Assembly: GCA_016191015.1 (NCBI GenBank)
Contig: JACPPM010000200.1
Coordinates: 21,954 to 85,953 of the forward strand
DNA from: Acidobacteriota bacterium
GTDB taxonomy: Bacteria; Acidobacteriota; CAIWXX01
DNA length: 64,000 bases
Direction: 5' to 3'
Shown here: positions 1 through 64,000 of the stretch, piece after piece
How the letters are laid out: every line of letters begins with the position of its first letter
How positions within the stretch are numbered: position 1 is the stretch's first letter
Notes under the pieces: generated by a model
Told to the model about the DNA's origin: nothing
What the model saw: only the letters and a program-made list of their open reading frames with translations
The model's database searches: none
Program-made: the position numbers and the translations under genes

Positions 1-36
1 AGACCGAGGCCCGGGGCAGACTACAAATCCAGGCTC

Positions 37-378
37 TCAATAGCTGGTGAGCGCCTCTTGCTCAGTGTCGAACACCTCGAACACCGTCAGGAGCTTCGTC
101 ATCGCCATCAGATCCTTGATCCGTGCCGTCAGGCTCAGCAGCTTCAGCTTGCCACCCTTGTCGATGACGGTCTTGTAGTTGCGGATGACCTCACCCAGGC
201 CGGTGCTGTCCATGTACGACACTCCAGCCAGATTCAGCAGAATCTTGTTGTTGCCATCGTCAAGAGACTTGCATATGGCATCCCGCAGCTCCTGGCAGCC
301 GTCACCGATAAGGATTTTCCCCTCAAGGTCCAGTACGACCACATTCCCGGCCTTCCTCGTCGCAATTTTCATGTGCAC
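37..378 (-). CDS. STAS-domain anti-sigma-factor antagonist (SpoIIAA-like)
   Basis: 113-aa ORF with a STAS-fold signature (VVVLDLEG...LDSTGLGEVI), including the conserved phospho-acceptor region. Confidence 0.75.
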   Translation of the reverse strand: MHMKIATRKAGNVVVLDLEGKILIGDGCQELRDAICKSLDDGNNKILLNLAGVSYMDSTGLGEVIRNYKTVIDKGGKLKLLSLTARIKDLMAMTKLLTVFEVFDTEQEALTSY

Positions 379-625
379 AGGCTCCTTTCTCGGAAGCTCT
401 ACCTGAGAGGTAGTTTGCCCGCGTTAGAGACCCGCCAAAAGTACCACAGCAGCCGCAGGGTGTCAACGCAGAGATCGCCTCATCGCCTCATGTCCGCGGC
501 AAAGTCGAGGCGGCTAGATCTTCCGAACTCCTCTCAGGAAAGCAGGAGGGGAGGAATGCAGGAACGGAGCGGTCGTCTCGGCCGATCGGGGTGGCTCGGA
601 AGAACGCTCTCACGCGCGGCTCCGC

Positions 626-795
626 CGCGTTAGGGTGAGGCCGTCCCGTCCGAAACCGCAGATGGCGCAGATCTCCGCGCAGATTACACGGATTTTTCCA
701 GCGCTCAACCGACGAGCGAATTCCTCCTCGCTCTCGGGTCGGCGCGAAGCAATCTGCGACATCTGAGAGTCAATCGGTGGAACTGCGGTATCCGG
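626..795 (+). repeat. Dispersed ~170-bp intergenic repeat, copy A, containing three phased CGCAGAT motifs
   Basis: About 85% identical to 11163-11342 by direct comparison. Core reads gaaaccgcagatggcgcagatctccgcgcagattacacggatttttccagc...gggtcggcgcgaagcaatctgcgacatctgagagtcaatc. An in-frame stop rules out conserved coding. Confidence 0.7.
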
Positions 796-875
796 TACTT
801 TCCGTAGCCAGTAAGATCGCCTACATGGCGGTGCGTTTCTACGAGGTTTGTAGTATAATCCCGGCAGTTTGGCAC

Positions 876-1547
876 ATGGGAAGCATACGCGCGAATGTCG
901 AAGCTGTCCGTGAACGCATGCGGCATGCGGAGAGGCGTGCCGGGCGAACCGAGGGTGCCACGGTCCTGCTCGCGGCTACCAAATCCGTCGATCCGGCATC
1001 GATCGCTGAAGCGGTCTCGGCCGGGGTGAAGGTCATCGGGGAGAACCGGGTGCAGGAGGCCGAGTCGAAGATGAGCGGCCTGCCGGAAGGGGTCGAATAC
1101 CACATGATCGGACACCTTCAGAGCAACAAGGTGAGGACGGCCATGAAGCTCTTCGACTGCATCCAGTCGGTCGATTCCAAAAAGATCGCCCAGCTGGTCG
1201 CCACCGAGGCTCTGCGCCTCGGTCATGCCCGGCGCGTGATGCTCGAAGTCAACGTGGCCGGCGAGGCCAGCAAGGGAGGCTTCGCGCCCGACGATCTCCG
1301 CCGAGACTTCGATGAGATCTCGGAGATGAAAGGGCTGATGGTCGAGGGTCTGATGACGATCCCACCGGCGGACGATCCTCTGGCGGCCCGCCCCTACTTC
1401 AAACAAATCGCCGGGCTCGCCCGGGAGCTTTTCGTCGACCGCCCTGCCCAGCTTTCGATGGGAATGAGCCATGATCTCGAGGTCGCGATCGAAGAAGGGG
1501 CCACGATCGTGCGAGTCGGGACCGCGATCTTCGGCGTGCGTAACTGA
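876..1547 (+). CDS. yggS: YggS-family pyridoxal-phosphate homeostasis protein (alanine-racemase-N fold)
   Basis: Conserved YggS motifs (LLAATKSV, VIGENRVQE, HMIGHLQSNK, EVAIEEGATIVRVGTAIFG). Start set at the internal ATG at 876. A TATAAT hexamer lies at 854-859 just upstream. Confidence 0.85.
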   Translation: MGSIRANVEAVRERMRHAERRAGRTEGATVLLAATKSVDPASIAEAVSAGVKVIGENRVQEAESKMSGLPEGVEYHMIGHLQSNKVRTAMKLFDCIQSVDSKKIAQLVATEALRLGHARRVMLEVNVAGEASKGGFAPDDLRRDFDEISEMKGLMVEGLMTIPPADDPLAARPYFKQIAGLARELFVDRPAQLSMGMSHDLEVAIEEGATIVRVGTAIFGVRN

Positions 1548-1867
1548 TGACCATCCTCGGCGCGAATTTTCTGTCGGCAATGGCTCAGATCCTCGACATG
1601 ATCCTCCAGTTCATGATCGTGCTGATCGTCGTGCGGGCCTTCATCTCCTGGGTCAACCCTGACCCCTACAATCCCATCGTCCGTTTCCTGCATAGCTCCA
1701 CCGAGCCGATGCTGCGCCCGTTCCGCCGCTTCATCTCGCCGTGGAAGACGGGCGGGATCGACTTCTCACCCCTCATCGTCATCGTGCTTCTCGTCTTCAT
1801 CCGCATTCTCATCGTACAATCTCTCGTGGACTGGGCCTTTCGCATCCGCGGCGGAAGGCCACTCTGA
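1547..1867 (+). CDS. yggT: YggT-family membrane protein
   Basis: 106 aa with two hydrophobic segments and a YggT-like motif (VRAFISWVNPDPYNP). Start overlaps the yggS stop by 1 nt (TGATG). Confidence 0.8.
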   Translation: MTILGANFLSAMAQILDMILQFMIVLIVVRAFISWVNPDPYNPIVRFLHSSTEPMLRPFRRFISPWKTGGIDFSPLIVIVLLVFIRILIVQSLVDWAFRIRGGRPL

Positions 1868-1883
1868 ATCCGGAGGGCGTCTC

Positions 1884-2390
1884 ATGAAGATCACACCATC
1901 GGATCTCCAGCATCAGTCGTTCAACGTGAAGTTCCGCGGATACGACCGCGAAGAGGTTCGCGCGTTCCTCAATTTTGTCTCGGAAGAGTACGAGATGCTC
2001 GTCAGCGAGGGCACCAGGTCACGCGAGGAGACCGTACGGCTGCGCGAGAAGCTGTCGGACCTCGAGGAGCGCGAACGGATCCTCAAAGATACGCTCCTGA
2101 GCGCCCAGCGCATGGCTGACGACCTGAAAGAGACGGCCAAGAAGGAAGCGGCGCTGATTGTGAAGGAGGCTGAGCTCCGGGCTGACGCGGTGATCGAACA
2201 GGCGCAACACCGTCTGAGGAAGCTGCAAGAAGAGGCCGCCGAGGTCCGTCTCCTGCGCACAACGCTCGAGGAGAAGCTCCAGCTCTACATCAACAACCTC
2301 CAGAAGATGCTCGACATGCATCAGGAAGAGGACTCCTCGCAGGACCGCCTTTCGCTCTTCTCGCGGCTGCAGCGGAGAGAAAAGAGCTAG
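1884..2390 (+). CDS. divIVA: DivIVA-domain cell-division protein
   Basis: N-terminal DivIVA motif (ITPSDLQHQSFNVKFRGYDREEVRAFL) followed by coiled coil. GGAGGG ribosome-binding site upstream. Sits in the yggS-yggT-divIVA order typical of the tail of a cell-division gene cluster. Confidence 0.85.
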   Translation: MKITPSDLQHQSFNVKFRGYDREEVRAFLNFVSEEYEMLVSEGTRSREETVRLREKLSDLEERERILKDTLLSAQRMADDLKETAKKEAALIVKEAELRADAVIEQAQHRLRKLQEEAAEVRLLRTTLEEKLQLYINNLQKMLDMHQEEDSSQDRLSLFSRLQRREKS

Positions 2391-2413
2391 ACCCCCGGGT
2401 GCCTCCCGACGCG

Positions 2414-3562
2414 TCAGCGCGAGACGAGCAAGCCGAGCCGATCCGAGAGCGCCTGGCAGTGCGCACGCCATGAAAATGCCTTGACGCGCTCCCGTGCCGT
2501 CCGCCCCATCGCCTCACGAAGCCCGGCATCGGAGGCCGCTTGCGTGATGGCCGCCGTGAGAGCCGTGCAATCTCCCTCGTCGTAGTAAAGCCCCCCGTCC
2601 CCCACGATCCCCACGATCTCCGGTACACGGATCGTCACAACCGGAAGTCCGACAGCCATCGCTTCGAAAATCTTCAACGGAGACCAGTAGAAGCCGAGCT
2701 GCAGATGCTTGTGGGCCGATGTGTCGAAGGGGGCGACCGCAAAATCGGCCGCCTCCATATAGGCCGGCATCTCTTCGTAGGCGACGCGGCCGGTGGAGAT
2801 GATGCGGCCGGCCGGCGCATGCTCTGACGCGTACTGCATGGCGCGGCCGAGGGTCGGGCCCTCGCCGATCAGCATCACATACAGCTGCACACCCGATCTC
2901 TGCATCACATCGCACGAGGCACGCACCAGCGTCTCCGCGCCGTGCCATCGTCGGAATGACCCCGTGAAAAGTGCGACGGCCGCATGCGGCGGGATACACA
3001 GCTTCTCGCGGATCATCGCCTTCTTCCCATCAGGCTGGAACCGGTCGGTGTTCGCTCCCCACGGGAGCCGGAGCACTTTCTGTGGATCGGTACCAGGGGG
3101 GAGGATCTGCGGCAACGGCGTCACGATCAGATCCGCGCACTCCCCGATCCAATTTCGATACCGTTCGAGCGGTCTGAAGAGGAGCAACCGATCAAGCCAT
3201 TCCTTTGGGGAGCCTCTGTAGTCGATCATCGGGGAGTTCACTTCGAGCACGAAGGGGACCGCAGTTTCGCGCTTCAACAGCGCTCCCTCACCACCGAAAT
3301 TGTAGTACCGTTCGATCACTACGTCGGGACGCAAGTTTCTCAGTTCCCTCCGAAGCCACATCCAGTTCAGCACTCGCGCCTGACGTGGCACGCGACGCGA
3401 TGAAGAGTGGTAGGCCGGGTTGCTTCCACTCGCTCGACACCTCGCCACAACATGCACATCGTGGCCCAGCGCCGCGAGATTCTCAGCGACCTCGCGCACG
3501 TGCGTGGCACCACCGTGCCCCATCCCGAGATCGACGTCGCACGCCAGGTAACACACTCTCAT
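2414..3562 (-). CDS. Glycosyltransferase family 4 (GT-B fold)
   Basis: N-terminal MRVCYLACDVDLGMGHGGATHVREVAENLAALGHDV and a C-terminal GT1/GT4 sugar-donor-binding region. Start trimmed to the ATG at 3562, since the extended ORF reaching 3748 has no homology. Confidence 0.8.
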   Translation of the reverse strand: MRVCYLACDVDLGMGHGGATHVREVAENLAALGHDVHVVARCRASGSNPAYHSSSRRVPRQARVLNWMWLRRELRNLRPDVVIERYYNFGGEGALLKRETAVPFVLEVNSPMIDYRGSPKEWLDRLLLFRPLERYRNWIGECADLIVTPLPQILPPGTDPQKVLRLPWGANTDRFQPDGKKAMIREKLCIPPHAAVALFTGSFRRWHGAETLVRASCDVMQRSGVQLYVMLIGEGPTLGRAMQYASEHAPAGRIISTGRVAYEEMPAYMEAADFAVAPFDTSAHKHLQLGFYWSPLKIFEAMAVGLPVVTIRVPEIVGIVGDGGLYYDEGDCTALTAAITQAASDAGLREAMGRTARERVKAFSWRAHCQALSDRLGLLVSR

Positions 3563-3662
3563 GAGGAATCGCCCACGGCCCGTGATCCATGGCTCACCGG
3601 GCCGCGCTGTGCCGGTCCGGCTGAAGACCCGGACCTCCGACCTCCAACCCTCGACCTCACCG

Positions 3663-6173
3663 TCACGCGCCGGGCAGGAGCACTCGGACTCGCTCGACCA
3701 GCTCCTTAAGAGTATACGGTTTCTGGAGGAATCCCAGGGCACCGGCATGCAGGAGCTGTCCGATCGAGGCGTCCATGCTATACCCGCTCGAGAGCAGAAC
3801 CCGACAGGCCGGGTATTTGGCCAGCAGGGCCGCCAAGACCTCGCCGCCGCTCATGCCGGGCATCGTGAGATCGAGGATCACGAGGCCTATCTCGTGATGA
3901 TGCTGTGCATAAACCTCCAGGGCCCCGGCGCCATCTGAGGCCTGGAAAACACGATATCCAACCTCTTCGAGCATCGTCCCCGCAGGGTCGCGGACGACGT
4001 CTTCGTCGTCAACCACGAGGATTGCACGACCTGTCGCCGCGCTTGGCGCACTGGCGGATGTCGGCTGTTGGACGCTCGCGATCGGAATATAGATGGTGCA
4101 CATCGTTCCCATACCGACACTGGTGCCGATGTCGATCAGACCGTTGTGCGCTTTCGCGATGCCGTAAACGGTGACGAGCCCAAGCCCCCGCGCCGGCAAA
4201 TCGTGCTTGGTGGTGAAGAACGGCTCGAACAGATGTGCCCGCGTGCTCTCATCCATGCCGCTCCCGGTGTCCGAGACGCGGACGAAAACATACTGACCTC
4301 CGCCGGCCCATGGACGCGTCCTGAGGAAGTCCGAGTCGAGCCACTCGGACCCGGTCTCAATCAGGATCCGCCCGCCGGTCGGCATCGCGTCGCGCGCGTT
4401 GTTGACGAGGTTCAAGAGGCCGACACGGATCTGCGCGGAATCGAGATCCACCTCAGGGAGCGCCTCCTCGAGCCTGGATTCCAGACTCACCGACGGGTCC
4501 AAAGTCCTGCCCACCTCACGCAGGAGCTCACGGACCAGAGCGTTCAGATCCGCGATGGCGAGTTGAACCATCGGGCGTCTGGAAATGGCGATCAGCTTCT
4601 GCGTCAGCCCCGCTCCTCGTTCCGCCGTCCTCAACACGTTCTCGAGGTTGCCACGGAGCTCGTGCTGAAGGCCGGCGCGGTTCAAAACCAGCGTCGTGTA
4701 GCCGATGATACCGGTGAGCAGGTTATTGAAGTCGTGGGCAAGGCCTCCGGCGAGCTGCGCGACGGTCTCCATCTTCTGCACCTGGACCAGCTGCCGTTCG
4801 AGCTCCTTTTTGTGCGTCACGTCCACAAGCGTGCCCTCAAAGTGCAGCGGTCGTCCGTCCGGGTCCCGGACGACTCTGGCGGATTCCTGCACGGTGACAA
4901 CCCGGCCGTCCTTTCGCCGCAGCACCAGATCCTCGGCTCGGAAGGCCCCCTCCTCCAGCAGTTTCGCCACATACTTCTTGCGCTCCTCCGGATTGGGGTA
5001 CAGAGCCTGGGCGATCTTGAGGGACTGCATTTCCTCGATCGAGTCGTATCCGAGCATCCGATAGAGAGCGGGGTTGCCCGTGATCAGCGTCCCATCGATC
5101 GTGGTCTGGTATATGGCCTCGATGGCATTTTCGAAAATCGAGCGGTATTTGAGCTCGGAGAGAGCCAGGCGAGCCTGCAGCGCCTCCAGCTCATTCAGCC
5201 TCCGCCGCTCCTCCTGCCGCCGCTGCACGTGGTCGATGCCGATCGCGGCAATCCGGCCGACACGACCCAGAAGCTCCACTTCCTGTGGTGTCCACACGCG
5301 CTGGCGGGAGCACTGGTGAACGAGCACGAGCCAGGTGGCGCCGGAGAGCGTGTGAATGCCGAGTCCCAGCGTCGAGCGAATGGAAAGAGCCGGGAAGGCC
5401 TCGACGAGGGCCGCGACCACCGCCGCGTGCTCGTCCAGCTCCACAGGCCCCGCCCCGTTCGCAACGCATGCGAAGAGCGCATCCAGAAGCGGTGTGTTGC
5501 GATCGGTGCAAATCTCGCCGGCGGGCGCAAGTCCCGATTCCGAGTCCTCGTACCGGGCCCCGGCGGCAGCCGATCCAGACGGCAGCACCGGTACCAGCCA
5601 GCACCGGTCGGCGCCGAATCCTGCCCGCAGACGGCCGGCCAGAATCTGCAGAAACTCGCCGGTGCCGCGCGCACTGTCCATGAGAGTGAGAATCCCATCG
5701 GTCATCGCTTCGTGGGAGACCTTCGCGGAGTACTCCTCGAGAAGCCGCTTCTGGGTCGTCACGTCCCGCTGCACGGCGAGGAACCACGCACCGGCACCGC
5801 TCGGGTTGGGAATAGGAAAAATCGATAGCTCGACCGTGAACAGATACCCCTTCTTGTGCCGGTTCACGACCTCGCCTCTCCACAAATGCCCGGCCAGAAC
5901 CGTCTCGAACATCTCTCTGTAGAAGCCCGATGGGTAGAGTCCGCTCTTCAGAAAGCGAGGGGTCTTTCCGATCGACTCCGCGAGCGTGTAGCCGGTCAGC
6001 TCCTCGAAGGCACGATTCGTGTAGCGAATCGTCCCCGCGGTGTCCGTGATGAAGACGGCATCGGAGATGAGGGCCAGTGCCTCGTCCAGCGGGATCCGCT
6101 CCCCGCGCGCCGGGCGCCGGTCGAGATACTCCCGGATGATGCGCGGCAGGAGCCGCCGCATGGACTCTTTCAT
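3663..6173 (-). CDS. Hybrid sensor histidine kinase (PAS-GAF-PAS-HisKA-HATPase_c-receiver)
   Basis: PAS signature ITDTAGTIRYTNRAFEELTGY. H-box HDFNNLLTGIIGY. G-box DTGSGMD...FEPFFTTK. C-terminal receiver ILVVDDEDVV...ILDLTMPGMSG. Confidence 0.85.
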   Translation of the reverse strand: MKESMRRLLPRIIREYLDRRPARGERIPLDEALALISDAVFITDTAGTIRYTNRAFEELTGYTLAESIGKTPRFLKSGLYPSGFYREMFETVLAGHLWRGEVVNRHKKGYLFTVELSIFPIPNPSGAGAWFLAVQRDVTTQKRLLEEYSAKVSHEAMTDGILTLMDSARGTGEFLQILAGRLRAGFGADRCWLVPVLPSGSAAAGARYEDSESGLAPAGEICTDRNTPLLDALFACVANGAGPVELDEHAAVVAALVEAFPALSIRSTLGLGIHTLSGATWLVLVHQCSRQRVWTPQEVELLGRVGRIAAIGIDHVQRRQEERRRLNELEALQARLALSELKYRSIFENAIEAIYQTTIDGTLITGNPALYRMLGYDSIEEMQSLKIAQALYPNPEERKKYVAKLLEEGAFRAEDLVLRRKDGRVVTVQESARVVRDPDGRPLHFEGTLVDVTHKKELERQLVQVQKMETVAQLAGGLAHDFNNLLTGIIGYTTLVLNRAGLQHELRGNLENVLRTAERGAGLTQKLIAISRRPMVQLAIADLNALVRELLREVGRTLDPSVSLESRLEEALPEVDLDSAQIRVGLLNLVNNARDAMPTGGRILIETGSEWLDSDFLRTRPWAGGGQYVFVRVSDTGSGMDESTRAHLFEPFFTTKHDLPARGLGLVTVYGIAKAHNGLIDIGTSVGMGTMCTIYIPIASVQQPTSASAPSAATGRAILVVDDEDVVRDPAGTMLEEVGYRVFQASDGAGALEVYAQHHHEIGLVILDLTMPGMSGGEVLAALLAKYPACRVLLSSGYSMDASIGQLLHAGALGFLQKPYTLKELVERVRVLLPGA

Positions 6174-6356
6174 CGCACGTCACCGACCGAAGTCATCTCC
6201 GGATGCCGAACGTGATCTCCGACGTCGCCCCCCGTCCAGTCGGAAGATTGGCCCGTGAACCTCGGGCCCGGGACTTCCGCCATTCTCACACTCCCTATGC
6301 TACGTCAGCCGCCTTCACTTGTCGCCTAGTTTGCGTCATCGCTGCCGTGACCACAG

Positions 6357-6385
6357 TTGCAATTCCACGGCGTCTTTTGTAGAAT
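6357..6385 (+). promoter_or_regulatory. Sigma70-like promoter upstream of yjbQ (TTGCAA, 17-bp spacer, TAGAAT)
   Basis: TTGCAA at 6357-6362, a 17-nt spacer, then TAGAAT at 6380-6385, about 85 nt upstream of the yjbQ start. Confidence 0.4.
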
Positions 6386-6470
6386 GTCAAGTTCCATGTT
6401 ATGGGAAGCACGATCGGACTGCCGACGATTTGAAACAAAAGGCCCATTGCGGGCTTGAGAAAAGGAGCCC

Positions 6471-6971
6471 ATGATGCATCTGACCGCAGTGTCTGAACTC
6501 CCTGTCGAGAAAGCCGAGGACCGCGCTCCACTAGTCAAATTCTTCTCGAAAACTTTCAAGTTCACGACCGAGAAGAGGCTCGAACTCTACAACATCACTT
6601 CCATCGTCGCCGACATCGTCAAGGAATTCAAGATAAAAGAAGGATTCATCAACATCGGTACTCTGCATACGACCACCGCTATGTTCGTCAACGAGTTCCA
6701 GAAGGCACTGCTTGACGACATCAAGGTGTTCATGAATAAGATCATCAATCCGGAGGAGGCCTGGAAGCACAACTGCCCGGATTGCTCCGACTGCGACCGC
6801 AAGAACGCCGATTCGCACTTGCGCGCACTGCTGTTCGGCCACAACCTCCAGATCCCGATCGTCAACGGCAACCTGGCACTCGGGCAGTGGCAGTCAATTA
6901 TCCTGGCCGAGCTTGACGGCCCGCGCGAGCGGACGCTGACCGCGCATGTCTTCGGAGCAGCGTCCGCCTAA
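6471..6971 (+). CDS. yjbQ: YjbQ/UPF0047 family protein (secondary thiamine-phosphate-synthase-like)
   Basis: Family motifs FINIGTLHTTTAMFVNE and LLFGHNLQIPIVNGNLALGQWQSI. Carries an unusual Cys-rich insert, CPDCSDCD. Confidence 0.8.
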   Translation: MMHLTAVSELPVEKAEDRAPLVKFFSKTFKFTTEKRLELYNITSIVADIVKEFKIKEGFINIGTLHTTTAMFVNEFQKALLDDIKVFMNKIINPEEAWKHNCPDCSDCDRKNADSHLRALLFGHNLQIPIVNGNLALGQWQSIILAELDGPRERTLTAHVFGAASA

Positions 6972-6974
6972 CGA

Positions 6975-7056
6975 GTTCAAAGTTCCAAGTTCAAAGTTCC
7001 AAGACCAACGAGTGGCGCGTTCGGGATTCTTGAACTTTGAACTTTAAACTTTGAAC
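6975..7056. terminator. Long AT-rich hairpin between convergent yjbQ and maeB (candidate bidirectional terminator)
   Basis: Left arm gttcaaagttccaagttcaaagttccaag (6975-7003) pairs imperfectly with right arm cttgaactttgaactttaaactttgaac (7029-7056). Each arm also contains a tandem repeat of its own. Confidence 0.5.
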
Positions 7057-9318
7057 TTACTTGGCCGCCGCGGCGCTCTCCTGCGCGTCCACGACCGCGA
7101 TGGCGCACATGTTGACGATGTCGCCCACCTCGGCCCCCCGCTGCAGCACGTGCACCGGCTTGCTCAGGCCCATCAGGATCGGCCCGATCGCCTCCGCACC
7201 GCCGATCCGTGCCAATAGCTTGTAAGCGATGTTCCCGGATTGGAGGTCCGGGAAAATCAGGACATTCGCCCGCTCCTTCAGTCGCGAGAAAGGGTAGGTC
7301 GATGTCAGGATGTCCGAGACGACCGCCGTGTCTGCTTGCATCTCGCCGTCGACCATGAGGGACGGGTCTTTACGCCGCACGAGATCCACCGCTCTGGCCA
7401 CGCGCTCGGTATGCGGGTGGCGCGTCGAGCCGAAGTTCGAGAAGCTGAGCATCGCCACCTTGGGCTCGACGTCGAACCGGCGAGCCGTTTCCGCGGCGCA
7501 GATCGCGATCTCGGCCAGATCTTCAGCCGACGGATCGATGTTCACCGTGGCGTCGGCAAAGAAGAAGACGTCCTTCTTGAAGACCATCATGTAGAGACCC
7601 GACACTTTCGAGAGCCCCTCGCGGATCTTGATGATCTGGAGCGCCGGGCGAATCGTGTCGGGGTAATGTTGCGTCAATCCGGCGATGACACCGTCGGCGT
7701 CTCCGAGGTGGACCATCATCGAACCGTAGTAGTTCGGATCGTGCATCAGAGTCGCCGCTTCGGCAAGTGTCACGCCGCGGCGCTGGCGGATCGCGTAGAG
7801 CGCCTGCACGTACTCGTTGAACTTGGGGGACGCCGCCGGCTCGATCGTCTCGGCGCCATCGAGCTCGAGTGCCAGCTCCTGCACCTTCGCGCGGATCGCC
7901 TCCCGGTTGCCCAGCAGGATCGGCTTTGCGATACCTTCGTCCACGATGATTTCGCACGCCCGCAGGATCTTCTCCTCCTCACCCTCGGGAAACACGATGC
8001 GTTTGGGCGTGTTCTGGGCCTTGTGAATCACCATCCGCATGATCTCGCGGCTCTTGCCCAGCCGCGCTTCAAGCTCGTCACGATACCGCTCGAGATCGAT
8101 CTTGATGCGCGCCACGCCCGACTCCATCGCCGCGCGCGCCACCGCAGGTGCCTCGCGCAAAAGGACGCGGGGATCGAGCGGCTTCGGAATGATGTAGGTC
8201 GGGCCGAACTTGAACTTCGTGTTACCGTAGGCGCGGCAGACCGAATCCGGCACGTCCTCTTTTGCCAGGTCCCGCAGCGCGTACACGGCTGCTATCTTCA
8301 TCTCTTCATTGATGGCCCGGGCCCGCACGTCGAGCGCCCCGCGGAAGATGAAGGGGAAGCCGAGAACGTTGTTGACTTGGTTTGGAAAATCACTCCTGCC
8401 CGTGGCCATGATCACGTCCGGTCGCGCCGCAACCGCATCGTCATACATGATCTCCGGGTCGGGGTTCGCCATCGCGAACACGATCGGGTTCTTGGCCATG
8501 GCCTTGACCATCTTCTGGCTCACAGCCCCCTTCACCGACACGCCGATGAAGGCGTCCGCCCCGATCATCGCCTCCTCCAGGGTCCTCAGCTTGGTCTCCT
8601 GAGCGTACTTCTCCTTATACGGATTCATCCCCTCGGTGCGGCCTTTGTAAATCACCCCATGGCTGTCACACATGGTGAGATTCCCAATCTCCACCCCGAG
8701 ACTCAGGTAGAGATTCGCACACGCGATGCCCGCGGCCCCAGCCCCGTTGAACACGACCTTCACCTTGTCGATGTCTTTCCCGACGATTTCCAAAGCATTC
8801 AGAAACGCTGCGCCCGAGATGATCGCCGTTCCATGCTGGTCATCATGAAAAACCGGGATCTGACACTCGCGCTTCAGCGTCTCCTCGATATAGAAGCACT
8901 CGGGAGCTTTGATGTCCTCCAGGTTCACCCCGCCAAATGTCGGTTCGAGCAGCTTCACCGCCTTGATGACGTCGTCCGGATCCAGCGTGTTCAGCTCGAT
9001 GTCAAAGACGTCGATGTCGGCGAAGCGCTTGAACAGGATCCCCTTCCCCTCCATCACCGGCTTCCCGGCCAGGGGGCCGATGTTGCCCAGGCCCAGAACC
9101 GCAGTGCCGTTACTCACCACCGCCACCAGGTTGCCTTTGGCCGTGTACGAGTAGACGTCATCGGGGTTCCGGTAGATCTCCATGCAGGGATCTGCAACCC
9201 CGGGCGTGTATGCCAACGAGAGGTCGCGCTGGGTTGAGCACGGCTTGCTCGAGATGACCTCGATCTTCCCCTTGCGCCCCTGAGAGTGATAATCCAGAGC
9301 GTCTTGCTTGCGTATCAT
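7057..9318 (-). CDS. maeB: NADP-dependent malic enzyme (malic-enzyme plus phosphotransacetylase-like domains)
   Basis: 753 aa. N-terminal malic-enzyme motifs ([33 protein letters not shown]) and a C-terminal PTA-like domain. GAGGAGG ribosome-binding site and an AT-rich -10-like stretch upstream on the minus strand. Confidence 0.9.
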
Positions 9319-9539
9319 GAATGCGTCCTCCTCATAACAGACGAAAATATAATACGGTTAAACGATAACCCAAAACGAGCCAGGCCACAAGCGGCGTAGA
9401 GCCGAAGCCCTGAGCGGAGGGGTAGATCGTGGAGCGAGACGTAAACCGGCGCAGGCAGCTACGGACACCCCGCGGAGCGGCAGGCAGGAACCAACCGGTC
9501 ACCTCCGGTCGTTGAGACTGGCACGAATCGCTCTACGCT

Positions 9540-11075
9540 TTACGCTCCACGCTCTCCAGGCTCGAACTCGATGTTGTTTCTCCTTAGAAGCGCCAGAAAA
9601 CCGTCCTTGTCAACGGCGCTCTTGAATGCATCAGCCGCCTCCACCGTCCCGCCCTTCACCAGCTCGAAGAGGGCATCGTTGAGTGTCACCATCCCGACAC
9701 CCTTGGAAGTCTGCATCACAGAGGGGATTTGGAATGTCTTTCCTTCCCGAACCAGATTGCTGATCGATGGGATGCCGATCATTACCTCCATGGCGGCGAC
9801 TCGTCCCCCGCCTTTCTTCTTCAGGAGCACCTGCGAAATGACCCCTTTCAAGGAGTCCGAGAGCATGACCCGGATCTGCGATTGCTGGTTCGGCGGGAAC
9901 TGGTCGATGATGCGGTCGATGGTCTGAGCGGCGCCGGAGGTGTGGAGGGTGCCGAAGACGAGGTGGCCCGTGACGGCCGTCTCGATGGCGATGGCTATGG
10001 TCTCCAGGTCTCTCAGCTCGCCGACAAGGACGATGTCGGGGTCTTCCCGGAGGGCAGCTCGAAGAGCGCGCTTGAACGATTCGGTGTGGACACCAACCTC
10101 GCGCTGGTTGACCAGACATCCCTTGTTCTCGTGAACAAATTCGATCGGATCCTCGATCGTGATGATGTGGTCCTCTCGCTTGCGGTTCACCAGGTCGATC
10201 ATCGCCGAAAGCGTGGTGGATTTGCCCGATCCCGTCGGTCCGGTCACCAGGACGAGCCCCTTGGGGAGGAAACACAGATTCTGAACCTTCGGCGAAAGGT
10301 TCAGGTCTTCGACCGTCACGATCTTCTCCGGGATGATCCGGAAGGCCGCGCCGGTCCCCTTGCGGTCCCGATAGAGATTCGATCGGAATCGGCCCACTCC
10401 CTTCAATTCATACGCAAAGTCCGTATCCCCACACTCCTGGAACTCCTTCGCATTGCGGGCCGGAACGATCTCCTTCAGGAGCTCCATGATCATCGCCTCG
10501 TGCAAGAGGGGCAGCTTGCCGAGCGCGACCATTTCGCCATCCTTCCGCAACATCGGACGCGAATCACTCGCCAAGTGCAGATCGGAGGCGCCGAGGTCAT
10601 GCATTGCGTGAAAGAGGAAGCTCATTGTCACCCGATCGATCGGCTGAAGATCGAGCGTTCTGGGCGCCGGTTCGGGCGACAACGGGAGGGGCGTCTCTTG
10701 CGGCTCACGTACCGGAGACGGCACCTCAACCTCAATCCGGGGCCTCCGCACCGGCACCTCCATCGGAGGAGCTGCCTGCGGGCGGCAGCTGACGAAGAAG
10801 GTATCCTGCTCGCGCTTGGTCATGATCAGGAAACGGTCTCCACCCGCCGGCGAATACGGAAAAGTGAACTCACGCAAGAACTGCTCGTCGAGACGGTCAT
10901 GTTCCGTGAGGATCTCATTGAGCAGGTGCAGGATCTCCCGGGCTGACAGCCCACGGCCGAAAGAATGCTGGCTGCCATCGGGCAGCTTGAAGTGTGGTTT
11001 GTGCCCGGGTCGCAGGACCAGTTCCGATGCGTCCCGCTTGGCCATGGCCGCCAATAGCTGGTCCATGAGAGGCAT
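9540..11075 (-). CDS. PilT-family type IV pilus retraction ATPase with a duplicated N-terminal domain
   Basis: Walker A LVTGPTGSGKSTT, Asp box and His box (GHLVFGTLHT). An extra N-terminal PilT-N-like domain is joined through a Pro-rich linker. The ORF extension to 11291 was rejected. Confidence 0.8.
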   Translation of the reverse strand: MPLMDQLLAAMAKRDASELVLRPGHKPHFKLPDGSQHSFGRGLSAREILHLLNEILTEHDRLDEQFLREFTFPYSPAGGDRFLIMTKREQDTFFVSCRPQAAPPMEVPVRRPRIEVEVPSPVREPQETPLPLSPEPAPRTLDLQPIDRVTMSFLFHAMHDLGASDLHLASDSRPMLRKDGEMVALGKLPLLHEAMIMELLKEIVPARNAKEFQECGDTDFAYELKGVGRFRSNLYRDRKGTGAAFRIIPEKIVTVEDLNLSPKVQNLCFLPKGLVLVTGPTGSGKSTTLSAMIDLVNRKREDHIITIEDPIEFVHENKGCLVNQREVGVHTESFKRALRAALREDPDIVLVGELRDLETIAIAIETAVTGHLVFGTLHTSGAAQTIDRIIDQFPPNQQSQIRVMLSDSLKGVISQVLLKKKGGGRVAAMEVMIGIPSISNLVREGKTFQIPSVMQTSKGVGMVTLNDALFELVKGGTVEAADAFKSAVDKDGFLALLRRNNIEFEPGERGA

Positions 11076-11162
11076 GTCAAGAATCTTATTCCCCCGGTTC
11101 GACCTCGTCAATCCGGCACGCCGGCGATCCCAGGGCTGCGGCAAAGTCGAGGCGCCGACTCG

Positions 11163-11342
11163 GGCGAGGCCGTTCCGTGCGAAACCGCAGATGGCGCAGA
11201 TTTCCGCGCAGATTACGCAGATTTTTCCAGCATTCAACCGACGAGCAACTTGCACCTCACTTTCGGGTCGGCCCGAAGCAATCGGCGACATCTGCGAGTC
11301 AATCTGCGAAATCTCCGGTTTCCGGGACTTTGCCGTAGCCTT
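11163..11342 (+). repeat. Dispersed ~170-bp intergenic repeat, copy B
   Basis: Same orientation as copy A and about 85% identical to it. Lies immediately upstream of the radical SAM gene, with a TAGAAT hexamer at 11389-11394. Confidence 0.7.
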
Positions 11343-11408
11343 GCCGGCGATCCGGCACCGTTTCCCTGCGACTCGCGGGCCGACCTGCTAGAATACAGGA
11401 GAGGATAG

Positions 11409-12479
11409 GTGTCGATGGCGGTCTCGCTCGCGCAGGCCCTCGAGGCCAGAACCCGCGAAGCGGTGCTGTATCAGCCCGAGGGGCATCGCCCCGAGGGGCA
11501 GGATAAAAAAGTCCGGTGCTTCGCATGCGGCCACCGCTGCGTCGTGCCGCCGGGCAGACAGGGCATCTGCAAGGTCCGCTTCAACCGCGACGGAGTGCTG
11601 TATGCGCCGGCCGGCTACGTGGCGGGGCTCCAGTGCGATCCGATCGAGAAGAAGCCGTTCTTCCACGCCTATCCGGGAGCGAGCGCGATGAGCTTCGGCA
11701 TGCTGGGCTGCGACTTCCACTGCGGTTACTGCCAGAATTGGATCACGTCCCAGGCTCTGCGCGACCCCGACGCCGTCTCGTCGATCCGTGAGATGACGCC
11801 GGCAGACATCGTTCGCGCCGCGATACGGTACGGAGCCAAAGTCGTGACGAGCACCTACAACGAACCGCTCATCACCAGCGAATGGGCCGTGGATGTGTTC
11901 AAGGAGGCCAAGCGCCATGGCCTTGTCACCTCCTATGTCTCCAACGGGAATGGGACGAAGGAGGTCATCGAGTTCCTCAGGCCGTGGCTCGACCTCTACA
12001 AGGTGGATCTCAAAGGGTTCAACGATGCCCAGTACCGGAGGCTTGGGGGCGTGCTGAAAAACGTCCTGGACACGATCACGCTGCTGTGGGCGGACGGTTT
12101 CTGGCTGGAAATCGTGACTCTGGTTGTGCCCGGATTCAACGACTCAGACGCGGAGCTTCGGGATATCGCCCGTTTCATCGGGGGCGTCTCCTTCGATATC
12201 CCCTGGCACGTCACCGCCTTCCACCAGGATTACAAGATGAACGATACGGACAACACCGGCGTCGCCGCGCTGCTTCGTGCGGCCGAGATCGGCAGGGCGG
12301 AAGGCCTGCGATTCGTCTACGCCGGCAATCGCCCCGGACAGACGGGCGATCTCGAAAACACCTATTGCCCGGGATGCCATGCCCTGCTTGTCGAGCGGTG
12401 GGGGTTCGAGGTCCTGCAAAACCGCGTCAAGGGCGGCCTGTGCCCGAACTGTTCGATCGCCATCCCCGGTCGGTGGTAG
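11409..12479 (+). CDS. Radical SAM enzyme, AmmeMemoRadiSam-type (PFL-activase-like)
   Basis: Radical SAM CX3CX2C motif (CDFHCGYC), with an additional N-terminal Cys cluster (CFACGHRC...C). An alternative ATG start at 11415 is possible. Confidence 0.7.
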   Translation: MSMAVSLAQALEARTREAVLYQPEGHRPEGQDKKVRCFACGHRCVVPPGRQGICKVRFNRDGVLYAPAGYVAGLQCDPIEKKPFFHAYPGASAMSFGMLGCDFHCGYCQNWITSQALRDPDAVSSIREMTPADIVRAAIRYGAKVVTSTYNEPLITSEWAVDVFKEAKRHGLVTSYVSNGNGTKEVIEFLRPWLDLYKVDLKGFNDAQYRRLGGVLKNVLDTITLLWADGFWLEIVTLVVPGFNDSDAELRDIARFIGGVSFDIPWHVTAFHQDYKMNDTDNTGVAALLRAAEIGRAEGLRFVYAGNRPGQTGDLENTYCPGCHALLVERWGFEVLQNRVKGGLCPNCSIAIPGRW

Positions 12480-12516
12480 GACCGATCCTTGACAGCGTTG
12501 GAAGCTGAGGACATAT

Positions 12517-13455
12517 TTGGTGGCCATGGACTATATCGAAGAGATACGACGGCTCAAGCGCGACAGGGGCGCGGTGATTCTCGCCCACTACTATCAGGAA
12601 TCTGAGATCCAAGACCTGGCCGACTTCGTTGGCGACAGTTTGCAACTCGCGCGCGTCGCGAAGGGAACGGATGCGGAGGTGATCGCCTTCTGCGGCGTCC
12701 ACTTCATGGCGGAGACGGCGAAGATCCTCAACCCGAGCAAACGGGTCGTCCTGCCGGATCTCGAGGCGGGCTGTTCGCTTTCGGAAAGCTGCCCGCCCGA
12801 CGCCTTCGCCGCCTACAAGCGACTCCATCCGGATCATGTTGTCATCTCGTACATCAACACGAGCGCGGCGATCAAGGCCATGAGCGATGTGATCTGCACC
12901 TCCAGTAATGCGAAGACGATCGTCGACCGCCTCCCGAAAGAGCGGCCGATTCTGTTTGCTCCGGATCGAAACCTTGGCGCGTATCTGGTGAAAGTCACCG
13001 GCAGGGAAATGCTGCTCTGGCAGGGCACGTGCATCGTCCACGAAATCTTCAGTGAGAAAAAGCTGGTCCAGTTGAAGGAGCAGCATCCTGGATCCCGCGT
13101 CCTTGCACATCCGGAATGTGAGGAGAGCATCCTGCGTCACGCGGACTACGTTGGATCGACCACGGGCATCCTGAAGTATGCCGAGAAGAGCGCCGACAGG
13201 GAGTTCATCGTCGTCACGGAACCCGGCATCATCCATCAGATGGAGCGGGCCTGCCCCGGAAAGGTCTTCATCCCCGCTCCACCCGACAACACGTGCGCGT
13301 GCAATATCTGTCCACACATGAAGAAAAACACTCTCGAAAAGCTGTACCTCTGTCTCCGCGATCTGTCGCCCGAGATCCTGATGGATGAGGCGCTCCGCCT
13401 ACAGGCGCTGCGGCCGATCGAGAGAATGTTCGAGCTGACCGATGCAGGCGCCTGA
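12517..13455 (+). CDS. nadA: Quinolinate synthase
   Basis: NadA signature regions ([18 protein letters not shown], three conserved Cys). Length 312 aa. Confidence 0.9.
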
Positions 13456-14896
13456 GAAGGCGCATCCGACCCCCTTCATGCCGCCGCCTGACTCGTCGCT
13501 TGAGCTGACGCCCGAGCAGATGCGGGTGCTCCTTGAGCAGGCCGCAAGACGCGTCTTCTCGCACATCGCCTCGCTCCCCACACAACCTTCGGCCGACACG
13601 GACCGCGGGGCTGAGCTCGCCAAATCCCTGATCGAACCGCTTCCCGTGCAGCCAACGGACGCCGCGGAACTTCTCGATCTCCTCTTCGAACGCTTGGTGC
13701 CGAAGAGTTTTACCGCGTCGGGCCCTGGCTATCTCGCTTACATCCCAGGAGGCGGGCTCTTCCATTCGGCGATCGCCGACTTCATCTCCGATTCGGTGAA
13801 CCGATACGTGGGCGTATGGGCGGCGGCACCGGCCCTGGTCCAGCTCGAAGCCAACGTCATCCGGTGGTTCTGTGAGATTGTGGGCTACCCATCGGGGGCC
13901 CGCGGGGTTCTCACGAGCGGCGGGTCACTCGCGAATTTCTCAGGCGTCGTGACGGCCAGGAGCGCTCTGCTGCCCGAGAACTTTCTTCAGGGCACAATCT
14001 ACACCTCCGACCAGGCACATCATTCGGTGCAGAAGGCAGCGGCCCTCGCCGGCTTTCCTGGGAGGAATGTTCGCGTCGTCCTGTGTGACGAGCGGTTCCG
14101 CGTCGACGTCGCGGAGATGCAGAAGATGATCTCGAACGATCGAAAGGCCGGAACGAGCCCCTTCATGATCGTTGGACACGCGGGGACGACGAATACCGGA
14201 GCAGTCGATGATCTGGTTGCGCTGGCGGATCTTGCGGGTCGGGAGCGCCTCTGGTTCCATGTCGACGCCGCTTACGGAGGGTTCTTCATGCTGACCGAGC
14301 ACGGCAGGCGTGCCATGGCCGGGCTCGACCGGGCGGATTCGCTCGTCCTCGATCCGCACAAGGGACTCTTCCTTCCTTACGGCACCGGGTGTCTGCTCGT
14401 CCGGGACGGTGACGCGTTGCGTCGTGCCCATTCACACACGGCTTCGTACATGCCCGAGTACCAGGAGGATCCGGACCTGGTCGATTTTTGCGAGCTTTCC
14501 CCCGAGCTCTCCCGGGGGTTCCGTGGACTCCGGGTTTGGCTGCCTCTGAAAATGCACGGCGTCGAGCCATTCCGGCGCAATCTCGACGAGAAGCTGCGGC
14601 TCGCCCAATGGGCCGCGGACAATGTGCGGGCGATCGATGGGATCGAGATTCTCGCCGAACCACAACTCTCGGTTGTGGCCTTCAGGCTGGTCAAGCCCGG
14701 GCTCGACGAGGCCGAGCTGAACCGGATCAACATCGACCTGCTCCGCCGCATCACCGGACGCAAGCGCGTTCATCTGAGCGGTGCGATGCTCGGCCAGCGC
14801 TTCGCCCTCCGGATCTGCGTGCTCTCGTTTCGCACCCACATGGAGCGCATGAAGATGGCGATCGAGGACATCCGCGCCGCCGTCGCGGAGTTGTGA
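13442..14896 (+). CDS. PLP-dependent group II amino-acid decarboxylase
   Basis: Lysine pocket [20 protein letters not shown] and a fold-type I aminotransferase-like core. Overlaps the 3' end of nadA by 14 nt. Confidence 0.8.
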
Positions 14897-15129
14897 TCGG
14901 TTCAGCTGCCACCGAGTAGGCAGGTTGTGCCCTGGAGACCGGTGCCACCCTCGTGAGTATAGCGATCGTGGCTGCGCTGCTGAGAGGGGATGTCAGACAT
15001 CGCGTCGACGAATGGGTTCGCGAGTCCCGTTCGCTGCGACCCCGGACGAATGTCCTTTTCGTGACTTATTGCACGATACGCGCTGATGCCTGGGAACCGT
15101 ACGGCGGACCGATCGTTGTCGTCGCTCGG

Positions 15130-15849
15130 CTATCTCCCGTATCCTGCCGATCGCCGCAACACGAAGATAAACTGCTGCGCACCGAAACCGGGCAGGATTC
15201 GACACAGCGCGTAGTCAAGCCATTTGAGCGGATAGACCCGATAAAGCCTGTAGGGCAGGATGCTAGGCGTGACCATCATCCTCTCGATCCGGAGTCCGAG
15301 CCGGGACATCATTCGCTCGGCCGTCCGGCGAGTGAAAAATCGAAGGTGCGATTCGTCGAGGATGCCGACCGATGTGTAGTCGAATCGGCCGAGCAGGAGC
15401 GAGAGGCGAACGCGCCAGTTGGCGATGTTGGGAAGCGAGCAGATCACGCGACCACCCTCCCGCAGGTAGGGGAGCAGCTTCTTCAGGTTGCCTTCAGGGT
15501 CGCGCGTGTGTTCGAGAATGTCGGCGAAAACCATGACGTCGAATATGCGACCGCAATCGAGGGCCTCCAGGCGATCCAGGTCAGCCGTCCAGACGCGATC
15601 GCAATACCTTGCCGCCTCGCTCGCAGCGTCCGGCGCGGCCTCGATGCCATAAACGCTGTACCCGCAGCTCCTCAGTTCCGCCGCGAGATACCCGGTCGAA
15701 CACCCGACATCGAGGACCACCCCGGCCACATCCGGAGACTTCGGACCTGGCCCTGGTCCCCGGACCCGGGACCCCGCCCCCAACAACTCGAGGATTCGCT
15801 GGTTGGCCGAGAACGGGCTGGGATCGATGGCCCCGTATTTGTGAGGCAT
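15130..15849 (-). CDS. Class I SAM-dependent methyltransferase
   Basis: Motif I VLDVGCSTGYLAAEL and a post-I acidic residue. Start set to the ATG at 15849. Confidence 0.8.
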   Translation of the reverse strand: MPHKYGAIDPSPFSANQRILELLGAGSRVRGPGPGPKSPDVAGVVLDVGCSTGYLAAELRSCGYSVYGIEAAPDAASEAARYCDRVWTADLDRLEALDCGRIFDVMVFADILEHTRDPEGNLKKLLPYLREGGRVICSLPNIANWRVRLSLLLGRFDYTSVGILDESHLRFFTRRTAERMMSRLGLRIERMMVTPSILPYRLYRVYPLKWLDYALCRILPGFGAQQFIFVLRRSAGYGR

Positions 15850-15908
15850 CCAGCATTGACTATACGGGAACGCGGCATCTAGAATCAACGCCACAGCAGG
15901 AGGCAGGC

Positions 15909-17480
15909 ATGACGGAAACCATCAAAGACAAACTCAGAAAGTTCGCGCCGGTTCAGATCGGGAAGCACACGGAGAGTCTGACTACGGAGGAGAATGCGAT
16001 CGTCGAGAAACTCGTAGATGCCTGCCGGCAGCTCGAGTCGGTCTTCTGGAAGCAATGCTGGAGCGGGAGCTTGGCACTGAGGGAGCGTCTATCCAAGAAA
16101 AAGTCGGACCGGGACAAGTTGCATTACGTCATGATCAATGCCGGGCCGTTCGAGAGAGTTCGGGAGAACCGGCCCTTTGTCGGGAAGACGCCCAAGCCGC
16201 TGGGTGCAGGCTTCTATCCCGAAGATCTCACCAAGAAGCAGTTCGAGAATTACGTGACCAGGAACCCTGACGTGAAGGAGGCCTTCATGAGCCCCTTCAC
16301 GGTGATCCGGCGCGAAGGTAAGAAGCTCGTGGCCGTGCCCTACCACGTGGCCTACGCGGAGCATGTCGAACCGGCGGCGGCGCTGCTTCGTGAGGCAGCC
16401 GGCATGACGCGGAATCCGAGCCTGACGAAATACCTGAACAGCCGCGCCGCCGGGCTTCTCAGCGATGACTACTTCCAGAGCGACTGCGACTGGATAGATC
16501 TGCAGGGAACGCCGATCGACGTCGTGATCGGTCCCTACGAAGTATACGAAGATCATCTGCTCTCGATCAAGGCGACGTACGAAGGCGTCGTGATGGTGAC
16601 CGACCAGACAGAAAGCCGCAAGCTCGACGTCTACGTCAGCCATCTCGAACAGATGGAACAGAACCTGCCGATACCGGAGCGCTACAAGAGCCGGCAGAAG
16701 GGACTGGCCGCGCCCATGACCGTCGTCAACGATCTGTATCGGAGCGGCGACATCCGACACGGCTACCAGGCGGTCGCCTTCTCGCTCCCGAACGATCCGA
16801 AGGTGCATGAGCTGAAGGGGGCGAAGAAGGTCATGCACAAGAACTTCATGGATGCCCGCCTCGAGAAGGTCATCGTGCCGCTGGCTTCGAGACTGCTTGA
16901 TCGCGGCCAGCTCGAGTTGGTGACGCCACAGGGCTATTTCGATTTCGTCGTGCTCCATGAGATCTCTCACACGCTTGGCCCTCGGCAGATCCGGGTGAAC
17001 GGCTCCGCCACGACTGTCAATGAAGCGCTGAAGGAGTGCTATCCGGCCATCGAGGAGGCCAAGGCCGACGTCTGCTCGCTCCACACGCTCCCCTACCTGA
17101 TCCAGCAAGGCGTTCTGCCGGCGGCGATGGAGCATCAGTACCCGGCATCCTACCTCGGGGGACTATTCCGGTCCGTCCGGTTCGGCACCGCGGAAGCGCA
17201 TGGGAAGGCCGAGATGATGATCTTCAACTTCCTGGTGGAAGCCGGCGGCGTCAGATGCGACCCCCGGGCCAAACGCTTCGTGATCGATGAGGCCAGGTTC
17301 AAACAGGGAATCGAGAAGCTCGCCGGCCGGCTCCTCACGATCGAAGCCGAGGGCGATTACGCCGGCGCACGGGCTATGTTGGATGGGCTCGGCGTCCTGC
17401 GCAAGGACCTCGGCGGGCCGCTCTCAGCGCTCAAGAGAATTCCGATCGATTTCGAACCCTTCTTTGCGTGGGCTGACTGA
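15909..17480 (+). CDS. Putative zinc-dependent hydrolase/peptidase (HExxH, DPP-III-like)
   Basis: HEISHTLG zinc motif. GGAGG ribosome-binding site directly upstream of the ATG at 15909. The 5' ORF extension that would overlap the methyltransferase was rejected. Confidence 0.55.
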   Translation: MTETIKDKLRKFAPVQIGKHTESLTTEENAIVEKLVDACRQLESVFWKQCWSGSLALRERLSKKKSDRDKLHYVMINAGPFERVRENRPFVGKTPKPLGAGFYPEDLTKKQFENYVTRNPDVKEAFMSPFTVIRREGKKLVAVPYHVAYAEHVEPAAALLREAAGMTRNPSLTKYLNSRAAGLLSDDYFQSDCDWIDLQGTPIDVVIGPYEVYEDHLLSIKATYEGVVMVTDQTESRKLDVYVSHLEQMEQNLPIPERYKSRQKGLAAPMTVVNDLYRSGDIRHGYQAVAFSLPNDPKVHELKGAKKVMHKNFMDARLEKVIVPLASRLLDRGQLELVTPQGYFDFVVLHEISHTLGPRQIRVNGSATTVNEALKECYPAIEEAKADVCSLHTLPYLIQQGVLPAAMEHQYPASYLGGLFRSVRFGTAEAHGKAEMMIFNFLVEAGGVRCDPRAKRFVIDEARFKQGIEKLAGRLLTIEAEGDYAGARAMLDGLGVLRKDLGGPLSALKRIPIDFEPFFAWAD

Positions 17481-17556
17481 GAGGAGACATCGGGAGACCT
17501 CCACGATCAGGCCGTTTCCGCGCGGCCACTCCTGAGGTCGGATTCCTGGATTTCTG

Positions 17557-18864
17557 ATGGAAAGGTACCTCTCGAGCGACCAGTTCGTTCTTGTCACGAT
17601 CCTCGTGAAGCTTGTCGTCATCGCCTCGGTTGCCGCCGTCCTCGTTCGCTATGGTACGTTCAAGCGCTTGCTGTTTTCGGATTTCAAGACCTGGCGCGAC
17701 AAAGGCACCTTGCTCCTGTTCCTCGGCATTCCCATCATCCTCTCGACGGCGGTCCGCGTTCTGCTCGGGTACAAAGCGGCGGATATCAGCCTCGAGGGCA
17801 CGCTCCTGGGCGCTCTAATCGGCGGACGGATCGTCGGGGCCGTGCTCGGCACCTGCGGCAACCTGCCGTGTCTTCTCAACGGCGAGTACCTCGCGCCCCC
17901 GTTCGGACTGGTGGTCGGGCTTGCGGGAGGCTTCCTGCACGTGCTCTCCGGACGCCGTGAGGACCTCTGGAATTTTTCGCCGCTTTTCTTTCTGCGCTCC
18001 CCTTCGAGCATCCGGCAGATGTTCTCTACCCGTCACCTCGACCGATCGCTCCTCATCTTCCTGACGGCCGTCGCGCTCGAGCTCACACGGATTCTGGCCG
18101 GAAAGCGGCTGGGCCACCTCTTCTACCTCTACTCCACCCGCCCTGTCGTCATCGTCGCCATCTTCGCATCGACCCTCGTCACTGTCGGCATCTCAATAAA
18201 GATGTTCAGCAGCACGCGGAACGAGATCAAGTTGAAGGAACAGGAGGCGCTCCTCATCCGCGCACGGCTCGAAGCGCTGATCTCACAGATCAAGCCACAC
18301 TTCCTGTTCAATACTCTCAACTCGATCGCCTCCGCCATCCGAAGCGATCCCGACAAGGCGCGTCACCTCATCTTCAAGCTCTCCCATATCCTTCGGCGAC
18401 TCATCGACAGCCGGCAGGAGTTCGTGCCGCTGAGAGAGGAGCTCGAGCTCATCGACTCGTACCTCGACATCGAAGTCGCCCGGTTCGGCACCGAAAAACT
18501 CCGGGTCGCCAAGATCATCGACTCGGCCGCCATGGACATCATGGTCCCGGCCATGCTGCTCCAGCCTCTGGTCGAAAACGCCGTCGGCCACGGCCTCTCG
18601 CCCAAGATCGAAGGTGGGACGATTCACCTGGAGGCGGCTCTCCGCGACGGAAAACTCGCCATCGAGGTGAGCGACGATGGAGTCGGGATCCCTTCATCCA
18701 GGCTGGCCATCGTCTTCCGCGATGGAGTCGGGATCAATAATACAGCCGAACGACTCAAGGTCATCTACGGAGACGACCACACATTCGACATCGAAAGCCG
18801 CCCCGAGCATGGGACCGTCTGCAGGATCACAATTCCGCAGATGCTCCCTTCACGGATCACATAG
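17557..18864 (+). CDS. LytS/YehU-type sensor histidine kinase
   Basis: N-terminal multi-TM 5TMR-LYT-like region. His_kinase motif KPHFLFNTLNSIAS. C-terminal HATPase region. Confidence 0.85.
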   Translation: MERYLSSDQFVLVTILVKLVVIASVAAVLVRYGTFKRLLFSDFKTWRDKGTLLLFLGIPIILSTAVRVLLGYKAADISLEGTLLGALIGGRIVGAVLGTCGNLPCLLNGEYLAPPFGLVVGLAGGFLHVLSGRREDLWNFSPLFFLRSPSSIRQMFSTRHLDRSLLIFLTAVALELTRILAGKRLGHLFYLYSTRPVVIVAIFASTLVTVGISIKMFSSTRNEIKLKEQEALLIRARLEALISQIKPHFLFNTLNSIASAIRSDPDKARHLIFKLSHILRRLIDSRQEFVPLREELELIDSYLDIEVARFGTEKLRVAKIIDSAAMDIMVPAMLLQPLVENAVGHGLSPKIEGGTIHLEAALRDGKLAIEVSDDGVGIPSSRLAIVFRDGVGINNTAERLKVIYGDDHTFDIESRPEHGTVCRITIPQMLPSRIT

Positions 18865-18878
18865 AAAGCAGGAATCTC

Positions 18879-19670
18879 ATGGAAATAAAAACCGTTATCG
18901 TCGACGACGAACCACTGGCCCTGGAGGAGATGGACTTTCTCCTCAAAGAGCTCAGCGACGTGCGGGTCGTCGGGCGCGCCAGAAACGGCCTCGAAGCCGT
19001 CGATGTCGTGAAGAAGACAGGTCCGGACCTGCTCCTCCTGGACATCCAAATGCCCGGTATGGACGGCTTCGGCGTCCTGAAACAGATCCTCAAGAAGGGC
19101 CGAGCACCTCACGTCGTCTTTGTGACCGCCTTCGACGAGTACGCCATCAAGGCCTTCGAATTCAACGCCGTCGACTACCTGCTCAAACCCGTGGAAAAAC
19201 GCCGTCTCGCACAGGCGCTCGAGAAGGCCCGGCGCGTGTTGGCCGGCTCCGGCGATCGCGATCGCGATCGCGAGGGCGGCGGCGACGGCCGGCTCGAACG
19301 ACTCCTCGCAACCCTCGAACGCAAGCTCGAACCCCCACGGAAGCTGACAATCAAAGTCGGCGGCCGGTATATGCTCATCGACGCCCGCGAAATCATCTAT
19401 GCCACCGTCGAGGAAGGCGCAATCGTGGTCGTCACCGATTCGCTTGCCGGCTCCTCCAACTGCAGGACCCTCGACGAGCTCCAGCAGACTCTCCCGGGCG
19501 ACCTCTTCTGGCGCGCTCACCGATCCCACATCGTCAACATCAACAGGGTCCGTGAAGTCCTTCCCATGTTCAAGCGGACCTACTACCTCAAGATGGCCGA
19601 TCCGAAGGCGGCAGAGCTTCCTGTGAGTCGCGCACAGATCTCCCGATTGAAGGAGCTGTTCAGATTCTAG
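18879..19670 (+). CDS. LytTR-family response regulator
   Basis: Receiver domain (VDDEPLALEE...LLLDIQMPGMDG) plus a C-terminal LytTR DNA-binding domain. A low-complexity DRDRDREGGGDG insert sits in the linker. Confidence 0.9.
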   Translation: MEIKTVIVDDEPLALEEMDFLLKELSDVRVVGRARNGLEAVDVVKKTGPDLLLLDIQMPGMDGFGVLKQILKKGRAPHVVFVTAFDEYAIKAFEFNAVDYLLKPVEKRRLAQALEKARRVLAGSGDRDRDREGGGDGRLERLLATLERKLEPPRKLTIKVGGRYMLIDAREIIYATVEEGAIVVVTDSLAGSSNCRTLDELQQTLPGDLFWRAHRSHIVNINRVREVLPMFKRTYYLKMADPKAAELPVSRAQISRLKELFRF

Positions 19671-20224
19671 CCTCGTCGCATGACAGCGCCTGCGACGAGA
19701 GGCCGCGTTGCGGCAGCCCCAACGCGGCTGAGGCGCAACCAAAAAGGTTGCGTCTCAGCCGCGCGTGAGAGCGTCCGGCCCGCTTCGCGGGCCTGGAGCG
19801 TGGAGCGTGAGAGCGTTCTTCCGAGCCACTCTGGTAGGTTCGAGGCGACTGCTCCGTTCCTGCATTCCTCTCCTCCTGCTTTCCTTAGAGCGATCGGGAG
19901 GATTCAGCATTGTCAAGAATCTTGCCATTTCGTGTCAACACGCAACTTGTAAGACACTAAGACCGGAAGGGAAACCGCAGATTGCACTGATGACGCAGAT
20001 TCCCCCGGGCGACGATCTCGCCTGACAACATGTTGGAGAGAACCGGCGCTGAGGCGCCTGGAGCCGGCTCCCCAAAACAATCGGATATTCGATGACATTC
20101 GCGAGCGACGTGAGACCGGCTGCCAAGCCCGGCGCAGCCTGGATTGACTCGCGCGGCTGCGGTGTTCCTTGGATCTCAGGCTGCGAATCAGGGCTGTTGA
20201 CAGGGTGACAACCGAGTGCCATAC

Positions 20225-20247
20225 TGGTCAGTGGTCAGACCACTGAC
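20225..20247. promoter_or_regulatory. Perfect 23-bp palindrome, candidate GntR operator
   Basis: ggtcagtggtc-a-gaccactgacc, 24 nt upstream of the GntR start. Has the GT-N-AC architecture typical of GntR/FadR sites. Confidence 0.55.
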
Positions 20248-20270
20248 CAGGAGGAGGGGAATCGTCACCG

Positions 20271-21026
20271 ATGCCGACGATGACGCGACGTTGGGTGCCG
20301 CCTCGCAAGCCATCGGTGCACGCCGAGCAGGCTCTGTTGGGAGCGATCCTGGACGGGACACACCCGCCGGGCTCGACGCTGCCGGGAGAGCGCGATTTGG
20401 CGAAGCGGATCGGCGTCACGCGGCCGACGCTGCGCGAAACCCTGCGCCGACTGGAACGGGACGGTTGGCTTACGGTTCGTCACGGCAAGCCGACACGCGT
20501 GAACGACTTCTGGCGCGAGGGTGGGCTGAATGTGCTGAGCGCCCTGGTGCGACACCCGGAGCATCTGCCTGCCGAGTTCGTTCTGCGCCTTCTCGAAGTC
20601 CGGCTGGTGATGGCACCAGCCTACGCGCGTGCGGCCGTCGAACGCGACCCTCGATCTCTGGTTGCGCATCTCGCGCGGCGGACCGCACTGGATGACCACC
20701 CAGACATGTATCCGGACTACGATTGGAACCTCCACCACATCCTGACGATCGCCAGCGGCAATCCAGTCTATACGCTGATTCTCAACGGATTCGCCGGGTT
20801 TTACCAGGAGATGGCGCGCGCATATTTCGCGATTCCGGCCTCTCGAGCATCGTCACGGCAATTTTATCGCAGACTCCTGGACGCGGCCCGTCGAGCGGAC
20901 GGGGCGGAGGCCGAACGCGTGACGCGGACCGTCATGAGGCACAGCATCGATCTTTGGAAAGCGGCGTCACGATCAAGCCCGCCGGCACGGAGTAAACGAG
21001 GCGCTACCTTAGGAGGGGCACAATGA
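20271..21026 (+). CDS. GntR-family transcriptional regulator (FCD/FadR-type C-domain)
   Basis: Winged-HTH signature LPGERDLAKRIGVTRPTLRETLRRLERDGWL, then an all-helical C-terminal domain. Confidence 0.85.
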   Translation: MPTMTRRWVPPRKPSVHAEQALLGAILDGTHPPGSTLPGERDLAKRIGVTRPTLRETLRRLERDGWLTVRHGKPTRVNDFWREGGLNVLSALVRHPEHLPAEFVLRLLEVRLVMAPAYARAAVERDPRSLVAHLARRTALDDHPDMYPDYDWNLHHILTIASGNPVYTLILNGFAGFYQEMARAYFAIPASRASSRQFYRRLLDAARRADGAEAERVTRTVMRHSIDLWKAASRSSPPARSKRGATLGGAQ

Positions 21027-22627
21027 GAAGATGGAACGGGTGGGGTGAAGAGAGCGTGAGCTATCCGCTGCCTTCCTCGGCGGCACAGTTCCTCGAGACC
21101 GCCCTCGGGCCCGGCTCACCCCCTCGTGACGCGACCTTCGCGAGCGTCGTCGGCACGGTGCCCCGGTCCCGCCTGCCGCAACACGACGTACGCGTCCTCT
21201 CCGATGCGGCGCCGCGCCTGCTCCATGCGAGAGGCCAGAGCCTTCCGGACTGGATCGCCTTGCGCACCGGACGGGTCGGTTCCTTGCCCGATGGCGTGGC
21301 GAATCCAGAGACGCCGGCCGATGTCCGTGGCCTCATCCGTTTCGCTCACGACGCGGGGGCGCACATCATCCCGTACGGTGGGGGAACGAGCGTCGTCGGT
21401 CACATCAGTCCGCAGCCCGGCGATGCTCCCGTTCTCACGATCGACATGGGCCGCCTGAGCCGTCTGCAGGAGCTCGATCAGAAGAGCCATCTGGCGGTCT
21501 TCGGGGCCGGAGTATACGGACCGGATCTGGAAGCGCAGCTCCGGGCCCTCGGCTTCACACTCGGCCATTTCCCGCAGTCATTCGAGTTCTCGACATTGGG
21601 CGGATGGATTGCGACGCGATCAAGCGGCCAGCAGTCCATGGGATACGGGAGGATCGAACGGCTGTTCGCGGGCGGGAAGCTGGAGTCGCCCACCGGTCCG
21701 CTCGATCTCCCCGCCTTCCCGGCCTCGGCGGCCGGCCCGGATCTCCGCGAGATCGTTCTGGGATCCGAAGGCCGCCTCGGGGTCATCACGGAAGCGACGG
21801 TGCGAGTGCGACCGCTGCCAGAGCGCGAGGACTTCCACGCCCTGTTCCTCCCGGACTGGGAATCCGCCCAGGCGGCCGCTCGAGAAATCGCCCAATCGGC
21901 CGTGCCGCTGTCGATGCTGCGAATCAGCACGCCAGTCGAGACGAGGACATCACTGCTTCTTGCAGGGCGTCCGCGCCTTATCGGCGCACTCGAACGGCTC
22001 CTTGCGGCTCGCGGAGCCGGCGAGGCGAAATGCATGCTGCTCCTCGGCCTGACCGGCCGGGAGTCGATCGTGAGTGCCGCGAGGCGAGAAGTTCTGGCCA
22101 TGTCGCGCCATCACGGGGGCATCCACGTGGGGAGGGCCTTCGGACGGCATTGGCAGAAGAACCGTTTCCGAGCTCCGTATCTGCGCAATTCGCTCTGGGA
22201 AGCAGGCTACGCTGTCGACACGCTGGAAACCGCCACCTCGTGGGCCAACGTGCCGGTCATAGTGAGCAGCATCGAAGCCGGGCTGGCCGAGGCGATCGCT
22301 CAGTGCAACGAAAAGGCCCACATCTTCACCCATCTTTCGCACAGCTACCCACACGGGTCGAGCGTCTACACAACATACATATTCCGGCTTGCCCCCGACC
22401 CCGACGAGACACTCGAGAGATGGCGCCGGCTCAAGTCAGCGGCCAGTGCAGCCATCGTCGCGTGCGGCGGGACGATCAGTCACCAACATGGAGTCGGCAT
22501 CGACCACGCCCCGTACCTCCACCACGAAAAAGGCGTCCTCGGGATGCAGGCCCTCGCCCGGATCTGCAGCTGTTTCGATCCCGATGGACTGATGAACCCG
22601 GGCAAGCTCGTCGGTCCATCCGCCTGA
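21023..22627 (+). CDS. FAD-linked oxidase (alkyl-DHAP-synthase/GlcD-like)
   Basis: N-terminal RWNGWG motif and an FAD_binding_4-type region (IIPYGGGTSVVG). Start overlaps the GntR stop by 4 nt. Confidence 0.75.
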   Translation: MRRWNGWGEESVSYPLPSSAAQFLETALGPGSPPRDATFASVVGTVPRSRLPQHDVRVLSDAAPRLLHARGQSLPDWIALRTGRVGSLPDGVANPETPADVRGLIRFAHDAGAHIIPYGGGTSVVGHISPQPGDAPVLTIDMGRLSRLQELDQKSHLAVFGAGVYGPDLEAQLRALGFTLGHFPQSFEFSTLGGWIATRSSGQQSMGYGRIERLFAGGKLESPTGPLDLPAFPASAAGPDLREIVLGSEGRLGVITEATVRVRPLPEREDFHALFLPDWESAQAAAREIAQSAVPLSMLRISTPVETRTSLLLAGRPRLIGALERLLAARGAGEAKCMLLLGLTGRESIVSAARREVLAMSRHHGGIHVGRAFGRHWQKNRFRAPYLRNSLWEAGYAVDTLETATSWANVPVIVSSIEAGLAEAIAQCNEKAHIFTHLSHSYPHGSSVYTTYIFRLAPDPDETLERWRRLKSAASAAIVACGGTISHQHGVGIDHAPYLHHEKGVLGMQALARICSCFDPDGLMNPGKLVGPSA

Positions 22628-22636
22628 GGAGGGGAC

Positions 22637-24250
22637 ATGGAGAGCTGGAGGGACGGGATCTGGAGACAGCTCGCACAGCCGTGGGACATGATCGTGGTCG
22701 GTGGTGGGATCACCGGAGCCGGCGTGCTTCGCGAGGCCACTCGGGCCGGTCTGCGGGTCCTGCTCCTCGAGCAGCGCGATTTCGCCTGGGGGACCTCCAG
22801 CCGATCTTCGAAGCTGGTCCACGGCGGGCTGCGCTACCTCAAAGAGGGGAAGATCGCGCTGACCCGTGCATCGGTCCGCGAGCGCGAACGGCTGATCGGC
22901 GAAGCCCCCGGCCTGATCGACCCCCTCGGATTCCTGCTGCCCACCTATGAGGGGGACCATCCGGGACGCTGGACCTACCGCGCGGGATTGACCGTCTACG
23001 ATCTGCTGGCGCTGCACTGGAGCCACCAGCATTACAACGTCGCTGATTTCCAGATGCTCCTGCCACGCCTATCGCCAGACGGCCTCGAGGGCGGGTTCCG
23101 GTACGGCGATGCGCAGACCGACGATGCGCGCCTCGTCCTGCGCGTCATCCACGAAGCCGTGGCCGCCGGTGGCACGGCCCTGAACTACGCAGCCGTCGAA
23201 GATCTACTACGCGAAGCCGGGAAAGTTGCGGGCGTCCGGATCCGCGACACCGTGGCGGACAAATCGATCGTGCTGCGGGCACCCGTCGTCGTGAACGCCA
23301 CGGGGGCCTGGGCCGATCGCCTCACCGGGGAGAACAAGCTGCCCGGGAAGATCCGCCCCCTTCGCGGCAGCCACCTCATCTTCCCCTTTTGGCGCCTCCG
23401 CGTACCCCAGGCGGTGAGCTTCCTCCATCCGATCGACAGACGGCCGGTCTTCGTCTTTCCGTGGGAGGGCGTGACGGTGGTCGGCACGACCGATGTCGAT
23501 CACGATCGCCCGCTGGATGAGGAACCACGGATCAGCGCGGAGGAATGCGCGTATCTGATGGCGGCAGTCGAGGCGCGATTCCCATCCCTGGCGATCACGC
23601 TCGACGACGTGCAGGCGAGTTTCGCCGGAGTGCGGCCCGTGGTGAGCAGCGGTGAGACCGATCCGTCGAAGGAATCGCGAGACCACGTCGTCATCGAGGA
23701 CCAGGGACTCGTCACCGTGACCGGCGGCAAGCTCACGACCTTTCGCCTCATCGCACTCGATGCGATCAACGCAGTGCGTCATTCTCTTCCGTCCGTCCGG
23801 AAGCTCGATGACCGCACGCCCGTTCTGGACCCGGTCGACCAGGAGCTGCCAGGATGTGCCCATCTGAGCGATTCAGTGCGTCGTCGCCTTCTGGGACGAC
23901 ATGGGAAGGACGCCGCGCGCCTGGTCGGATGCGCCTCCAGAGATGAGCTGAAGCCGCTTCCCGGGACGCTGGCACTCTGGGCCGAGCTTCGCTGGGCCGC
24001 GCGATCCGAATGGGTCGTGCACCTGGAGGATCTGTTGCTGCGCCGGGTGCGATTGGGCCTGCTGCTGCGGCAGGCAGGTCGGGAGGTGATGCCTGAGATC
24101 CGCGCGATCTGCCAGCCGGAGCTCCTCTGGGATGACGCGAGATGGGAGTCCGAGGAGGCAGCGTACGTCGATTTGTGTCGGACGAGGTACAGCCTCCCCG
24201 ATCGGGCCTCGATCCCGGACTGGAAGGAGATGCTCCGTGGCTCGCGATGA
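22637..24250 (+). CDS. glpD: FAD-dependent glycerol-3-phosphate dehydrogenase
   Basis: Dinucleotide-binding DMIVVGGGITGAGV plus a GlpD family-specific region (SSRSSKLVHGGLRYL). Confidence 0.85.
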   Translation: MESWRDGIWRQLAQPWDMIVVGGGITGAGVLREATRAGLRVLLLEQRDFAWGTSSRSSKLVHGGLRYLKEGKIALTRASVRERERLIGEAPGLIDPLGFLLPTYEGDHPGRWTYRAGLTVYDLLALHWSHQHYNVADFQMLLPRLSPDGLEGGFRYGDAQTDDARLVLRVIHEAVAAGGTALNYAAVEDLLREAGKVAGVRIRDTVADKSIVLRAPVVVNATGAWADRLTGENKLPGKIRPLRGSHLIFPFWRLRVPQAVSFLHPIDRRPVFVFPWEGVTVVGTTDVDHDRPLDEEPRISAEECAYLMAAVEARFPSLAITLDDVQASFAGVRPVVSSGETDPSKESRDHVVIEDQGLVTVTGGKLTTFRLIALDAINAVRHSLPSVRKLDDRTPVLDPVDQELPGCAHLSDSVRRRLLGRHGKDAARLVGCASRDELKPLPGTLALWAELRWAARSEWVVHLEDLLLRRVRLGLLLRQAGREVMPEIRAICQPELLWDDARWESEEAAYVDLCRTRYSLPDRASIPDWKEMLRGSR

Positions 24251-24335
24251 ATGAGCGCCTCATCGCAGTCACCCCGGCCCGCATCTATCGGCCTTCCAAA
24301 CTGTTGTAGACTGGGCGCGCGGTGGAGGCGATCCG

Positions 24336-25904
24336 ATGAGTGCAGATCATCTCTTGGCGATCGACTGCGGGACGCAGAGCGTTCGCGCGCTGCTGTTCGA
24401 TCTGAGGGGGAATCTTGTTTGCAAGGCACGGGTGCCGATCGAGCCGTACTACTCTCAGAAGCCCGGATGGGCCGAGCAGAGGCCGGAGTACTACTGGGAG
24501 TCACTCAGTCAGGCCTGCCAGAAGCTGTGGCTGAGCTCGCCGGTCCCCAAGGAGGCAGTGGCAGGGGTGGCGCTCACGACCCAGCGCGCGACCATGATCT
24601 GCGTCGATCGCGACGGGCGGCCGCTGCGCCCGGCCATCGTCTGGCTCGACCAGCGGCGCACAACAGGGCTCGACCCCGTGGGTGGGCTCTGGGGTCTCGC
24701 CTTCAAGCTTGCCCGCGCCTCCGAGACCGTGGCCTACTTCCAGGCGGAGGCGGAAGCCAATTGGATTCGCACTCATCAGCCTGATCTCTGGGCTCGGACG
24801 CACAAGTACCTCTTCCTCTCGGGCTACCTGACCAGGATGCTCACCGGCCGATACGTCGATTCCGTTGCGTGCCAGGTGGGCTACGTGCCTTTCGACTACA
24901 AGCATCTTGGATGGGCAGGCCGGCGTGACTGGAAGTGGCAGGCGGTCGCCGTGGATTCGGACCGGCTCCCGCAGCTTGTCCCGCCGGCCGGTCTCCTGGG
25001 CGAGGTGACTCGAGAGGCAGCCGAATTTACCGGCATACCCGCGGGGCTGCCCGTTGTTGCCGCGGCGGCCGACAAGGCGTGCGAGGTGATCGGGGCCGGA
25101 TGTCTCGAGCCTCACGTCGCCTGCTTGAGCTACGGCACGACAGCCACGATCAATACGACGCATAGGAAATACGTGGAGCCGATCCCGCTGATTCCGCCGT
25201 ACCCCGCAGCCGTGCCGGGCGCGTACAGCCTCGAGATCCAGATCTACCGCGGGTACTGGATGGTGAGTTGGTTCAAGCAGGAGTTCGGGCATCGCGAGAT
25301 GCGGATCGCGGAGGAGCGAGGGGTCGAGCCGGAGACGCTCTTCGATGAGCTCGTGAACCAGGTTCCGCCGGGTTCCATGGGGCTCGTCCTGCAGCCCTAC
25401 TGGTCGCCGGGCGTGAAGGTGCCAGGCCCCGAGGCGAAGGGGGCGGTGATCGGGTTCGGCGATGTTCACACGAGGGCGCATCTCTACCGTGCGATTCTCG
25501 AAGGGCTGGCATATGCGCTGCGGGAGGGTCGGGAGCGGACCGAGAAACGCAGCGGGGTGCCGATTGTCGAGCTGCGTGTGGCAGGGGGTGGCTCGCAGAG
25601 CGACGCTGCGTTGCAGATCACCGCCGATATCTTCGGTCTGCCTGCGGCCCGGCCTCACACGTACGAGGCCAGTGGTCTGGGTGCCTCCATCGACATCGCT
25701 GTCGGCCTGAAGCTGCAACCGGATTTCCGGACCGCCGTGGGTGAGATGACGCGTATTGGACGTGTGTTTGAGCCGAACCCGAGCACCTCGGCCGTGTATG
25801 ATCAGCTCTACCGCCTCGTCTACAAGAAAATGTACGCACGCCTCCAGCCGCTCTACGAACAGATCCGCCGGATCACCGGCTATCCGGCCATACCCTCGGC
25901 CTGA
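24336..25904 (+). CDS. FGGY-family carbohydrate kinase
   Basis: N-terminal [16 protein letters not shown], a C-terminal FGGY domain ([12 protein letters not shown]), and a good ribosome-binding site. Confidence 0.85.
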
Positions 25905-26063
25905 GGCGAAGAGGTCTCTCCGGCCCCCGACTCCGCGGAGGTGTGACGCAGCCCCTTACCCGACATTTATGTGCCAGGCATCACTGATTTTTTCGAGGAA
26001 ACTGCCGATATCATAGACAGATGGCGAAAAGGGAAATGATGACACAGACGAGGAAATGGGAAA

Positions 26064-26795
26064 ATGCGAAACCACTCGGTAGCACTCCTCTTCCTCGCCC
26101 TCTTCGCGTCATCGACTGAAGCCGCGCGTCATCCGGACGAATCGAAGATCGGGGAGCGCGACATCAATCGCGGCATCTACGGCTTTCCCAATTTCTACAA
26201 CACCGAAGAGGAACGCTCGACCGGTGCGGACATCGACCAGGTCCTCCAACGGTCCAACACGATCGTGGTGGGGGCAACCTTCCTGCCGCGTCTCCAGGAG
26301 ATCGCAGAAAGAATCGTGGCCAGCAGCGACTACCATGGCACGCTGGTGATTCGCGTCACTCTCGGGATCGACCGCAATGCGTTCGCGGTGATGGGAGGGT
26401 ACGTCTTCATCGATACTTCGATTGTGGCACTGGCCGATTCCGACGACGAGATCGCCGCGGTCCTCGCCCACGAAGTCGCTCACCTCGCGGCCCGCCACGG
26501 TGCTGAGCTGCTCTCGTACCAGCGCTTCCTGCAGAGTCGGCTCCCGAACCGCCAGGCCGTTACTGATGCCGTCCTCGACCGCGCCCACGATAGCGAGTTT
26601 GAGGCGGATGAGCTGGCGGTCCAGTATTTGCGCAGAGCGGCCTATCGGCCGGAGGCCCTGGCTTCGGTTCTCGTCAAAATCGCCCCCGCCCGGCAGCGAT
26701 CCGGTGATGGCACTCATACAGCGCACTTCGGGCAGAACAAGGACATTGAGGCTCGGGTCAGGCAGATTCGCAAGGCGCTCGATTCCACCAAATAG
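26064..26795 (+). CDS. M48-family zinc metallopeptidase (secreted)
   Basis: Signal peptide and an HEVAHLAARH (HExxH) motif. Confidence 0.75.
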   Translation: MRNHSVALLFLALFASSTEAARHPDESKIGERDINRGIYGFPNFYNTEEERSTGADIDQVLQRSNTIVVGATFLPRLQEIAERIVASSDYHGTLVIRVTLGIDRNAFAVMGGYVFIDTSIVALADSDDEIAAVLAHEVAHLAARHGAELLSYQRFLQSRLPNRQAVTDAVLDRAHDSEFEADELAVQYLRRAAYRPEALASVLVKIAPARQRSGDGTHTAHFGQNKDIEARVRQIRKALDSTK

Positions 26796-27129
26796 GGCGC
26801 TCGGGTGCCGGGAATCCTCCGTCCGAGCGCAGAGACACGGAGGGCGCGGAGAAGCACGGAGAGGGCTCCTCAACCGCCAGTGCGAAGACCAAAAAGCACG
26901 AGGTGTTTCACTTCTCGGAGAAGAGCCCGGGAACCCCTCACGAGACTTCTCTCCGTGTCTGCGCGGTGAACGGTAACGATCTCAAATCGCCTCACGTTTT
27001 CCTCCACACGCGAGAACGATTCTCGCGGCCTCTTGAACGCCGGGGTGAGCTATGACGCGAGGCCCTGATCTGGTAGACTGGCCGCCAGGACCGACACATC
27101 CCGTCGAGGTGGTTGCCGTGGGGAACCCC

Positions 27130-29139
27130 ATGAAATTCCGGACAAAGCTCGCGATTTGGATGAGCGGCGTCCTTATCTGCATCTCCGCGGCGACCGTCAT
27201 GGTCTTCTTCAGCCGCGCCCATCACGAGCAGCGGGAAAGCCTCCGGAACAGGCTGATCGGGATTGCCACCACTGGCGCGATGATGGTCGATAGCTCAAAG
27301 CTGGACCGCCTCCGCACCGCCATGGACGAAATGCGGCCCGAGTACGCGGAGGTCAAGGCAACCCTCCGCACGATCATGAACAGCTCGGGGGTGCGCGGGA
27401 TCTATACAATGCGCCGAGGGGCGGCACCCGACGTCTATGAGTTCATCGTGGATCCACAGGAGGACGTGGACCGCAACAACAATGGCGTCCTCGAGCCCAG
27501 CGAGCGGTACCCGCGGATCGGTGAGCGATACTCGACTGAACGATATCCGGAGATGCAGAAGGCCTTTGAGGCTCCCACGGCGGACCGCGAGATCAGCAGC
27601 GACCGATGGGGCACATGGCTCAGCGGTTACGCGCCCATCTACGATTCCGGCCATCAGCCGATAGCGATTCTGGGCGTGGATATGGCCGCCGACGACGTGA
27701 AGAAGGAGGAGCGCACGCTCGAGGTGATGGCCGTCGCCACCATCGCTCTGGCCGCGTTCCTCTCAATCGCGTCGAGCTTCTTCCTGGCGCACCGTCTCAC
27801 GCGACCCCTGGGCCAACTGAGCCACGCCCTGGCTGAGGTCGCCCGAGGGAACCTGCAGACCAAACTGCCGCGCAAGGGAGCAGACGAATTCGCGCAGCTT
27901 GCGCTCTCCTTCAACGACATGTCTGCCGCTCTCGTTCAGGCACGGGACGAAATCGATGCGCAACAACGGCTGCTCGAACAGCGAATCGCCGAGAAGACCG
28001 ATGAGCTGGCGAGAACTCGGGAAGCGGCCATCGAGTCCGAGAAACTGGCCGCCCTCGGCACCTTCGCCGGAGGCATCGCCCATGAGTTCAACAACATCAT
28101 CTGCGCGGTCCGCGGCCAGGTGGACCTCGCCGCGATGGCCCCAACCCCCGAGCGGATCCGTCAGGCGGCCGAGACGGTCTCCGCGTGTGCGGAGAGATCA
28201 CGCAGAATCACAGATGCCCTGCAAACATTCTCACGGCGCGGGCCACTCCGCGTCTTTCCGACCGATATCCAAAAAGCCGTCGAAACCGCGCTGGACCTCT
28301 TCAAACACGATCTCAATACCCTCAATATTACCGTCTTCAGAAAATTCTCGGACGTCGACACGATCGGGGCTGAGCCGGAACGCCTCGTGCAGGCATTCGG
28401 CAGCGTCATCGGCAACGCTCGGGAGGCCATGCGCGGGAAAGGCGGTAGGCTGACTGTCATCATCCGGCCCATCGACCAGGATATCGAGATTTCGTTCCGC
28501 GATACGGGGCCGGGGATCAGACTCGACAGCCTGCCACACCTTTTCGAACCCTTCTTCACGACCAAGGGGCCGCTCGGATCCGATCTGACCACGGGGACGG
28601 GCCTGGGGCTCGCCGTGGCGCAGGGAGTCGTGAAGAACCACGGGGGGGCAATCACCGCGGAGAACAACGACGAGGGCGGTGCGACGATCAGGATCCGGCT
28701 GCCGGTGAGACCTTGGCCTGGAAAAGGGACTCGCCCCACGCTCAAACGCCGGCCTCTCCTGGCAAAAAGAAAGCTGCTGGTTGTCGACGACGAACCGGAC
28801 ATTCTCTCGGCAGTCCGCGATATCCTCCTCATGCGCGGCTGGGAGGTAACTACGGCCTCGAGCGGCGACGAGGCGCTCGAGCTGGCCGCACGGTCGGAGT
28901 TCCCGCTTTTCCTGGTCGACATCGCGATCCCCGGCATCAGTGGGATTGACCTCATTCGCCGACTGCGTGAGATGAATGAGGATGCTGTGTTTGTCGTGAT
29001 CTCGGGCTTCGCGCTCGATCAGCTCGCGGCGCGGTTTACCAACGACGAGGTCGCCGCATTTGTCTCGAAGCCATTCCGCGTGGCCGAGTTGATCGCCACC
29101 CTGGACTCCATGGCCACTCCCCCCGAGGCCTCCTCCTGA
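27130..29139 (+). CDS. Hybrid sensor histidine kinase with periplasmic sensor domain and C-terminal receiver
   Basis: TM, periplasmic domain, TM, HAMP. H-box HEFNNIICAVRG. G-box DTGPGI...FEPFFTTK. Receiver LLVVDDEPDIL...LVDIAIPGISG. Confidence 0.85.
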   Translation: MKFRTKLAIWMSGVLICISAATVMVFFSRAHHEQRESLRNRLIGIATTGAMMVDSSKLDRLRTAMDEMRPEYAEVKATLRTIMNSSGVRGIYTMRRGAAPDVYEFIVDPQEDVDRNNNGVLEPSERYPRIGERYSTERYPEMQKAFEAPTADREISSDRWGTWLSGYAPIYDSGHQPIAILGVDMAADDVKKEERTLEVMAVATIALAAFLSIASSFFLAHRLTRPLGQLSHALAEVARGNLQTKLPRKGADEFAQLALSFNDMSAALVQARDEIDAQQRLLEQRIAEKTDELARTREAAIESEKLAALGTFAGGIAHEFNNIICAVRGQVDLAAMAPTPERIRQAAETVSACAERSRRITDALQTFSRRGPLRVFPTDIQKAVETALDLFKHDLNTLNITVFRKFSDVDTIGAEPERLVQAFGSVIGNAREAMRGKGGRLTVIIRPIDQDIEISFRDTGPGIRLDSLPHLFEPFFTTKGPLGSDLTTGTGLGLAVAQGVVKNHGGAITAENNDEGGATIRIRLPVRPWPGKGTRPTLKRRPLLAKRKLLVVDDEPDILSAVRDILLMRGWEVTTASSGDEALELAARSEFPLFLVDIAIPGISGIDLIRRLREMNEDAVFVVISGFALDQLAARFTNDEVAAFVSKPFRVAELIATLDSMATPPEASS

Positions 29140-29284
29140 GAGGTCCGTTCAAACGGCCGTTGACCAAGGCCGCGAGGCAGATGAGCCCTCGTTCGTGGAT
29201 CTGCGCGGATTCCCCACGCTTGCGCCTTCCCCGCGTTGGGGTAGACTGGACCAGGTGGCCTGTAACGACGTGGTGACAGAGAGC

Positions 29285-30586
29285 ATGGGAGCCGTGGTTC
29301 TCCCGAGACGGGAGCACGGCATCTCCCGATCGCGCATCGATCCCGACGCGCTCAAGGTGCTCTACCGCCTCCACAACAGCGGCTTCAAGGCCTATCTCGT
29401 CGGCGGCAGCGTGCGGGACCTGCTCCTGGGCAAAGTCCCAAGAGACTTCGACATCGGGACCGACGCGCATCCGAACCAGGTCCGGCGGCTATTTCGGAAC
29501 TGCCGGGTCATCGGGCGGAGGTTCCGCCTCGCACACATCTTGTTCGCGGGTGGCAAGATCGTCGAAGTGGCCACATTCAGGCGGCTCGCCGATCCATCCG
29601 AAGATCTCACGCCCGATCAGAAGATCAACTTCAACACCTTCGGGACCCCGGCCGAAGATGCCCGCCGCCGCGATCTCACAATCAATGGCCTCTTTTACGA
29701 TATCGCGACCTTCTCGGTCATCGACTATGTCGGCGGGCTTCAGGATTTGAAGCACCGTGTCATCCGAACGATCAAGGGGCCGGCCGCGAGCTTCCAGGAG
29801 GACCCGGTGAGGATCATCCGCGTGATCCGGCACGCGGCGCGGAATGATTTTCGCGTCGAGCCGGTGACGTGGCGTGAGGTGATGGCGAGGCAGAGCAGCG
29901 TCATGGGATGTTCCATGGATCGGGTGCGCGAGGAGTTTTATAAAGACCTGAAAAGCGGAAGTCTCGCCGCCGTGCTGGAGCTCTTCCACGCCTCCGGGTT
30001 TCTGTACAGCCTCTTCCCCGAATTTGAAATGCCCGGCCGCGGGCGATTTGCCGACAGGATCGATTTTCTGCACCGCCTGATGGAGGCCGCGTCGACCATC
30101 GATCGACAGTGTGAGGGAGGTGCGACCGCGCCTGATGTGGACCTGCTTCTAGCGCAGCTCTTCTTGCCCTATTTCAGCCTGCACGCCTGGCGGGCCCACC
30201 CCCGGGCGGAGCAGTCTCTGGTCACGTATCTGCTCGAGCGCATGGATACTTTGCTCGAGCCTGTCTTCCAGCGCATCAAGATTCCTGGAGACACCCGGAA
30301 GCGAATCCGAAGCAGGATCCTCCTCTGCGAGCGAATCCGCCAGGCGATCCACAGCCTGGGTTCCATTCCGGCTCCTCTTCGGGCGAGGCCGTTCTTCGAA
30401 GAGGGGCTTGCCCTCTATCGGGCCGATCTCGAGCGCAGGGGCGAGGCGTTCAGAGAGGAGCTGTTGGCGGGCGAAACAGAAGGGAAACAGGAGCATCCCA
30501 GGAAACGACGGCGCCGGTTCCACCGAGGCCGCGGAAGGGGCGCCCCTGTGCCCTCAGCCGCCCGCCCGCCACGAAACGCGGGTTGA
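29285..30586 (+). CDS. pcnB: Poly(A) polymerase I (NTase/CCA-adding family)
   Basis: NTase motif [22 protein letters not shown] and the PcnB-specific FRLAHILF...VATFRR region. An alternative GTG start at 29195 is possible. Confidence 0.8.
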
Positions 30587-30624
30587 CACCCTTTCAATCG
30601 CTATGCTATTTTGCCCTCCTCTAC

Positions 30625-30701
30625 GCGCCCGTAGCTCAGTTGGATAGAGCGACTGACTACGAATCAGTAGGTCGGGGGTTCGAGCCCCTCCGGGCGCTCC
30701 A
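30625..30701 (+). tRNA. tRNA-Arg (anticodon ACG)
   Basis: Manual cloverleaf fold. Acceptor stem GCGCCCG/CGGGCGC, D-arm GCTC..GAGC, anticodon stem ACTGA/TCAGT with loop CTACGAA, T-loop TTCGAGC, 3' CCA. Confidence 0.9.
30653..30701 (+). repeat. attL: 49-bp direct repeat, the 3' half of tRNA-Arg
   Basis: ctgactacgaatcagtaggtcgggggttcgagcccctccgggcgctcca is repeated at 54382-54430 with 3 mismatches. Confidence 0.85.
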
Positions 30702-30747
30702 TTCCCCTCAATAACTTAGCGGTCTCAGCGGGACGGCGAGATTTCTC

Positions 30748-30768
30748 GGGTACCACCCGGGTACCACC
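30748..30768 (+). promoter_or_regulatory. Tandem GGGTACCACC arm-type repeat, left end of element
   Basis: gggtaccacc-c-gggtaccacc, 47 bp inside attL. The same tandem sits near attR. A 15-bp palindrome tgacgcactgcgtca follows at 30789-30803. Confidence 0.6.
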
Positions 30769-31001
30769 GTCGCGTGATTTCGCCGTCATGACGCACTGCG
30801 TCACAGGTCGAATTGGTGCCATCGAATTCACCAGCCGCGGGTTGCCTCCGTGCTCTGTCGCGTGATCGTAAATAATTGATTCTTCGACATACATAAAATA
30901 AATTTGTGATAAAGAGAGTGGCCTGAAATCCCCTTTATAGGGGATTCTTTGGTGGGCGGGCGCTATTTGACCGGCGTCGGCCGACGTCCTATGTAGGTGG
31001 C

Positions 31002-31307
31002 ATGCGACGCGATACGCACGCTGCTACCCCGCACCGCAGGACTGAGCCGCGCGACGCGGACCGCCTCGTCTCGACGGCCGAAGCCGCCGCATACCTGGGT
31101 ATCAGCGCACAACACATGCGCGCCATGCGGTCCGCCGGCACAGGGCCCGAGTACCACCGGTACTGCGCCGTCGGGACCCGTGGCCGGGCGTATTATCGGT
31201 TGAGTGCCATCGAGTCATGGCTCGCGGCCAGGCGCCACCACTCGACGGCCGACGAGGAGGCCCTGGCGGCGCCCGCCCCACCCTCAAATAACTATCCGGA
31301 GGATTGA
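31002..31307 (+). CDS. Excisionase/AlpA-like HTH DNA-binding protein
   Basis: Signature LVSTAEAAAYLGISAQHMRAMRSAG. First gene inside attL, preceded by an AT-rich region. Confidence 0.6.
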   Translation: MRRDTHAATPHRRTEPRDADRLVSTAEAAAYLGISAQHMRAMRSAGTGPEYHRYCAVGTRGRAYYRLSAIESWLAARRHHSTADEEALAAPAPPSNNYPED

Positions 31308-31308
31308 G

Positions 31309-31407
31309 ATGCCGACACAGAGACACAGCGAGTACGTGCTGATCGGGGCACTCCCCGACGACCCCACCGACTACGACCACGAGACCGTGGATTGCTGGGA
31401 CCGATGA
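31309..31407 (+). CDS. Small ORF (32 aa), translationally coupled to the helicase gene
   Basis: GGAGG ribosome-binding site upstream. Its stop overlaps the next gene's start (ATGA). No homology was assessed. Confidence 0.35.
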   Translation: MPTQRHSEYVLIGALPDDPTDYDHETVDCWDR

Positions 31408-32294
31408 CCACGGACCCCCTCGATGGCAGCCTCGCGAGACGTGTCCCGATCTCGCTGCGGGCCCTCGTCGACGCGTCGCTGCCCCCACTCGATTACGTCT
31501 TGCCCGGTATGCTTGCTGGGACCGTTGGCGCACTGATCTCGCCGGGCGGCGTCGGGAAGAGCTGGTGGGCTCTCCAGGCGTCCGTCTATCTCGCCGGCGG
31601 CCCCGACATACTTGGACTGGACGATCCCAGAGCCCGGCAGCTTCGCCCGGGTCCCGTCGTCTATCTCGCAGCCGAAGACCCCGAGCTGCCCTTGCTGTAC
31701 CGTCTCCAGGCCCTCGCGCGGATGATGGACGATGCCACTCTCGACCGCGTGGATCGCAACCTCCACGTCATCCCGCTCCTTGGGGAATCGCTCGATGTGA
31801 TGACGCCACCTTATCGGCAGGCACTCACCCACTATGCGAAGGGCACGCGGCTCATTGTGATCGACACCCTCCGCCGCGCGCACACCCTCGACGAAAATTC
31901 GAGTGGCGACATGGCCCGTCTCCTGGCTGTCCTAGACCAGGTCGCCGTCACAAGCAACTCGGGTGTGCTCTATCTGCACCACACCACGAAGAGCGCGGCC
32001 CTGTCGGGCCAGGGCGACCTGCAGCAGGCCGCACGCGGATCGTCCGTCCTCGTCGACAACATTAGATGGCAGGCATACGTCTCGGGGATGTCCGAGGCAG
32101 AGGCCGACCGGTACGGGATCACCGACGAGGATCGACGGCTCTACGTCCGAGCCGGCGTAGCCAAGATCAACTACGGTGCTCCTCTACCTGAGCGGTGGTA
32201 CCGTCGTGATGAGAGAGGCATCCTGCGGCCAGCCGATCTCCGTCCGATAGCTACTCGGACGAGGAGGACGCGGCAGGAGGCCCTCTCCGTATGA
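31404..32294 (+). CDS. RecA-like AAA_25 ATPase (RepA-helicase-like replication protein)
   Basis: Walker A SPGGVGKSWWAL and Walker B LIVIDTL. Resembles phage/plasmid RepA-like helicases. Confidence 0.7.
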   Translation: MTTDPLDGSLARRVPISLRALVDASLPPLDYVLPGMLAGTVGALISPGGVGKSWWALQASVYLAGGPDILGLDDPRARQLRPGPVVYLAAEDPELPLLYRLQALARMMDDATLDRVDRNLHVIPLLGESLDVMTPPYRQALTHYAKGTRLIVIDTLRRAHTLDENSSGDMARLLAVLDQVAVTSNSGVLYLHHTTKSAALSGQGDLQQAARGSSVLVDNIRWQAYVSGMSEAEADRYGITDEDRRLYVRAGVAKINYGAPLPERWYRRDERGILRPADLRPIATRTRRTRQEALSV

Positions 32295-32298
32295 CGCG

Positions 32299-33423
32299 GT
32301 GCGGCACGGAGACGGGAGGCCAGACATGAGCGGACGCCCCACAACGCAAACCGATCACGCCCGGCACCACCCCGCGCACTGCATGGCGCCAGGGTTGTTT
32401 CGATCACTGAAGGGCCGGAGTCGCACGGACCGCCCCGCCCTCGACATCAGATACACCTGGGGCGACGCTGAGTACCACTTCCTTGGCGTGGCACTTGGGG
32501 TCGAGGACATGCGTGTCTTACAGGCGCTGACCGCGATCGCGGGTGTGCGCGGTCTACAGCTCCCGCACGAGTCGACTCGGCCGCGAGACCCGCACTGGGA
32601 GCGTCTGCGCCGCACACTCGAGGATACGCCTGCCGACGGCAGTCCGCGGGACCACCGCTCCGCTACCGCTGCGGCTCTCGTGACGAGTCGCTATCGTCTA
32701 GCGGTCGAGGCCGGCTGGGAACCGCACTCCGCCCGCCGCATGCACCTCCTGCTGGAGGCGCTGGAGCGCCTTGGCGCGATCTCGCTCTACGTCACGCACG
32801 GCGCCAAGATCACGGGTCCGTACCGGCTGCTCGCCTTTTTGCTTGATCGAGACACCGACAGACTGCTGATCGCTCTCAACCCGCACATCGCCGCCACAAT
32901 CCTCGGCACCATACCCAGCGTGGCCTATGTCTCGCTCGTCGAGGCACGCGCGCTCACAACCGACCCCAGCCGCCTGCTGCACCAGTGGCTATCCGCGTGG
33001 ATCGGACCCGGCCAAGCGCGCCTCATCTCTATCGACGCAATCTGCTCGCATATCTGGCCCGACAGGGCCACGGACCGGAAGCTACGTGATCGGCGTCTCA
33101 AGGCCCGGGCCAGTCTCGACGAGATCGCCGCACTACCGTACTGGCAGGTCACCCCCCTCCGTCCTGACACCTGGCGCATTTCGCGCCGACGGGGCCTCCC
33201 CTCCGTCGGGGTGTACCGACATCGTCGTTGGGGTGTACCGGCATCGACGTTGGGGTGTACCGGCATCGACGCCCCCCCAGATGCCCATCCGCATCACAGC
33301 CGCTACCAGCGCGGGTCCCAGCCACCAGCGTCACTACCGGACGAAACCGCTCTAGTAGATACTAGAGAGTATCTAGGGCGCGAGGCCCTGGATGACCTCG
33401 CGCCCTCTGGGCCATGGAGATGA
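32299..33423 (+). CDS. Putative replication initiator-like protein holding internal iterons
   Basis: No recognizable catalytic motif. Placed between helicase-like and primase-like genes, and its 3' end holds three 22-bp direct repeats. Confidence 0.4.
   Translation: MRHGDGRPDMSGRPTTQTDHARHHPAHCMAPGLFRSLKGRSRTDRPALDIRYTWGDAEYHFLGVALGVEDMRVLQALTAIAGVRGLQLPHESTRPRDPHWERLRRTLEDTPADGSPRDHRSATAAALVTSRYRLAVEAGWEPHSARRMHLLLEALERLGAISLYVTHGAKITGPYRLLAFLLDRDTDRLLIALNPHIAATILGTIPSVAYVSLVEARALTTDPSRLLHQWLSAWIGPGQARLISIDAICSHIWPDRATDRKLRDRRLKARASLDEIAALPYWQVTPLRPDTWRISRRRGLPSVGVYRHRRWGVPASTLGCTGIDAPPDAHPHHSRYQRGSQPPASLPDETALVDTREYLGREALDDLAPSGPWR
33208..33273 (+). repeat. Three tandem 22-bp iteron-like repeats (ggggtgtaccgRcatcgWcgYY)
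   Basis: Units at 33208-33229, 33230-33251 and 33252-33273. The 22-bp period is not a multiple of 3, so this is a DNA-level repeat. Followed by a C7 run. Confidence 0.7.
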
Positions 33424-34220
33424 GGCGTCAGCTCGCGTGGTACGACTCCGTGGGCGTGGACCGGTTCGATATCGCCGTCTCTCTGAGCGCCGACAACAGC
33501 GACGGCATGATCTGGCACCGCGACATCACCGCCGATCGAGTCATCGCGCTCAGACCCTTCGCCGCGGCGCGCAACGCCGCTGGCGCGAACATCTACGTCC
33601 GGCCGGCTCGTGGTCACGACTGGCCGGTTCTCCTGCTCGATGACATCACTCGCTCTTGGGCGGATCGGATCCAGCGCGCCCGCGCCTGCTGCCTGGTCGA
33701 GACCAGTGCCGCCAATCACCAGGCGTGGATCCACTGCGCTCGTTCCCTGGATGAGCCGGAGCGGTGCGCGTGCCAGCGCGCGATCGCAACCAAGATCGGT
33801 GCGGATATCGGCTCGGTCAGTGGGGAGCACCTCGGCCGCCTCGCAGGCTACCGGAACAACAAACCCGGGCGCGGAGGGCACTGGGTACGCATCCATGCGA
33901 TCGGCGCCGGCCCAGCGTGGGATCCGTCGCGCGTCCTCGCCGCTCAGAGTCCCGGCGATCTCCCGCAGCCGACTCCACCCCCAGGGGGGGCTGTGGTTCA
34001 CGGCGGCGGCGGACCGGATGAGAGCGCCGACGAGTGGGGCTATGTATGCGGCCGGCTGACGTGGCTACGCGACTCGCACGCCTCGGACTCACGCATCACG
34101 GCCGAGCTCGCGGCGATGTCGGCGCAGCTGGAGCGACGCGCGGTCGCACGCCACAAAGCAAAGCCGGCACAGTACGCGGCCCGCACCGTCGCCAACGCAC
34201 GCCGGAGGATCGGGGTGTGA
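33414..34220 (+). CDS. Putative primase/replication protein (RepB'-like)
   Basis: Motifs NIYVRPARGHDWPVLLLDDI and QAWIH. Start overlaps the upstream stop. Assignment is tentative. Confidence 0.4.
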   Translation: MEMRRQLAWYDSVGVDRFDIAVSLSADNSDGMIWHRDITADRVIALRPFAAARNAAGANIYVRPARGHDWPVLLLDDITRSWADRIQRARACCLVETSAANHQAWIHCARSLDEPERCACQRAIATKIGADIGSVSGEHLGRLAGYRNNKPGRGGHWVRIHAIGAGPAWDPSRVLAAQSPGDLPQPTPPPGGAVVHGGGGPDESADEWGYVCGRLTWLRDSHASDSRITAELAAMSAQLERRAVARHKAKPAQYAARTVANARRRIGV

Positions 34221-34287
34221 CCCAGATGTAATCACGATCGACTTGCGCTTCTTTGCACATCATCATCAACGTCGGAGGGCAGCTCTA

Positions 34288-34500
34288 ATGGGATTCGAGT
34301 TCGAGGAAGAGACGAAGGAAACCACCAAAGCAATCAACGTCCGCGTGCCCCTGAGCCTATGCGCTGACTACGAGTCGGAGGCAACAGCTCGTAATACAAC
34401 TGTGAGCAATCTGATCGTCCAGGCGATGCGGTTTGCAATACGAGAGGCACAACGGCACAGACGACAGACTGCGAAGCCTGCGGCACACCGGGAGAGCTAA
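34288..34500 (+). CDS. Ribbon-helix-helix (CopG/Arc-like) DNA-binding protein
   Basis: About 70 aa with a beta-strand and two helices (KAINVRVPLSLCADYESEATARNTTVSNLIVQAMRFAI). GGAGGG ribosome-binding site upstream. Confidence 0.5.
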   Translation: MGFEFEEETKETTKAINVRVPLSLCADYESEATARNTTVSNLIVQAMRFAIREAQRHRRQTAKPAAHRES

Positions 34501-34687
34501 CCGATGACTCCGGAATTCCGGACCGGGAAGGACCCGCTTTGCGGGGGCAAGTTATCGTGTCCACTGCGTGTCCACATCACTGTTGTTTTTGCTTGGCGCT
34601 ACAGCACAAATCGCGTGGACAAATCCGGCCGCAGCATGCGGCGGAATGCGGAAGAGCTAAGTAGCTGATCCCAGGAAAGGGGACAAA

Positions 34688-35221
34688 GTGTCCACAAACA
34701 AGACAGTGCGGCGTCACGAGGTCCGGGCGCGTCTCACGGACGAGGAGTACGGCGCGGTAGCGCATCTCGCGCAGGAGTCCGGGCTCTCGCAGGCGGATGT
34801 CTTGCGGAGGCTCGTCCTCACGCACTCAAAGCGAAAGTGGGAGCGCGCCGCAGCGGGCGAAATAGAGCAGATGACAACCGATGTTGAGGCGCTGAGCAAG
34901 CGCGTCGAAGCGCTCCACAGCAGGCTCGGCGGTGTGGAGCATGGACTCATGGCAGGCATCGAGACCTTGTCAAAGGACATCGTCATCGCGCGGAACGCCG
35001 CCCTCGAAGTCCAGGCGGCGCGCGGAGGAAGCGGCAAGACTGCCCAAGCAATCGAGGCCGGCATCCAGGATCTCTCCGCAGCGGTCCGGGAGCTGATACG
35101 CATTGACTCCCTGACCGCTCTCCGCGTCCAGGCGGTGGTCGATCTACACCCGAGTGAGACGGTCCGCCAGCGATTCGGGCAGTTGGTCGAGCAGGTCCGC
35201 GCCCAGGGAGGCGAAGTCTGA
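34688..35221 (+). CDS. mobC: MobC-family mobilization (relaxosome accessory) protein
   Basis: N-terminal RHH (VRARLTDEEYGAVAHLAQESGLSQADVLRRLV) followed by a helical C-terminus. GTG start. Confidence 0.65.
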   Translation: MSTNKTVRRHEVRARLTDEEYGAVAHLAQESGLSQADVLRRLVLTHSKRKWERAAAGEIEQMTTDVEALSKRVEALHSRLGGVEHGLMAGIETLSKDIVIARNAALEVQAARGGSGKTAQAIEAGIQDLSAAVRELIRIDSLTALRVQAVVDLHPSETVRQRFGQLVEQVRAQGGEV

Positions 35222-36570
35222 TGCCGATCGTTAAGGCCGGATTTTCGGCCGGCTTGCACGGCCGGGCATCGCCGGCATCCTGGGGTCGCCGCGTAGCATA
35301 TCTCGGCCGCGATCAGGATCAGGCCGCACTGCTCCTGGCGCGAGACGGCACGATCTCCAAGACCGGGGCGCTAGCAGAGCTGGGCGGTAAGCAGGCCGAG
35401 TATCACGAGGCGATCGTCGCGTGGACCCCAAATGAATGCCGCGCACTGGCCGAGCGATTCGGATCAGCCGAAGCGGCGAAGGAGGGGATCGCGAGGAGTA
35501 TCGCGCGCAACCTCGCGGGTGAAGACGGCCATTATGTCGTCGCGATCCACGCCAAACGCCTCAGCACCGGCGAGCAGGCGTGGCATCTCCACGTCGCCAT
35601 CCAGGGACGGGAGCCCGCGCAGTTTCTGGGCGCGAGAGGCCGGGCCCAGCGTGCCGTCGATGCCGCATGGCGCGAATGCGCCCCGAAGCTGCCGATCAAC
35701 GACTGGACCAAGCACGCCCAGTTTGTCTGCATTCGTGCGGAGCTTTGCGCTCTGCAGACCCAGCAGAATAAGCTCTCCGGCGAGCGACGCAACGCACTCC
35801 GGCGAGCGCGCGGGCCGGCAAAGCTCGAGGTCGACAAGGAGTATGCCAGCAAGATGCAGGCGCTTGTCGAGCGTCGCCATGCCCTCGAGCTTGCGGCCGC
35901 CCAAGCCCGGTACGATGCTCGCGGGATCGGCGGGGGCGCGGAGCACCTTGTGGAGATCGAGCGCGCCGACATGCGTCGAGCGCAGGCGCTCTCGGTCATC
36001 GAGCGCAGATCGGAGGCGGTCCGGGCGCGGGGTGGTGCACTGACCCGTACGGATCGCCTGTGGCGCTCCGCACGCGCACAGGACGCCGGCGTCGGCCGAG
36101 GTATCGCGGCCGCCCTACGGGGCGTCCAGCGCGCCCAGCGGGGCATATCTGCCGGGATATCAGGCATGGCCGCGTCGGCGGCGATGTCGGCTCTGCCTGC
36201 GCCCATGCGGGCGATGGTCACGCCATTCCGCCTGGCCGGCCGTCTGATGGCCACCACGACACAGCCGGCACAGCGGGACGTCGAGAGTCCGCTTGCGCCG
36301 CTCCGCGCGCTGCGCCCCGTCATGGCAGGACTACGGTGTGTCGTGCACCTGGGGTCCGCTGTGCTCGGGCCTGCTCTCGCGCCCGCCAAGATTCCAACGG
36401 AGGTCGTCAGCTCCCCACGCAGCGCGATCACCAATGCTGCCGAGCACGCCGCCGGAGCGGCCGTGGGAGTCGTCGGCGGACCCATAGCTGGTGGCGCTGC
36501 CAAGGCGCTGACCGCTGTTCTGCGGGTCCTGAGTTCCGCCCCCCAAGTCATCCAAGAAGTCGAGATATAA
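35221..36570 (+). CDS. Relaxase/mobilization nuclease
   Basis: Follows mobC with a TGATG overlap. His-rich motif HLHVAIQGRE plus an Ala-rich C-terminal tail. Family assignment is tentative. Confidence 0.55.
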   Translation: MPIVKAGFSAGLHGRASPASWGRRVAYLGRDQDQAALLLARDGTISKTGALAELGGKQAEYHEAIVAWTPNECRALAERFGSAEAAKEGIARSIARNLAGEDGHYVVAIHAKRLSTGEQAWHLHVAIQGREPAQFLGARGRAQRAVDAAWRECAPKLPINDWTKHAQFVCIRAELCALQTQQNKLSGERRNALRRARGPAKLEVDKEYASKMQALVERRHALELAAAQARYDARGIGGGAEHLVEIERADMRRAQALSVIERRSEAVRARGGALTRTDRLWRSARAQDAGVGRGIAAALRGVQRAQRGISAGISGMAASAAMSALPAPMRAMVTPFRLAGRLMATTTQPAQRDVESPLAPLRALRPVMAGLRCVVHLGSAVLGPALAPAKIPTEVVSSPRSAITNAAEHAAGAAVGVVGGPIAGGAAKALTAVLRVLSSAPQVIQEVEI

Positions 36571-36592
36571 CGTCACGGAAAAGGAGTCACCA

Positions 36593-37117
36593 ATGAGCAC
36601 CCATGACCCGAATCCACCCCAAGGGGGGGCTGTGGTTCATCCGCGCGACAACATGTCGCCCCCATCGCCTCAGGCACTGGCTGCAGAAGAGAGGCGTTTG
36701 CGTCGATGGATCGATCAATGGTACCGAGATCGCGCGCCCGGCCGGTGCGCCCGATACGGATCCCAGATGCTGGATCCGGTGTGGCTGGAGATCGAGGCCA
36801 CGGACTGGGGCTGGTGCTCAGTGCCTCTCATCTCCGTGGCGGAGTCATGGCGTAGGCACGGCCTCACGCGGCGTCTCCTCCAGTACCTGGAGTCGTTGCG
36901 AGGGATGCGGACGATCATGGTGAGGAATGTTCACTCTGACCATCTCCGAGAGGCTCTGGCGCGCTACGGTTACACAGATCTCGGCGGCGGCACGCACTGG
37001 CGGCGAGATTTGAGGTCGCCGGCGTCTTGGCTGCGTGGTCTCGCCATGCTCCGTTCTTGGTCGCGCCAGGTGTCATCGCCAGGACTCAGGGCAGGCGATG
37101 TTGCGCGGCGTGACTGA
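36593..37117 (+). CDS. Hypothetical protein (possible GNAT-like fold)
   Basis: AAGGAG ribosome-binding site. Weak motif-A-like RRHGLTRRLLQYL. Confidence 0.35.
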   Translation: MSTHDPNPPQGGAVVHPRDNMSPPSPQALAAEERRLRRWIDQWYRDRAPGRCARYGSQMLDPVWLEIEATDWGWCSVPLISVAESWRRHGLTRRLLQYLESLRGMRTIMVRNVHSDHLREALARYGYTDLGGGTHWRRDLRSPASWLRGLAMLRSWSRQVSSPGLRAGDVARRD

Positions 37118-37182
37118 CCGCGGCCGGCGGCAGAGACGTGGGTAGTCCGGTCCGAACAACATTGCAGCAAGGAGGAGCACAG

Positions 37183-37788
37183 GTGGCGTCAGAAGAGATG
37201 AATCAATCAGCGGTTCGCTGTCCGAAATGCAACGAAGGAGAGATCGTCGAGCGCGACAAATTCTGGGGGTGCTCCCGATGGGGCCGAGACGCGGATGGTG
37301 CCGTGACGGGGTGCGACTTCAAAGTGTGGAAGGAAGTCGCACATGGAAAGATCACGGAAAAGGACCTGAGGGAACTGGTTGCGGGCGAAATAACGCGCAA
37401 GATCAAGATGCGCAACAAAGCTGGCAAGGATTTCGAGGCGCCGTTGCACCTGAACCAGGAGACGTGGCGGGTCGATTTCCTGTTTGGGGAGGATGTGAGC
37501 ACGACCAACGGCGGCCCGACGCCTGGGGCCGCGATCGGCGCTTGCCCTCAGTGCCATGAGGGGAGCGTGATCGCCTTCGGGGCCGGCTGGCAGTGCAGCC
37601 AATGCAGCTGGAAGCTGTGGCGGCGCAAGTGCGATGCGGAGCTCAGCGAGGATATGGCAAAGACCCTGATCTCCGGGGGCGTGACGCCGGTGCTCGCGAT
37701 GACGAGTCGCGAAGGAAAGAAATTCAAGGCGGCGATGTCCCTTAAAGAAGACGGATCGGTGGAGTTGCGATTCGAGGACGATCACTAG
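37183..37788 (+). CDS. Stand-alone tandem topoisomerase-type C4 zinc-ribbon protein (YrdD-like)
   Basis: Two CxxC..CxxC ribbons (CPKCNEGEIV...WGCSRW and CPQCHEGSVI...WQCSQCSW). AGGAGGA ribosome-binding site before the GTG at 37183. Confidence 0.55.
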   Translation: MASEEMNQSAVRCPKCNEGEIVERDKFWGCSRWGRDADGAVTGCDFKVWKEVAHGKITEKDLRELVAGEITRKIKMRNKAGKDFEAPLHLNQETWRVDFLFGEDVSTTNGGPTPGAAIGACPQCHEGSVIAFGAGWQCSQCSWKLWRRKCDAELSEDMAKTLISGGVTPVLAMTSREGKKFKAAMSLKEDGSVELRFEDDH

Positions 37789-37815
37789 CGCGCCGTGCCA
37801 GGACAAGGAGAAGTA

Positions 37816-38019
37816 ATGCTAATCCGCATCGAAGTCAATACAGCCGCCGAGGCAGACGAGGTCCTTGACGCGTTGCGTCATCGCTTCTGGGGCCGCATCC
37901 GGGAAGTCGCCCACACACCAGTGTGCCGAGATGTGTATCTGATGCCTCAAAGTGTCGAGGTGCCAGGCCGGGAGGGACGCACATGCAGAGCGGACAGGCA
38001 GGACGAATCGCAATCATGA
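37816..38019 (+). CDS. Small hypothetical protein
   Basis: 67 aa. Its stop overlaps the metzincin start (ATGA). Confidence 0.3.
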   Translation: MLIRIEVNTAAEADEVLDALRHRFWGRIREVAHTPVCRDVYLMPQSVEVPGREGRTCRADRQDESQS

Positions 38020-40646
38020 CTACGCGCGGAAGGATGGCGAGTAGGAAGGGATTACCCTGGAGGGTACTCATGGGATGCGTATTGGTGTTGTTGGCGCTAT
38101 TGGGTGCTAGTTGCGTCGAGGGTGTGGGGGCTGAACTCTTCCCCTCGAGTGCGGCGTCCGTGATTGGCGAGCCGCTTCGGGTATCCCGCGTGGAGGTCGT
38201 CACCGTCAATCCCGATGTACTGACGGAACAAGGGCCGACGCGCATCGGCCTGCGGATTTTCGGCGTGGAGCGCGTCGCCGAGCGCACCAAGATGGAACGG
38301 CGATCACGCACCAATTGGAGTTGGTTCGGGCACCTCGAGGGGGATAGCAGCAGTTCGGTGATCCTGGTCAACTGGGACGGGGATCTGTACGGCACGATCT
38401 CTGGATCGGCCGGCCGCTTCGCGGTCCTGCCGGGGTGGGAGGCCGGAACTTGCCGGTTGCTCGAGCCGGTGGTATCCCCCGGCCCGCAGTGCGCTGCCAT
38501 CGAGTTCGGGGACATCCTCCCCGCGGAATACACGGCGATCGGCCCGGAGCCGATCACGCCGGCCGCTCCGGATGTGGTGACGGTCAACGTCCTAGTGATG
38601 TATACACAAGGCGCCGAAGACCGCGCCACCCAACTCGGTGTCACGATCCCAGCTGTGATTCAGGTGCAGGTCGACTCTACGAACCAGGCTTATGCTCAGA
38701 GCCAGGTTAGCCACCGGATTGCTCACACATTGGCGAAGGTGAGCTACGCCGACAGCGGATCGCTCTACACAGATCTGACGCGCATGGTGGTTTATGGCGA
38801 TGGCTACTTCGACGACCTGCTCGTACAGAAGCAGGCGGTGGCAGCGGACATCCCTGTGTTGGTCGTGGGATTGTCGAGTGACGCCGGCGGCCTCGGCTCG
38901 CTCATGACGGTGGTGAGCGAGGCCTTCGCGCAGGACGCCGCAGCAGTCCTCAACACTGACAACGTGGCATTTGCCTGGGCATTTTCATTCGCGCATGAGA
39001 TCGGCCACGTGATGGGAGTGCGGCACAACTGGGAGGACGATCCACAGACCACCCCATACATCTACGCGCACGGCTACGGCAAACAAGAAGCCGATTTCCG
39101 GGATATCATGAGTTATCCCAACGCATGTCCATCGGGATGCGTTGCGAGGAACTACTTCAGTAACCCGAATCTCAATTTCAACGGCTATCCGATGGGGATC
39201 GCGGAGGGAGCGGGCCCTCAGCCAGCGGATGCCGTGCGAGCACTGAACAATACAGCCCCCACGGTCGCAACGTTCCGGAACTATCTTGCCACCTGCACCT
39301 ACGCTCTCAACGCTTACTCGCGCAGCGTGAGCTCTGCGGCGGGCAGCGGGTCATATGGTGTAACGACCACCGATGGGTGCCGGTGGTCAGTCAACACCAG
39401 CGACTCCTGGATCACGATCACATCGGCGCCATCTGCCTATGGCACCAGCGTAGTAACCTATACGTACGGGGAGCACGGCAGCCAGTCGAGCCGCGCCGGC
39501 ACGATTACCGTGACCCCGGTTGATGGTAGCAGCGGCACCATCAGCTATATCCTCACTCAGTCCCCGGCCGGTGCATGCACCGTGTCAACCAATCCGACAG
39601 GCAGCGTGTTCTTCGCGACAGCTGGTGGCATCGGCAGCTTCGCGATCAACGTGAACAGCCAAGGCTGCGCCTGGACCGTAAGCAACGGCCTGCCGTGGGT
39701 CACGATCACGAGCGCCACCAGCGGGACGGGGAACGCCACGGTGACGTACACCGTGGCGCCGAACGCGAACTCAATGCGGAGCGGATACATCCAGGTGAAC
39801 GCCGGCGGCTTTCAGGCGCAGTACGCTGTAGCGCAGCAGGGCAGGAGCTGCCCTGTTGTGCTCACACCGGGATCGGCCAGCTATGCGTCCGGTGGTGGAA
39901 GCGGATCATTCGGCATCACCGAAACGAGCGGGTGTGGCTGGACCGCGACGAGTTACGATTTGTGGCTCACGATCACTGGCGGAGCGTCCGGCACCGTGAG
40001 CTACTCCGTGGCCTCCACGAGCTCCACCACCGGACGCACCGGCTCGATCGTGGTTGATACGGGGGCGGGGAATCAGACTTTCATCGCCATGCAAAATGGG
40101 GTGGGCCAGACATGCGCTTACGCCGTGACTCCGTTCTCAGAGACATGGGATGACGACGGGGGATCGACATCGGTGTCGATCACCACAACCACCGGCTGCG
40201 CATGGAACTCCGTGAGTAACGATGCCTGGATCTCGTTCTCGGCTGGCTCCGGGAGCGGCAGCGGCTCGGTCACGATGAGCGTGGATGCCAACCTGGCGCC
40301 GGCTGCGCGCACGGGGTCGGTGGCGATCGCGGGCACCACGTATGCGATCGCGCAGGAAGCCTACGACAGCGGCGGGGGCGGCGGTGGCACGACCCCTGTG
40401 ATCAACACGATCAGCAGCAAGAAGGCGAAGCCGAAGACGAGCGCAAAGCTCGTCGGCACGAACTTCTCTGCAACCAAGACGCAGAACACGGTTTACTTCG
40501 GCAAATACACAGCCACCATCAAGAGCGCCGGCACGAGCCAGCTCAAGGTCACGATCCCATCGCAGTGCAAGTCCGGGAAGACGTATCAGGTCTCCGTCAA
40601 TACCAATGACGTCCGCAGCAACACGATCCCCTTTCAGGTCAAGTAG
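38016..40646 (+). CDS. Secreted metzincin zinc protease with four BACON-like repeats and a C-terminal IPT/TIG domain
   Basis: Signal peptide. Metzincin motif HEIGHVMGVRH (HExxHxxGxxH). Repeated GC[AGR]W..W[IL]T[IF] modules. C-terminal TIG-like beta domain. Confidence 0.75.
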   Translation: MTTRGRMASRKGLPWRVLMGCVLVLLALLGASCVEGVGAELFPSSAASVIGEPLRVSRVEVVTVNPDVLTEQGPTRIGLRIFGVERVAERTKMERRSRTNWSWFGHLEGDSSSSVILVNWDGDLYGTISGSAGRFAVLPGWEAGTCRLLEPVVSPGPQCAAIEFGDILPAEYTAIGPEPITPAAPDVVTVNVLVMYTQGAEDRATQLGVTIPAVIQVQVDSTNQAYAQSQVSHRIAHTLAKVSYADSGSLYTDLTRMVVYGDGYFDDLLVQKQAVAADIPVLVVGLSSDAGGLGSLMTVVSEAFAQDAAAVLNTDNVAFAWAFSFAHEIGHVMGVRHNWEDDPQTTPYIYAHGYGKQEADFRDIMSYPNACPSGCVARNYFSNPNLNFNGYPMGIAEGAGPQPADAVRALNNTAPTVATFRNYLATCTYALNAYSRSVSSAAGSGSYGVTTTDGCRWSVNTSDSWITITSAPSAYGTSVVTYTYGEHGSQSSRAGTITVTPVDGSSGTISYILTQSPAGACTVSTNPTGSVFFATAGGIGSFAINVNSQGCAWTVSNGLPWVTITSATSGTGNATVTYTVAPNANSMRSGYIQVNAGGFQAQYAVAQQGRSCPVVLTPGSASYASGGGSGSFGITETSGCGWTATSYDLWLTITGGASGTVSYSVASTSSTTGRTGSIVVDTGAGNQTFIAMQNGVGQTCAYAVTPFSETWDDDGGSTSVSITTTTGCAWNSVSNDAWISFSAGSGSGSGSVTMSVDANLAPAARTGSVAIAGTTYAIAQEAYDSGGGGGGTTPVINTISSKKAKPKTSAKLVGTNFSATKTQNTVYFGKYTATIKSAGTSQLKVTIPSQCKSGKTYQVSVNTNDVRSNTIPFQVK

Positions 40647-40655
40647 GAGCAAGTG

Positions 40656-43508
40656 ATGAAACGATTGGTTTTCGCATTCTGTGTTTTCGGGCTAGGGATT
40701 TCGGCGCACAGGGCAGGCGCGCAAAGCGGTACGATCGCGATCACGGGTGTGGTGCCGGATGCGAATGGCCATACCGCGACCGTGAACTACAGTTGGAGCC
40801 AGACCGGGCCGGGGTCCAACAAACTCATGACGGGCGACCTCTACGTGCGCATCCTACAGGGTGTGTCACTAGCGCCTGACATCTACAATGATGGGTTCGG
40901 CACCATGTGTACCCAAGCCGCGTCCATGACGTGCGCTGGCACAACCGCGTACTTGGTGGGCTACGGCCGCTTCGGGGTGTGTGTGAACAGCGCCAGCAGC
41001 ACAGGTTCCTTCACCATGGACGGCCTCCTCCCGGGCGTTGGCTACACAGTACAGTTGATCGGGTACCTCGAATGGACAGCAGATTGTGCGAGCCCTGTGC
41101 CCGTGGCTACGCTCTGCATCACGAGTGGTGTCAGCGCCTTGACGATGGGCGCTGGTCAGCCTCCTGTCGTCACAACGCTCGCTGCTTCCAGCGTCACTGG
41201 AACCACCGCAACGCTGAACGGAACGGTCAACCCGAACAACCTCAGCACAAGCCACTACTTCGAATGGGGCACAACTGTTGCGTATGGTAATACCACGTCT
41301 GTCGGACTCCTGTCCCCAGGCCCTCTCAACGGGGCCTGTACCACTCTAGCCACCGCCGGAGGATGGATAGCGAACGCGGTATCAGCGGGGCTGACCGGCT
41401 TGACGGGCGGGCAGACGTACCATTTCCGGGTCGTGGCCACCAACGCACAGGGCACGACCTACGGCGGCGACCAGCAGTTTGCGGCCGCCCAAGTTCCTTC
41501 TCTCACAACCAACCCTGCAACGGGCGTTGGCAGCACCACAGCCACCCTTAACGGTGTCGTCACGACCAACGGCTTAACCGCGAGCTGGTGGTACGAGTAC
41601 GGCACCGGCAGCGGTGTCTATCCCAACAGCACACCAGGCGGGACCGTGCCGGGCGGCACGCCCAGCGCGGCAGTCAGCGTGACTCTCAGTGGGCTACTGC
41701 CCAACAGCACATACTATTTCCGTCTCGCTGGTGCGAATGCGAACGGGACGGGATACGGGATCGAGCGCAGCTACACGACTGGCAGCGCCGCTCCTCCTAC
41801 GGCTATCACGGGTGCAGCATCGGGGGTGAGTACCGTGTCGGCGATACTGACAGGGACCGTCAATCCCGCAGGATCCGCAACCATGTATTGGTTCGAGTGG
41901 GGGACATCGGTCGGCTACGGCAACACGACCCCATCGCAATCCGCTGGCAATGGCACGAGCAACGCGTACGGCAGCTATCCGCTGAGCGGACTCACGAGCG
42001 GCCAAACCTATCACTATCGGGTCGTCGCGCAGAACGCATCAGGTACCGGGTACGGCTCGGATGTCGCCTTCACGACAGGCGCGACTAATCCCCCGGCCGT
42101 GACGACCGGCTCCGCATCGAGTGTGGGCACGACGTCCGCAACCCTTGGAGCCACCATCAATCCGAATAGCTCCGCCACGAGCTGGTACGTCGAGTATGGT
42201 CCGACCACCAGCTACGGGCAGACCGCCTACGGCGGCACAGTCCCGCCAGGCTCCTCGAACGTCTCAGTCAACGTTACCATAACAGGACTGACCCCAGGCA
42301 CTCTCTACCACTGGAGGCCCGTCGGCACGAACGGCATTGGCGGACGCAGCTTCGCGCCGATGGCGTATGGCACGACGTACGGCGCCGACTCGACGTTCAG
42401 CACGACGAGCGTGAGCTATCCCGGGCCTACGGTGACGACGGAAGCAGCGTCGAACGTGGGTTACACAGGCGTGGTTTGCAACGCGACCGTGAATTTCCAA
42501 GGCGACAGTGGCACCTACTGGTTCGAGCTGAGCACATCACCGGGCGGTCCATACACGATCACCTCATCCACCGGCTCCGGTGCGGGAGCGACGGACGTGT
42601 ACGTAAGCCGCGCTGTCTCCACGCTCTCCCAGGGGACGACTTACTACGCTCGCGCCGGTGCACAGAATTCGGGAGGAACTACGTACGGTGCGGATGTCTC
42701 CTTCGTCACAGACACTGCCGGCGTGGGCGTACCCATTGCGAACACGCTCGACGCCAGCAACATCACGACTACGGGTGCTGTGCTCAACGGCACGTACCAG
42801 CCGAACGGGGCGTCGTCGAGCCAGGTGTGGTTCGAATGGGGCACCAGCGCATCGAGTCTCTCAAACGCCACGAGCATCCAAAACGGAGTTGGTGGATCCA
42901 CCGAAACCAGCTACAGCCGGAGCCTCACCACTCTCACCGCGGGAGGCACCTACTACTTCAGGCTGGCGTGCAGCACGCCTACGGGAGGCACTGCCTACGG
43001 CGCCACGCTCACTTTCACCACCAGTACCACGCCGGTCACGTATCTCGAATTCAGCAACTTCAAGTGCAAGTGGAAGGATGTAGCCAACTCCAATCTGCTT
43101 GGTGGTAGCGGAAAGCGTGGTCTCGCTCGCAAGAGCCGGGCCTCGCTCACGTTCACCGGCACCGGCATCGATCTCTACTCGATGCTCGACAAGACACTCG
43201 GCAAGATGAAAATCACGATCGACGGTGCCGCGCTTCGGCATCCCGTCACAATTAGACGGCTCACCGCCGACCGTGGGCTCGTCACGGACATCATCAATCC
43301 CACGAAGCTCGGTCGGAAATCCGGGAAGGGATCTCCGCTCTCCACCACGGTGGATCTTTACACACCGGGAGCGACACAGTTCCAAGAGATTCTCTACTCG
43401 ATCTCCGGGCTATCCAGCGGACAGCACACACTGCGAGTCGACGCGGTCGCGCCCAAGGGGACGAAGCGCTACCACATTTTCGTGGACGCGGTGCGAGTGC
43501 GTGAGTGA
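40656..43508 (+). CDS. Secreted protein with about nine FN3-like repeats and a C-terminal beta-sandwich domain
   Basis: Signal peptide (MKRLVFAFCVFGLGISAHRAGAQ). Repeated ~90-aa modules (T.TL.GTVNPN...YWFEWGT...YG.TT...GQTYH[FY]RVVA.N..G). AGGAGC ribosome-binding site. Confidence 0.75.
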   Translation: MKRLVFAFCVFGLGISAHRAGAQSGTIAITGVVPDANGHTATVNYSWSQTGPGSNKLMTGDLYVRILQGVSLAPDIYNDGFGTMCTQAASMTCAGTTAYLVGYGRFGVCVNSASSTGSFTMDGLLPGVGYTVQLIGYLEWTADCASPVPVATLCITSGVSALTMGAGQPPVVTTLAASSVTGTTATLNGTVNPNNLSTSHYFEWGTTVAYGNTTSVGLLSPGPLNGACTTLATAGGWIANAVSAGLTGLTGGQTYHFRVVATNAQGTTYGGDQQFAAAQVPSLTTNPATGVGSTTATLNGVVTTNGLTASWWYEYGTGSGVYPNSTPGGTVPGGTPSAAVSVTLSGLLPNSTYYFRLAGANANGTGYGIERSYTTGSAAPPTAITGAASGVSTVSAILTGTVNPAGSATMYWFEWGTSVGYGNTTPSQSAGNGTSNAYGSYPLSGLTSGQTYHYRVVAQNASGTGYGSDVAFTTGATNPPAVTTGSASSVGTTSATLGATINPNSSATSWYVEYGPTTSYGQTAYGGTVPPGSSNVSVNVTITGLTPGTLYHWRPVGTNGIGGRSFAPMAYGTTYGADSTFSTTSVSYPGPTVTTEAASNVGYTGVVCNATVNFQGDSGTYWFELSTSPGGPYTITSSTGSGAGATDVYVSRAVSTLSQGTTYYARAGAQNSGGTTYGADVSFVTDTAGVGVPIANTLDASNITTTGAVLNGTYQPNGASSSQVWFEWGTSASSLSNATSIQNGVGGSTETSYSRSLTTLTAGGTYYFRLACSTPTGGTAYGATLTFTTSTTPVTYLEFSNFKCKWKDVANSNLLGGSGKRGLARKSRASLTFTGTGIDLYSMLDKTLGKMKITIDGAALRHPVTIRRLTADRGLVTDIINPTKLGRKSGKGSPLSTTVDLYTPGATQFQEILYSISGLSSGQHTLRVDAVAPKGTKRYHIFVDAVRVRE

Positions 43509-43598
43509 GTCAAACGACGCGCCAGGATGGCCCAGGACGCGTCCGGAGAGGCGAGGTAGGGGTCTAGGCATCCCCCCGAACAACGAAGGAGGACGGGC

Positions 43599-44060
43599 AT
43601 GAAGAATGAGTTGGACGACCAGATTGCGCGGACCGCGGAGCGGCTGTCGCGGCGTGGGGCCTGCCGCCGGCGACGCATGCGGCACCAGAAGAAGTCCATG
43701 CGCGCTGACCGCTGGGCGATTCGAGCTCGCGAAATTGTCCCGCCAGAGCATGGGCGCATGGCGTGGGCATCCGATGCGGCGCGTGAGATCCTGCAGGACC
43801 TCTTGCGTGTGGGTAAGGTGCCAACGCAGATCTTCGGCGTCTTGGAGCGTGAGTTGGGTGTGTGCAAGAGGCGCGGAGCAAATTCGGCATTATTGCTGAA
43901 TGAGCCGCTCGCGGTAACGATCCTCGAGGCGGCTGCGCAGCGCGTAAATGGACGGGATCGCCTCGCGCGTGTCGTTGCCGTCCTGTTCCTCTCACTCGAG
44001 GAGTGCCTGCTGGCGACGGGGACGCGGAAGGTAGTCTCTGGCGCAGCGGTGGAGCGCTAG
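43599..44060 (+). CDS. Hypothetical protein
   Basis: 153 aa, basic N-terminus, no recognizable motif. Confidence 0.35.
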   Translation: MKNELDDQIARTAERLSRRGACRRRRMRHQKKSMRADRWAIRAREIVPPEHGRMAWASDAAREILQDLLRVGKVPTQIFGVLERELGVCKRRGANSALLLNEPLAVTILEAAAQRVNGRDRLARVVAVLFLSLEECLLATGTRKVVSGAAVER

Positions 44061-44061
44061 G

Positions 44062-45876
44062 ATGAGTGCTGGCGTTATGCTGGAGCAGGTGTGGCCATGG
44101 ATCGCGGCGTGGCCCTTCCGCCTCGTGGCTGCCGTCGTCGCGCGCAAGCCCGAGGTCCTCGCAGTGGTGCCGCACCTGCCAGCCGTTGCGCTGGCGTGCT
44201 GGGGACTCTGGTTGTGGGCTCGTCTCACGCGCAGGCAGCTACTCCATACGTGGCCGCGCCTCTCGAATTTCCTGGGCTCGGGATGGCTCGCGCCTATCGC
44301 GACATGGTTCACTGCGCTCACTCTGATGCTCATTCGCGGCACCTGGCTCGTGCGAGTCCTGCCAGGCCACGAGGTCGGTGCAGTATCGCACGCCGGCGCC
44401 CTCATGCTCTATCCGGCCGCGGCGTTCTGCGCATGGCGGATTCTGCCGCCGCTGGCGCGCAAGGGCAACCTCGGATCGGCCGTGTGGGCCGCGGTGAGGA
44501 ATGTTCGGGTGCGGTCCGGCGCTCCCTTCCTTCTGCCGGTGCGCATACCTCTTCGGCCGTGCAGAAGGCCCCGAGCGTGGGACATGGGACCCGCTGTGCT
44601 GGCACCTGACCGCGGCACCGTCTGCCGGCACACGCTGGTCCTTGGAGGGTCCGGAGCCGGAAAGGGTGCGTCGGTGCTCGGTCACATCATACAGAGCACG
44701 CACCTGCCGCTCATCTATCAGGACGTCAAGGCGGAGTGCCCGCTCCTTGTTGACCGGTGGCAGCGCCGCGGCAAGCCGCCGATTGTGTGGGGCGCGTCGC
44801 GTCCGGGCGGCTGGCCGTCGCTCAGCTGGAATCCTCTCCAGGAGGCATACGACGACCCAGATTTCGAGGATGCGTGCGGCGGGCTGGCAGGTGCGCTGCT
44901 ACCAGTGGTCAAGGGCGAGAACGCATGGGTCACCGACACGGCCCGTCTGCTCCTCACGCACATTTTTTCGCAACGCGTGTACAGAGCCCTCAGCGAGATT
45001 CGCGACGAGCTGAAGGGGCACGGAATCGCGGCGGTTCTCACGAGAGTCGGTTCGGCGGCTGGGCTCGACGAGCAGCTCGCCGGAAAGAACGCGAAAGAGT
45101 ACGCGTCGAACGCCCTCCAGACGACCCTTGATCACTTTGGGGTCGGGTGGGCGCGCGCCGCCACGACTCTGCACAACTTCAGTCTGTCAGATGTCCTGAC
45201 CACCGACTGCTACGTGCTATCGAATGAGTCCGATGAGAAGCGGCGTCTTCCCCTGCAGGTCTTCTGGCGGATGTTGTTCCGCAGAATGCTCAAGGCGTCC
45301 GAGCTGGGAAATATGCTATTGCTGGATGAGGGGCTCGCCGCAGGCTACATCCCGGGCTTGGCAGATGCGCTGAATACGATCCGCAGCAAGGGTGGTGCGA
45401 TCGTCTTCGCGATTCAGAATAGCGGGGGACTCAAGGCCGTCTACCGGGACGAGGCGGAGGCCGTGTCGGAGGCTTTCGCCTCAAAGATTGTCCTGCTCAG
45501 CGGGCTTAATCCGGAGGACCTCCAAGCACTCACGAAGCAGATGGGCGAGTTCACAGTGGTCCGCGGACGGCCGCTGCTCCCAGTCAAAGGTGAGCAGATT
45601 GCATCCTTGCTGCCGATCGAGTACGCGAGCAAGCTCGCGCTCCTCCCGAAGCAGTGGTGGGGCGTCATTCGAATCCCGGGTGTGGTGCGGACGGGCCGGC
45701 CCATCCTGGCGCGGATGATGGCGAGTAGTTTCGCCGTCCAGGAGCCGCACCCACACCTGGCGGAGGCGATGCAGCGGGCCTATCCCGCCCGACCATTCGC
45801 AGGCACAGCTGTGAATATCGTCCCGGAGGCTACTCCGGCCGAGCCAGACTCCACACCGCAGGCATTCGGACTATAG
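44062..45876 (+). CDS. Type IV secretion coupling protein (VirD4/TraG/TrwB-like)
   Basis: N-terminal TM helices. Walker A LVLGGSGAGKGASVL and Walker B MLLLDEG. Confidence 0.7.
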   Translation: MSAGVMLEQVWPWIAAWPFRLVAAVVARKPEVLAVVPHLPAVALACWGLWLWARLTRRQLLHTWPRLSNFLGSGWLAPIATWFTALTLMLIRGTWLVRVLPGHEVGAVSHAGALMLYPAAAFCAWRILPPLARKGNLGSAVWAAVRNVRVRSGAPFLLPVRIPLRPCRRPRAWDMGPAVLAPDRGTVCRHTLVLGGSGAGKGASVLGHIIQSTHLPLIYQDVKAECPLLVDRWQRRGKPPIVWGASRPGGWPSLSWNPLQEAYDDPDFEDACGGLAGALLPVVKGENAWVTDTARLLLTHIFSQRVYRALSEIRDELKGHGIAAVLTRVGSAAGLDEQLAGKNAKEYASNALQTTLDHFGVGWARAATTLHNFSLSDVLTTDCYVLSNESDEKRRLPLQVFWRMLFRRMLKASELGNMLLLDEGLAAGYIPGLADALNTIRSKGGAIVFAIQNSGGLKAVYRDEAEAVSEAFASKIVLLSGLNPEDLQALTKQMGEFTVVRGRPLLPVKGEQIASLLPIEYASKLALLPKQWWGVIRIPGVVRTGRPILARMMASSFAVQEPHPHLAEAMQRAYPARPFAGTAVNIVPEATPAEPDSTPQAFGL

Positions 45877-45886
45877 AGGAGGACAG

Positions 45887-46849
45887 ATGAGACAGAGAAT
45901 CGAAACACTGATCGTGCAATTGCGCCTTCGGGCAGGTTGGCGCGCACCGCTCGTTGTCGCTTGCGTATTGGCCGCTTGGATGTTTCTGCTGCCAACCACG
46001 GCTTATGCCCAGGAGACTATTGGCAGCAAGTTTATGGAGGACACGATGCGCAAAGCGCTCGTGCCCGTCGTCATGGCGTTCATGACCAAGGTCAGTAACT
46101 TCGTGACCCCATTGCTGGCGGGGTTGGCTACAATCTTCGTAATCTGGACCGCGATCAAGAACTTCCTCGCAGACAGGCCCTTCCAAGAGACCTTCGCAGA
46201 GATTCTGATGACACTGCTCATCGTCACGGCCCTCACGAACACGGACAACTACAGGTGGCTCTTCTGGGACATGATGTATGGTGGGCTCTACACGGAGCTT
46301 GTTGTCCCTGCCGGCGAAGGGGATACGGGCTTCCCGGCGGCTGTGCAAGAGCTGGCTCACCAGCAAGCGGAACGCTCCGCGAAGTGGAACCTCAGCACCG
46401 GCATGACGATCATCCAGCGCATCGGCGAATCCATCAACACACTCGAGACAGGAGGCGTTGCTTGGCTCATGCAAATCGGCGCACTCTTTGTCGAGCCCCT
46501 CATGACGTCCGCCACCATCTTTGCGATAATGTCGATCGCTTTCTTCGGGGCGATCGGCCAGATATTTCTCTCCATGTGGCTACTCGACTTCACGAAGGAC
46601 TATACGAAGAAGTGGTTCGGCTGCTATATGGGCGCGATATTCTCGTTGGTAGCAATCAGCTTCTTCGCGCCATTTCTGAGCGGGTGGTGGAGTGATGTTG
46701 TGGCCGAAGCGGTACAACTCGAGAACGCGAACAAGGGCATCACGGAAAAAATGCTTACTCCTGGCCTCATGAAGCAGTTCGTGTGGAGTTTCTTCGGCAT
46801 CATGGCAGCCCTCAAGGCGCCCAGTTTGGGGAAGGAGCTGTTCCGGTGA
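45887..46849 (+). CDS. Polytopic membrane protein (VirB6/TrbL-like candidate)
   Basis: GAGGAGG ribosome-binding site. At least five hydrophobic helices. This region is visibly AT-richer than the rest. Confidence 0.45.
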   Translation: MRQRIETLIVQLRLRAGWRAPLVVACVLAAWMFLLPTTAYAQETIGSKFMEDTMRKALVPVVMAFMTKVSNFVTPLLAGLATIFVIWTAIKNFLADRPFQETFAEILMTLLIVTALTNTDNYRWLFWDMMYGGLYTELVVPAGEGDTGFPAAVQELAHQQAERSAKWNLSTGMTIIQRIGESINTLETGGVAWLMQIGALFVEPLMTSATIFAIMSIAFFGAIGQIFLSMWLLDFTKDYTKKWFGCYMGAIFSLVAISFFAPFLSGWWSDVVAEAVQLENANKGITEKMLTPGLMKQFVWSFFGIMAALKAPSLGKELFR

Positions 46850-47796
46850 GTGTGATGATGATGGATGCGACGCGACAGCGGTTGGTAGCAGCGCTCATCG
46901 CTCTCGCAATCATGATGGCAATTGTCGTTCCGTGCGCGAGCGCAATGCCTCCGGTCTTCATGAACGAAGTCATCGACATGGCTCAAGACAACCAGAAGGT
47001 AGCGAGAATTCTGAGCGAGCTCGGGAGCTGGCACGCCACGGTGTCATCCGCTATTCAAACCTACCAGATGATGCGTCGGATGACCGAGACACTCACATCG
47101 GTTGTGGGGTCACTCGACAATCTCAGTCTGCGGGTAGTCCCACGTATCAAGTTGACGAGCCTCCTTGGGCTCGCATTCAACAACACAGAAATGCAGAAGT
47201 TTTTCGAGCTGATGGAAGGTGGGGCTAAGCTCAGCGATCTAGCGGAACTCTCCGGTTTCATGCAGAACCACTTTCTCACGCAGTACGACACTATTTTCCC
47301 TGACAGCTACAATCCGGTCAGCACAGACCCCGAGACCCCTCCCTTGCGTGCGAAGGATTGGGAGTTTGTGTGGGGGTGGGGGACGCTGAACCCGACCGAC
47401 GCGGAGCGCGGCATGCTAACTGCCGCCGAAGGTCGGATGGCTTGGCGCAAGATGCTCGCCGTCCGTAACCAGGCCAACCTCGCATCCATGCGCGGCATGG
47501 CGGAAGACAACACAACCGCGCTCTCTGCCTTGGCGGACAAGGTCAGGGAGGCCGAGAAGAGCGGAAAAGCTTACGACGCGATCATAGCGCAGGTCGGTGC
47601 CATGCTCGGCGACGTGCAATTGCAGACCGAACTCATCACCGGCCAGCTCGAGATGCTGGTCCAGGCAGGGGGCGAGGAAGTTGACCACATCGGCGCGGTT
47701 CGCAACGCCACACCAGAGGCTGTTGAGGCGATTTGCAAAGACGCCGGTGACGGATTGAATGGCTCGGCCTCGCTCTACTTCAGGCTGGGGTGGTGA
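46846..47796 (+). CDS. Hypothetical exported protein (possible VirB5/TrbJ-like)
   Basis: GTG start overlaps the upstream stop, 8 nt after AAGGAG. N-terminal hydrophobic segment, helical/coiled-coil rest. Confidence 0.4.
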   Translation: MSVMMMDATRQRLVAALIALAIMMAIVVPCASAMPPVFMNEVIDMAQDNQKVARILSELGSWHATVSSAIQTYQMMRRMTETLTSVVGSLDNLSLRVVPRIKLTSLLGLAFNNTEMQKFFELMEGGAKLSDLAELSGFMQNHFLTQYDTIFPDSYNPVSTDPETPPLRAKDWEFVWGWGTLNPTDAERGMLTAAEGRMAWRKMLAVRNQANLASMRGMAEDNTTALSALADKVREAEKSGKAYDAIIAQVGAMLGDVQLQTELITGQLEMLVQAGGEEVDHIGAVRNATPEAVEAICKDAGDGLNGSASLYFRLGW

Positions 47797-48093
47797 TCGC
47801 CGCCATGCCCCGGTGCGAAGACGGAGTGCCGGCAGTCACGACGAGTCCTTCGCCGTCGCTCGCCTGGGCCCGCTCTCACGCCCCGCGTCTCGGGCACGCT
47901 TCGCTCTCCGGCTCCGTTGCAGACGGGTCCCCTCCCGCCTTCGGCGGGAACCCTCCCCATCTTCACTCCGCCTCCGGCCTGAGAAGCGGGGACGCGGGCC
48001 TTTAGGGCGAGGCGACGGCGAAGGACTCATCGTGAGACAGGCGGCGGCAGACAATACACAGTAATGCGTGTATTGCCGCCAAAGCCGCACGAG

Positions 48094-48120
48094 GCGCCGG
48101 CTCAGGATCTATCGTGAGAC
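48094..48120 (+). repeat. Element-internal repeat family B, partial copy (…caggatctatcgtgagac)
   Basis: Matches the 3' part of the copies at 48967-49034 and 50277-50335. Confidence 0.55.
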
Positions 48121-48135
48121 AACCGTAAGAACTCC

Positions 48136-48330
48136 ATGAAGACGATTATCTGTCCGAATCCGAACTGCGGATACCGAGGTACGCCACGAAGAGAAGCGCG
48201 GGGGAGCGCCTTACTGGGGTGCTTTCTGATGTTCCTGTTTCTGCTTCCAGGCATCTTCTATTTCATGCTCAAGAGCGGGTGGCGCTACTACTGCCCGCGA
48301 TGCGGCCTGCAGATGGGCGTGCAGAACTGA
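48136..48330 (+). CDS. Small zinc-ribbon membrane protein
   Basis: CPNPNC...CPRC ribbon flanking a central TM helix (LLGCFLMFLFLLPGIFYFML). Confidence 0.45.
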   Translation: MKTIICPNPNCGYRGTPRREARGSALLGCFLMFLFLLPGIFYFMLKSGWRYYCPRCGLQMGVQN

Positions 48331-48468
48331 GGTGATGCCGCCAAGCCTGGCACCCCGAGTTGGCGAAATGCGTCAGCTGCGTCGGGCGGAGTATAATACA
48401 CATGTGACCGCAGCCCTCGGGAATTGCAAACGATTTGGCATCTTAAACCCCTATCGAGGTTGGCGCAC

Positions 48469-48948
48469 ATGAAGATTCGCCTAAATTCCACTCCATCGTC
48501 CAAGGAGCCGAGTCCGATCACTCCGCCAGTCATTCTTCATCTCAGCCCAGAAGTTATCGCATGCGCTGAGAAACAGCGGGAGGACTGCCTGAGAGAGCAG
48601 CGACGGAAAGAAGACGCTCTGAGAGCGGACGAAGAAGAAGAGGCACAACGAGAGGAACAGCGCCAATCGGGCGCGCGCCTCCATGAGTCTGTAGCTTTGC
48701 GGCAGCTGGCAAATGCTCGAATCGAAGAAGAAAGGGCGGCCCGAACGAAGGCGGACGAGGCGCACACAAGGGAAGAAGAAATCCGAAGGCAACGACTCGG
48801 TGAAAGGGAATCTGTCTCCGTCGGAGCCGGAGGTAAAACCGGAGGCTCCAAGGCCAAGGAGAATGCGGAGGATGAGGATGAGAAAGGCGGCTCAACCCCT
48901 TCGACCTTCATCAGCTTCTTCCGTCGTTTCTTCGCGCCCCGGGGATGA
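48469..48948 (+). CDS. Hypothetical highly charged (E/R-rich) protein
   Basis: Coiled-coil-like EEEEAQREEQR composition. Confidence 0.3.
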   Translation: MKIRLNSTPSSKEPSPITPPVILHLSPEVIACAEKQREDCLREQRRKEDALRADEEEEAQREEQRQSGARLHESVALRQLANARIEEERAARTKADEAHTREEEIRRQRLGERESVSVGAGGKTGGSKAKENAEDEDEKGGSTPSTFISFFRRFFAPRG

Positions 48949-48966
48949 CCGTTGGAACTGTAGGTC

Positions 48967-49034
48967 CCCCTATCCCCCGCCCGGGGTAACGCGGAACGGA
49001 GGCTCGGGCGCCGGCGCAGGATCTATGGTGAGAC
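48967..49034 (+). repeat. Element-internal repeat family B, full copy 1
   Basis: cccctatcccccgcccggggtaacgcggaacggaggctcgggcgccggcgcaggatctatggtgagac. Confidence 0.6.
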
Positions 49035-49063
49035 GGGGGAACGGAACAGCCGGCGAATGAAGT

Positions 49064-49315
49064 TTATAGTTGGCGCTCCTTTAGGTACTGCGCAAGTGCC
49101 TCGATCACAATATCGACCATTTCGCGTCGGGTGCTCGCTGCGGCCACCTTCAGGCGATAGTGGAGCTCTTCCGGCAAATTGAACGTAGCCTTTTTCATCG
49201 CCGCTTTTCCGAATGGCGACTGCGCCTCTATACGCTGTATAGCTGTAGCCTGTATGCCTGTATGTCCAGCCTGCCTTTGTCCGGTGACTCCTGCCAATCC
49301 TACGCGCTTAGACAT
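49064..49315 (-). CDS. RHH/ParG-like partition DNA-binding protein
   Basis: C-terminal RHH (KKATFNLPEELHYRLKVAAASTRREMVDIVIEALAQYL). Lies immediately downstream of parA on the same strand. The start could instead be the internal ATG at 49198. Confidence 0.5.
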   Translation of the reverse strand: MSKRVGLAGVTGQRQAGHTGIQATAIQRIEAQSPFGKAAMKKATFNLPEELHYRLKVAAASTRREMVDIVIEALAQYLKERQL

Positions 49316-49953
49316 TTTCTCAACTCCTTTACGAGTAGTCGCAATTCCTTGGTCGCCGCTGAGTGTGGCGCAAGACCGGAAACGGTCCGCCCCGCGACAG
49401 ATGCCTCTGCTAGGGCCACCCGTTGTGCTATTTCGGCACGGCAGACAGGCAGTCCGATGCTTCTGGCAGCTTCGCGAGCCTCATCGCCGATTGCCGTGCC
49501 GACGATCCGCCGGCTGATCACGATGTAAGCACGCAACCCCGCATTGCTGCTCCGGGCGCGTGCGATCATCTCCGCCATCCCTTCGCCGCTCCACAGGTCG
49601 AACGCAGACGGCTGGATCGGAACAAGAACGAGATCCGCGACAGCCAGGGCCGACCGCGTAATGCTCTCGGCGCCCGCTGGTCCCCCAGGGGGGCAGTCAA
49701 TCAGGATCATGTCGTACTTGTGGCGGAGTTTGGGCACCTCAGCATGGAGGATTGGCGCCGGCATAGCGACGACATGGAAAGGGATTGAACCCTCCGATCG
49801 AACGCCACGCCAGCGAACAACGGATCCCTGCGGATCGGCGTCAACGAGAAGTGCCTCAAGCCCTTCTTCCCCCAGGATCCCAGCCAATCCGAGCGCGATC
49901 GTGGTCTTGCCACATCCGCCCTTCTGGTTGGCAATCACAATAACGTGACCCAT
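49300..49953 (-). CDS. parA: ParA/ParF-family partition ATPase
   Basis: Deviant Walker A NQKGGCGKTT. ParA motifs VDADPQGS and ILIDCPP. 217 aa, small plasmid-type. Confidence 0.85.
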   Translation of the reverse strand: MGHVIVIANQKGGCGKTTIALGLAGILGEEGLEALLVDADPQGSVVRWRGVRSEGSIPFHVVAMPAPILHAEVPKLRHKYDMILIDCPPGGPAGAESITRSALAVADLVLVPIQPSAFDLWSGEGMAEMIARARSSNAGLRAYIVISRRIVGTAIGDEAREAARSIGLPVCRAEIAQRVALAEASVAGRTVSGLAPHSAATKELRLLVKELRKCLSA

Positions 49954-49990
49954 ATGTCTGTAGATACAGACTACAGCGATACAGCGATCT
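49954..49990. promoter_or_regulatory. CTGTAG/CTACAG repeat cluster directly upstream of parA (candidate operator or centromere)
   Basis: tgtctgtagatacagactacagcgatacagcgatc. Related CTGTAT repeats lie at 49225-49270. Confidence 0.5.
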
Positions 49991-50276
49991 TGTCAAGTCG
50001 CGCCGTGCGTCGCCGGCGCGAGAGAGCGACAGCGGAGTTCGGACCGCCGCTCGCCCAGAGTCCCTGGGCTCCCTCCTCAACCCCGCTGGGCGGGGACCCG
50101 ATGCCCCCTAGCCCCGTCGGGGAACCCGGACCCAGCGAGGGCGATGGACGACGAGGTGTCAGGACCTTCGCGCAGATCCACCAGGACCGTGGCTTCGAGG
50201 AGCCGCGGAATTCCGGACCTGCGCGCGGCCGGGCGGCCGTGCTACTCCAGGGGCAAGCCCCTGGACCCATGTCCCA

Positions 50277-50335
50277 CCTATCCCCCGAAGGGGGTAACGC
50301 GGACGGAGGCTCCGGCTCAGGATCTATCGTGAGAC
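50277..50335 (+). repeat. Element-internal repeat family B, full copy 2
   Basis: cctatcccccgaagggggtaacgcggacggaggctccggctcaggatctatcgtgagac. Confidence 0.6.
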
Positions 50336-50600
50336 ACGATCGATCGATCGACATAGCCCCGGCCGCGGGATCGGAAAGGAGTTGACTTTTGACCCCACAA
50401 GTGCCAACCTTCGCCTATGGGTACCCGTAGGGCAGACAGGACCGCGTTAGATCTGCGCGAAGCACTCGGCGCGTCGCAAGAGACATCGGATTTCTCCACC
50501 GCCTCGGGCCGGAAACGAATCAAGGCGAGGTCGTTGTGGAGTTCGATGGGCGGTTTTACCGCATTACGAAATTCGATTCAGCGTGAATTAGGAGGATCTC

Positions 50601-50978
50601 ATGGCTAGAATCCACGACACCAGCAAGAGCCTGCCGCGTGTGCGCGATACGAGCACGGCCCTCGCGTGTATACCAGCCAAGAAAGTGACGACGACCCTGG
50701 GCGCTAATCGTACGCCTCACTTGAGGCAGGGTGCAAAGGGGCCCATCAGCTTGCTCGCGTTAGCGGAGCTCCTGAGCCAACAGTTGGCGTCCACAGGCGG
50801 CCGACCAGGTCTCGCAAACGCAGAGCGGCGCCAAAAGATCCCTACGTTGAAGGGGGACTGGCAAAGGCTCAAGCATATCGCGTCCCAGCTGCAGCAACGA
50901 GGCGTTCCCTGCACACCGGGGCAGGTGGCGGGCATATTGCTCCACGAAGACATTAATTGGCTCGAGGCCGCGATATAG
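50601..50978 (+). CDS. Hypothetical protein
   Basis: Strong AGGAGGA ribosome-binding site. No recognizable domain. Confidence 0.4.
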   Translation: MARIHDTSKSLPRVRDTSTALACIPAKKVTTTLGANRTPHLRQGAKGPISLLALAELLSQQLASTGGRPGLANAERRQKIPTLKGDWQRLKHIASQLQQRGVPCTPGQVAGILLHEDINWLEAAI

Positions 50979-51325
50979 AGAGAGAAGCCGGAAGGACGCT
51001 CTCCGGGAAAAGCAACCTGAAGAAGAACGCCAGAGGAACTACGATCGCTAGACCGTTGACGGCGAAGCAGCGGCGGGAGGTTGCGGCGCTCGCTCAGCGA
51101 CCCGACGGCGAGATCGACTACTCCGACATTCCACCGCTCGAAGACAAGTTCTGGAGGGACGCCGTCCGGAATCCTTTTTATCGTCCGGTCAAGCGACAGC
51201 TCACCGTGCGGTTGGACGTGGATGTGCTCGTGTGGCTGCGCAGCCAGGGCAGGGGATACCAGACGAGAATCAACGCCCTGCTGCGTGAGGAGATGCTCAA
51301 GAGGATGGGCAAGAAAACAGCGTAG
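50957..51325 (+). CDS. BrnA/DUF4415-family antitoxin-like protein
   Basis: Family motif DYSDIPPLEDKFWRDAV...LDVDVL.WLRSQGRGYQTRINALLR. Start codon uncertain (possibly TTG). Confidence 0.5.
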   Translation: MARGRDIEREAGRTLSGKSNLKKNARGTTIARPLTAKQRREVAALAQRPDGEIDYSDIPPLEDKFWRDAVRNPFYRPVKRQLTVRLDVDVLVWLRSQGRGYQTRINALLREEMLKRMGKKTA

Positions 51326-51404
51326 CAAATCCCCCCAGACCCCCCTCCTAATACTAATATGCGCTGTCTCCGCAGCGCATCTATCTGATGCGGCTCAGAG
51401 TGAT

Positions 51405-51442
51405 GTTACCTGGGAGGTAACATTTGTTACCTCCCAGGTAAC
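51405..51442. other. Perfect 17-bp-stem hairpin (gttacctgggaggtaac-attt-gttacctcccaggtaac)
   Basis: Inverted repeat read directly. Lies between the brnA-like gene and brnT. Confidence 0.6.
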
Positions 51443-51480
51443 ATCCCTTCTCCTCGTGCCCGTCCTGCCATCCGGGCCAC

Positions 51481-51545
51481 GGTGAACCACTGCCCCCCCC
51501 CTGGGGGTGGAGTCGGCGGCAGAGAGCTTCCGGGATTCCTGCCGT
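51481..51545. repeat. Element-internal repeat family C, copy 1, with a C9 homopolymer
   Basis: gtgaaccactgccccccccctgggggtggag...gagagcttccgggattcctg. Related to 52225-52290, and the core recurs at 33970 and 36620. Confidence 0.6.
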
Positions 51546-51619
51546 GGGACGGTGGCGCTAAGAAGGAGCCCTCGCGCACAGCCCTGCAATTGTAGCTACA
51601 GAAGGAGTTATAATGGTTC

Positions 51620-51903
51620 GTGAGGTTCGCGTGGGATGAAACTAAGAATACGGAGAACATTCGGAACCACGGCTTCGACTTTGCCGATGTGTGGGAGCTC
51701 TTCGAAAATGCACTCCTCGTGGACCTGGATACTCGCGAGATTATGGCGAGGACCGGTGGATAGGGATCGGACTGCTCAAGAGTGTGGCGGTCGTGGCCGT
51801 CGTCGTGTTTGCCGAGAGAGGACCGGAAACCGTGCGAGTCATCTCGCTCACGAAGGCAACGAAGCATGAAAAAGAAAGATACGAAAACGCCGTCAAGGAC
51901 TGA
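51620..51903 (+). pseudogene. brnT: brnT (DUF497 RNase toxin) disrupted by a -1 frameshift
   Basis: The N-terminal part (VRFAWDETKNTENIRNHGFDF...) stops at 51748. The C-terminal part (DYGEDRWIGIGLLKSVAVVAVVVFAERGPETVRVISLTKAT) continues in the -1 frame. Confidence 0.6.
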
Positions 51904-52141
51904 CTGGAAGCGAGTCAAGGCCATGTCCGATCCTGAGATTGATTGCTCCGATGTCCCTGAGCTCGGCGAGGATTTCTTTGCGCGAGCGGTTCTCTGGCCC
52001 GGGCCCAAGAAGCAAATCACTCTACGGCTTGACCCTGACGTCTTGGATTTCTTCAAGCACCAGGGCCGTGGCTATCAACGGAACATCAACACCGTGCTGC
52101 GGCGATACGTCGAGCTCCAAAGGCAGCGACACGCCAGCTAA
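51866..52141 (+). CDS. brnA: BrnA antitoxin
   Basis: MKKKDTKTPSRTDWKRVKAMSDPEID...ITLRLDPDVLDFFKHQGRGYQRNINTVLRRYV. Overlaps the 3' end of brnT. Confidence 0.7.
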   Translation: MKKKDTKTPSRTDWKRVKAMSDPEIDCSDVPELGEDFFARAVLWPGPKKQITLRLDPDVLDFFKHQGRGYQRNINTVLRRYVELQRQRHAS

Positions 52142-52224
52142 AGCCGATTCCTCACAAACGATGGCACGCCCCAGCGTGCCATCGCCTCACCTCGTGACTT
52201 TCTCGGTGGGGCCGGAATGGATGT

Positions 52225-52290
52225 GAACCACAGCCCCCCCCTGAGGGTGGAGGGGGCTGCGGAGAGCTTCCGGGATTCCTGGAGTGGGGC
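52225..52290. repeat. Element-internal repeat family C, copy 2, with a C8 homopolymer
   Basis: gtgaaccacagccccccccctgagggtggagggggctgcggagagcttccgggattcctgg. Confidence 0.6.
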
Positions 52291-52340
52291 GGCAAAGACC
52301 AATCGTCCGGCTCGCCGCGTGAGACAGCTTGAAGACAAGG

Positions 52341-52691
52341 CTAGCGCAGTGGCAGGTACTGGACGCGCTGTGCCAGTTCGCCCGGTTCGGCGAGCACGGC
52401 CAGCAGGTGGAGATCGGCGACGAACTGCCCGATTGTCATGCGCAATTGGTGGGCATAGATCACGCCGGTGAACGGGCGTCCTGCATTCTGCCACGCGTGA
52501 GCATGCCTAAGGAAGTCCTCGTCTTGGGTCACCACCACCCTCTCGAGCTCGCAAGCTCTGGCAAGCACGGCAGCGTCGCTCTCGCCAACGTGTCCGTCCT
52601 GCTGGACACTCAAAACATCTATGCCAGCCATGCTCAGAGCCGCGGTGACCGCGGCCGGCACGTGCTCGTCCATGTAGAGCCGCAGGCCCAC
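52341..52691 (-). CDS. DUF5615-family (PIN-like) putative toxin
   Basis: About 116 aa with a conserved acidic/His core. Paired with an upstream DUF433 gene through an ATGA overlap. Confidence 0.55.
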   Translation of the reverse strand: MGLRLYMDEHVPAAVTAALSMAGIDVLSVQQDGHVGESDAAVLARACELERVVVTQDEDFLRHAHAWQNAGRPFTGVIYAHQLRMTIGQFVADLHLLAVLAEPGELAQRVQYLPLR

Positions 52692-53050
52692 TACAAGCGG
52701 CCCTCAGCCTTCATGCGAGCAAGGAATGGAGATTCGCCTTCTCGCGCGCGAAGATCCTCCACGCGTCGGACCTGGGCACCGATTTCTACATCCATCTCAG
52801 GCTTGTGATCGTAGTAGTACGAGAGCGCGGCATGAATCTGCGCCAGGCTGATCTGCCGATAGTGCTGAATGAAGATCTCCTCGGGGCTCCATCCGTGGGC
52901 GAGGTGATCGAGCGCGATCTCCACAACTTTGCAGGAGGTTCCCTCGATCGTGGCTCGTCCCTCCGCGTCGAGCCGGATATGTGGAACTGACGTGACAGCT
53001 TTGGACAACTTGCTTTCCTCCTCCCTCGAATATACTACGTGCTCTCTCAT
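52691..53050 (-). CDS. DUF433-family putative antitoxin
   Basis: DUF433-like region IRLDAEGRATIEGTSCKVVEIALDHLAHGWSPEEIFIQHYRQISLAQIHAALSYY. Confidence 0.55.
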   Translation of the reverse strand: MREHVVYSREEESKLSKAVTSVPHIRLDAEGRATIEGTSCKVVEIALDHLAHGWSPEEIFIQHYRQISLAQIHAALSYYYDHKPEMDVEIGAQVRRVEDLRAREGESPFLARMKAEGRL

Positions 53051-54204
53051 CCAGCTTTGCTGATCGGCACAATTTTCTCGGTCGTTCGTCTCTCAACGGC
53101 CTCGCGCCGTTCCTTGATATCCATCGGAGAGTAATGCAGCTCCGCAATCCGGACGTCGGTCCGCAGCACGCGTGCCGCCATAAGCAACCCAGCTTGCTGC
53201 GTGATGTCACGGCCGAAGGTTCTCCGGAGGTCGTGGATGTTAACATTCGGGATGTGTGCTGTCGTCCGGATCCAGTTCCAGTGGTTCTTCAAGTCTTGTC
53301 TCCCGCGATCCGGATCTTGACCGGGAAACACGAAAAGAGAACGCCTGGGTACTTGCCTGAGCTTCCCGATCGTATACGCCGGGAGTGGGACTTCCTGGGA
53401 TTTGCCGGCCTTTGTTTGCGGAAGTGTCCAGATTGCTCGCTCGAAGTTGATGTCATCCCACTTCGCCCTCAGTACTTCGCTCTTGCGAGCTCCCGTCGTC
53501 ACAAGCATGAGGAACGCGGTGCGTACGAAGGGTTCGGGAATTTGCTCGATCGCGATGAGGACGCGCTCGAGCTCCTCTTCAGTCAACGCCCGCTTGCGAG
53601 GGGGCGGCTCGGGGTACCGACGGACCTTTCTCGCCCGATTCTCCATGATCAAGCTGCGCCTCCATGCCTCTTGCAGGCATCCGCTCACACTGGCCAGAAA
53701 CCTGTTGGCCGCGGCGTTGTGACCTTCAGCAGCCAGCCTCGCTGCCGGCTTCTCGATGTCTTCCACGCTCACTTGGTCGAGTCTCTTCTCTCCGAATTCT
53801 GCCGATGCCTTGCGGAGATAATTACGGTCCTCTGATGGCCTTTTCTTCCGCAAAGCTATTCGCTCGAGGTACTCGGTGATCCATTCGCGCATCAGGGGTA
53901 TCGCCTGACGGCGTTGCTTATCAGCGAGAGGGTCGCCGCCCTTGATCACGCACGCGAGCTTTTCGATCGCCATCTGACGTGCGGCTTCAACCGTGAGGGG
54001 ACCGTAAAGACCGAGAGTGATTCTGCGCCTCGTCTTGCGACCGCCGTACCGCAGCACGAATGCCTTACGACCACGCGGAGCCTCCTTGCTCCCGGGATAG
54101 GCAACGACACCGAGACCGGGGATCTCGTTGTCCCAGACGTAAGCACGATCGCCCGCGTTTGTCTCGAGAGAGTCAATCAGGCGCTTAGTGAGTCGACCTT
54201 TCAT
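53047..54204 (-). CDS. int: Tyrosine-type site-specific integrase (P4-like)
   Basis: N-terminal arm-binding domain (LTKRLIDSL...AYVWDNEIPGLGVVAYPGS), a core-binding domain, and a C-terminal catalytic domain with a conserved H..R...Y region. Confidence 0.9.
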   Translation of the reverse strand: MKGRLTKRLIDSLETNAGDRAYVWDNEIPGLGVVAYPGSKEAPRGRKAFVLRYGGRKTRRRITLGLYGPLTVEAARQMAIEKLACVIKGGDPLADKQRRQAIPLMREWITEYLERIALRKKRPSEDRNYLRKASAEFGEKRLDQVSVEDIEKPAARLAAEGHNAAANRFLASVSGCLQEAWRRSLIMENRARKVRRYPEPPPRKRALTEEELERVLIAIEQIPEPFVRTAFLMLVTTGARKSEVLRAKWDDINFERAIWTLPQTKAGKSQEVPLPAYTIGKLRQVPRRSLFVFPGQDPDRGRQDLKNHWNWIRTTAHIPNVNIHDLRRTFGRDITQQAGLLMAARVLRTDVRIAELHYSPMDIKERREAVERRTTEKIVPISKAG

Positions 54205-54245
54205 CCTACTCCTCCTGTGTCAGTGCGCTGGTCAGTAGGTTGCTC

Positions 54246-54266
54246 GGGTACCACCAGGGTACCACG
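54246..54266 (+). promoter_or_regulatory. Tandem GGGTACCACC arm-type repeat, right end of element
   Basis: gggtaccacc-a-gggtaccacg, in the same orientation as the left-end copy at 30748-30768. Confidence 0.6.
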
Positions 54267-54381
54267 CACTCATAGTAACCCGCCGACACCAGAATACGCT
54301 TCACACGACTAAGTGTAACATAACTATGAATGTCGTCAACACCCAAATACGCCCGGCAACGTATAAAACGTTTACAGCCTA

Positions 54382-54430
54382 CTGACTACGAATCAGTAGG
54401 TCGGGAGTTCGAGCCTCTCCGGGCGCGCCA
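54382..54430 (+). repeat. attR: partial tRNA-Arg 3' half
   Basis: ctgactacgaatcagtaggtcgggagttcgagcctctccgggcgcgcca, with 3 mismatches to the intact tRNA. Confidence 0.85.
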
Positions 54431-54564
54431 TGTTTTCAATATTTTGCGAGAGATCGACCGGTTCGATGCTTCGGCTGGCGACCGCCGGGCAACCAGTGGG
54501 GTGGCAACGGCCACGGATGGCGCGCTTCACCAGCTCTCGCGACGCGATCTCCTCGCACACAATG

Positions 54565-54836
54565 GGTAGGTCCCGCCCCGGCAGCGGGAGACTGCGGCCC
54601 TCGCCCAGAGACCCGACAGCGACATCGACTATTCCGACATTCCCCCGCTCGAAGGCAAATTCTGGAGGACCGCCGCCCGAAATCATTTTTACCGCCCGAT
54701 CAAATGACAGCTCACCGTACGGTCGGACGCGGATGTGCACGTGTGGCCGCGCAGCCAGGATGGGGGTAACAGACCGGTATCAACGCCCTGCCGCCTGAGG
54801 AGATGCTCAAGAGCATGGGCAAGAAGACAGCATAGC
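54565..54836 (+). pseudogene. Decayed brnA-like (DUF4415) antitoxin copy
   Basis: About 85% nucleotide identity to 51040-51325. Contains an in-frame TGA and an indel. Lies outside attR. Confidence 0.6.
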
Positions 54837-54890
54837 GAGGACTCGAAATCCCCCCACAGCCCCCGTTGGGGTCGAGTCCGTCGCGCGCGT

Positions 54891-55526
54891 CTATGATCGT
54901 GCGGCCTGTGCCACCAATTGATCGAATCTGGCGATCAATCTCTTCGGAGCGTGCTTGAGCAAGTAGTCACGAACGCGCTGCGCGTCGATCCCTACGAGGA
55001 TAAGCTGCGACACATCCCGGTGATCATCCGGCCGGGGCGATTTGAGTTTCAGATAGACCACAACCTCAACGGGGGCCACCGCGATGCCCTCGCTACTGGG
55101 CGCGCTGGCGAACGCTTCCGCGAGGTGCTCTTCGCCCGGTCCGATCGAGAGATAGTCGATCGGCACGTCACCGACCATGAGGGGCACCTCCGGGTGCATC
55201 GTCACGACGCCGCCCTCGTGCTTGATGAATGCTTCCTCGCCCACAAGGTAGTCGACGTCTTTCGTCGTCCGGGGGTGACCGTAAGCTCCAACCGCCATCC
55301 CCCCGACGAGAATGTGTCGCACCCCGGCCTTCTTGAGCAGCTCGTTGGAAGTTCTGGCAGCGTTGACTATGCGCGGCGCGACCAGGTCGAAGACTCGGTT
55401 GAGGTCAACCTCGGCATCCTCGGTTGGCGGATTGATCTGGATCCGAGCAGAAGGGCCAGACGCGTCGGTATCGTCGGGGGGCTCTCCGCCGGGATCTTGC
55501 GGAGCTCCGAATCGTATGCTGGGCAT
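54891..55526 (-). CDS. Hypothetical nucleotidyltransferase-fold protein
   Basis: GG.A...G..R.T.D.D-like motif (LVGGMAVGAYGHPRTTKDVDYLV). Confidence 0.4.
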   Translation of the reverse strand: MPSIRFGAPQDPGGEPPDDTDASGPSARIQINPPTEDAEVDLNRVFDLVAPRIVNAARTSNELLKKAGVRHILVGGMAVGAYGHPRTTKDVDYLVGEEAFIKHEGGVVTMHPEVPLMVGDVPIDYLSIGPGEEHLAEAFASAPSSEGIAVAPVEVVVYLKLKSPRPDDHRDVSQLILVGIDAQRVRDYLLKHAPKRLIARFDQLVAQAARS

Positions 55527-55566
55527 GCTCTCACTTTACCACCAATCCAGCTCGCTGATCGGCGCG

Positions 55567-55757
55567 ATCTTCACTGTCGTGCGTTTCTCTGCCGCCTTGG
55601 GCGGTCCTCTGGCCTGGCCCAAAGAAGCAGATCACCTTGCGACTTGACCCCGACGTCTTGAAGTTCTTCGAGCGCCGGGGCCGTGGCTATCAACGGAACA
55701 TCAATACAGTGCTCAGGCGGTACGTCGAGCTCCAAGAGCACCGATGCGCCGGCTGAG
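55567..55757 (+). pseudogene. 5'-truncated brnA remnant
   Basis: About 88% identical to the 3' part of brnA at 51960-52141. Encodes ...PKKQITLRLDPDVLKFFERRGRGYQRNINTVLRRYVELQE. Confidence 0.6.
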
Positions 55758-55773
55758 ACGGCGCGCCCTGGCT

Positions 55774-56343
55774 TCAAACCTGTGCAATTCCAGGATGCTC
55801 CCGCGACAGAAAATTCAAGCCCGCGTACACCTTCAGGTCGATCAGGGCGCCGTCGCGCCGTTTCTGATCGAGCCACTCCGGGATCCCGGCCAGCGGAACC
55901 GCGTGAACGGCGATGTCCTCGTGCTGATCGCCGCCGCCCTCGCCGGACCTGACCAGGCCGCTCGCTCGAAAGACCGCAATCACCTCACTCGAAACCCCCG
56001 CCGAGACGACACCTTCCGTCAACAGGGTCAACGACCGCGCCTGGTAGCCCGTCTCTTCGAACAACTCCCGCGCGGCTGCCGCCGCCAGGTCCTCCTGGCC
56101 GCCGGGGTGTTGATCACCAGCCAGACCGGCCGGGAGCTCGACGACCCGCTTCTGAACCGGCGGGCGGTACTGTTCGACCAGGATTAGCTTGTTGTCATCG
56201 GTGACCGCGATGATACCGACAATGCCGCAGATCTTCTGTCGTTCGACGTACTCCCAGGCGCCTCTGCGGACAAACCGCAGGTGCTTGCCCTCGGCGATGA
56301 GGATTTTTTCCCTGGAATCCAGATGACGCGGGGTGTGCCTCAC
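55774..56343 (-). CDS. NUDIX hydrolase (ADP-ribose pyrophosphatase-like)
   Basis: Nudix box GLAGDQHPGGQEDLAAAAARELFEETGY. GTG start at 56343 preceded by GGAGG. Longer ORF extensions were rejected. Confidence 0.8.
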   Translation of the reverse strand: MRHTPRHLDSREKILIAEGKHLRFVRRGAWEYVERQKICGIVGIIAVTDDNKLILVEQYRPPVQKRVVELPAGLAGDQHPGGQEDLAAAAARELFEETGYQARSLTLLTEGVVSAGVSSEVIAVFRASGLVRSGEGGGDQHEDIAVHAVPLAGIPEWLDQKRRDGALIDLKVYAGLNFLSREHPGIAQV

Positions 56344-56371
56344 AGTACCTCCAACTGCCTCTCCGTGGGCC

Positions 56372-57508
56372 TCAACCAGCCGCCGATCGCAGCGGCTCGT
56401 CGGGCGAGTAAGGCAGAATGCCGCGGACGGCCTCGCCCTCGGACAACCGCACCAGCACGAAGCCGTGCGACCGTGGCGCCGGTGCGTCATAGTTCGCCAC
56501 GAAACGGTAGAGATGTCCCTCAAACTCGATCGTGCGCGCATTCGTCCATGTGGATTTTGGACGGCACGACTCCACCTTGAGTTGCCAGCCGTCCGCTCCA
56601 TCGCCGTGGATGACACGATCGACGACCAGAGGCGAGGCTGGCGTCAGCCGTTGTTTCCGCCACGACCGCACGAACACGGGGAGGAACCCCTCTCCGCCTG
56701 CATCATGCAGCAGCACGTCCTCCGGATCATAGTCGATGACTCCACGGAACGCCTCACCTTCTGCAGGGCGTCGAAGCAGGAACACATAGGGCCGCTTCGA
56801 CGGGCGCCTCTTCTTCCCCCCACGCACCACCGTGAAGAACTCCCCCTCGAAGCGAACGGTCCTCGGTGGCGTCCAGTCGGGCTTCGTCCTGCACGAAGCG
56901 ACTCGCAGGTCCCACCCACGCGAACCGATCGCTCTGGTGACGTGGTCACGCACGAGAGGGATCCTGAGGTCATGACTGAGCCGCTTCAGACGGGCGGCGG
57001 CGCGATCCAGGAGGGCCAGCGGTAGTGTCCCGGGAGTTTGCCCGGCGTGCCCGGCGGCTAGCGCCCGCACCAACCCCTCGATCACAAAGAAGCTCAAGAT
57101 CCATGTAACGGGATGGAAGACGAACGCGACGAACCCCGAGAAGCCCGAGCTGACGGCAGCAAACTCGACCGGAATGTCTTGTCCCTTATCCACGGCGGCC
57201 GCGAGCAGCGGGTCCATCTGGCTGTCCACCGCGATATGGATCACCCTCATGTACCAGTCAAAGAGCACGAAGAATCCAACGAGGAATTCAACCAGCCCCG
57301 ACGTCACCGTGGCCGGACCCCACTCGACGGCAAGATCGCGAAAGACCCGACGACGCCACTGGCCGGGCAAGAGGGCGAGGAAGGGACCCGCCAGGAAGGT
57401 CCACGCCGCTGATCTCCGATCCACCGAGAAACCCTTCAGGCCGGATATTTTCCCGAGATGTAATCGGTGAGCATCCGGATTTCGAACTCCTGGTTTCTGC
57501 TGGCCCAT
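56372..57508 (-). CDS. Membrane protein with two tandem ~65-aa C-terminal repeats
   Basis: N-terminal TM helices. The repeats W[DQ]L[RK]V[AE]SCR.K..WT..RT[VI][RE]FEG share pattern. Confidence 0.45.
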   Translation of the reverse strand: MGQQKPGVRNPDAHRLHLGKISGLKGFSVDRRSAAWTFLAGPFLALLPGQWRRRVFRDLAVEWGPATVTSGLVEFLVGFFVLFDWYMRVIHIAVDSQMDPLLAAAVDKGQDIPVEFAAVSSGFSGFVAFVFHPVTWILSFFVIEGLVRALAAGHAGQTPGTLPLALLDRAAARLKRLSHDLRIPLVRDHVTRAIGSRGWDLRVASCRTKPDWTPPRTVRFEGEFFTVVRGGKKRRPSKRPYVFLLRRPAEGEAFRGVIDYDPEDVLLHDAGGEGFLPVFVRSWRKQRLTPASPLVVDRVIHGDGADGWQLKVESCRPKSTWTNARTIEFEGHLYRFVANYDAPAPRSHGFVLVRLSEGEAVRGILPYSPDEPLRSAAG

Positions 57509-57876
57509 CGCACCAAGTCGCCAATCGAGATCATCCCCACTACTTTGCCCTCATTCACGACAGGCAAGTGCCGGCACCGCCTCTGCGTCATGATGGCCAT
57601 CGCTTCGGCTGCGGCCGTTCCAGGCTCGATGCAGACCAGTTCCCTGGTCATCACATCGGCCACTTTGGTTGTCGATGGGTCCTTTCGTGTCAGGATCACT
57701 CGTGACATCACGTCCCGCTCGCTGAATATCCCCGCGGGCGCCCCGTCCCTTTCGACCAGCACAGCCCCGATCTTGTGTGCGCACATTGCCTCGACCGCCT
57801 GCAAAACAGTCGCCTCCGCTGGTGTCGTGAGCACAGACGATCCCTTTTCGCGAAGAAGGGTTCCGACGGTATCCAT
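57436..57876 (-). CDS. CBS-domain pair protein
   Basis: Two CBS motifs. GGGAGG ribosome-binding site 7 nt before the ATG at 57876. Confidence 0.8.
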   Translation of the reverse strand: MDTVGTLLREKGSSVLTTPAEATVLQAVEAMCAHKIGAVLVERDGAPAGIFSERDVMSRVILTRKDPSTTKVADVMTRELVCIEPGTAAAEAMAIMTQRRCRHLPVVNEGKVVGMISIGDLVRWASRNQEFEIRMLTDYISGKYPA

Positions 57877-57947
57877 CGCATTGCCTCCCGATGTGTTCTG
57901 ATGCTTAGAGTATGAAAGAAAGGGAGCCTCGTTTGCAAGGGGCTGAG

Positions 57948-58811
57948 TCATTTGCCGCGGTCTCGAGCCCGCCGCTTCCTGGTCCCTCGGCGCGGCTTTC
58001 GCTCCTCCCTGATTCCCTCGACCGCATCGGCCGCCTGTCCCGCCTGCTCGCCATACCTCTGCTTGAGATAATAGAGATGGTCCATCGTGAAAAGATAGAG
58101 ATCCGTCTCGGTGTCGTCGGGAAAATCCGCCATGATCTCGCTCGTCCGAATCGTCTCGACCACCGGGCCGTATACCGTGTCCCTCCATGAAGCCACGGCC
58201 TCCTCCCATGTAACATCCCGGCCCAGCTCGATCCCACGGAAATACCGATGGACGCTGATGTGATCCAGGAGACGCTCGTATCCATTGCCTTGGGTCGTTC
58301 TGTAATCATCCACACGATCGGCCACGAGTCCTGTCGTCTCCAGGAAATCCGCCTGCCCCTCACGCAACACCACATCCTGGACCGTGGCATCTGCCGGCAG
58401 TGGCACGGGGGTAAGAAACTCCTTCACGCGCGCCTCGATCGAGGGCGCCGCATTGACTCGCGCCACCGACACCCGATGATGGCCATCGACCACGAAGTAT
58501 GCCTCACCAACCAGATACAGCTCGACCGGCGGAAACCCTCGCTGTCCCTCAGCAAGCTCGCTGATCTCCTCCCACCGCTCACGCAGCGACTCCTCGCGCG
58601 GGAGAAACGCCCGGCTGAACTCGCGCTCGCGTCCGATCGTCCCGACAATCCGGTCGATGGGCACCTCCTGCGTTCCGCGATCGACCACATGCTTGAGGCG
58701 CAGCCGCTCCCGCACATCGTCGAACCTCAAAAGGTCCTCGGGGCGGCGCAGCAGGCGGGCCAGAAGGTCGCGCATCAGGGCGGCGAGGCGTGCGGAGTCG
58801 AACCGGCTCAT
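57948..58811 (-). CDS. ParB-like nuclease domain protein
   Basis: ParB/Srx motif YFVVDGHHRVSVAR. Confidence 0.55.
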   Translation of the reverse strand: MSRFDSARLAALMRDLLARLLRRPEDLLRFDDVRERLRLKHVVDRGTQEVPIDRIVGTIGREREFSRAFLPREESLRERWEEISELAEGQRGFPPVELYLVGEAYFVVDGHHRVSVARVNAAPSIEARVKEFLTPVPLPADATVQDVVLREGQADFLETTGLVADRVDDYRTTQGNGYERLLDHISVHRYFRGIELGRDVTWEEAVASWRDTVYGPVVETIRTSEIMADFPDDTETDLYLFTMDHLYYLKQRYGEQAGQAADAVEGIREERKPRRGTRKRRARDRGK

Positions 58812-58861
58812 GATAACATCCTCGTGCGGCGCTGCGATGCCGCGCACAGGAGGCGCCTGTC

Positions 58862-60526
58862 ATGTCTCGCCATCATGCATTCATCATCCTCTGGCTCGCC
58901 CTTATTCTTAACACATGCACGCCGGCCACGACCGGCGAACATCCCGCTCGGCCAGCGCTCGCGCCGGATGCCGGCGGCGTCCCCCAGTGGAACAACGGCT
59001 GGTCTCGAGGAGGCGTCTTCTATGAGCTCTTCGTCAGAAGTTTTGCCGATTCCAACGGAGATGGGATCGGCGATCTGCGCGGGCTCATCTCGAAGCTGGA
59101 CTACCTCAACGACGGCAATGCCACGAGCACAACCGACCTGGGCGTCGACGCTCTGTGGCTCATGCCGATCTTCAAGTCTCCGAGCTACCATGGCTACGAC
59201 GTGACCGACTACGAGACGATCAATCCCGAGTACGGGACCAACGATGATTTCGTGAAGCTTTGTCAGGAGGCACACAAACGCGGGATCCGGATTATCATCG
59301 ACTATGTGATCAACCACTCGGCCGCGGATCATCCCTGGTTTATCGACTCTGCGTCGTCGCCGAATTCGGCTCGCCGCAACTGGTACGTGTGGAGCCCCAC
59401 GGATTTGGGATGGAAACAGCCCTGGGGCGGGAACTACCCGACGTGGCACCCGATGAATGGAGCCTATTTCTACGGCGTCTTCTGGAGCGGGATGCCGGAC
59501 CTGAACTTCACGACCCTTGCGGTCCGCAAGGAGATCAAGCGCGTGGCCAAGGTGTGGCTCACACGCGGAGCCGATGGGTTCAGGCTGGATGCGACCCGCT
59601 ACCTGATCGAAACGGGCCCCGGCCCCGGACAGGCGGACGTCGTCGACACTCACAACTTCCTGAAGGAGCTCTCCAGACACGTTCGCATCGTCAAGCCTGA
59701 AGCGACGCTGGTCGGCGAGAACTGGACCGAGACGCCGATCATAGCGACATATTTCGGCAGCACCTCCGTTGTGGCCGGTGGCGACGAGCTGCCGATGAAT
59801 TTCAATTTCCCGCTCTCCGACAGGATGATCGAGGGGGTCAGTGAGGCGAACGCGACGGGGATCGCGGAAAAAATCGCCGAGGTGAAGGCGCTCTACCCGG
59901 CCGGAGCCACCGACGCTCCGTTCCTCACCAATCACGATCACGTCCGTATCGCGACGCAGCTCGCCAGCGACGCTGGCAAACTCCGCAACGCGGCAGCCGT
60001 CCTGCTGACCATGCCAGGCTCCCCCTTCCTCTACTATGGCGAAGAGATCGGATTGCAGAACGGCACGACGGGCAATGATGAGGCGAAGCGGACGCCGATG
60101 CCGTGGAACGGGAGCCCGGGCGGCGGGTTCACGACCGGGACGCCGTGGTTTCCGTTTGCGCACGGCCATGAGGTGACCAACGTGGGCGCGCAGACCGGGG
60201 ACCCGAAATCGCTGCTGTCGCGGTATCGGTCCCTCATCCGTGCTCGAAAAAAATCCCCGGCCCTGACGAGCGGCAGCATCGATCTCCTGACCTCCACGAC
60301 CGGCACATCCCCGGTCCTGGCCTTCATGAGATCAGGATCGGGAGAGCGCGTCCTGGTCGTGCACAACCTCAGCGATGGCTTCGCCATCGGTGGCCCGCTT
60401 GCCGTGACAATGACCTCCGCAGAAAAGCTCTTCGCCGATGCGAACGTCGGCGATCCGTCCGGGTCTCCGAACAACATCCGTGTGACTCTCCCGCCGCGAT
60501 CATCGGGCGTCTGGCGGTTGAAGTGA
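58862..60526 (+). CDS. GH13 alpha-amylase-family glycoside hydrolase (secreted)
   Basis: Signal peptide. GH13 regions (DGIGDL.GL..KLDYL, GVDALWLMPIF, GFRLDATRY, EVKAL catalytic region). Confidence 0.9.
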   Translation: MSRHHAFIILWLALILNTCTPATTGEHPARPALAPDAGGVPQWNNGWSRGGVFYELFVRSFADSNGDGIGDLRGLISKLDYLNDGNATSTTDLGVDALWLMPIFKSPSYHGYDVTDYETINPEYGTNDDFVKLCQEAHKRGIRIIIDYVINHSAADHPWFIDSASSPNSARRNWYVWSPTDLGWKQPWGGNYPTWHPMNGAYFYGVFWSGMPDLNFTTLAVRKEIKRVAKVWLTRGADGFRLDATRYLIETGPGPGQADVVDTHNFLKELSRHVRIVKPEATLVGENWTETPIIATYFGSTSVVAGGDELPMNFNFPLSDRMIEGVSEANATGIAEKIAEVKALYPAGATDAPFLTNHDHVRIATQLASDAGKLRNAAAVLLTMPGSPFLYYGEEIGLQNGTTGNDEAKRTPMPWNGSPGGGFTTGTPWFPFAHGHEVTNVGAQTGDPKSLLSRYRSLIRARKKSPALTSGSIDLLTSTTGTSPVLAFMRSGSGERVLVVHNLSDGFAIGGPLAVTMTSAEKLFADANVGDPSGSPNNIRVTLPPRSSGVWRLK

Positions 60527-60553
60527 GCGGCGCCGCGAGGGGAAAGCAATACG

Positions 60554-61501
60554 TCAGTGGCTCGGGATGGGGACAACTCCTGGTAGTTTCACCCGCCGCC
60601 CGTTGCGGAGATCGTAATCCTTCAAAACCTCTTCCTGCTTCTTTCCTTCCGGCACGATGATGTCGATGAGCGGCGGGAGGAGGTTGTCGTCCTCGTAGCC
60701 GCCACCGAAGCGGTCACGCCATGTGCCGGGTGAAACCGGCAATATCATGAGGCTTTCCGGGGCAGCCTCGGCCAGGCCCAAAGTGGCCGGGATGTCGAGG
60801 CGCTGCTGGATGTCGGCTCCGGAGATCGCGACGACATAGCTCCACGAAAGCTTCGCCTGCCCGCCCAGGAACGCCGCCGGCACGAGGAAACGGATCTTCG
60901 GGCCGATGACGCGGATGCGCGTCGGAAAGAAATAGCGGACCTTCACGTCGCGATCGATGGAGGCTTCGATGATCGTGAGCTGGTCGTCGTCGATGGACCC
61001 TCGCTTCTCTTTCATCTCCCGTTTGGCACGCGCTTTCAGGATGCGCCGCAGAGCGTCCTCGGTTTCGAAAGGTCGTGGCGTCAAGCATATGACCTTCTCC
61101 CACGCATGTGCCGGATCGATCTCAGCGCGGCGCCCGGGGAGCGCCTCAACCGAGCCCATGCCGGCTTCGCGATCCGTGTCGATGTAGATGTCGAGATTGA
61201 ATGTATAGAAACCGAAGCGGGCGACGGTGTCGAGAGACGTGCCGGTCGAGTCGATGGTTCGGCGCGCCGTCGGCACGACCGGGCTGGCGAACACAGCCTC
61301 GAACATCGTGCCTTCACCATCGGGGTAAGCGGAGAGCGAGATGAGATCGAGGCTGCCCGGGTGCAAGTCATCCCGGAGCGGATAAGTCATCTTCCCCCAG
61401 CCGTGGTCGTCGCCACGAGGATCGGTGAGCGTGAAGATAGCGTCGCTTGCGAAAGCGACGGGTGATACCGAAAGCATGAGGGTGCAGATGATGATTCTCA
61501 C
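60554..61501 (-). CDS. Secreted glucodextranase-like C-domain protein
   Basis: Signal peptide from the GTG at 61501, with AAAGGA ribosome-binding site. Family placement is tentative. Confidence 0.5.
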   Translation of the reverse strand: MRIIICTLMLSVSPVAFASDAIFTLTDPRGDDHGWGKMTYPLRDDLHPGSLDLISLSAYPDGEGTMFEAVFASPVVPTARRTIDSTGTSLDTVARFGFYTFNLDIYIDTDREAGMGSVEALPGRRAEIDPAHAWEKVICLTPRPFETEDALRRILKARAKREMKEKRGSIDDDQLTIIEASIDRDVKVRYFFPTRIRVIGPKIRFLVPAAFLGGQAKLSWSYVVAISGADIQQRLDIPATLGLAEAAPESLMILPVSPGTWRDRFGGGYEDDNLLPPLIDIIVPEGKKQEEVLKDYDLRNGRRVKLPGVVPIPSH

Positions 61502-61616
61502 GGATGGTCCTTTAATGGCGAGGCCTGATGGCCGGATTGAATGCAAAGTGCAAAATGAAAGAGGGGAGTAGGAGCCTGTGCGCCTACTCCCCTGGAGAGC
61601 ATGTCCCGAATTTCTC

Positions 61617-63947
61617 CTAGAACTGGACCTTCATGAAGGCCTTGAGTCTGTTCTGGGTGAAATCACGTGACTCGAGGCTGTTCCAGCCGCCGAACCGGCC
61701 TTCGAAACCGAGCGAGCCGACGGGAACATTGTGATCGGCCGCGATCTGCTCACTGGCAACTTGCGGCACGAATCCGCCGCCGAAATCAGGATCGAAAGTC
61801 CCGAAGTTGTACTGCCACTCGAGGCCGAACTCGGCGCCGGCCAGAATGTACCGGAACTTCGCCATGAGCTTGTTCTTCGTATGCTTGCCGGACGCCATCT
61901 CGTGCAACTGATAGGCCTGGAAGGCCGTGTTGCCGTCCTTCAGATCCGCGTTGTAGTACTCGTACGTGAGCGATCCGTAGAGATCGCTCGAGAGCTGGTA
62001 GCCGGCCCCGATCTGGAGCATCGTGTAGCTCAGATCGCGATCGTCATCCGAGATGCTGTCGAACGGTTTCCACTTGTTGCCGGTCACACCATTGACCGTG
62101 ATCTCGGGAGGGGCGCCGTACAGATCGGCCGTCGTATTACTACCGAAGTAGTAATGCTTCGATCCATCTGCATTGTACGGCAGGTAGTTCGGATTGTTCA
62201 TGCGCAGGTCGGTCTCGCTGATCCGCTTGATCTTCCCGAACAGGTCGACGCCCTTGCCGACGTTCGCGACGTACTTGAACCTGGCCAGTGCAATGTGGGT
62301 CGTCTTGTCCTGGAACGGCGCGTAGGCCGACCGGAAGTTGTGACCGACGCCCGAATCCACTTCCATAGTCGGATAGTAGCTGTCGAGGATCGGTCGGGTG
62401 TCGTCGCCGAACGCTTGCCAATTGGTGTTGTAGGTAAGGTACGTGTATTCGGCCGCCAGATCGAACGCTCCGGTACCGTAAACCGGGGCCACGGTGACCC
62501 CCTTCCATCCGATGGCGGTTTCGGCCATCGGCTCATCGAAGTCGGTGAACTCGTTGTCGACGTTGATCGTGGCCACCTGCTGAGCGTTCCCGTCCCAACC
62601 GCCGTAGCCGATCCGGGTCGGGTTGCCCTTGAACACGCCGAAGGCCGCGTTCGACGGCCCCGGGAAGGCAAACGCTGAATCGTGTCCTTCGGTCAGGAGC
62701 ACGTCCGCTTCACGCCGTGATGCCATCATCGAGGCGTAATCGGCACCGAAGCTGAACGCTTCGATATTGAGCGACAGACCCGCGCCCATCGGGTCGTTGA
62801 GGTCGAGATTGACCTTCCAAATGTTGTCGTCGTGCTTGCCCTGAATCACGGGCGAGAATCCCGCGATCCCGAACATCCCGGGTTCGGGTTTCGTGTCATC
62901 CTGGTCGACGTCGGTTTCAGAGTTCGAGTGATAGATGGCGGCCCGAATGTCGAACTGCGCACTCGGGTGGATCCCGACCTTCGCGCCGATGACCGCGTTC
63001 TTGAACCGGAACCGTAGATCCCGGCCGTCGTCGAGGTTGAGATCGCGCGCATCGACCTCCTGGTCATTCACGTACTGGAAGATCGCCCCGACGTCGAAAG
63101 TCCGGTTCGGTGTGGCCTTCGCCTGCAGACCATAGGCGGCGTCGGACGCGTGGAGGATGCCAGTGTTGAAATTAGGTCCGGCCCAGAGACGCGGCAGCGA
63201 AATGCGCGTTGCATCCCACGTGAACTTGCGTTCGGCGGCCGAGCCTTGGAAAAGCAGCCCGGCGGCGTTGTCGCGGTCGATATAGCGGAGACGCCCGATG
63301 ACGAACGGATCGAACTGCCCAAAATCGTTCGCGCCGATCGTCGCGGAATCGAGCCAGCTATACCCGGGGGTCAGCGTCACGGCGACACCGCGAAGCTTCA
63401 CATACTGGTTCGAACGCGGATCATACTCACCGCAATCTCCCGATGTGCATCCCTTCGTGATGTCGTTGCGGCCGCCGAACCCGCCGAAATTCGTCCAGAA
63501 GTTCTGGTTGAACCGGCTGTGCAGGCGTGCCTTCACGTCGACCTGCTTGCTCATCTTCGCGCTCAGAAGCAGCTCGACCTCGGATCCCTGCCCGTTGTCG
63601 CTGTAGCCCTCGCCCGGCACTGTTGTGAAGTTGTAGATCGACCCCGAGTCGCGCTGTGTGCCCCAGAGCCACTTGGTGTAGGTGGTGCCGCCCATGACCA
63701 GCTTGGTCGCCGGCGCGGGCGCCGCGGGCCTCATGACCGGCGCTGCCATTGCGGGCGCAGCCTCGGCCGCCGGTGCCACTTCGGCGGCCGCCGCTTCCGC
63801 GGCCGGCGCGTGCCCGGAGAGGTAGACCATCTTCAGCATGGCCTGGCGAACCGGCGTCCCGTCGGGTGCGGCCTCGTAGCCGAGCATCGTGTGCTGCGCA
63901 TCGGCCTCGGCTGCCTCGCCGGCGCCGTTCCCCGCCAGGATGTCCAC
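61617..63947 (-). CDS. Putative outer-membrane beta-barrel protein (porin-like); N-terminal start uncertain
   Basis: C-terminal ...KAFMKVQF ending in Phe. Alternating aromatic/hydrophilic strands. Ala/Pro-rich N-region. Candidate ATG starts at 63887, 63839 and 63830. Confidence 0.55.
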   Translation of the reverse strand: MDILAGNGAGEAAEADAQHTMLGYEAAPDGTPVRQAMLKMVYLSGHAPAAEAAAAEVAPAAEAAPAMAAPVMRPAAPAPATKLVMGGTTYTKWLWGTQRDSGSIYNFTTVPGEGYSDNGQGSEVELLLSAKMSKQVDVKARLHSRFNQNFWTNFGGFGGRNDITKGCTSGDCGEYDPRSNQYVKLRGVAVTLTPGYSWLDSATIGANDFGQFDPFVIGRLRYIDRDNAAGLLFQGSAAERKFTWDATRISLPRLWAGPNFNTGILHASDAAYGLQAKATPNRTFDVGAIFQYVNDQEVDARDLNLDDGRDLRFRFKNAVIGAKVGIHPSAQFDIRAAIYHSNSETDVDQDDTKPEPGMFGIAGFSPVIQGKHDDNIWKVNLDLNDPMGAGLSLNIEAFSFGADYASMMASRREADVLLTEGHDSAFAFPGPSNAAFGVFKGNPTRIGYGGWDGNAQQVATINVDNEFTDFDEPMAETAIGWKGVTVAPVYGTGAFDLAAEYTYLTYNTNWQAFGDDTRPILDSYYPTMEVDSGVGHNFRSAYAPFQDKTTHIALARFKYVANVGKGVDLFGKIKRISETDLRMNNPNYLPYNADGSKHYYFGSNTTADLYGAPPEITVNGVTGNKWKPFDSISDDDRDLSYTMLQIGAGYQLSSDLYGSLTYEYYNADLKDGNTAFQAYQLHEMASGKHTKNKLMAKFRYILAGAEFGLEWQYNFGTFDPDFGGGFVPQVASEQIAADHNVPVGSLGFEGRFGGWNSLESRDFTQNRLKAFMKVQF

Positions 63948-64000
63948 GACATGCGGGTCTGCGTCGCCATCGGTGCCGCCCCCGAACCTGTGCTGACCCT

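Follow-up and report, generated by a model that had tools for sequence, protein, structure and literature searches.

Two intergenic repeats of an Acidobacteriota contig as probable MITE-type insertions with phased CGCAGAT arrays in their arms

Related elements and heptamer repeats

The bacterial MITEs, among them Correia/NEMIS, ERIC/IRU, RUP and Nezha, are small, non-coding intergenic sequences with inverted repeats and a target-site duplication, which show insertion polymorphism between strains, fold as long hairpins and are tolerated beside promoters. The two repeats described here, copies A and B of a 64-kb window (the whole stretch of DNA that was analysed), share all these properties, but have unusually long inverted arms (~58 nt) made up largely of four phased heptads, and no parent IS was found for them. 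Moreover, their heptad core is common to elements in unrelated phyla, whereas the outer ends are lineage-specific.

For the phased heptads themselves, one analogue is provided by the IS607 family, in which helically phased short direct repeats with A/T-rich spacers, situated near both ends, are the binding sites of the transposase, the serine TnpA, and are bound cooperatively by its winged-helix DNA-binding domain (PMC6188088). The CGCAGAT arrays are likewise phased short direct repeats near element ends, and both types of sequence occur in bacteria, archaea and viruses. However, IS607, which has GG at its termini and in its target, makes no target duplication, whereas the window element is flanked by one of 9 bp; the phased ends of 54 TnpA loci carry an AATCT/AGATT-like motif with a polarity opposite to that of the CGCAGAT arrays; and the serine transposase catalytic motif Y-x-R-[VICLM]-S-[ST]-x-x-Q occurs in no ORF of the fetched loci, including ~240 array loci. 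Derivation from the IS607 family was therefore rejected, since motif, polarity and target duplication all differ and no serine recombinase lies near the arrays.

The REP/REPIN sequences mobilised by RAYT are, like the CGCAGAT hairpins, dispersed intergenic palindromes forming long hairpins with no linked transposase, and resemble the simple CGCAGAT hairpins found elsewhere in having no target duplication. Membership of this class is nevertheless not indicated for the window copies, which have 9-bp duplications, arms of tandem heptads that are not individually palindromic and no conserved GTAG; furthermore, REP families are lineage-specific, whereas the CGCAGAT heptad crosses phyla. A parallel in this last respect is the heptamer TAACTGA, direct repeats of which are found in Beggiatoaceae, cyanobacteria and Bacteroidetes, are intergenic and often lie just upstream of start codons, and which has spread among distantly related phyla by a mechanism that is not established; only one indirect repeat was recorded in the genome described there (PMC4679880). 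CGCAGAT too is one particular heptamer forming tandem repeats between genes in distant phyla, but its units stand 2-5 nt apart (a 9-12-bp period), and an inverted array often accompanies them. The outer unit also bears some likeness to 16S rRNA helix 45, integron attC (AAC...GTT) and piggyBac/IS1380 ends (TTAA-CC), but these matches are short and probably due to chance.

Extent and structure of the two copies

An initial annotation of this DNA described a non-coding unit of ~170 bp, present in two copies of ~85% identity and one orientation. Self-comparison of the window aligns positions 633-782 (A) with 11162-11311 (B) at 87% identity without gaps and BLAST gives 86% over 179 nt, so that the repeat, its identity and its direct orientation are borne out; the copies are 10.5 kb apart and are the only two full copies in the window. 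The extent first assigned was, however, too short. Full copy A occupies 481-813 (+ strand; 333 bp, or 224 bp without the unrelated repeat R2 that is nested within it), as judged from the empty-site alignment in the related locus L244 and from homology to copy B, whereas copy B occupies 11120-11349 (+; 230 bp) and is absent from the syntenic intergenic region of locus L120. The element thus measures about 225-230 bp without R2, although its ends remain putative, because A and B differ in the outermost 3-18 nt, which separate the flanking 9-bp duplications from the conserved inverted repeat. No plausible ORF spanning either copy was found and none is conserved between them, their alignment containing 1-nt indels, in agreement with the non-coding character originally proposed.

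Each copy is bounded by subterminal inverted repeats with 0-2 mismatches to the 15-nt consensus GGCTRCGGCAAAGTC. In copy A these are GTCCGCGGCAAAGTC at 492-506 (+; two mismatches) and, as placed by the A/B alignment, a 3' repeat at 795-809 (- strand; reverse complement GGCTACGGAAAGTAC); in copy B, where both ends match the consensus exactly, they are GGCTGCGGCAAAGTC at 11134-11148 (+) and a 3' repeat at 11326-11340 (-; reverse complement GGCTACGGCAAAGTC). Within them lie the heptad arrays. In the 5' arm of A (657-693, +) CGCAGAT starts at 657, 666 and 678 and is followed by a fourth unit, CACGGAT (687-693), while the 5' arm of B (11186-11222, +) has four perfect units starting at 11186, 11195, 11207 and 11216. 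The initial annotation had correctly seen a phased array, as three CGCAGAT motifs at ~10-12 bp, but the start-to-start spacing is 9, 12 and 9, there are four units per arm, and a mirror array had been missed. This is found in the 3' third, in a decayed state in A (752-788, +; ATCTGCG 752-758, ATCTGAG 761-767, ATCGGTG 773-779 and A-CTGCGG 782-788) and also in B (11281-11317, +; ATCGGCG 11281-11287, ATCTGCG 11290-11296 and 11302-11308, and ATCTCCG 11311-11317).

Since the 3' third is a reverse-complement, ATCTGCG-like array, each copy constitutes a long imperfect hairpin, with a predicted small hairpin at its centre (A, 709-742, +, CCGACGAGCG...CGCTC..GGGTCGG; B, 11238-11271, +). On folding, both strands of both copies form long hairpins of -68 to -83 kcal/mol (z = -1.8 to -3.5). 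Perfect heptads are retained at three of four positions in the 5' arm of A and at all four in that of B, as against one and two of four, respectively, in the 3' arms, and this asymmetric decay is uncompensated, the A/B differences breaking pairs. In the window as a whole CGCAGAT occurs 29 times (15.8 +/- 3.8 expected; none of 100 shuffles reaches 29), and runs of at least three units are confined to copies A and B. A possible third 5' arm remnant (aaaCCGCAGAT ... CGCAGAT, 18 bp apart), weak and with no convincing partner arm found, lies at 19974-20000 (+), and is adjoined by a LytTR regulator gene (18879-19670).

Probable insertion between divergent genes

Both copies are situated between divergent genes, A in the gap between the STAS and yggS genes and B in that between the T2SS-ATPase and radical SAM genes. 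The initial annotation placed them upstream of yggS and AmmeMemoRadiSam-type genes, and the identities of these genes hold, the product of 876-1547, downstream of A, being of YggS type (MBI2839615.1; PF01168; homologues named YggS family) and that of 11409-12479, downstream of B, a radical SAM enzyme with homologues named AmmeMemoRadiSam. The hexamers said to follow the copies are likewise present (TATAAT at 854-859, TAGAAT at 11389-11394), but are not part of the element: together with a predicted divergent promoter they lie just outside its ends and persist in relatives that lack it, the hexamers being ~160-200 bp downstream of the 5' arrays. They are the host genes' own promoters.

The immediate flanks of each copy consist of an exact 9-bp direct repeat, AGATCGCCT at 472-480 and 814-822 for A and ATCCGGCAC at 11111-11119 and 11350-11358 for B, the two duplications thus differing in sequence. 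In L244, whose YggS protein is 93% identical, site A is uninterrupted and AGATCGCCT is single-copy; when copy A and one 9-bp repeat are removed, the window aligns with this locus end to end, bar a 1-nt indel. Similarly, the syntenic L120 (radical SAM protein 93% identical) is without copy B, and the B flanks, minus the element and one repeat, align to it, although less cleanly, L120 bearing a ~130-bp hairpin insert of its own there. Beyond the two copies in the window, related ends were found in two further loci. In L243 (YggS 95% identical) a 168-bp element with homologous ends, opposite orientation and a different core lies ~5 bp from site A, while in L122 the terminal repeat GGCTRCGGCAAAGTC recurs at the end of the contig, following the radical SAM gene.

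Each copy is thus probably a non-autonomous, MITE-type transposable element of ~225-230 bp: it is small and non-coding, has subterminal inverted repeats and 9-bp target duplications, and is present or absent at orthologous sites. A miniature mobile element was among the options originally entertained, and it is supported by the duplications, the inverted repeats, the empty site, the nested insertion and the related elements of relatives. On this reading, both copies would have inserted into narrow gaps between divergent core promoters, duplicating 9 bp of target, with each arm laid out as the subterminal repeat GGCTRCGGCAAAGTC followed by four phased heptads and the two arms flanking the central small hairpin. 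A 9-bp staggered cut suggests a DDE-type transposase, which, encoded elsewhere, would have moved the element. The phased heptads could then be multiple binding sites of this transposase or of another protein, acting, by analogy, as do the subterminal repeats, likewise in helical phase, at the ends of IS607, Tn7 or Mu, and any effect on the neighbouring genes would be a by-product of insertion. Neither an autonomous element nor a transposase with such ends turned up: a metagenome scan with the terminal repeat returned 120 chance, mostly coding matches with no partner repeat, and one with the 25-nt central motif returned none.

On this reading the repeats are mobile-element insertions, and annotating them as promoters, operators or sRNAs of yggS or of the radical SAM gene would be inappropriate. 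They also mark intergenic hot spots at which close relatives differ. The landing of a MITE between divergent genes is in itself ordinary, and the wider point is the heptad array in its arms.

CGCnGAT arrays in other genomes and viruses

Phased CGCnGAT arrays, often as inverted arms, were found at more than 119 loci in genomes of many phyla and in more than 120 viral contigs, with some of the pattern matches being false, coding 9-nt repeats (e.g. L126/L210 and L061). The carriers are many unrelated bacteria, methanogen-related archaea and uncultured phage contigs, and among cultured organisms include Geothrix fuzhouensis SG12, Draconibacterium sediminis, Oligosphaera ethanolica DSM 24202 and Nostocales strains, with Dolichospermum and Nodularia. 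Cultured phages (INPHARED) gave no BLAST match, and in PLSDB only Nostocales plasmids matched, the one examined being without IS607. The arrays, of three or four heptads spaced 9-12 bp apart, mostly form two inverted arms round a variable loop, with single 9-12-9 arrays in some cases; the heptads are constant while the spacers change, even between phage contigs that are ~97% identical. In close relatives, different hairpin elements occupy orthologous intergenic 'slots', and other palindromic modules nest within the loops of array hairpins.

No linked gene family emerged from all-against-all clustering of the ORFs of 119 genome and 120 viral loci, which gave only ABC ATPases, response regulators and phage structural proteins; the intervals between distant inverted arrays, searched for autonomous elements, enclosed phage structural genes and no transposases. 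Round the simple CGCAGAT hairpins elsewhere there were no target duplications longer than 4 bp, and those present were palindromic, for which reason the heptad core may move or arise otherwise than the outer shell of the window element. A literature search by exact 10- to 17-mers yielded no relevant paper, and one by keyword only analogues, so that no description of the module class was found.

One 7-nt motif is kept while its spacers vary across many bacterial phyla, methanogen-related archaea and uncultured phages, with no linked gene, Rfam family or paper found. Tentatively, CGCnGAT arrays could represent a class of DNA (or RNA) module that spans domains, has not been described before and is recognised sequence-specifically, and the window MITE would be just one of its carriers. 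Possible recognising factors are a promiscuous transposase or recombinase that is not linked to the arrays, a DNA-binding protein conserved in hosts or phages, or an enzyme of methyltransferase type; methylation of ATCTGCG might account for the parallel CGC to CAC changes.

Regulatory, RNA and duplication alternatives

Sequence-specific recognition of the heptads could, in principle, also reflect transcriptional control, and the initial annotation had proposed a shared regulatory module. The heptads would then be tandem OmpR/PhoB-, SARP-, CtsR- or LytTR-style sites co-regulating yggS and the radical SAM gene, which we consider unlikely. Heptads separated by 2-5 nt, with pairs recurring at a 21-bp period, do resemble the sites of known tandem-site regulators, the 5' arms of both A and B are better preserved than the 3' arms, and in 103 hairpins elsewhere the heptads are 94% conserved as against 61% for the spacers, which points to sequence-specific recognition. 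In addition, four of the 14 occurrences of GTCAAGAAT, the reverse complement of the -35-like ATTCTTGAC, are within 110 nt of arrays (~0.1 expected), and the possible third remnant is the one next to the LytTR gene. Nevertheless, the arrays are missing at the orthologous promoters of relatives whose proteins are 93-95% identical, and in the window they not only stand ~160-200 bp upstream of the -10 hexamers but are also accompanied by a mirror array, by inverted repeats and by target duplications. Elsewhere their orientation is not fixed, and they are found between co-directional phage genes and even, in frame, within an ORF. Taken together with the assignment of the hexamers to the host promoters, these observations do not support a shared module, nor a tandem-repeat operator of a response regulator, for which sites next to the -35 hexamer and kept at the orthologous promoter would be expected; the arrays are absent in L244 and L120.

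It is distinctly improbable that a structured RNA is transcribed from the element, whether an sRNA, a processing or stabilising hairpin, or a terminator, even though hairpins as stable as those above (z down to -3.5) form on both strands. In phage contigs such hairpins occupy the very gaps between co-directional genes, a usual place for intercistronic stem-loops, and one orthologous phage pair has matched changes in its arms (CGCAGAT/ATCTGCG versus CACAGAT/ATCTGTG and CACCGAT/ATCGGTG). In the window, by contrast, the arm differences between A and B break pairs without compensation, no U-tract terminator is present, and both copies, being between divergent genes, have nothing to terminate. Elsewhere the spacers are only 61% complementary, the fourth heptad position tolerates all mismatches, and transitions compatible with wobble pairing are as frequent as incompatible ones (15 versus 17). 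Neither copy matched an Rfam family, whether in the window at the gathering threshold or at E<=5 in positions 1-12000, and 15 other array loci gave no match either. The small structured RNA also raised initially finds no support in these results.

A local segmental duplication, or a chance likeness of two intergenic regions, would fit the presence of only two full copies 10.5 kb apart in the same orientation, but is extremely improbable, as homology stops at the element ends and does not take in the unrelated flanking genes, a local duplication of which had been named as what would overturn the initial annotation, each copy has its own, different 9-bp duplication, relatives are without one or both copies, and related ends occur in other contigs.

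The nested repeat R2

Copy A owes its greater length to R2 (513-621, +), which interrupts sequence that is contiguous in copy B. No flanking duplication was found around R2, and an inverted copy of it, 88% identical, is situated 19 kb away at 19805-19890, where it adjoins the possible third arm remnant.

Structure of the two repeats

The two same-orientation copies recognised in the initial annotation share 87% identity across 150 nt in an ungapped alignment (BLAST gives 86% across 179 nt), and their phased CGCAGAT motifs are likewise borne out, with start-to-start spacings of 9, 12 and 9. In copy A, located between the STAS and yggS genes (site A), the motif starts at 657, 666 and 678, the fourth unit reading CACGGAT; in copy B, between the T2SS-type ATPase and radical SAM genes (site B), it starts at 11186, 11195, 11207 and 11216. 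The window contains 29 CGCAGAT motifs against 15.8 expected, a number attained in none of 100 shuffles. The copies are real, but the annotation covered only half of the repeat, overlooking a downstream mirror array of ATCTGCG-type heptads with the same 9-12-9 spacing, which lies 3' of the central segment at 752-788 in copy A and at 11281-11317 in copy B. Perfect heptads are kept at three (A) and four (B) of the four positions in the 5' arms, and at one (A) and two (B) of four in the 3' arms. On each strand, both copies fold as one extended, imperfectly paired hairpin, with energies from -68 to -83 kcal/mol and z from -1.8 to -3.5.

External to the heptads is a 15-nt inverted repeat (consensus GGCTRCGGCAAAGTC from arm-to-arm comparison), found at 492-506 and 795-809 in copy A and at 11134-11148 and 11326-11340 in copy B. 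Because each copy lies between two exact 9-bp direct repeats, namely AGATCGCCT at 472-480 and 814-822, and ATCCGGCAC at 11111-11119 and 11350-11358, the full elements can be delimited as 481-813 (333 bp) and 11120-11349 (230 bp). Copy A owes its length to a second, unrelated repeat, R2 (513-621, ~109 bp), which is nested in it without a flanking duplication and splits sequence contiguous in copy B. Another R2 copy, inverted, lies 19 kb away at 19805-19908, the 88% match spanning 19805-19890; a 1-nt indel between the two makes it unlikely that they have a small ORF in common. Inserted in the distal R2 copy is a further 42-nt hairpin, with a duplicated ACGCTCTCACGC on its flanks (about 19760-19805).

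Evidence for insertion

Relatives for comparison of the sites were retrieved via the proteins flanking the copies, the window YggS being identical to MBI2839615.1 from an Acidobacteriota MAG. In locus L244 (YggS 93% identical) the STAS-yggS spacer is uninterrupted and represents an empty site A, to which the window sequence, minus the element and one 9-mer, aligns along its full length, interrupted only by one 1-nt indel. In L243 (YggS 95% identical) a 168-bp element with GCCTGAC on its flanks lies ~5 bp from site A; its ends (GGCTACGGCAGAGTC...) are homologous to those of the window element, while its orientation is opposite and its repetitive core different. L120 (radical SAM protein 93% identical, gene order kept) is without copy B and has an unrelated ~130-bp hairpin near site B, and in L122 the terminal repeat recurs in a perfect copy after the radical SAM gene, at the contig end.

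A MITE is recognised by small size, absence of coding capacity, inverted repeats, a target duplication of fixed length and insertion polymorphism, all of which are seen here. This agrees with the miniature mobile element that had been offered as one option, and the repeats probably constitute a new MITE family in this Acidobacteriota MAG, which as such is an ordinary one. From the 9-bp stagger of the duplication we infer that a DDE transposase mobilises the element in trans. A scan of metagenomes with the terminal repeat returned chance coding matches only and no mobilising enzyme, and one with the central motif gave zero matches.

The downstream hexamers TATAAT (854-859) and TAGAAT (11389-11394) are present but external to the elements; they are also conserved in relatives devoid of the elements, ruling out the latter as promoters. 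At site B the left duplication directly adjoins a predicted promoter on the minus strand (TTGACG 11111-11106, TAAGAT 11088-11083), such that the element occupies a narrow gap between back-to-back core promoters, a position that we infer to reflect tolerated insertions and not function. A structured RNA is disfavoured, since Rfam is empty at both copies even at E<=5, and differences between the arms of A and B disrupt pairs with no compensation, giving no sign of selection for pairing. The hairpins are not terminators, there being no U-tract and both sites lying between divergent genes, and a local segmental duplication is contradicted by the homology ending at the element boundaries.

The same predicted promoter (TTGACG-17-TAAGAT, 11075-11111, minus strand) ends 7 nt short of the T2SS-type ATPase ATG, which lacks a Shine-Dalgarno sequence, and L120 shares the arrangement (TAGAAT-7-ATG), which suggests a leaderless mRNA.

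Distribution of the heptad array

The heptad array extends far beyond the window element. Scanning one genome per species for CGCAGAT in threes separated by short gaps gave at least 119 loci against roughly five expected by chance (an estimate), and an equivalent scan of viral contigs at least 120, some pattern matches being false positives from coding 9-nt repeats. The genomes include Verrucomicrobiota, Planctomycetota, Chloroflexota, Acidobacteriota, Nitrospirota, Cyanobacteria, Bacteroidota, Proteobacteria, Desulfobacterota, Omnitrophota and Methanosarcinales/Methanoperedens. Inverted arms are frequent: among the matches listed, 103 distinct arrays are accompanied, within 350 nt, by a partner arm of at least 70% identity, with loops of 6-298 nt (median 44); in these, the partner arms match at 93.9% of heptad positions, 92% of the three outer nucleotides and 61% of spacer positions (odds ratio 9.8), the free heptad position being the fourth (CGCnGAT). 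In some phage contigs there are three to nine hairpins, each exactly between co-directional genes; in one such contig, 18 of 18 heptads are perfect and all spacers differ. The 9-12-9 array (tttccCGCAGATnnCGCAGATnnnnnCGCAGATnnCGCAGAT), with the window's spacing, is a recognisable subtype that occurs with a single arm in many phage contigs and a Chitinophagaceae MAG, upstream of genes in both orientations and once in-frame within a structural-protein ORF. Simple CGCAGAT hairpins elsewhere show no target duplication longer than 4 bp, no gene family is linked to the arrays among the listed loci, and no account of the CGCAGAT array turned up in exact-sequence literature searches. The arms of the element are built from a heptad array that is part of a widespread, apparently undescribed module class.

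Close relatives reveal turnover. L168 and L205 (flanks ~96% identical) share an intergenic slot occupied by a CGCAGAT hairpin in L168 versus an unrelated palindrome in L205, slot behaviour likewise seen in the window's lineage at sites A and B. The orthologous hairpins of L222 and L177 (flanks ~90%) contain six CGCAGAT versus six CACAGAT/CACCGAT, the partner arms matching each version. The L148 array is lengthened in L187 by three variant units, and L124 and L227 (flanks roughly 97% by eye) have the same in-ORF array with differing spacers.

Hairpin loops often enclose other palindromic modules, a 'Russian-doll' nesting pattern. Widespread small palindromes occupy CGCAGAT hairpin loops or slots in L231 (300-470), L124 (3340-3400), L108 and L205, examples being GTAGGGGCAATTCATGAATTGCCCCTAC and the Neisseria dRS3-like GTCATTCCCGCG...CGGGAATC. 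Hairpins with other arm units (CGTAG-, CACCAAG/CACCAGG- and GTACCC-type) occur in the close relatives L120 (560-640, 8985-9078, 9745-9812) and L243 (2735-2902). Many array flavours at other loci (CGCAAAG, CACTAAG, CACGAAG, CACAGAT) fit C-R-C-N-R-A-K, hinting at a superfamily of related motifs.

Comparison with known systems

The best mechanistic analogue of the arrays is provided by the ends of the IS607 family, found in bacteria, archaea and viruses, where the winged-helix domain of the transposase binds cooperatively, nucleated by four helically phased 9-bp direct repeats (PMC6188088). However, IS607 makes no target duplication, as opposed to 9 bp here; in 54 fetched TnpA loci the motifs are AATCT/AGATT with the reverse polarity, and the termini GG; and no serine recombinase lies near any array examined. 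Membership is rejected on these grounds. REP/REPIN sequences resemble the element in their orphan palindrome habit but have no target duplications and a different arm architecture. An earlier case of an unexplained heptamer array that crosses phyla is the TAACTGA repeat of Beggiatoaceae, cyanobacteria and Bacteroidetes (PMC4679880), although essentially direct-only, with one indirect repeat in that genome (PMC4679880).

Other features of the window

The sequence GTCAAGAAT, the reverse complement of the -35-like ATTCTTGAC, occurs 14 times in 2 Mb. Four of these occurrences, at 11076 and 19912 of the window and in a Planctomycetia MAG and a Sphaerospermopsis plasmid (loci L003 and L366), precede a CGCAGAT array by 7-101 nt, where about 0.1 would be expected; the one at site B is external to the MITE. 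Another repeat-armed hairpin in this genome, the palindrome at 6957-7074 with arms of tandem AAAGTTC/GAACTTT heptamers, lies between convergent ORFs (6471-6971, plus; 7057-9318, minus), where Rfam returned only a spurious miRNA match (E=0.07). At 19242-19293, overlapping GCGATCGC units (GCGATCGCGATCGCGATCGCGA) form a short palindrome in or near a response-regulator coding region.

The region 30625-54431 looks like an integrated IncQ-like mobilisable element: tRNA-Arg(ACG) (30625-30701) and a partial copy matching its 3' 51 nt at 94% (54381-54431) bracket ~23.7 kb, with RepA-like (AAA_25), RepC and RepB-primase genes (31392-34220) adjoining the tRNA and a tyrosine integrase (53047-54204, minus) the distal copy. 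Further repeat families lie within and beside it (48009-52292, 54581-55754), including a 31-nt unit present four times (48009-50336), CCCCCCTGGGGG-type motifs, and 150-190-nt segments duplicated ~3.5 kb apart (51070-52139 versus 54581-55754), spanning the distal att copy.

Follow-up and report, generated by a model that had tools for sequence, protein, structure and literature searches.

Two copies of a tRNA 3′ sequence, lying 23.7 kb apart on the same strand, bound the central segment of the 64-kb window (the whole stretch of 64,000 nucleotides analysed). The left copy belongs to an intact tRNA-Arg(ACG) gene, called by both ARAGORN and the Rfam tRNA model as initially annotated (Table 1). Pairwise alignment confirmed that the repeat contains three mismatches, but its length proved to be 51 nt rather than the 49 bp first proposed; it begins with the opening base of the anticodon stem and reaches one base beyond the CCA. 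The chance expectation per window was 0.01 for a 21-mer of this repeat (≤3 mismatches) and 0.00 for a 25-mer from its anticodon-arm part. In the Islander collection, the commonest (“A”) class of attP sequences likewise begins with the opening base of the anticodon stem (PMC4383910). Two of the mismatches constitute a compensatory T-stem pair, G-C at 30677/30687 and A-T at 54406/54416, while the third is the discriminator base (U73 in the putatively regenerated tRNA, G73 in the displaced copy); each copy thus resembles the 3′ half of a functional tRNA gene.

Table 1 Features of the segment and its borders (window coordinates)
Feature	Position	Strand	Evidence
Intact tRNA-Arg(ACG), putative regenerated integration target	30625..30701	+	ARAGORN; Rfam RF00005, 67.6 bits
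attL core	30652..30702	+	repeat family D6, 51 nt, 94% identical; pairwise alignment
Tandem GGGTACCACC decamers, candidate P′ arm-type integrase site	30748..30768	+	putative function
AlpA/Xis-like HTH protein, 101 aa	31002..31307	+	Pfam HTH_17, E=3.8e-9
RepA-type helicase (AAA_25)	31404..32294	+	Pfam, E=2.9e-30
RepC iteron-binding initiator	32299..33423	+	Pfam RepC, E=1.4e-52
oriV iterons, 3.1 copies of 22 bp	33204..33271	.	TRF score 115
Remaining candidate oriV	33272..33415	.	sequence; DNA fold z=-3.4
RepB-type primase	33414..34220	+	Pfam RepB_primase, E=1.2e-14
Small CopG-like RHH protein	34288..34500	+	Pfam RHH_5, E=0.001, below curated cut-off (weak); gene call in L004
Intergenic region, candidate oriT	34501..34687	.	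GTGTCCAC repeats and inverted repeats
NikA-like RHH relaxosome accessory protein	34688..35221	+	Pfam NikA-like, E=7.3e-5, below cut-off
Divergent MOBQ-like HUH relaxase, 449 aa	35221..36570	+	fold and motif
ORF of 174 aa	36593..37117	+	GNAT match below threshold only
Zinc-ribbon protein, topoisomerase C-terminal repeats	37183..37788	+	Pfam Toprim_Crpt, E=1.1e-25
Cargo: reprolysin-like metalloprotease, BACON and TIG domains, 907 aa	37923..40646	+	Pfam
Cargo: signal peptide, fn3-like repeats, 951 aa	40653..43508	+	Pfam fn3, E=4e-16
ORF of 153 aa	43599..44060	+	no family match
Type IV coupling protein (VirD4/TraG family)	44062..45876	+	Pfam T4SS-DNA_transf, TraG-D_C, TrwB_AAD_bind
TrbL/VirB6-like membrane protein	45887..46849	+	Pfam TrbL, E=1.3e-12
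ORF of 316 aa, N-terminal hydrophobic segment, predicted all-helical	46846..47796	+	no family match
31-nt motif GAGGCNCCGGCNCAGGATCTATCGTGAGACA, copies at 48009, 48091, 49005, 50306	48009..50336	+	repeat family D4
Partition module: 83-aa RHH protein (49064-49315), ParA ATPase (49300-49953)	49064..49953	-	Pfam
ORF of 125 aa and BrnA-type antitoxin (50957-51325)	50601..51325	+	Pfam BrnA_antitoxin, E=3.7e-15
Second BrnT/BrnA cassette	51620..52141	+	sequence reading; BrnA gene call in L094; repeat D5
DUF433 antitoxin and DUF5615 PIN-like toxin pair	52341..53050	-	Pfam
P4-type tyrosine integrase, N-terminal arm-binding domain	53047..54204	-	Pfam Phage_integrase 5.4e-14, Arm-DNA-bind_3 2.8e-10
Tandem GGGTACCAC(C/G) decamers, candidate P arm-type site	54246..54266	+	sequence
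attR core, displaced 3′ fragment of tRNA	54381..54431	+	repeat family D6; pairwise alignment
Decayed remnant of related element	54432..~55760	.	blastn

Domain searches placed a tyrosine integrase just inside the right repeat and an Xis-like HTH protein just inside the left, in agreement with the initial annotation. The integrase is 27-29% identical to those of guaA-inserted islands. The same-orientation tandem decamers reported near both ends were also recovered: GGGTACCAC occurs exactly four times in the window (0.18 expected), always on the + strand, as two tandem pairs (30748-30767 and 54246-54265) confined to the two ends of the element, 46 nt (left) and 115 nt (right) from the att cores. 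Judged by sequence, these pairs are candidate arm-type sites flanking the reconstructed attP.

As the source is a metagenome-assembled genome, a free plasmid with a tRNA-like attP could have been misassembled into the chromosome through the tRNA sequence that both share, and in the source sample the Logan contigs indeed stop or start within the two att cores (L004 begins at 30668, L094 ends at 54412 and L086 at 54383). However, such breaks are what tRNA k-mers shared within a metagenome produce, and the breakpoints do not resemble those of an attB/attP mixture. Moreover, the attR junction was assembled independently from a different sample (SRR12113401), where contig L087 runs unbroken from a NUDIX gene through a 211-aa ORF and attR into the integrase at 99.97% identity, while in a third sample (SRR12113422) contig L098 joins the 5′ half of the tRNA to the left end of the element. 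We therefore regard an assembly chimera as exceedingly unlikely.

Between the repeats, Pfam and NCBIfam scans revealed a plasmid-like interior with replication, mobilisation, partition, toxin-antitoxin and cargo genes. By sequence comparison, the replication module is specifically of the IncQ type, sharing with IncQ plasmids the RepA/RepC/RepB trio and iterons located after repC. RepA is 36-53% identical to RepA proteins adjoining IncQ-type RepC in 80 loci, RepC is 38-40% identical to IncQ RepC, and for RepB the identity to the RSF1010-type domain (L009-L012) is 33%. RepC family homology stops near aa 296 (~nt 33186), directly before the 22-bp iterons, and the tail of the ORF reads through oriV (alignment A1). 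Arrays of the same period (3-3.6 copies) and position follow repC in the guaA islands L045 and L005. In the remainder of the candidate oriV, which may contain ssi-like sites, a G+C-rich stretch is accompanied by an A+T-rich palindrome (33349-33377) and a hairpin of 9-11 bp (33375-33408).

The mobilisation genes include a NikA-like gene that overlaps the start of the gene for a 449-aa protein. Searches of this protein against Pfam, NCBIfam and PDB sequences returned nothing, hhalign gave a probability of 15%, and the whole-model Foldseek search was not significant. Nevertheless, its predicted layout, with a catalytic domain at aa 1-~150 and long helices thereafter, together with Y27, H110, H122 and H124, which are invariant in 36 homologues, identifies it, by fold and motif, as a divergent MOBQ-like relaxase. 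In L093, a P4-type integrase gene lies at a tmRNA gene and adjoins the same pair of relaxase and coupling protein. The intergenic region upstream of the relaxosome genes is, from its position, a candidate oriT; its DNA fold was not significant (z=-1.8). In the coupling protein a Walker A motif is visible, and the position of the ORF preceding it is kept in the sibling element L095, where the ORF encodes 144 aa. The 316-aa ORF downstream may have a TrbJ/VirB5-like role; its AlphaFold2 single-sequence model was unusable (pLDDT 40.7).

An own coupling protein and a TrbL/VirB6 homologue, surrounded by several ORFs that have no family assignment, would also befit a self-transmissible ICE whose mating-pore genes (the 153-, 316- and 101-aa ORFs and the small ORFs at 48-49 kb) have diverged beyond recognition. 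Yet neither VirB4 nor other pore components were matched in Pfam and NCBIfam scans of the large ORFs: every ORF of at least 200 aa was scanned and is either assigned or unrelated, none has the size or type of VirB4, and the ~3 kb of coding space left unassigned would not suffice for a mating pore. An ICE thus appears highly unlikely, and given the lack of VirB4 and a complete secretion machinery the apt term is “mobilizable”, not “conjugative”. We know of no helper conjugative element, which counts against the reading as a mobilizable element.

Insertion in a tRNA gene, a P4-type integrase and an AlpA-like HTH protein are features shared by satellites such as P4, so that a prophage or phage satellite must also be weighed. 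The Pfam and NCBIfam scans detected no capsid, terminase, portal, tail or satellite hallmark genes in the element, and an IMG/VR scan with the integrase gave a single remote match (25% identity), whereas the relaxase, coupling protein, TrbL and IncQ replicon point to conjugative mobilisation. A phage origin is scarcely credible, and the earlier reading of an integrated plasmid-like element rather than a prophage is upheld by the orientation of the tRNA and its fragment, the integrase, the HTH protein, the arm sites and the interior. We assign a probability of about 0.8 to the reading of these 23.7 kb as an integrative mobilizable element (IME) that an uncultured Acidobacteria bacterium carries in its tRNA-Arg(ACG) gene; in effect, it is probably an IncQ-like mobilizable plasmid combined with an integration module.

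The cargo consists of two large secreted proteins, the BACON/TIG metalloprotease and the fn3-repeat protein. The latter shares 75% nucleotide identity with an 862-aa homologue in L095, which lacks the protease and zinc-ribbon genes and carries a different ORF in place of the 174-aa one. With the same backbone and partly other gene content in this sibling, the element can be regarded as a distinct genetic entity. ParA matched Pfam AAA_31, CbiA and MipZ, and the 83-aa RHH protein gave a weak RH3_dom match. The GAGGCNCCGGCNCAGGATCTATCGTGAGACA motif occurs only inside the element (3 copies counted vs 0.00 expected). The plasmid-like gene set proposed initially held for replication, mobilization, partition and cargo, but its toxin-antitoxin part had to be softened: on reading the sequence, the first BrnA lacks a recognisable toxin partner, and in the second cassette, flanked by 59-nt direct repeats (D5), brnT is frameshifted while brnA (51866-52141) is intact.

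Base composition offers a weak argument for foreign origin as far as GC is concerned. An AT-rich interior was correctly noted, the lowest 1-kb value of the window being 55.8% GC at 46-47 kb, but the flanks, put at ~65% GC, have 62.2-62.3%, the same as the element (62.3%). Tetranucleotide usage, proposed as a check, does set the element apart, with correlations to the flanks of 0.79-0.89 inside vs 0.94-0.97 outside.

This matching GC content, together with the frameshifted brnT and the 3/51 differences between the att copies, could indicate a former IME that integrated in an ancestor and has since been inherited vertically as a genomic island, no longer excising or transferring. Consistent with fixation, the backbone of L095, which comes from a related population in another sample, is 88% identical to that of the element, similar to the 88-90% between the chromosomes of the same populations, so that long vertical residence fits as well as recent transfer. 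Neither attP circular junctions nor empty attB sites were found in the data searched; the PcnB-tRNA flank is present in only two relatives, L002 and L003, which both end inside the tRNA, and the next (L001) has no tRNA-Arg after PcnB. On the other hand, the core genes (int, xis-like, repA, repC, repB, relaxase, coupling protein, trbL and parA) are all intact ORFs, the decamers are perfectly conserved at both ends, and two of the three att mismatches are compensatory, as expected of two functional tRNA alleles and not of decay. Furthermore, the different cargo of the sibling and a right junction that differs among three close strains argue for ongoing turnover. We consider a fixed island unlikely.

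For an active IME, the arrangement suggests the following model. The integrase would have recombined an attP carrying tRNA-Arg from the anticodon stem-loop to the 3′ end with attB in the tRNA gene, with crossover in the anticodon arm or at the base of the variable region, thereby regenerating the tRNA at attL and moving the native 3′ half to attR. Its N-terminal arm domain would bind the tandem GGGTACCACC decamers on both arms, and excision would require the integrase and the AlpA/Xis-like protein. On the excised circle, RepC could recognise the three 22-bp iterons that directly follow repC, while RepA unwinds the DNA and RepB primes, as in IncQ plasmids; ParA and the small RHH protein, plus the toxin-antitoxin genes, may stabilise it. 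For transfer, the NikA-like protein and the relaxase would nick oriT, probably in the 34.5-34.7-kb intergenic region, and the coupling protein would bring the relaxosome to a mating pore that a co-resident conjugative element provides and to which the IME may contribute its TrbL/VirB6 homologue; the IME itself encodes no VirB4 ATPase, pilus or channel genes.

The closest known relatives are the guaA-inserted GIsul2, IncP-island and PIME elements of Pseudomonadota, in which int and alpA occur together with repA/repC and trbJ/trbL; excision, replication and mobilisation by IncP helpers have been demonstrated for PIMEs (PMC5704250; bioRxiv 10.64898/2026.01.12.698999). The element is not a member of this group, from which it differs in site (tRNA-Arg instead of guaA), host (Acidobacteria) and trbJ. 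Mobile elements of this kind are known, and the present case is clear and well bounded, but hardly any have been described from this phylum or with such a relaxase type.

The ~1.3-kb wreck of a related element directly outside attR indicates repeated use of the tRNA-Arg site. Its contents are a brnA1-like piece (54581-54864, 82%), the 211-aa ORF (54891-55526, - strand), a piece like the 3′ end of the integrase gene (55545-55605, 76%) and a brnA2-like 3′ end (55601-55754, 83%). In close relatives of the chromosome, homology to the window stops at 55760-55772, and L089 has VapBC there instead.

The insert, which occupies a tRNA-Arg gene of an acidobacterium, is an integrative mobilizable element (IME) whose IncQ-type replicon is complete. 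The initial annotation had reported that the 3' end of tRNA-Arg(ACG) recurs across the element over 49 bp; repeat search and pairwise alignment confirmed the recurrence and extended it to 51 nt. The two copies lie on one strand and agree at 48 of 51 positions; shuffled sequence would be expected to contain sub-patterns of the repeat 0.00-0.01 times. The repeat runs from the 5' base of the anticodon stem (30652) through CCA plus one base and includes the anticodon arm ACTGA/CTACGAA/TCAGT (anticodon at 30659-30661). An identity block starting at the anticodon stem is the sublocation of the anticodon-centred "A" attP class, the most frequent class in Islander (PMC4383910). Two of the three mismatches, 30677/54406 (G/A) and 30687/54416 (C/T), are pairing partners in the T stem, where one copy has G-C and its counterpart A-T, and the third, 30698/54427 (T/G), is the discriminator base. 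Because of this compensatory pair and the discriminator mismatch, both copies resemble 3' halves of functional tRNA-Arg genes, as expected if the element imports a copy of its own from which the target is rebuilt. Crossover must have taken place to the left of 30677, within 25 identical bases spanning the anticodon arm. At the discriminator position the regenerated tRNA-Arg has T (U73) and the displaced fragment G.

The integrase has Arm-DNA-bind_3 and catalytic domains above cut-offs and a sub-threshold central domain (Phage_int_M), which is the P4-type architecture. In the 64 kb, GGGTACCAC is present four times (0.18 expected), as two tandem pairs in a single orientation, of which one lies 46 nt inward from attL and the other 115 nt inward from attR; the GGGTACCACC decamers are candidate arm-type integrase sites. 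At positions 1-30 of Logan contig L097 (SRR12113401), the tip ACTGACTTCGAATCAGT, with anticodon TCG instead of ACG, is fused to the left end of the element; this could reflect a genuine variant, or else a unitig tip made chimeric by a tRNA-Arg(UCG) gene.

The junctions were also recovered from other samples. Contig L087, from another run, spans the NUDIX gene, a 211-aa ORF, attR and the integrase at 99.97% identity, and in L098, which comes from a third run, bases of the tRNA 5' half continue into the left end of the element; the integrated form is therefore no artefact of one assembly. The element was met only in this form, and a search among contigs for the empty site (attB) and the circular junction (attP) found neither. 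On the left flank, a PcnB scan of genome contigs returned no relative, and neither exact look-ups of PcnB nor a DNA pattern, taken from the promoter region between PcnB and the tRNA and run on metagenomes, gave a match. Two loci with PcnB relatives (L002, L003) terminate inside the tRNA at window position 30670, and a third (L001, PcnB 63% identical) is without tRNA-Arg at the corresponding place. On the right flank, two chromosomal relatives (L088, L089; 88-90% identity) cease to match the window at 55760-55772, shortly after the NUDIX stop codon, and their contigs run only 26-820 nt further; in L089, VapBC takes the place of the window DNA beyond NUDIX. Logan contig breaks were considered as evidence of excision and rejected: the 30-mer shared by contigs L086 and L094 corresponds to 54383-54412, whereas an attB/attR branch would be placed at 54381. 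Sharing of tRNA k-mers with other organisms best accounts for the breaks within the att cores.

A sibling element (L095, SRR22388342) is 88% identical from repB to the relaxase gene, is without the genes for the zinc-ribbon protein and the protease, and its genes for the fn3 protein (75%) and the coupling protein (71%) have diverged. The element backbone and the chromosome diverge similarly between populations, so that the element may have been inherited vertically for a long time. In L089, which comes from the same run and whose chromosome is 89% identical, VapB/VapC adjoin NUDIX and the contig end (3070-3082), GGTGGTACCGTGG, includes the reverse complement of the arm-type motif GGTACCACC, a hint that a related element abuts there too.

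Beyond attR, the segment up to the end of homology holds three pieces like the element's own parts, namely brnA1 (82%), the 3' end of brnA2 (83%) and ~60 nt of the integrase 3' end (76%), together with the 211-aa ORF, which has a nucleotidyltransferase-like G-x-D-x-D motif. Close chromosomal relatives have other DNA at this place. The segment is the decayed wreck of a related element, which brings the strain-specific DNA to ~25.1 kb and means that the tRNA-Arg site was used at least twice. Repeat sub-pattern searches of the window found no third tRNA fragment; as the outer island has no tDNA fragment of its own, only the integrase-3'-end piece, the arrangement is not a formal tandem array. The tRNA/tmRNA islands of Islander are alike in having a regenerated tDNA and a displaced 3' fragment as ends, an internal tyrosine integrase, the correct orientation, and repeated use of the same tDNA (PMC4383910).

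Gene content was taken from Pfam and NCBIfam scans and from independent gene calls in Logan contigs, and is listed from left to right below.

Features of the element and its right-hand border in window coordinates, with motif copies in the last rows
Feature	Position (strand)	Remark
tRNA-Arg(ACG)	30625-30701	sole tRNA in the window (ARAGORN); Rfam 67.6 bits, nothing else in Rfam scan
attL core	30652-30702	
HTH_17 protein (AlpA/Xis-like)	31002-31307 (+)	
RepA (AAA_25)		
RepC (PF06504)	32299-33423	first stop at 33423
Three 22-bp iterons	33204-33271	3.1 x 22 bp
RepB primase		
Small RHH		
Repeat-rich intergenic region		190 bp
NikA-like RHH		
ORF449	35221-36570 (+)	449 aa; putative relaxase
174-aa ORF		
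Toprim_Crpt zinc-ribbon protein		
Reprolysin/BACON/TIG protein		907 aa
fn3-repeat protein		951 aa
153-aa ORF		
VirD4/TraG coupling protein		
TrbL/VirB6		
316-aa ORF		
Region with 31-nt motif x4	48009-48039, 48091-48121, 49005-49035, 50306-50336 (+)	motif GAGGCNCCGGCNCAGGATCTATCGTGAGACA
ParA + 83-aa RHH		
125-aa ORF + BrnA		
Second BrnT	51620-51900 (+)	frameshifted
Second BrnA	51866-52141 (+)	intact
DUF433/DUF5615 (PIN-like) pair		
Tyrosine integrase	53047-54204 (-)	Arm-DNA-bind_3
attR core	54381-54431	
Segment beyond attR	54432-55760	decayed remnant of a related element
45-60-nt motif	33940-34010 (+), 36579-36649 (+), 51466-51552 (-), 52213-52292 (-)	four copies
30-nt companion of GAGGCNCCGGCNCAGGATCTATCGTGAGACA	48966, 50274	

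The initial reading of an integrated plasmid-like element, not a prophage, proved correct. The gene set is plasmid-like, Pfam and NCBIfam scans of the element found no phage structural, virion, packaging or satellite hallmark genes, and there is no close IMG/VR relative; a prophage or phage satellite was therefore rejected. An integrative conjugative element was set aside as well, because the same scans yielded neither a VirB4-family ATPase nor a full mating-pore set: VirB4, VirB9, VirB10 and VirB11 were not found in any ORF of at least 200 aa, and the coupling protein (T4CP) and TrbL are the only T4SS genes found. What is present are the attributes of an IME: a site-specific recombinase (integrase domains) with flanking att direct repeats (the 51-nt tRNA/3'-fragment pair), its own MOBQ-like relaxase (an IME is expected to have a relaxase and/or an oriT), and no complete mating-pore (T4SS) gene set. 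Excision and helper-dependent transfer, which the definition of an IME also includes, are predicted. Composition separates the element from its surroundings only in part: tetranucleotide usage distinguishes it moderately, but GC content, which had been said to set parts of it apart, does not (62.3% inside vs 62.2-62.3% in the flanks). A PADLOC scan of the cargo and of the ORFs without assigned function gave no defence match. The 316-aa ORF, tested as TrbJ/VirB5, had no family match, and its single-sequence AF2 model (pLDDT 40.7) was unusable. The second BrnT gene is split by a 1-nt frameshift; a 209-aa ORF at 51427-52056 (-) was dismissed as spurious, the real genes being brnT/brnA on the opposite strand.

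RepC matches PF06504 (E = 1.4e-52; 179 bits vs a cut-off of 22.8) and over residues 6-296 shares 38-40% identity with annotated IncQ RepC, and the proteins alongside it, the RepA helicase (AAA_25, E = 2.9e-30) and the RepB primase (RepB_primase, E = 1.2e-14), both match IncQ counterparts by tblastn, RepB with 33% identity to the RSF1010-type MobA/RepB primase domain. These three are the defining genes of an IncQ-type replicon. Next to the iterons lies a G+C-rich stretch, then a palindrome rich in A+T, then a hairpin that folds strongly (DNA fold z = -3.4); this is the IncQ oriV layout, as in RSF1010. By its iterons of ~20-22 bp and its G+C- and A+T-rich segments the region fits an IncQ-type oriV, with the hairpin as a candidate ssi site. 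Iteron period and position are matched at two chromosomal repC loci, L045 (22 bp x 3.6, beginning 22 nt past repC) and L005 (22 bp x 3.0). The RepC reading frame continues for ~78 extra codons through the iterons and oriV's A+T-rich part. A matching tail is absent from all seven other homologues aligned (alignment A1), six of which end near the iteron start; the remaining homologue, P0128 (379 aa), ends in a C-terminal tail of unrelated sequence. Since RepC homologues end where the iterons begin, we regard the 78-codon tail as read-through of oriV.

IncQ plasmids (RSF1010/R1162; pTF-FC2/pTC-F14) resemble the element in the trio of RepA helicase, RepB primase and RepC initiator, in 22-bp-period iterons followed by G+C-rich/A+T-rich segments and hairpins, in a MOBQ-fold relaxase, and in being mobilizable, not conjugative. 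In contrast to them, the element is integrated via a tyrosine integrase, is ~3x larger, carries T4CP and TrbL, encodes RepB as a separate gene instead of a fusion to MobA, and has proteins at most 40-50% identical to theirs.

ORF449 had no match in Pfam, NCBIfam, or PDB phmmer and profile searches, and none by tblastn against 72,556 plasmids; it belongs by sequence neither to Pfam MobA_MobL/Relaxase nor to a MobA profile. Alignment to MobA with hhalign brought the His motif into register at a probability of only 15%, Foldseek with the full-length model gave nothing significant, and just one of 36 homologues matched Pfam Relaxase (E = 0.0017). The family is small, with ~50 representatives among 1.84 billion clustered proteins (exhaustive HMMER search). 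Within the 36-homologue alignment, Y27, G56, H110, H122, H124 and G140 are invariant and R33, G55, E72, G137 and Q143 nearly so. Y27 and H110/H122/H124 parallel Y25 and H112/H120/H122 of MobA (sequence from L011), in the numbering of R1162/RSF1010 MobA (PDB 2ns6). ORF449 has the MOBQ combination of HUH-relaxase fold, N-terminal catalytic Tyr and three-His metal site, and conserved residues and modelling together predict a divergent MOBQ-like relaxase. The N-terminal Tyr and three-His cluster are shared with MobA and with NES of pLW1043 (4ht4), whereas ORF449 differs from these MOBQ relaxases in having no significant Pfam/NCBIfam/PDB relaxase match and in a long C-terminal helical region unrelated to MobA.

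Gene context agrees with the relaxase reading: in L093 an ORF449 homologue lies between a tmRNA-adjacent P4-type integrase and a coupling protein 31% identical to the element's, and L091 has the same relaxase and coupling-protein pair. The clade is probably missed by current MOB-typing profiles, so that elements carrying it would be scored non-mobilizable. The integrative element in L093 (JFJP01000307.1, 450-6657) consists of the tmRNA gene, P4-type integrase, ORF449-family relaxase, coupling protein and PIN, and among its cargo beyond PIN are genes for a type I R-M specificity subunit and for a reverse transcriptase.

IMEs at the guaA 3' end of Pseudomonadota have been described as GIsul2, IncP islands and PIMEs (Harmer 2017, as cited in PMC5704250; bioRxiv 10.64898/2026.01.12.698999). 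PIMEs, for which helper-induced excision, replication and mobilisation have been shown, are reported only from Pseudomonadota (bioRxiv 10.64898/2026.01.12.698999). A RepC profile scan of one genome per species retrieved 80 loci; 39 have int upstream of repA-repC, 22-41% (mostly 27-29%) identical to the element's, and lie mostly on large chromosomal contigs without a tRNA. Such loci belong to the GIsul2/IncP-island/PIME family, as does L045, with the order guaB-guaA-int-repA-repC-iterons-TrbJ-TrbL. The element resembles this family in its P4-type integrase with Arm-DNA-bind_3 (27-29% identical), AlpA-type HTH, TrbL/VirB6 homologue, lack of a complete T4SS, large variable cargo, RepA (36-53%) and RepC (31-40%), and three 22-bp iterons directly after repC. 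From the PIME core-gene set (int, alpA, replicase, trbJ, trbL) it has int, the HTH_17 protein, repA/repC and TrbL; TrbJ/VirB5 was not detected, and tblastn found no similarity for the HTH protein or TrbL.

The element lies in tRNA-Arg(ACG), whereas the reference L045 is at guaA, and its host is an acidobacterium, not one of the Pseudomonadota; NCBI lists PcnB, RepC and NUDIX of the window under an Acidobacteria bacterium MAG. Its int is at the far end and inverted, which places attP between int and alpA, and it adds a RepB primase, its own coupling protein, ParA and a MOBQ-like relaxase, where PIMEs have an IncP-type TraI or none. IncQ-type repA-repC also occurs in MAGs labelled Bacteroidota, Planctomycetaceae and Nitrospira (L024, L051 and L054), preceded by an integrase in L024 and L051. 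The near co-linearity of L024 with a Lysobacteraceae locus (L023) makes mis-binning a possibility. Actinomycete integrative and conjugative elements (AICEs) such as pSAM2 integrate into tRNA genes, excise, replicate autonomously as circles and then transfer, using an FtsK-like TraB, double-stranded DNA transfer and replication proteins other than those found here. Their life-style logic is alike, but transfer system and replication proteins differ, and no homology is implied.

By analogy, the element would function like a PIME or an IncQ plasmid, yet it belongs to neither. What makes it notable is mainly its phylum, its complete replicon and its rare relaxase clade. We put at roughly 0.45 the probability that it represents a distinct, phylum-crossing lineage of replicative IMEs, in which IncQ-type RepA/RepB/RepC and iterons are combined with a P4-type integration module and a MOBQ-fold relaxase clade unseen by Pfam/NCBIfam/PDB sequence models (~50 representative clusters), travelling with its own coupling protein at tRNA/tmRNA genes. 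If this is true, IncQ-like plasmids and guaA-type PIMEs would be two branches of an older, wider plasmid/IME continuum beyond Pseudomonadota. The association of an integrase with IncQ-type RepA/RepC now extends beyond that phylum, although a recent account had confined the PIME family to it. Acidobacteriota are dominant in soil, with few cultured members and genetic tools, and their mobile elements are little described in the literature searched; the candidate replicon repA-repC-oriV-repB (~3 kb), the tRNA-Arg integration system and the mobilisation module are potential vector parts for them.

Repeated motifs were also observed inside the element. The 45-60-nt motif has the core TCCACCCCCA-GGGGGGG-CTGTGGTTCA; within RepB and the 174-aa ORF its plus-strand copies are read as the peptide PPxGGAVVH, two copies form 59-nt direct repeats around the second brnT/brnA cassette, and homology to the sibling L095 ends at 36639, the end of one copy. 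These copies may be recombination junctions for module exchange. The 31-nt motif, found only inside the element and without an Rfam match, is preceded at two of its copies by the 30-nt companion, and could be a regulatory or centromere-like site.

Follow-up and report, generated by a model that had tools for sequence, protein, structure and literature searches.

The region from 31.0 to 34.2 kb of the 64,000-nt stretch of DNA analysed here (the window) is very probably an IncQ-family (RSF1010-type) replication module, carried by an element of ~23.7 kb that is integrated at the 3' end of a tRNA-Arg(ACG) gene. The element is present as a single copy in a MAG labelled Acidobacteria bacterium by NCBI, and both points were counted against this reading. 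IncQ replication kits are already known on integrative elements, and this is a further example and not a new mechanism; IMEs bearing RepA and RepC have been listed in a review (PMC5704250), and for a related IME class excision and replication were shown experimentally (preprint 10.64898/2026.01.12.698999).

The integrated element and its boundaries

The features that delimit the element and lead into the replication genes are as follows:

30625 to 30701, plus strand: tRNA-Arg(ACG) gene (ARAGORN, Rfam tRNA)
30652 to 30702: attL, the 3' half of tRNA-Arg, one copy of the 51-nt direct repeat bounding the element
30739 to 30767, plus strand: GGGTACCAC x2 repeat just inside attL (direct-repeat family D12, 90% identity)
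31002 to 31307, plus strand: AlpA/excisionase-like HTH_17 protein, first gene of the rep operon (PF12728 HTH_17, E 3.8e-9)
31309 to 31407, plus strand: 32-codon ORF (orf32) with a GGAGGA Shine-Dalgarno, its stop overlapping the repA start (ATGA), from reading of the sequence
53047 to 54204, minus strand: tyrosine integrase with an arm-DNA-binding domain (PF00589 5.4e-14; PF13356 2.8e-10)
54237 to 54265: second copy of the GGGTACCAC repeat, just inside attR (family D12)
54381 to 54431, plus strand: attR, a displaced copy of the tRNA-Arg 3' half (51-nt direct repeat)

The 51-nt attL and attR repeats are 94% identical, and the D12 repeats lying just inside them are candidate arm-type sites for the integrase. 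The tRNA was the sole match in an Rfam scan, and a scan of 30.6-35.3 kb detected no sigma-70-like promoter, which was counted against the IncQ-replicon reading.

The three replication proteins

31404 to 32294, plus strand: repA, RSF1010-type hexameric replicative helicase with Walker A GGVGKS (PF13481 AAA_25, 2.9e-30)
32326 to 33186, plus strand: repC conserved core (aa 1-287), iteron-binding initiator by homology (PF06504 RepC, 1.4e-52)
33414 to 34220, plus strand: repB, stand-alone RepB'-type primase (PF16793 RepB_primase, 1.2e-14; NCBI start 33420)

The corresponding ORFs (31404-32294; 32326, or GTG 32299, to 33423; 33414 or 33420 to 34220) are all on the same strand and, judged by sequence, all three genes are orthologous to the replication genes of RSF1010. 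RepA matched RSF1010 RepA (PDB 1G8Y) over its full length (E 3.3e-80; 47% identity by BLASTP). The RepC core is ~39% identical to IncQ-1 RepC, the alignment of homologues stopping at an invariant R287, and its confident AF2 model resembles RepE54/iteron complexes (Foldseek E about 1e-5, prob 1.00), suggesting that it has a RepE-type dual winged-helix fold. RepB matched the catalytic domain of RSF1010 RepB' (PDB 3H20/3H25) with an E of about 1e-17 (1.3e-17) and is 33% identical to the RSF1010 MobA/RepB fusion; in the alignment Y62, D77, D78, D134 and R145 are kept and W50 is replaced by F (the residues essential for RepB' function are listed in PMC8567376). For the C-terminal helix-bundle domain of RepB' there was no Pfam RepB_primase_C match, yet stand-alone homologues, over 100 in number, could be aligned to 96-100% of the protein with its C-terminus included. 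GC3 in the three genes is 0.76-0.81. The RepC search found no relatives above 40% identity, and among 5.8 billion proteins nothing closely related to RepA, RepC or the origin was found.

An earlier note on this DNA had recognised a RecA-like AAA_25 ATPase (GGVGKSW) and a possible primase (NIYVRP); both motifs are present in the translations and both assignments were borne out by the HMM matches and, for the primase, by the match to RSF1010 RepB'. Its view that the middle protein was unannotatable does not hold, as this is a clear RepC. In the public record RepC, RepB and a 449-aa protein downstream are all named hypothetical protein. With HMM searches positive for all three proteins, and RSF1010 RepA and RepB' matched directly, the helicase/initiator/primase logic of IncQ replicons that it had proposed is upheld, as is its remark that the gene order differs from that of RSF1010 (repA-repC-oriV-repB here, repB-repA-repC there).

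Iterons and anatomy of the putative origin

33204 to 33271, plus strand: three 22-bp direct repeats, putative iterons of oriV (Tandem Repeats Finder score 115)
33272 to 33348, plus strand: G+C-rich spacer starting with a C7 run (70% GC in its first 40 nt), aligning with the IncQ oriV spacer
33349 to 33376, plus strand: A+T-rich segment with overlapping palindromes CTCTAGTA/TACTAGAG and TAGATACT/AGTATCTA, candidate DNA-unwinding site
33375 to 33406, no strand assigned: perfect 11-bp-stem GC hairpin AGGGCGCGAGG N10 CCTCGCGCCCT, 8-14 nt upstream of the repB start

The array (period 22, 3.1 copies, 93% matches) is the top-scoring one that Tandem Repeats Finder reported in the window. Copies 2 and 3 are identical (CGTTGGGGTGTACCGGCATCGA) and copy 1 is 86% identical to both, and an 18-nt core of the repeat occurs at these three sites only in the window at up to 3 mismatches, against 0.08 expected in shuffles. 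The array lies within the middle ORF, at about codons 293-315 of 365 counted from ATG 32326, and starts 18 nt past the last conserved RepC codon (R287).

IncQ origins carry 3-4 direct iterons of 20-22 bp, and the position of the array here is that seen across the family. In about 70 other RepC loci that were checked, arrays of 22-bp repeats (2.5-4.5 copies) begin 0-32 nt past the R287 codon in nearly all that have one, with pCHE-A, GIsul2-type elements and small IncQ-like contigs among them. The repeat sequences themselves are unrelated between loci while period, copy number and place are alike in dozens of them; the unit here, compared with 16 other family units, gave a best cyclic match of 13/22, barely above the null, which was counted against the assignment and led us to drop sequence homology as a criterion. 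Since there is no significant sequence likeness to family iterons, the assignment rests on period, copy number, position and context, and on this footing the 22-bp repeats are probably the binding sites of RepC.

Published descriptions of IncQ oriV place a G+C-rich then an A+T-rich segment, a conserved 15-bp block and palindromes after the iterons (PMC7557826), and here the G+C-rich spacer, A+T-rich segment and palindromes follow the iterons in an order and spacing comparable to IncQ. The A+T-rich segment holds the most AT-rich 30-mer 3' of the iterons, with 60% AT where the locus has 66% GC, and aligns with AAATCCATCCATGATTATCTAAGATAATCCACTAGGCGCGG, a block conserved in IncQ; of the conserved block CCACTAGGCGCGG, only CTAGGGCGCGAGG is represented here. 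The spacer from the iterons to the A+T-rich segment is about 77 nt, compared with about 45 nt in relatives, and this was counted against. The hairpin folds as DNA with -15.2 and -15.8 kcal/mol (z -3.8 and -4.8) on the two strands, and relatives have an equivalent hairpin 85-105 nt past the iterons. No DnaA box was found near the origin, which was counted in favour of the IncQ-replicon reading.

The earlier note had described three direct repeats at the 3' end of the middle gene, followed by a C7 run, as a DNA-level feature and a candidate origin. The repeats and the run (33272-33278) were located as described, and the agreement of position, period and copy number with IncQ plasmids and the RepC loci supports that interpretation.

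Replication of the element once excised, which the earlier note called probable, is plausible. Integrase-mediated excision would be followed by binding of RepC to the three iterons, the adjacent A+T-rich palindromic segment would open, and the RepA hexameric helicase would be loaded and unwind the DNA; the stand-alone RepB' primase would then prime DNA synthesis on the exposed single strands, and copying of the circle, presumably by strand displacement, would not depend on initiation factors of the host.

The apparent run-on end of repC

33187 to 33423, plus strand: repC ORF run-on tail, 78 codons plus TGA stop, spanning the whole iteron-proximal origin

The repC ORF runs on for 78 codons over the iterons, A+T-rich segment and hairpin because no stop codon intervenes, the first in frame being the TGA at 33421-33423. 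The tail sequence is common to no RepC homologue, its GC3 is 0.615 (0.76-0.81 in the neighbouring genes), and in the AlphaFold model it has a pLDDT of 30-43 without secondary structure and is predicted to be disordered. The repC stop of relatives is found anywhere from before the array, through within it, to past it, and the tail here is the family extreme (78 aa compared with 1-47 aa in other RepC loci). Here, as elsewhere in the family, the origin lies directly against the end of the RepC core, and the 78-codon tail looks like a run-on. Annotated repC ORFs, that of GIsul2 included, often extend into or through the iterons, and because iterons begin at most about 30 nt past the last conserved codon, such C-terminal "extensions" of RepC are origin DNA and not protein domains. 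The suggestion of iterons inside a coding region was literally correct for the middle ORF, but the part of it concerned is this unshared, low-GC3, predicted disordered run-on.

The parallel drawn with lambda ori is only superficial. In lambda, too, the ORF of the initiator (gene O) contains the direct repeats that this protein binds, along with an A+T-rich region. There the repeats encode part of a functional O protein, between its two domains, whereas here they follow the final conserved position of RepC and fall in a predicted disordered tail that no homologue shares and that lacks a coding signature.

The stop codon of the tail overlaps the repB start as ATGA (TGA 33421-33423, NCBI-annotated ATG at 33420), so that translational coupling across the origin is possible. 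A tentative reading is that the tail is functional, with ribosomes that finish repC melting the GC hairpin and re-initiating at repB by ATGA termination-reinitiation; we give the same modest chance to the extension of this idea, that primase synthesis would be tied to initiator synthesis, and translation or transcription through the origin to origin use. Besides the overlap itself, repB has no Shine-Dalgarno and the -15 kcal/mol hairpin lies just upstream of it, the repC frame is stop-free across the TAG-rich A+T segment (0 stops, compared with 3 and 2 in the other frames), and ATGA or 1-nt overlaps also occur at orf32/repA and NikA-like/449-aa in the same operon. However, the frame would remain open by chance with a probability of about 0.11 and the argument is post hoc, the tail has neither a coding GC3 signature nor a counterpart in any homologue, and none of 10 genomic contexts examined had the order repC-oriV-repB, leaving no such relative in which to check conservation.

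The 78-aa tail could also impair the initiator, or reflect a stop lost in a decaying element. On that view an integrative element would have captured an IncQ-like replicon whose whole module is now decaying and non-functional, with the loss of the repC stop as one symptom, which we consider unlikely. The extreme length of the tail, the failure to find ssi sites, the longer iteron-to-A+T spacer and the lack of close relatives of RepA, RepC and the origin would all fit decay, but all three ORFs are full length with catalytic or Walker motifs conserved, two of the three iterons are identical, the GC3 of the three genes points to maintained coding, and the att sites are intact, as are the integrase and the transfer genes.

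Comparison with known systems

IncQ plasmids (RSF1010/R1162; pCHE-A, NC_012006.1) have the same RepA, RepC and RepB' trio and likewise 3-4 iterons of 22 bp, behind which a G+C-rich spacer leads to an A+T-rich segment and then a GC hairpin. The pCHE-A iterons begin at the first nucleotide past the repC stop, whereas here the whole iteron-proximal origin is read through by the ORF of repC. They are small autonomous mobilizable plasmids of 5-15 kb, in contrast to this integrated element in a host labelled Acidobacteria by NCBI, and the primase that is fused to the relaxase in RSF1010 is stand-alone here. Neither ssiA/ssiB nor MobA nor the RSF1010 oriT nick sequence could be recognised in the element (for the last, TAAGTGCGCCCT, there was no match at up to 2 mismatches).

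GIsul2 and related IMEs (IncP islands, PIMEs) are likewise integrase-bearing chromosomal elements in which an AlpA-like gene is followed by IncQ-type repA-repC and 22-bp iterons, with the array in GIsul2-type loci starting 33 nt before the repC stop, and they have a TrbL/VirB6-like gene in common with the present element. GIsul2 is without the RepB primase, T4CP and mob-like genes found here, has its integrase at the opposite end and a RepC only 37% identical, and targets the 3' end of guaA in Pseudomonadota, compared with tRNA-Arg in an Acidobacteria MAG.

A complete RepA/RepC/RepB' IncQ system is now exemplified in an Acidobacteria genome, where it is carried by an element that sits at a tRNA gene and encodes a coupling protein of its own. 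This favours the notion that replication after excision is common among integrative elements. Acidobacteria are difficult to manipulate, and a G+C-rich replicon of IncQ type from this phylum may also offer a basis for building vectors for it.

Mob-like and transfer genes

34288 to 34500, plus strand: ribbon-helix-helix protein (PF07878 RHH_5, E 0.001, under the curated cut-off)
34688 to 35221, plus strand: NikA/MbpA-like relaxosome accessory protein (PF21983 NikA-like, 7.3e-5, under the curated cut-off; NCBIfam MbpA, 0.003)
35221 to 36570, plus strand: 449-aa orphan protein in the relaxase position, its sole relative being P0132 on a related contig (L094)
44062 to 45876, plus strand: type IV coupling protein (T4CP), VirD4/TraG-like (PF02534, PF12696, PF10412)
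45887 to 46849, plus strand: TrbL/VirB6-like protein (PF04610, 1.3e-12)

A relaxase identity of the 449-aa protein gained no support: it had no match in Pfam, NCBIfam, PHROGs or PDB sequences, nor by BLASTP to two MobA/relaxase-primase fusions, and its single-sequence AF2 model was poor (pLDDT 61) with nothing returned by Foldseek. Of the TrbJ-TrbK-TrbL set of GIsul2/PIME-type elements, the TrbL/VirB6-like gene is present, and the scan of the ORFs detected neither TrbJ nor TrbK.

The position of repB next to the mob-like genes (RHH, NikA-like), and the presence of a T4CP, raise the idea that the rep genes serve mainly in conjugative transfer and not in vegetative replication of the excised circle, and that single strands arriving in the recipient are converted there by the primase and helicase; the RSF1010/R1162 primase, as part of its relaxase fusion, does act in recipient cells. 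We think this improbable, as RepC and iterons have no known role besides origin activation and the full iteron/A+T/hairpin anatomy is retained. Scarcely credible, finally, is the idea that the 22-bp array is no origin but arose by chance or reflects tandem repetition in the protein encoded by the middle gene: the repeats do sit inside an ORF, but the expectation by chance is about 0, and the protein-level version is effectively refuted because the 22-nt period is not divisible by 3 and dozens of RepC loci have arrays of the same period at the same place whether the stop comes before, inside or after them, which makes the repeats a DNA-level feature.

A 27-nt motif and candidate priming sites

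33974 to 34000, plus strand: 27-nt motif TCCACCCCCAGGGGGGGCTGTGGTTCA, copy 1, in the repB linker (candidate ssi or recombination site)
36613 to 36639, plus strand: copy 2, codons 7-15 of orf174
51483 to 51511, minus strand: copy 3, inverted orientation
52224 to 52251, minus strand: copy 4, inverted orientation

IncQ oriV contains ssiA and ssiB, two inverted priming sites of 40 nt. A search for sites of this kind found no large inverted repeat near the origin, which was counted against, and RSF1010 ssi sequences had no match here. The 27-nt motif, with two copies per strand inside the element only, is the sole inverted-repeat family of the element and lies 0.7 kb and 4.7 kb from the iterons; it had no match in two metagenome scans. 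Folding of the four copies gave a non-significant z for three of them, and this test is non-discriminating because RSF1010 ssiA itself scores only z -0.5. Two bolder proposals, that an unconstrained, translated repC tail purposely embeds the origin and that the 27-nt motif is a new type of dispersed initiation site for the RepB' primase, seem to us quite doubtful. Were the first true, repB translation would be coupled to repC, and origin occupancy and operon read-through would be mutually dependent; were the second true, the 24-kb element could replicate by strand displacement. Copy 1 of the motif is conserved in L094, the one related contig, whose sequence begins inside repB, and the block shared with it (88% identity) stops exactly at copy 2.

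Replication genes and their products

The window holds a complete IncQ-family replication module (RepA, RepC, RepB', three 22-bp iterons, an A+T-rich segment and a hairpin), and the earlier note, which had proposed an IncQ-like module, was correct in outline. IncQ-type replicons are already known on integrative mobilizable elements (IMEs); this one stands out by its host phylum, by a primase that stands alone and is encoded 3' of the origin, and by a repC ORF continuing across the origin as far as repB. The three genes, with their Pfam matches, are:

31404-32294, + strand: repA ORF (AAA_25, 2.9e-30)
32326-33423, + strand, alternative GTG start at 32299: repC ORF (RepC PF06504, 1.4e-52)
33414-34220, + strand, NCBI start 33420: repB ORF (RepB_primase PF16793, 1.2e-14)

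All three proteins thus matched the expected families in the HMM searches and, together with the matches to RSF1010, this bears out the proposed reading as helicase, initiator and primase, the middle protein, which had been called unannotatable, being the initiator RepC. RepA matches the sequence of the RSF1010 RepA crystal structure over its full length (E 3.3e-80; 47% identity), RepC is ~39% identical to IncQ-1 RepC (the PF06504 match spanning aa 17-296 of the GTG-started ORF) and RepB matches the catalytic domain of RSF1010 RepB' (E ~1e-17). Residues established as necessary for RepB' priming (PMC8567376) were mapped on the alignment to RSF1010 RepB', which showed that RepB keeps Y62, D77, D78, D134 and R145, with W50 replaced by F. 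An AlphaFold model of RepC, built with 10 homologues, was confident at residues 6-291 (pTM 0.75), and among solved structures its fold comes closest to RctB and to initiators bound to iterons, namely RepE54 and related Rep proteins (Foldseek E ~1e-5, prob 1.00). In NCBI, where the 124.8-kb contig is entered as part of an Acidobacteria bacterium MAG, RepC, RepB and a 449-aa protein encoded farther along are annotated as hypothetical proteins.

Iterons and downstream origin

Tandem Repeats Finder gave as the best tandem array in the 64-kb window the one at 33204-33271 (period 22, 3.1 copies, 93% matches, score 115). Copy 1 shares 86% identity with copies 2 and 3, which do not differ from each other, and an 18-nt core is absent from the rest of the window (0.08 matches expected by shuffling). 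A C7 run (33272-33278) lies directly 3' of the iterons, and the repeats fall within the repC ORF, whose first in-frame stop is the TGA at 33421-33423, confirming the earlier observation of three ORFs with 22-bp repeats and a C7 run inside the middle one.

RepC loci were gathered from metagenome contigs, IncQ plasmids and 80 species-representative genomes, and the repC stop and nearest tandem repeat were located for each. Loci with a nearby array nearly all have a 22-bp unit in 2.5-4.5 copies, starting 0-32 nt past the codon for the invariant R287 which ends the RepC core in the alignment; in the window this gap is 18 nt. The exceptions to iterons adjoining repC are RSF1010-like replicons, where repC and oriV are parted by inserted genes. 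The unit sequence varies between loci, as expected of initiator-specific sites, and that of the window has no significant similarity to the units of other RepC loci (best 13/22). Judged from sequence, the 22-bp repeats are the iterons of a predicted IncQ-type oriV.

In RepC relatives an A+T-rich, internally palindromic block lies ~45-57 nt past the array, with a GC hairpin at about +85 to +105. The window has its parts in the family order of G+C-rich spacer, A+T-rich 30-mer, aligned block (CTAGGGCGCGAGG, aligning with family CTAGGCGCGG) and hairpin:

33272-33348: G+C-rich spacer
33349-33376: A+T-rich segment with overlapping palindromes, the most A+T-rich 30-mer of the region
33375-33406: perfect hairpin with an 11-bp stem (z -3.8 and -4.8 on the two strands)

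IncQ plasmids have been described with this set of oriV components (PMC7557826). A scan found no DnaA box near the origin, and an inverted-repeat search found there no recognisable counterpart of the two 40-nt inverted ssi sites which RSF1010 needs for RepB' (PMC8567376).

The repC reading frame through the origin

That the iterons lie inside a coding region is literally true, but the evidence favours run-on of the ORF over coding constraint, which makes the suggested comparison with lambda ori inside gene O a superficial one. RepC homologues are all 280-305 aa long and cover only ~76% of the window RepC query, with nothing in their alignment matching its last 78 residues. GC3 of this tail in the repC frame is 0.615, compared to 0.76-0.81 in repA, the repC core, repB and neighbouring genes, and AlphaFold gave residues 292-365 a pLDDT of 30-43 without secondary structure. 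The tail being unshared, low in GC3 and of predicted disorder, the evidence points to ORF run-on rather than to coding constraint. Among the loci compared, the repC stop lies right before the array in the IncQ plasmid pCHE-A and L092, 9-70 nt into it in L001, L002, L005, L009 and loci of the type of GIsul2, a Pseudomonadota IME (33 nt), and past it in L066, L084 and L087, the ORFs of which reach into the A+T-rich block and stop there; the position of the repC stop varies across the family, and that in the window is the extreme.

All four TAG triplets of the A+T-rich segment are out of the repC frame, which has 0 stops across the segment compared to 3 and 2 in the other frames, and therefore the ORF crosses the whole iteron-proximal origin. 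The frame stays open in 11% of dinucleotide shuffles, so that an open repC frame alone is not significant. A true length of C8 for the C7 run would make RepC end at the TAG at 33353-33355, as it does in several relatives; the 26 codons of that frame have a GC3 of 0.77 but are too small a sample for a decision.

The repC ORF ends in an ATGA that overlaps the NCBI-annotated repB start at 33420. Because of this overlap, the lack of a Shine-Dalgarno sequence for repB, the strong hairpin 8-14 nt upstream of it and comparable overlaps at orf32/repA and NikA-like/449-aa, it is a reasonable hypothesis, which we hold only tentatively, that repB may be translationally coupled to repC across the origin. 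No relative sharing the order repC-oriV-repB was found among 10 contexts looked up.

GIsul2 and other relatives

The layout of GIsul2 (PMC5704250) parallels that of the window, with alpA-repA-repC-iterons ... trbL, but GIsul2 is without a primase, integrates at guaA and is found in Pseudomonadota, whereas the window module has RepB' and lies at tRNA-Arg in an Acidobacteria MAG. We recognised GIsul2, from gene content on plasmid R485 and its published description, as the widespread identical RepC locus, which is present across many genera of Pseudomonadota, in ~45 species-representative genomes (44 GTDB loci within L017-L070). In GIsul2-type elements the iteron array starts 33 nt before the stop of the annotated repC ORF, which thereby takes in the first 1.5 iterons (R485, L095, NC_016036.1 8496-9377). 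Related IMEs were shown to excise and replicate, in a study that calls their family exclusive to Pseudomonadota (2026 preprint 10.64898/2026.01.12.698999). In 3 of the 4 contexts looked up, a stand-alone RepB-primase homologue follows directly 3' of an IS110-family transposase gene with the same orientation (L089 278-2252, L090 4913-6816 and L091 4849-6864; 36-44% identical to window RepB).

The integrated element

30625-30701, + strand: tRNA-Arg(ACG)
53047-54204, - strand: tyrosine integrase with arm-binding domain

The 3' 51 nt of the tRNA are repeated at 54381-54431 (94% identity), and a GGGTACCAC doublet is found immediately inside each end; together with the tRNA and integrase this makes the rep module part of an integrated element of ~23.7 kb; it is plausible that this element would replicate after excision. 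The rep operon opens with an AlpA-like HTH_17 gene, followed by a 32-codon ORF coupled to repA and reminiscent of the small genes that precede repA in RSF1010. This ORF (31309-31407) begins 1 nt past the alpA-like stop, has GGAGGA as a strong Shine-Dalgarno sequence and overlaps repA by ATGA.

Genes 3' of repB encode an RHH protein, a NikA/MbpA-like protein and, in the relaxase position, the 449-aa orphan, and farther along are cargo genes, a VirD4-type coupling protein, a TrbL/VirB6-like protein and ParA. The 449-aa protein (35221-36570) matched no relaxase family in Pfam, NCBIfam, PHROGs, PDB, MobA or AF2/Foldseek searches. A beta-strand predicted for it carries an HLH (HUH-like) triplet, and residue 27 is a Tyr. 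Its N-terminal 270 aa are ~92% identical to the product of 1250-2452 in L094, a related metagenome contig starting inside repB; the C-terminus of the L094 product looks frame-shifted.

The sole inverted-repeat family in the element is a 27-nt motif, TCCACCCCCAGGGGGGGCTGTGGTTCA, written as TCCACCCC(C/A/G)AGGGGGGGCTGTGGTTCA, of which the window has four copies, only inside the element:

33974-34000, + strand: copy in the repB linker
36613-36639, + strand: copy in the first codons of orf174
51483-51511 and 52224-52251, - strand: two copies

L094 has copies at 4-29 and 2644-2669, and is 88% identical to the window exactly between successive + strand copies, diverging sharply beyond. Its G-run and the GTG after it are similar to the 3' half of ssiA, and the dyad CC(C/A)CAG-G6-CTGTGG looks like a recombinase core site; the motif could be a priming (primase initiation) site, a recombination hotspot or both. 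DNA folding gave non-significant z-scores for three of the four copies, and two metagenome scans for the motif found no match.

Just outside attR, 54581-55754 echoes ~0.45 kb of the element interior (51070-52139) in 3 segments of 80-84% identity in the same order, which suggests that a second, related island once stood in tandem at this tRNA site and left a remnant. The ParA gene (49300-49953) is flanked by a 31-nt repeat family, GAGGCGCCGGCTCAGGATCTATCGTGAGACA, with direct copies at 48009-48039, 48091-48121, 49005-49035 and 50306-50336 and an inverted one at 47836-47859; these may be centromere or operator sites. Beside small antitoxin-like ORFs lies a near-perfect palindrome with 24-nt arms (51399-51448; AGTGATGTTACCTGGGAGGTAACA / TGTTACCTCCCAGGTAACATCCCT). 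Far from the rep module, two heptamer arrays, AGTTCAA x4.3 (6974-7003) and its complement TTGAACT x4.1 (7030-7058), face each other 27 nt apart.

Follow-up and report, generated by a model that had tools for sequence, protein, structure and literature searches.

An iteron array inside the repC reading frame very probably marks an IncQ-family replication origin in a tRNA-integrated island of an Acidobacteria-labelled genome

Three head-to-tail repeats of 22 bp in the window, the 64-kb stretch of DNA analysed here, are very probably the initiator-binding iterons of an IncQ-family oriV carried by a mobile island that is integrated at a tRNA gene. The repeats are not intergenic: the entire stretch that we assign to the origin is contained in the reading frame of repC, the gene of the presumed initiator. 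This assignment draws together the repeats themselves, the identities of three replication proteins encoded around them, the predicted RepE-like fold of RepC, the co-location of repC with such an array across lineages, and an IncQ-like order of the segments that follow the array. The repeat is an ordinary and well-understood type of feature; it is the setting, a tRNA-integrated island of an uncultured, non-proteobacterial bacterium, that is unusual. IncQ replicons are the classic case of host-independent replication, have a very broad host range and form the basis of many vectors.

The repeat units were read directly from the sequence, and the positions and sequences of the three tandem units, as well as the C7 run behind them, are as the original prediction had given them:

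33208 to 33229, plus strand: iteron unit 1, ggggtgtaccgacatcgtcgtt
33230 to 33251, plus strand: iteron unit 2, ggggtgtaccggcatcgacgtt
33252 to 33273, plus strand: iteron unit 3, ggggtgtaccggcatcgacgcc
33208 to 33273, plus strand: iteron array, each unit with a 20-bp core, GGGGTGTACCGRCATCGWCG, and a 2-bp spacer, giving a 22-bp period
33272 to 33278, plus strand: C7 run, directly 3′ of the last iteron and opening a G+C-rich spacer

Two of the cores match exactly, and the remaining one departs from them at 2 of 20 positions; the 2-bp spacers are TT, TT and CC, and the C7 run overlaps the final two bases of unit 3. TRF placed the array at 33204–33271 (period 22, 3.1 copies, 93% matches) and gave it a score of 115, the highest in the window, where the runner-up reached 61. 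At up to three mismatches the 20-nt core has three matches in the window and no others (0.01 expected from shuffles). A shorter core of 14 nt gave only chance-level matches elsewhere in the window, and additional single iterons, for example in promoters, did not rise above chance in the window-wide search.

The genes around the array identify its context, and they support the earlier proposal of plasmid-type iterons to which the product of 32299–33423 would bind:

31392 to 32294, plus strand: RepA-type helicase (AAA_25; PF13481, E 2.9e-30), directly upstream of repC
32299 to 33423, plus strand: repC frame (PF06504), in which the folded initiator is coded to about 33190–33213 and is followed by an open tail of roughly 70–78 codons
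33414 to 34220, plus strand: RepB′-type primase (PF16793, E 1.2e-14), directly downstream of the origin

The product of the ORF at 32299–33423 is an IncQ-family RepC initiator (PF06504 over residues 17–296, 179 bits against a cut-off of 22.8, E 1e-52) and is 38–40% identical to RepC of pTC-F14, pCHE-A and RSF1010-type plasmids; its database record names it a hypothetical protein from an Acidobacteria-labelled MAG. The AlphaFold model of its 365-aa form, built on 50 sequences, has pLDDT values above 90 up to about residue 296. In Foldseek searches this model matched RepE54–iteron structures (1REP and derivatives), the Rep–iteron/DUE complexes 8AAN and 8AC8, and domains 2–3 of RctB (E about 1e-5, probability 1.0, TM to target about 0.5), and the predicted fold is thus the tandem winged-helix of the iteron-binding initiators RepE and RctB. 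A sequence search of the PDB returned no solved structure matching RepC, and NCBIfam, PHROGs and PDB sequence searches returned nothing for RepC, RepA or a putative relaxase encoded further downstream. In 37 of 40 relatives a RepA gene stands ahead of repC, and its product is 34–49% identical (43–49% in most cases) to the window RepA. RepB′ is 33% identical to RSF1010 RepB′ over 148 aa, conserves the equivalents of the catalytic aspartates D77, D78 and D134, and matches PDB entries 3H20 and 3H25 with E about 1e-17 (2e-17 for 3H20). All three genes are intact, and together RepA, RepC and RepB′ amount to the full set of proteins of a strand-displacement replicon of the IncQ kind.

Whether related elements carry a comparable 22-bp architecture, a check that the original prediction had put forward, was addressed with RepC loci from public metagenome contigs, annotated plasmids and one genome per species (80 loci); identical RepCs were collapsed, which left 41 lineages. 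An array was counted if it had a period of 20–23 bp and at least 2.5 copies and started no more than 100 nt before or 150 nt after the point where RepC homology ends. Such arrays, of about three copies and, among those listed, with a period of 21 or 22 bp, occur in 32 of the 41 lineages, and their density near the end of repC is 3.16 per kb, compared with 0.010 per kb over the other 295 kb of these loci, a difference of about 300-fold. In roughly 26 of these 32 lineages repC reads past the start of the array before it stops, the window being the extreme case at 219 nt; overlap between the iterons and the 3′ part of repC is thus the norm in this family. An origin wholly within an open frame is unusual for textbook origins, and partial overlap is common among the RepC relatives.

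Individual loci give examples of this arrangement. The array of pTC-F14 (4.9 × 22 bp) begins 56 nt short of the annotated repC stop, that of pCHE-A (3.1 × 22 bp) starts at the stop, and that of a widespread int-alpA-repA-repC island module (group L016; 2.9 × 22 bp) starts 33 nt before it. In the RSF1010-type plasmid examined, oriV (3.5 × (20 + 2) bp) is displaced from repC, and this origin was not counted among the 32 lineages with an array. No close relatives of the element were found; its closest RepC relative, 42% identical, lies on a 1.1-kb contig (L093), where an array of 2.9 × 22 bp fits wholly within the 3′ end of repC, a C5 run comes next and an A+T-rich palindrome is found about 85 nt downstream. 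Similarity between the window and L093 origins is marginal to non-significant (p 0.04–0.5). Iteron sequences vary from lineage to lineage, which is what co-evolution of initiators and iterons would lead one to expect, and the window unit has no significant similarity to 18 other consensus units in a circular comparison in both orientations (p about 0.06–0.07). The sequence ‘...ACG’ followed by C5–7 immediately after the last iteron also occurs in the RSF1010-type oriV, pCHE-A and L093. That the window and other loci have in common the ‘...ACG’ iteron 3′ end and a ‘GTACC’ submotif was noticed post hoc only. A viral collection, searched for close relatives of the element, yielded one partial match, which was uninformative.

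The extreme overlap in the window raises the question of what the 3′ part of the repC frame encodes. RepC homologues are 277–300 aa long and end within about 0–25 residues of the invariant R296, and none of the best 150 of 710 matches among 1.84 billion representative proteins aligned past about residue 319 of the 365-aa query. Residues 297–365, exactly the part coded by the iterons and the remaining origin, have pLDDT values below 50 and are predicted to be disordered, and the GC3 of the tail is 0.615 against 0.76–0.81 in repA, the repC core, repB and the flanking genes. Because it is without a homologue, has low pLDDT and has a GC3 below that of its coding neighbours, the 78-codon tail looks like non-coding origin DNA, in which the frame is open either by chance or by selection. 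Since 22 is not divisible by three, the three units occupy three different reading frames (GVYRHRR, WGVPAST and LGCTGID) and the encoded peptide is without a repeat, as had been claimed from the outset. The finding named beforehand as speaking against a DNA-level element was relatives that keep the protein but not the repeat; we found the reverse, with the tail peptide not kept and the array kept.

These observations bear directly on a reading in which the repeats arose by chance or slippage duplication, or form a coding repeat in a C-terminal domain of RepC, and have no function as DNA. The array does lie in an open frame, and a frame of this length stays open over the tail in 15% of shuffles, which is not significant on its own. 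The period and the non-repetitive peptide, the disordered, homologue-free tail with its non-coding GC3, and the arrays of like period but different sequence at the matching site in most lineages nevertheless make this explanation exceedingly unlikely.

Past the iterons, the IncQ-family origin to which we assign them would very probably extend over about 33204–33410 and comprise the following segments; the four copies of a hairpin motif that lie elsewhere in the element are given with them:

33279 to 33349, no strand assigned: G+C-rich spacer
33350 to 33375, no strand assigned: A+T-rich segment with two overlapping palindromes, a candidate DNA-unwinding element
33375 to 33406, no strand assigned: G+C-rich hairpin or palindrome with a stem of 11–12 bp, directly before repB
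33969 to 34000, plus strand: C-run/G-run hairpin motif of about 35 nt, first copy
36608 to 36639, plus strand: the same motif, second copy
51494 to 51530, minus strand: the same motif, third copy
52234 to 52270, minus strand: the same motif, fourth copy

The order of segments is therefore a C-run and G+C-rich spacer, A+T-rich palindromes, a G+C hairpin and repB. The first 60 nt past the array (33272–33331, the C7 run included) are 72% G+C. About 80 bp downstream of the array, the 25-nt window at 33351 is 68% A+T, within the top 0.7% of the 64-kb window, and the two palindromes there, CTCTAGTA-GA-TACTAGAG and TAGATACT-AGAG-AGTATCTA, have arms of 8 bp. Many of the relatives likewise have an A+T-rich inverted repeat 40–85 nt past their iterons. 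The DNA fold of 33340–33412 is more stable than all 200 shuffles (z −4.4 on the plus strand and −5.7 on the minus strand).

Several elements of known origins were looked for in addition. The conserved 15-bp IncQ box (CTCCACTAGGCGCAG and variants) has no match at up to three mismatches, the nearest sequence being a gapped resemblance, CTAGG(G)CGCG; this box is missing in some accepted IncQ plasmids too (PMC4948828). There is no DnaA box near the origin, which is consistent with DnaA-independent initiation. No ssiA/ssiB pair on opposite strands was recognised by sequence. The hairpin motif of about 35 nt is a candidate primase recognition (ssi) site: it is present in two copies per strand in the element, the copies on opposite strands lie kilobases apart, and it is like RSF1010 ssiA in design only. 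Rfam searches returned only a tRNA.

Homology of the post-iteron sequence with that of relatives seemed convincing in a MAFFT alignment (an A+T-rich inverted repeat and then ‘CTAGGCGCG’) and failed in nhmmer, where profiles of the post-iteron region of proteobacterial relatives, built with the window left out, had no match at 33272–33425 even when that region was searched alone. We therefore claim a shared architecture rather than sequence homology. RNAalifold likewise gave no consensus structure for the A+T-rich inverted repeat and G+C hairpin, the inverted repeats lying in shifting registers.

The same segments help to weigh the idea that the array is mainly a regulatory operator, at which RepC or another protein of the element controls expression from repC into repB with no part in initiation. 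The array does lie inside the repC–repB transcription unit, in which the repC stop (TGA, 33421–33423) overlaps an alternative repB start (ATG at 33420) as ATGA, and RepE-type initiators, among them the fold match 2Z9O, are also autorepressors. The position of the array is nevertheless that seen in plasmids with a proven origin (the pTC-F14 and RSF1010 types), and an A+T-rich segment and hairpins follow it, as they do in origins. An array that is mainly regulatory is thus very unlikely, and the operator and origin roles are compatible with each other.

The replicon does not belong to a small autonomous plasmid. It lies on a 124.8-kb contig within a mobilizable element of about 23.7 kb that is integrated at a tRNA-Arg gene and has the following landmarks:

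30625 to 30701, plus strand: tRNA-Arg (anticodon ACG), found by ARAGORN and by Rfam (tRNA, 67.6 bits)
30652 to 30702: attL, the 3′ half of tRNA-Arg
31002 to 31307, plus strand: AlpA/Xis-like HTH_17 protein (PF12728, E 3.8e-9), the first gene on the side of the replication operon
35221 to 36570: putative relaxase, with no family match
53047 to 54204, minus strand: tyrosine integrase (PF00589 and Arm-DNA-bind_3)
54381 to 54431, plus strand: attR, a second copy of the tRNA-Arg 3′ half

The attL and attR sites form a direct repeat of 51 nt with 94% identity. Further genes of the island encode RHH and NikA-like proteins, a Toprim C-terminal repeat protein, a coupling protein, a TrbL/VirB6 protein and ParA; none of the scanned island ORFs encodes a VirB4-like ATPase, and trbJ was not identified in the island. 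Outside the element, a flanking gene encodes a malic enzyme; MAGs labelled Acidobacteriota, KSB1, Planctomycetota and the like supply its closest named homologues, and none of its named top matches carries a proteobacterial label.

We infer the course of initiation from the parts just described. RepC, coded immediately upstream in the same frame, would bind one 20-bp core per iteron, and the 22-bp period, about two helical turns, would set the bound RepCs on one face of the DNA. The loaded array would distort the DNA and open the A+T-rich palindromic segment about 80 bp downstream, where the hexameric RepA helicase would enter and unwind. RepB′ would then prime on exposed hairpin sites, and the host polymerase would copy each strand continuously by strand displacement, independently of host DnaA, DnaB and DnaG. 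Because the replicon lies within an integrated element, the origin would act mainly after excision, maintaining or amplifying the circular form; for a related class of integrative elements, replication by way of an iteron origin has likewise been reported (bioRxiv 10.64898/2026.01.12.698999; see also the review PMC5704250).

The preprint also weighs against the possibility that the repeats are iterons by descent only and that the island once captured a plasmid whose replicon survives as an inactive relic. The element is indeed integrated, with its own integrase and att sites, the repC frame does not stop where it usually would and continues for 78 codons across the origin, and neither ssi sites nor the 15-bp box were found. 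Decay of the replicon is, however, unlikely, given that repA, repC and repB are intact, that the predicted RepC core is confident, that the cores have diverged at just two positions in one of three iterons, and that related integrated elements commonly retain repA, repC and iterons.

Comparison with known systems places the window origin, by most of the criteria applied, in the IncQ family. According to the literature, IncQ oriVs have iterons with a 20-bp core and a 2-bp spacer (PMC4948828), followed, as described for IncQ-3 plasmids, by a G+C-rich stretch, an A+T-rich region and then G+C palindromes (PMC7557826). The features of the family that the window does not show are the 15-bp box, an identifiable ssi pair and the state of a small autonomous plasmid, and the likeness to IncQ origins is architectural only. 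With IncQ-1 (the RSF1010/R1162 type, whose oriV was read from pKPC05 (NZ_MK330868.1) and pCHE-A) the window has in common the RepA/RepB′/RepC trio, 3 to 3.5 repeats of a 20-bp core and a 2-bp spacer, the C-run after ‘...ACG’, the G+C-rich stretch, the A+T-rich inverted repeat and the G+C palindromes. It differs in its unrelated iteron sequence, the absent 15-bp box and the lack of a recognisable ssiA/ssiB pair. Whereas IncQ-1 replicons have the order mobA/repB-repA-repC with oriV elsewhere and reside on a small plasmid, the window has the order repA-repC-oriV-repB, with the origin wholly in the repC frame, and is chromosomally integrated. IncQ-2 plasmids (the pTC-F14/pTF-FC2 type) resemble the window in having iterons that abut or overlap the 3′ end of repC and the order repA-repC-iterons, but their RepC is only 39% identical, their primase is part of an upstream MobA-RepB fusion rather than a separate gene directly after the origin, and the repC frame continues past the start of the array by 56 nt in pTC-F14 against 219 nt in the window.

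In lifestyle, the nearest counterparts are GIsul2, the IncP islands and the PIME family, which are likewise integrated and encode a tyrosine integrase, an AlpA-like HTH protein, RepA and RepC; integrative mobilizable elements with int-alpA-repA-repC have been reviewed (PMC5704250). These elements also have iterons after repC and a TrbL/VirB6 homologue; characteristic of the GIsul2/PIME type are a replicase, namely RepA with or without RepC, and homologues of trbJ and trbL in the absence of a complete type IV secretion system. All descriptions of these elements come from Pseudomonadota, and a RepB primase is missing from their listed genes (PMC5704250; 10.64898/2026.01.12.698999), and none of the 40 relatives in our set has a RepB homologue adjoining repC. 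They are mostly integrated at guaA with int directly upstream of alpA, whereas the window element occupies tRNA-Arg and has int at its far end on the other strand; it also has a primase of its own, along with a coupling protein and a putative relaxase, in a host labelled Acidobacteria. The RepE/Pi/TrfA-type origins of mini-F, R6K and RK2 resemble the window in having direct repeats of about 19–22 bp beside an A+T-rich unwinding element and tandem winged-helix initiators, the predicted RepC structure matching RepE54–iteron complexes. They depend on host DnaA, DnaB and DnaG and theta replication, whereas IncQ-type replicons bring their own helicase and primase.

The survey hints at a coupling of repC expression and origin occupancy, and it invites the further suggestion, which we regard as rather doubtful, that the origin is kept within the repC frame for a functional reason, with transcription and translation from repC to repB crossing the iterons, the unwinding element and the hairpin. 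If this were true, RepC bound to the iterons would throttle the supply of primase, and the traffic of ribosomes and RNA polymerase would modulate the firing of the origin, a feedback at one site between initiator load and primase expression. As about 26 of 32 lineages have a repC stop inside or beyond the array, IncQ-type replicons in general could then share this unremarked property, with the window element, whose whole oriV is crossed, as the extreme case. For practical purposes, the overlap with the 3′ end of repC offers a simple annotation rule for locating IncQ-type origins. With its origin and all of RepA, RepC and RepB, the island of this Acidobacteria-labelled MAG adds to the hosts and lifestyles known for IncQ replicons. 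It would also take this type of integrative element beyond Pseudomonadota, the only source described so far, and its replication module is a candidate replicon on which genetic tools could be built for a phylum with few of them.

Besides its iteron array, the element integrated in tRNA-Arg carries several further repeats and an unassigned ORF, given here by window position together with one repeat from the neighboring chromosome:

33969-34000 (+), 36608-36639 (+), 51494-51530 (-) and 52234-52270 (-): ~35-nt motif GCCGACTCCACCCCCAGGGGGGGCTGTGGTTCAC, with a weak copy at 49664-49693
35221-36570: ORF of 449 aa, 3' of the NikA-like and RHH genes
48009-48039, 48091-48121, 49005-49035 and 50306-50336: 31-nt repeat GAGGCGCCGGCTCAGGATCTATCGTGAGACA, four copies
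48966-48995 and 50274-50303: 30-nt repeat, two copies
30739-30767 (adjoining attL) and 54237-54265 (between the integrase gene and attR): tandem decamer pair GGGTACCACC
51404-51444: 21-nt palindromic unit TGTTACCTCCCAGGTAACATT, two tandem copies
6974-7003 and 7030-7058: heptamer arrays AGTTCAA x4 and TTGAACT x4, 27 nt apart

Within the window, the ~35-nt motif is confined to the element, with two copies on each strand, and the + strand copies share 94% identity across 32 nt. In the motif, conserved tails flank a C-run/G-run hairpin on its 5' and 3' sides, a design in common with ssiA, a single-strand initiation site of the RSF1010 origin, and it may represent a primase recognition site, a terminator or a site bound by another protein. 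The 31-nt and 30-nt repeats surround the ParA gene (49300-49953, -) and could be centromere-like or operator-like sites. The palindrome pair is operator-like and is flanked by small ORFs without assigned function.

At the element ends, the decamer pairs are candidate arm-type binding sites for the integrase or Xis. Approximately 1 kb of the integrase end (51070-52139) is 80-84% identical to the DNA immediately beyond attR (54581-55754), and this similarity suggests that a related second element formerly occupied the tRNA site in tandem with the present one and left a remnant there. Outside the element, the mutually inverted heptamer arrays form one long composite inverted repeat (6974-7058) that separates two chromosomal genes.

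Among the island cargo are two ~900-aa proteins (907 and 951 aa; 37923-43508) that contain BACON, reprolysin-like metallopeptidase, TIG and fibronectin-III domains and look secreted. The 449-aa ORF, which has no match in Pfam, NCBIfam, PHROGs or PDB sequences, contains an HxH-type motif (WHLHVAI) and is a putative relaxase, occupying the place expected for one.

Across the RepC family (survey loci L012-L090), repC usually ends with its stop codon 30-70 nt into the iteron array; thus, the C-termini of RepC proteins in databases are in part translated origin DNA, and the overlap provides a simple rule for locating RepC-type origins.
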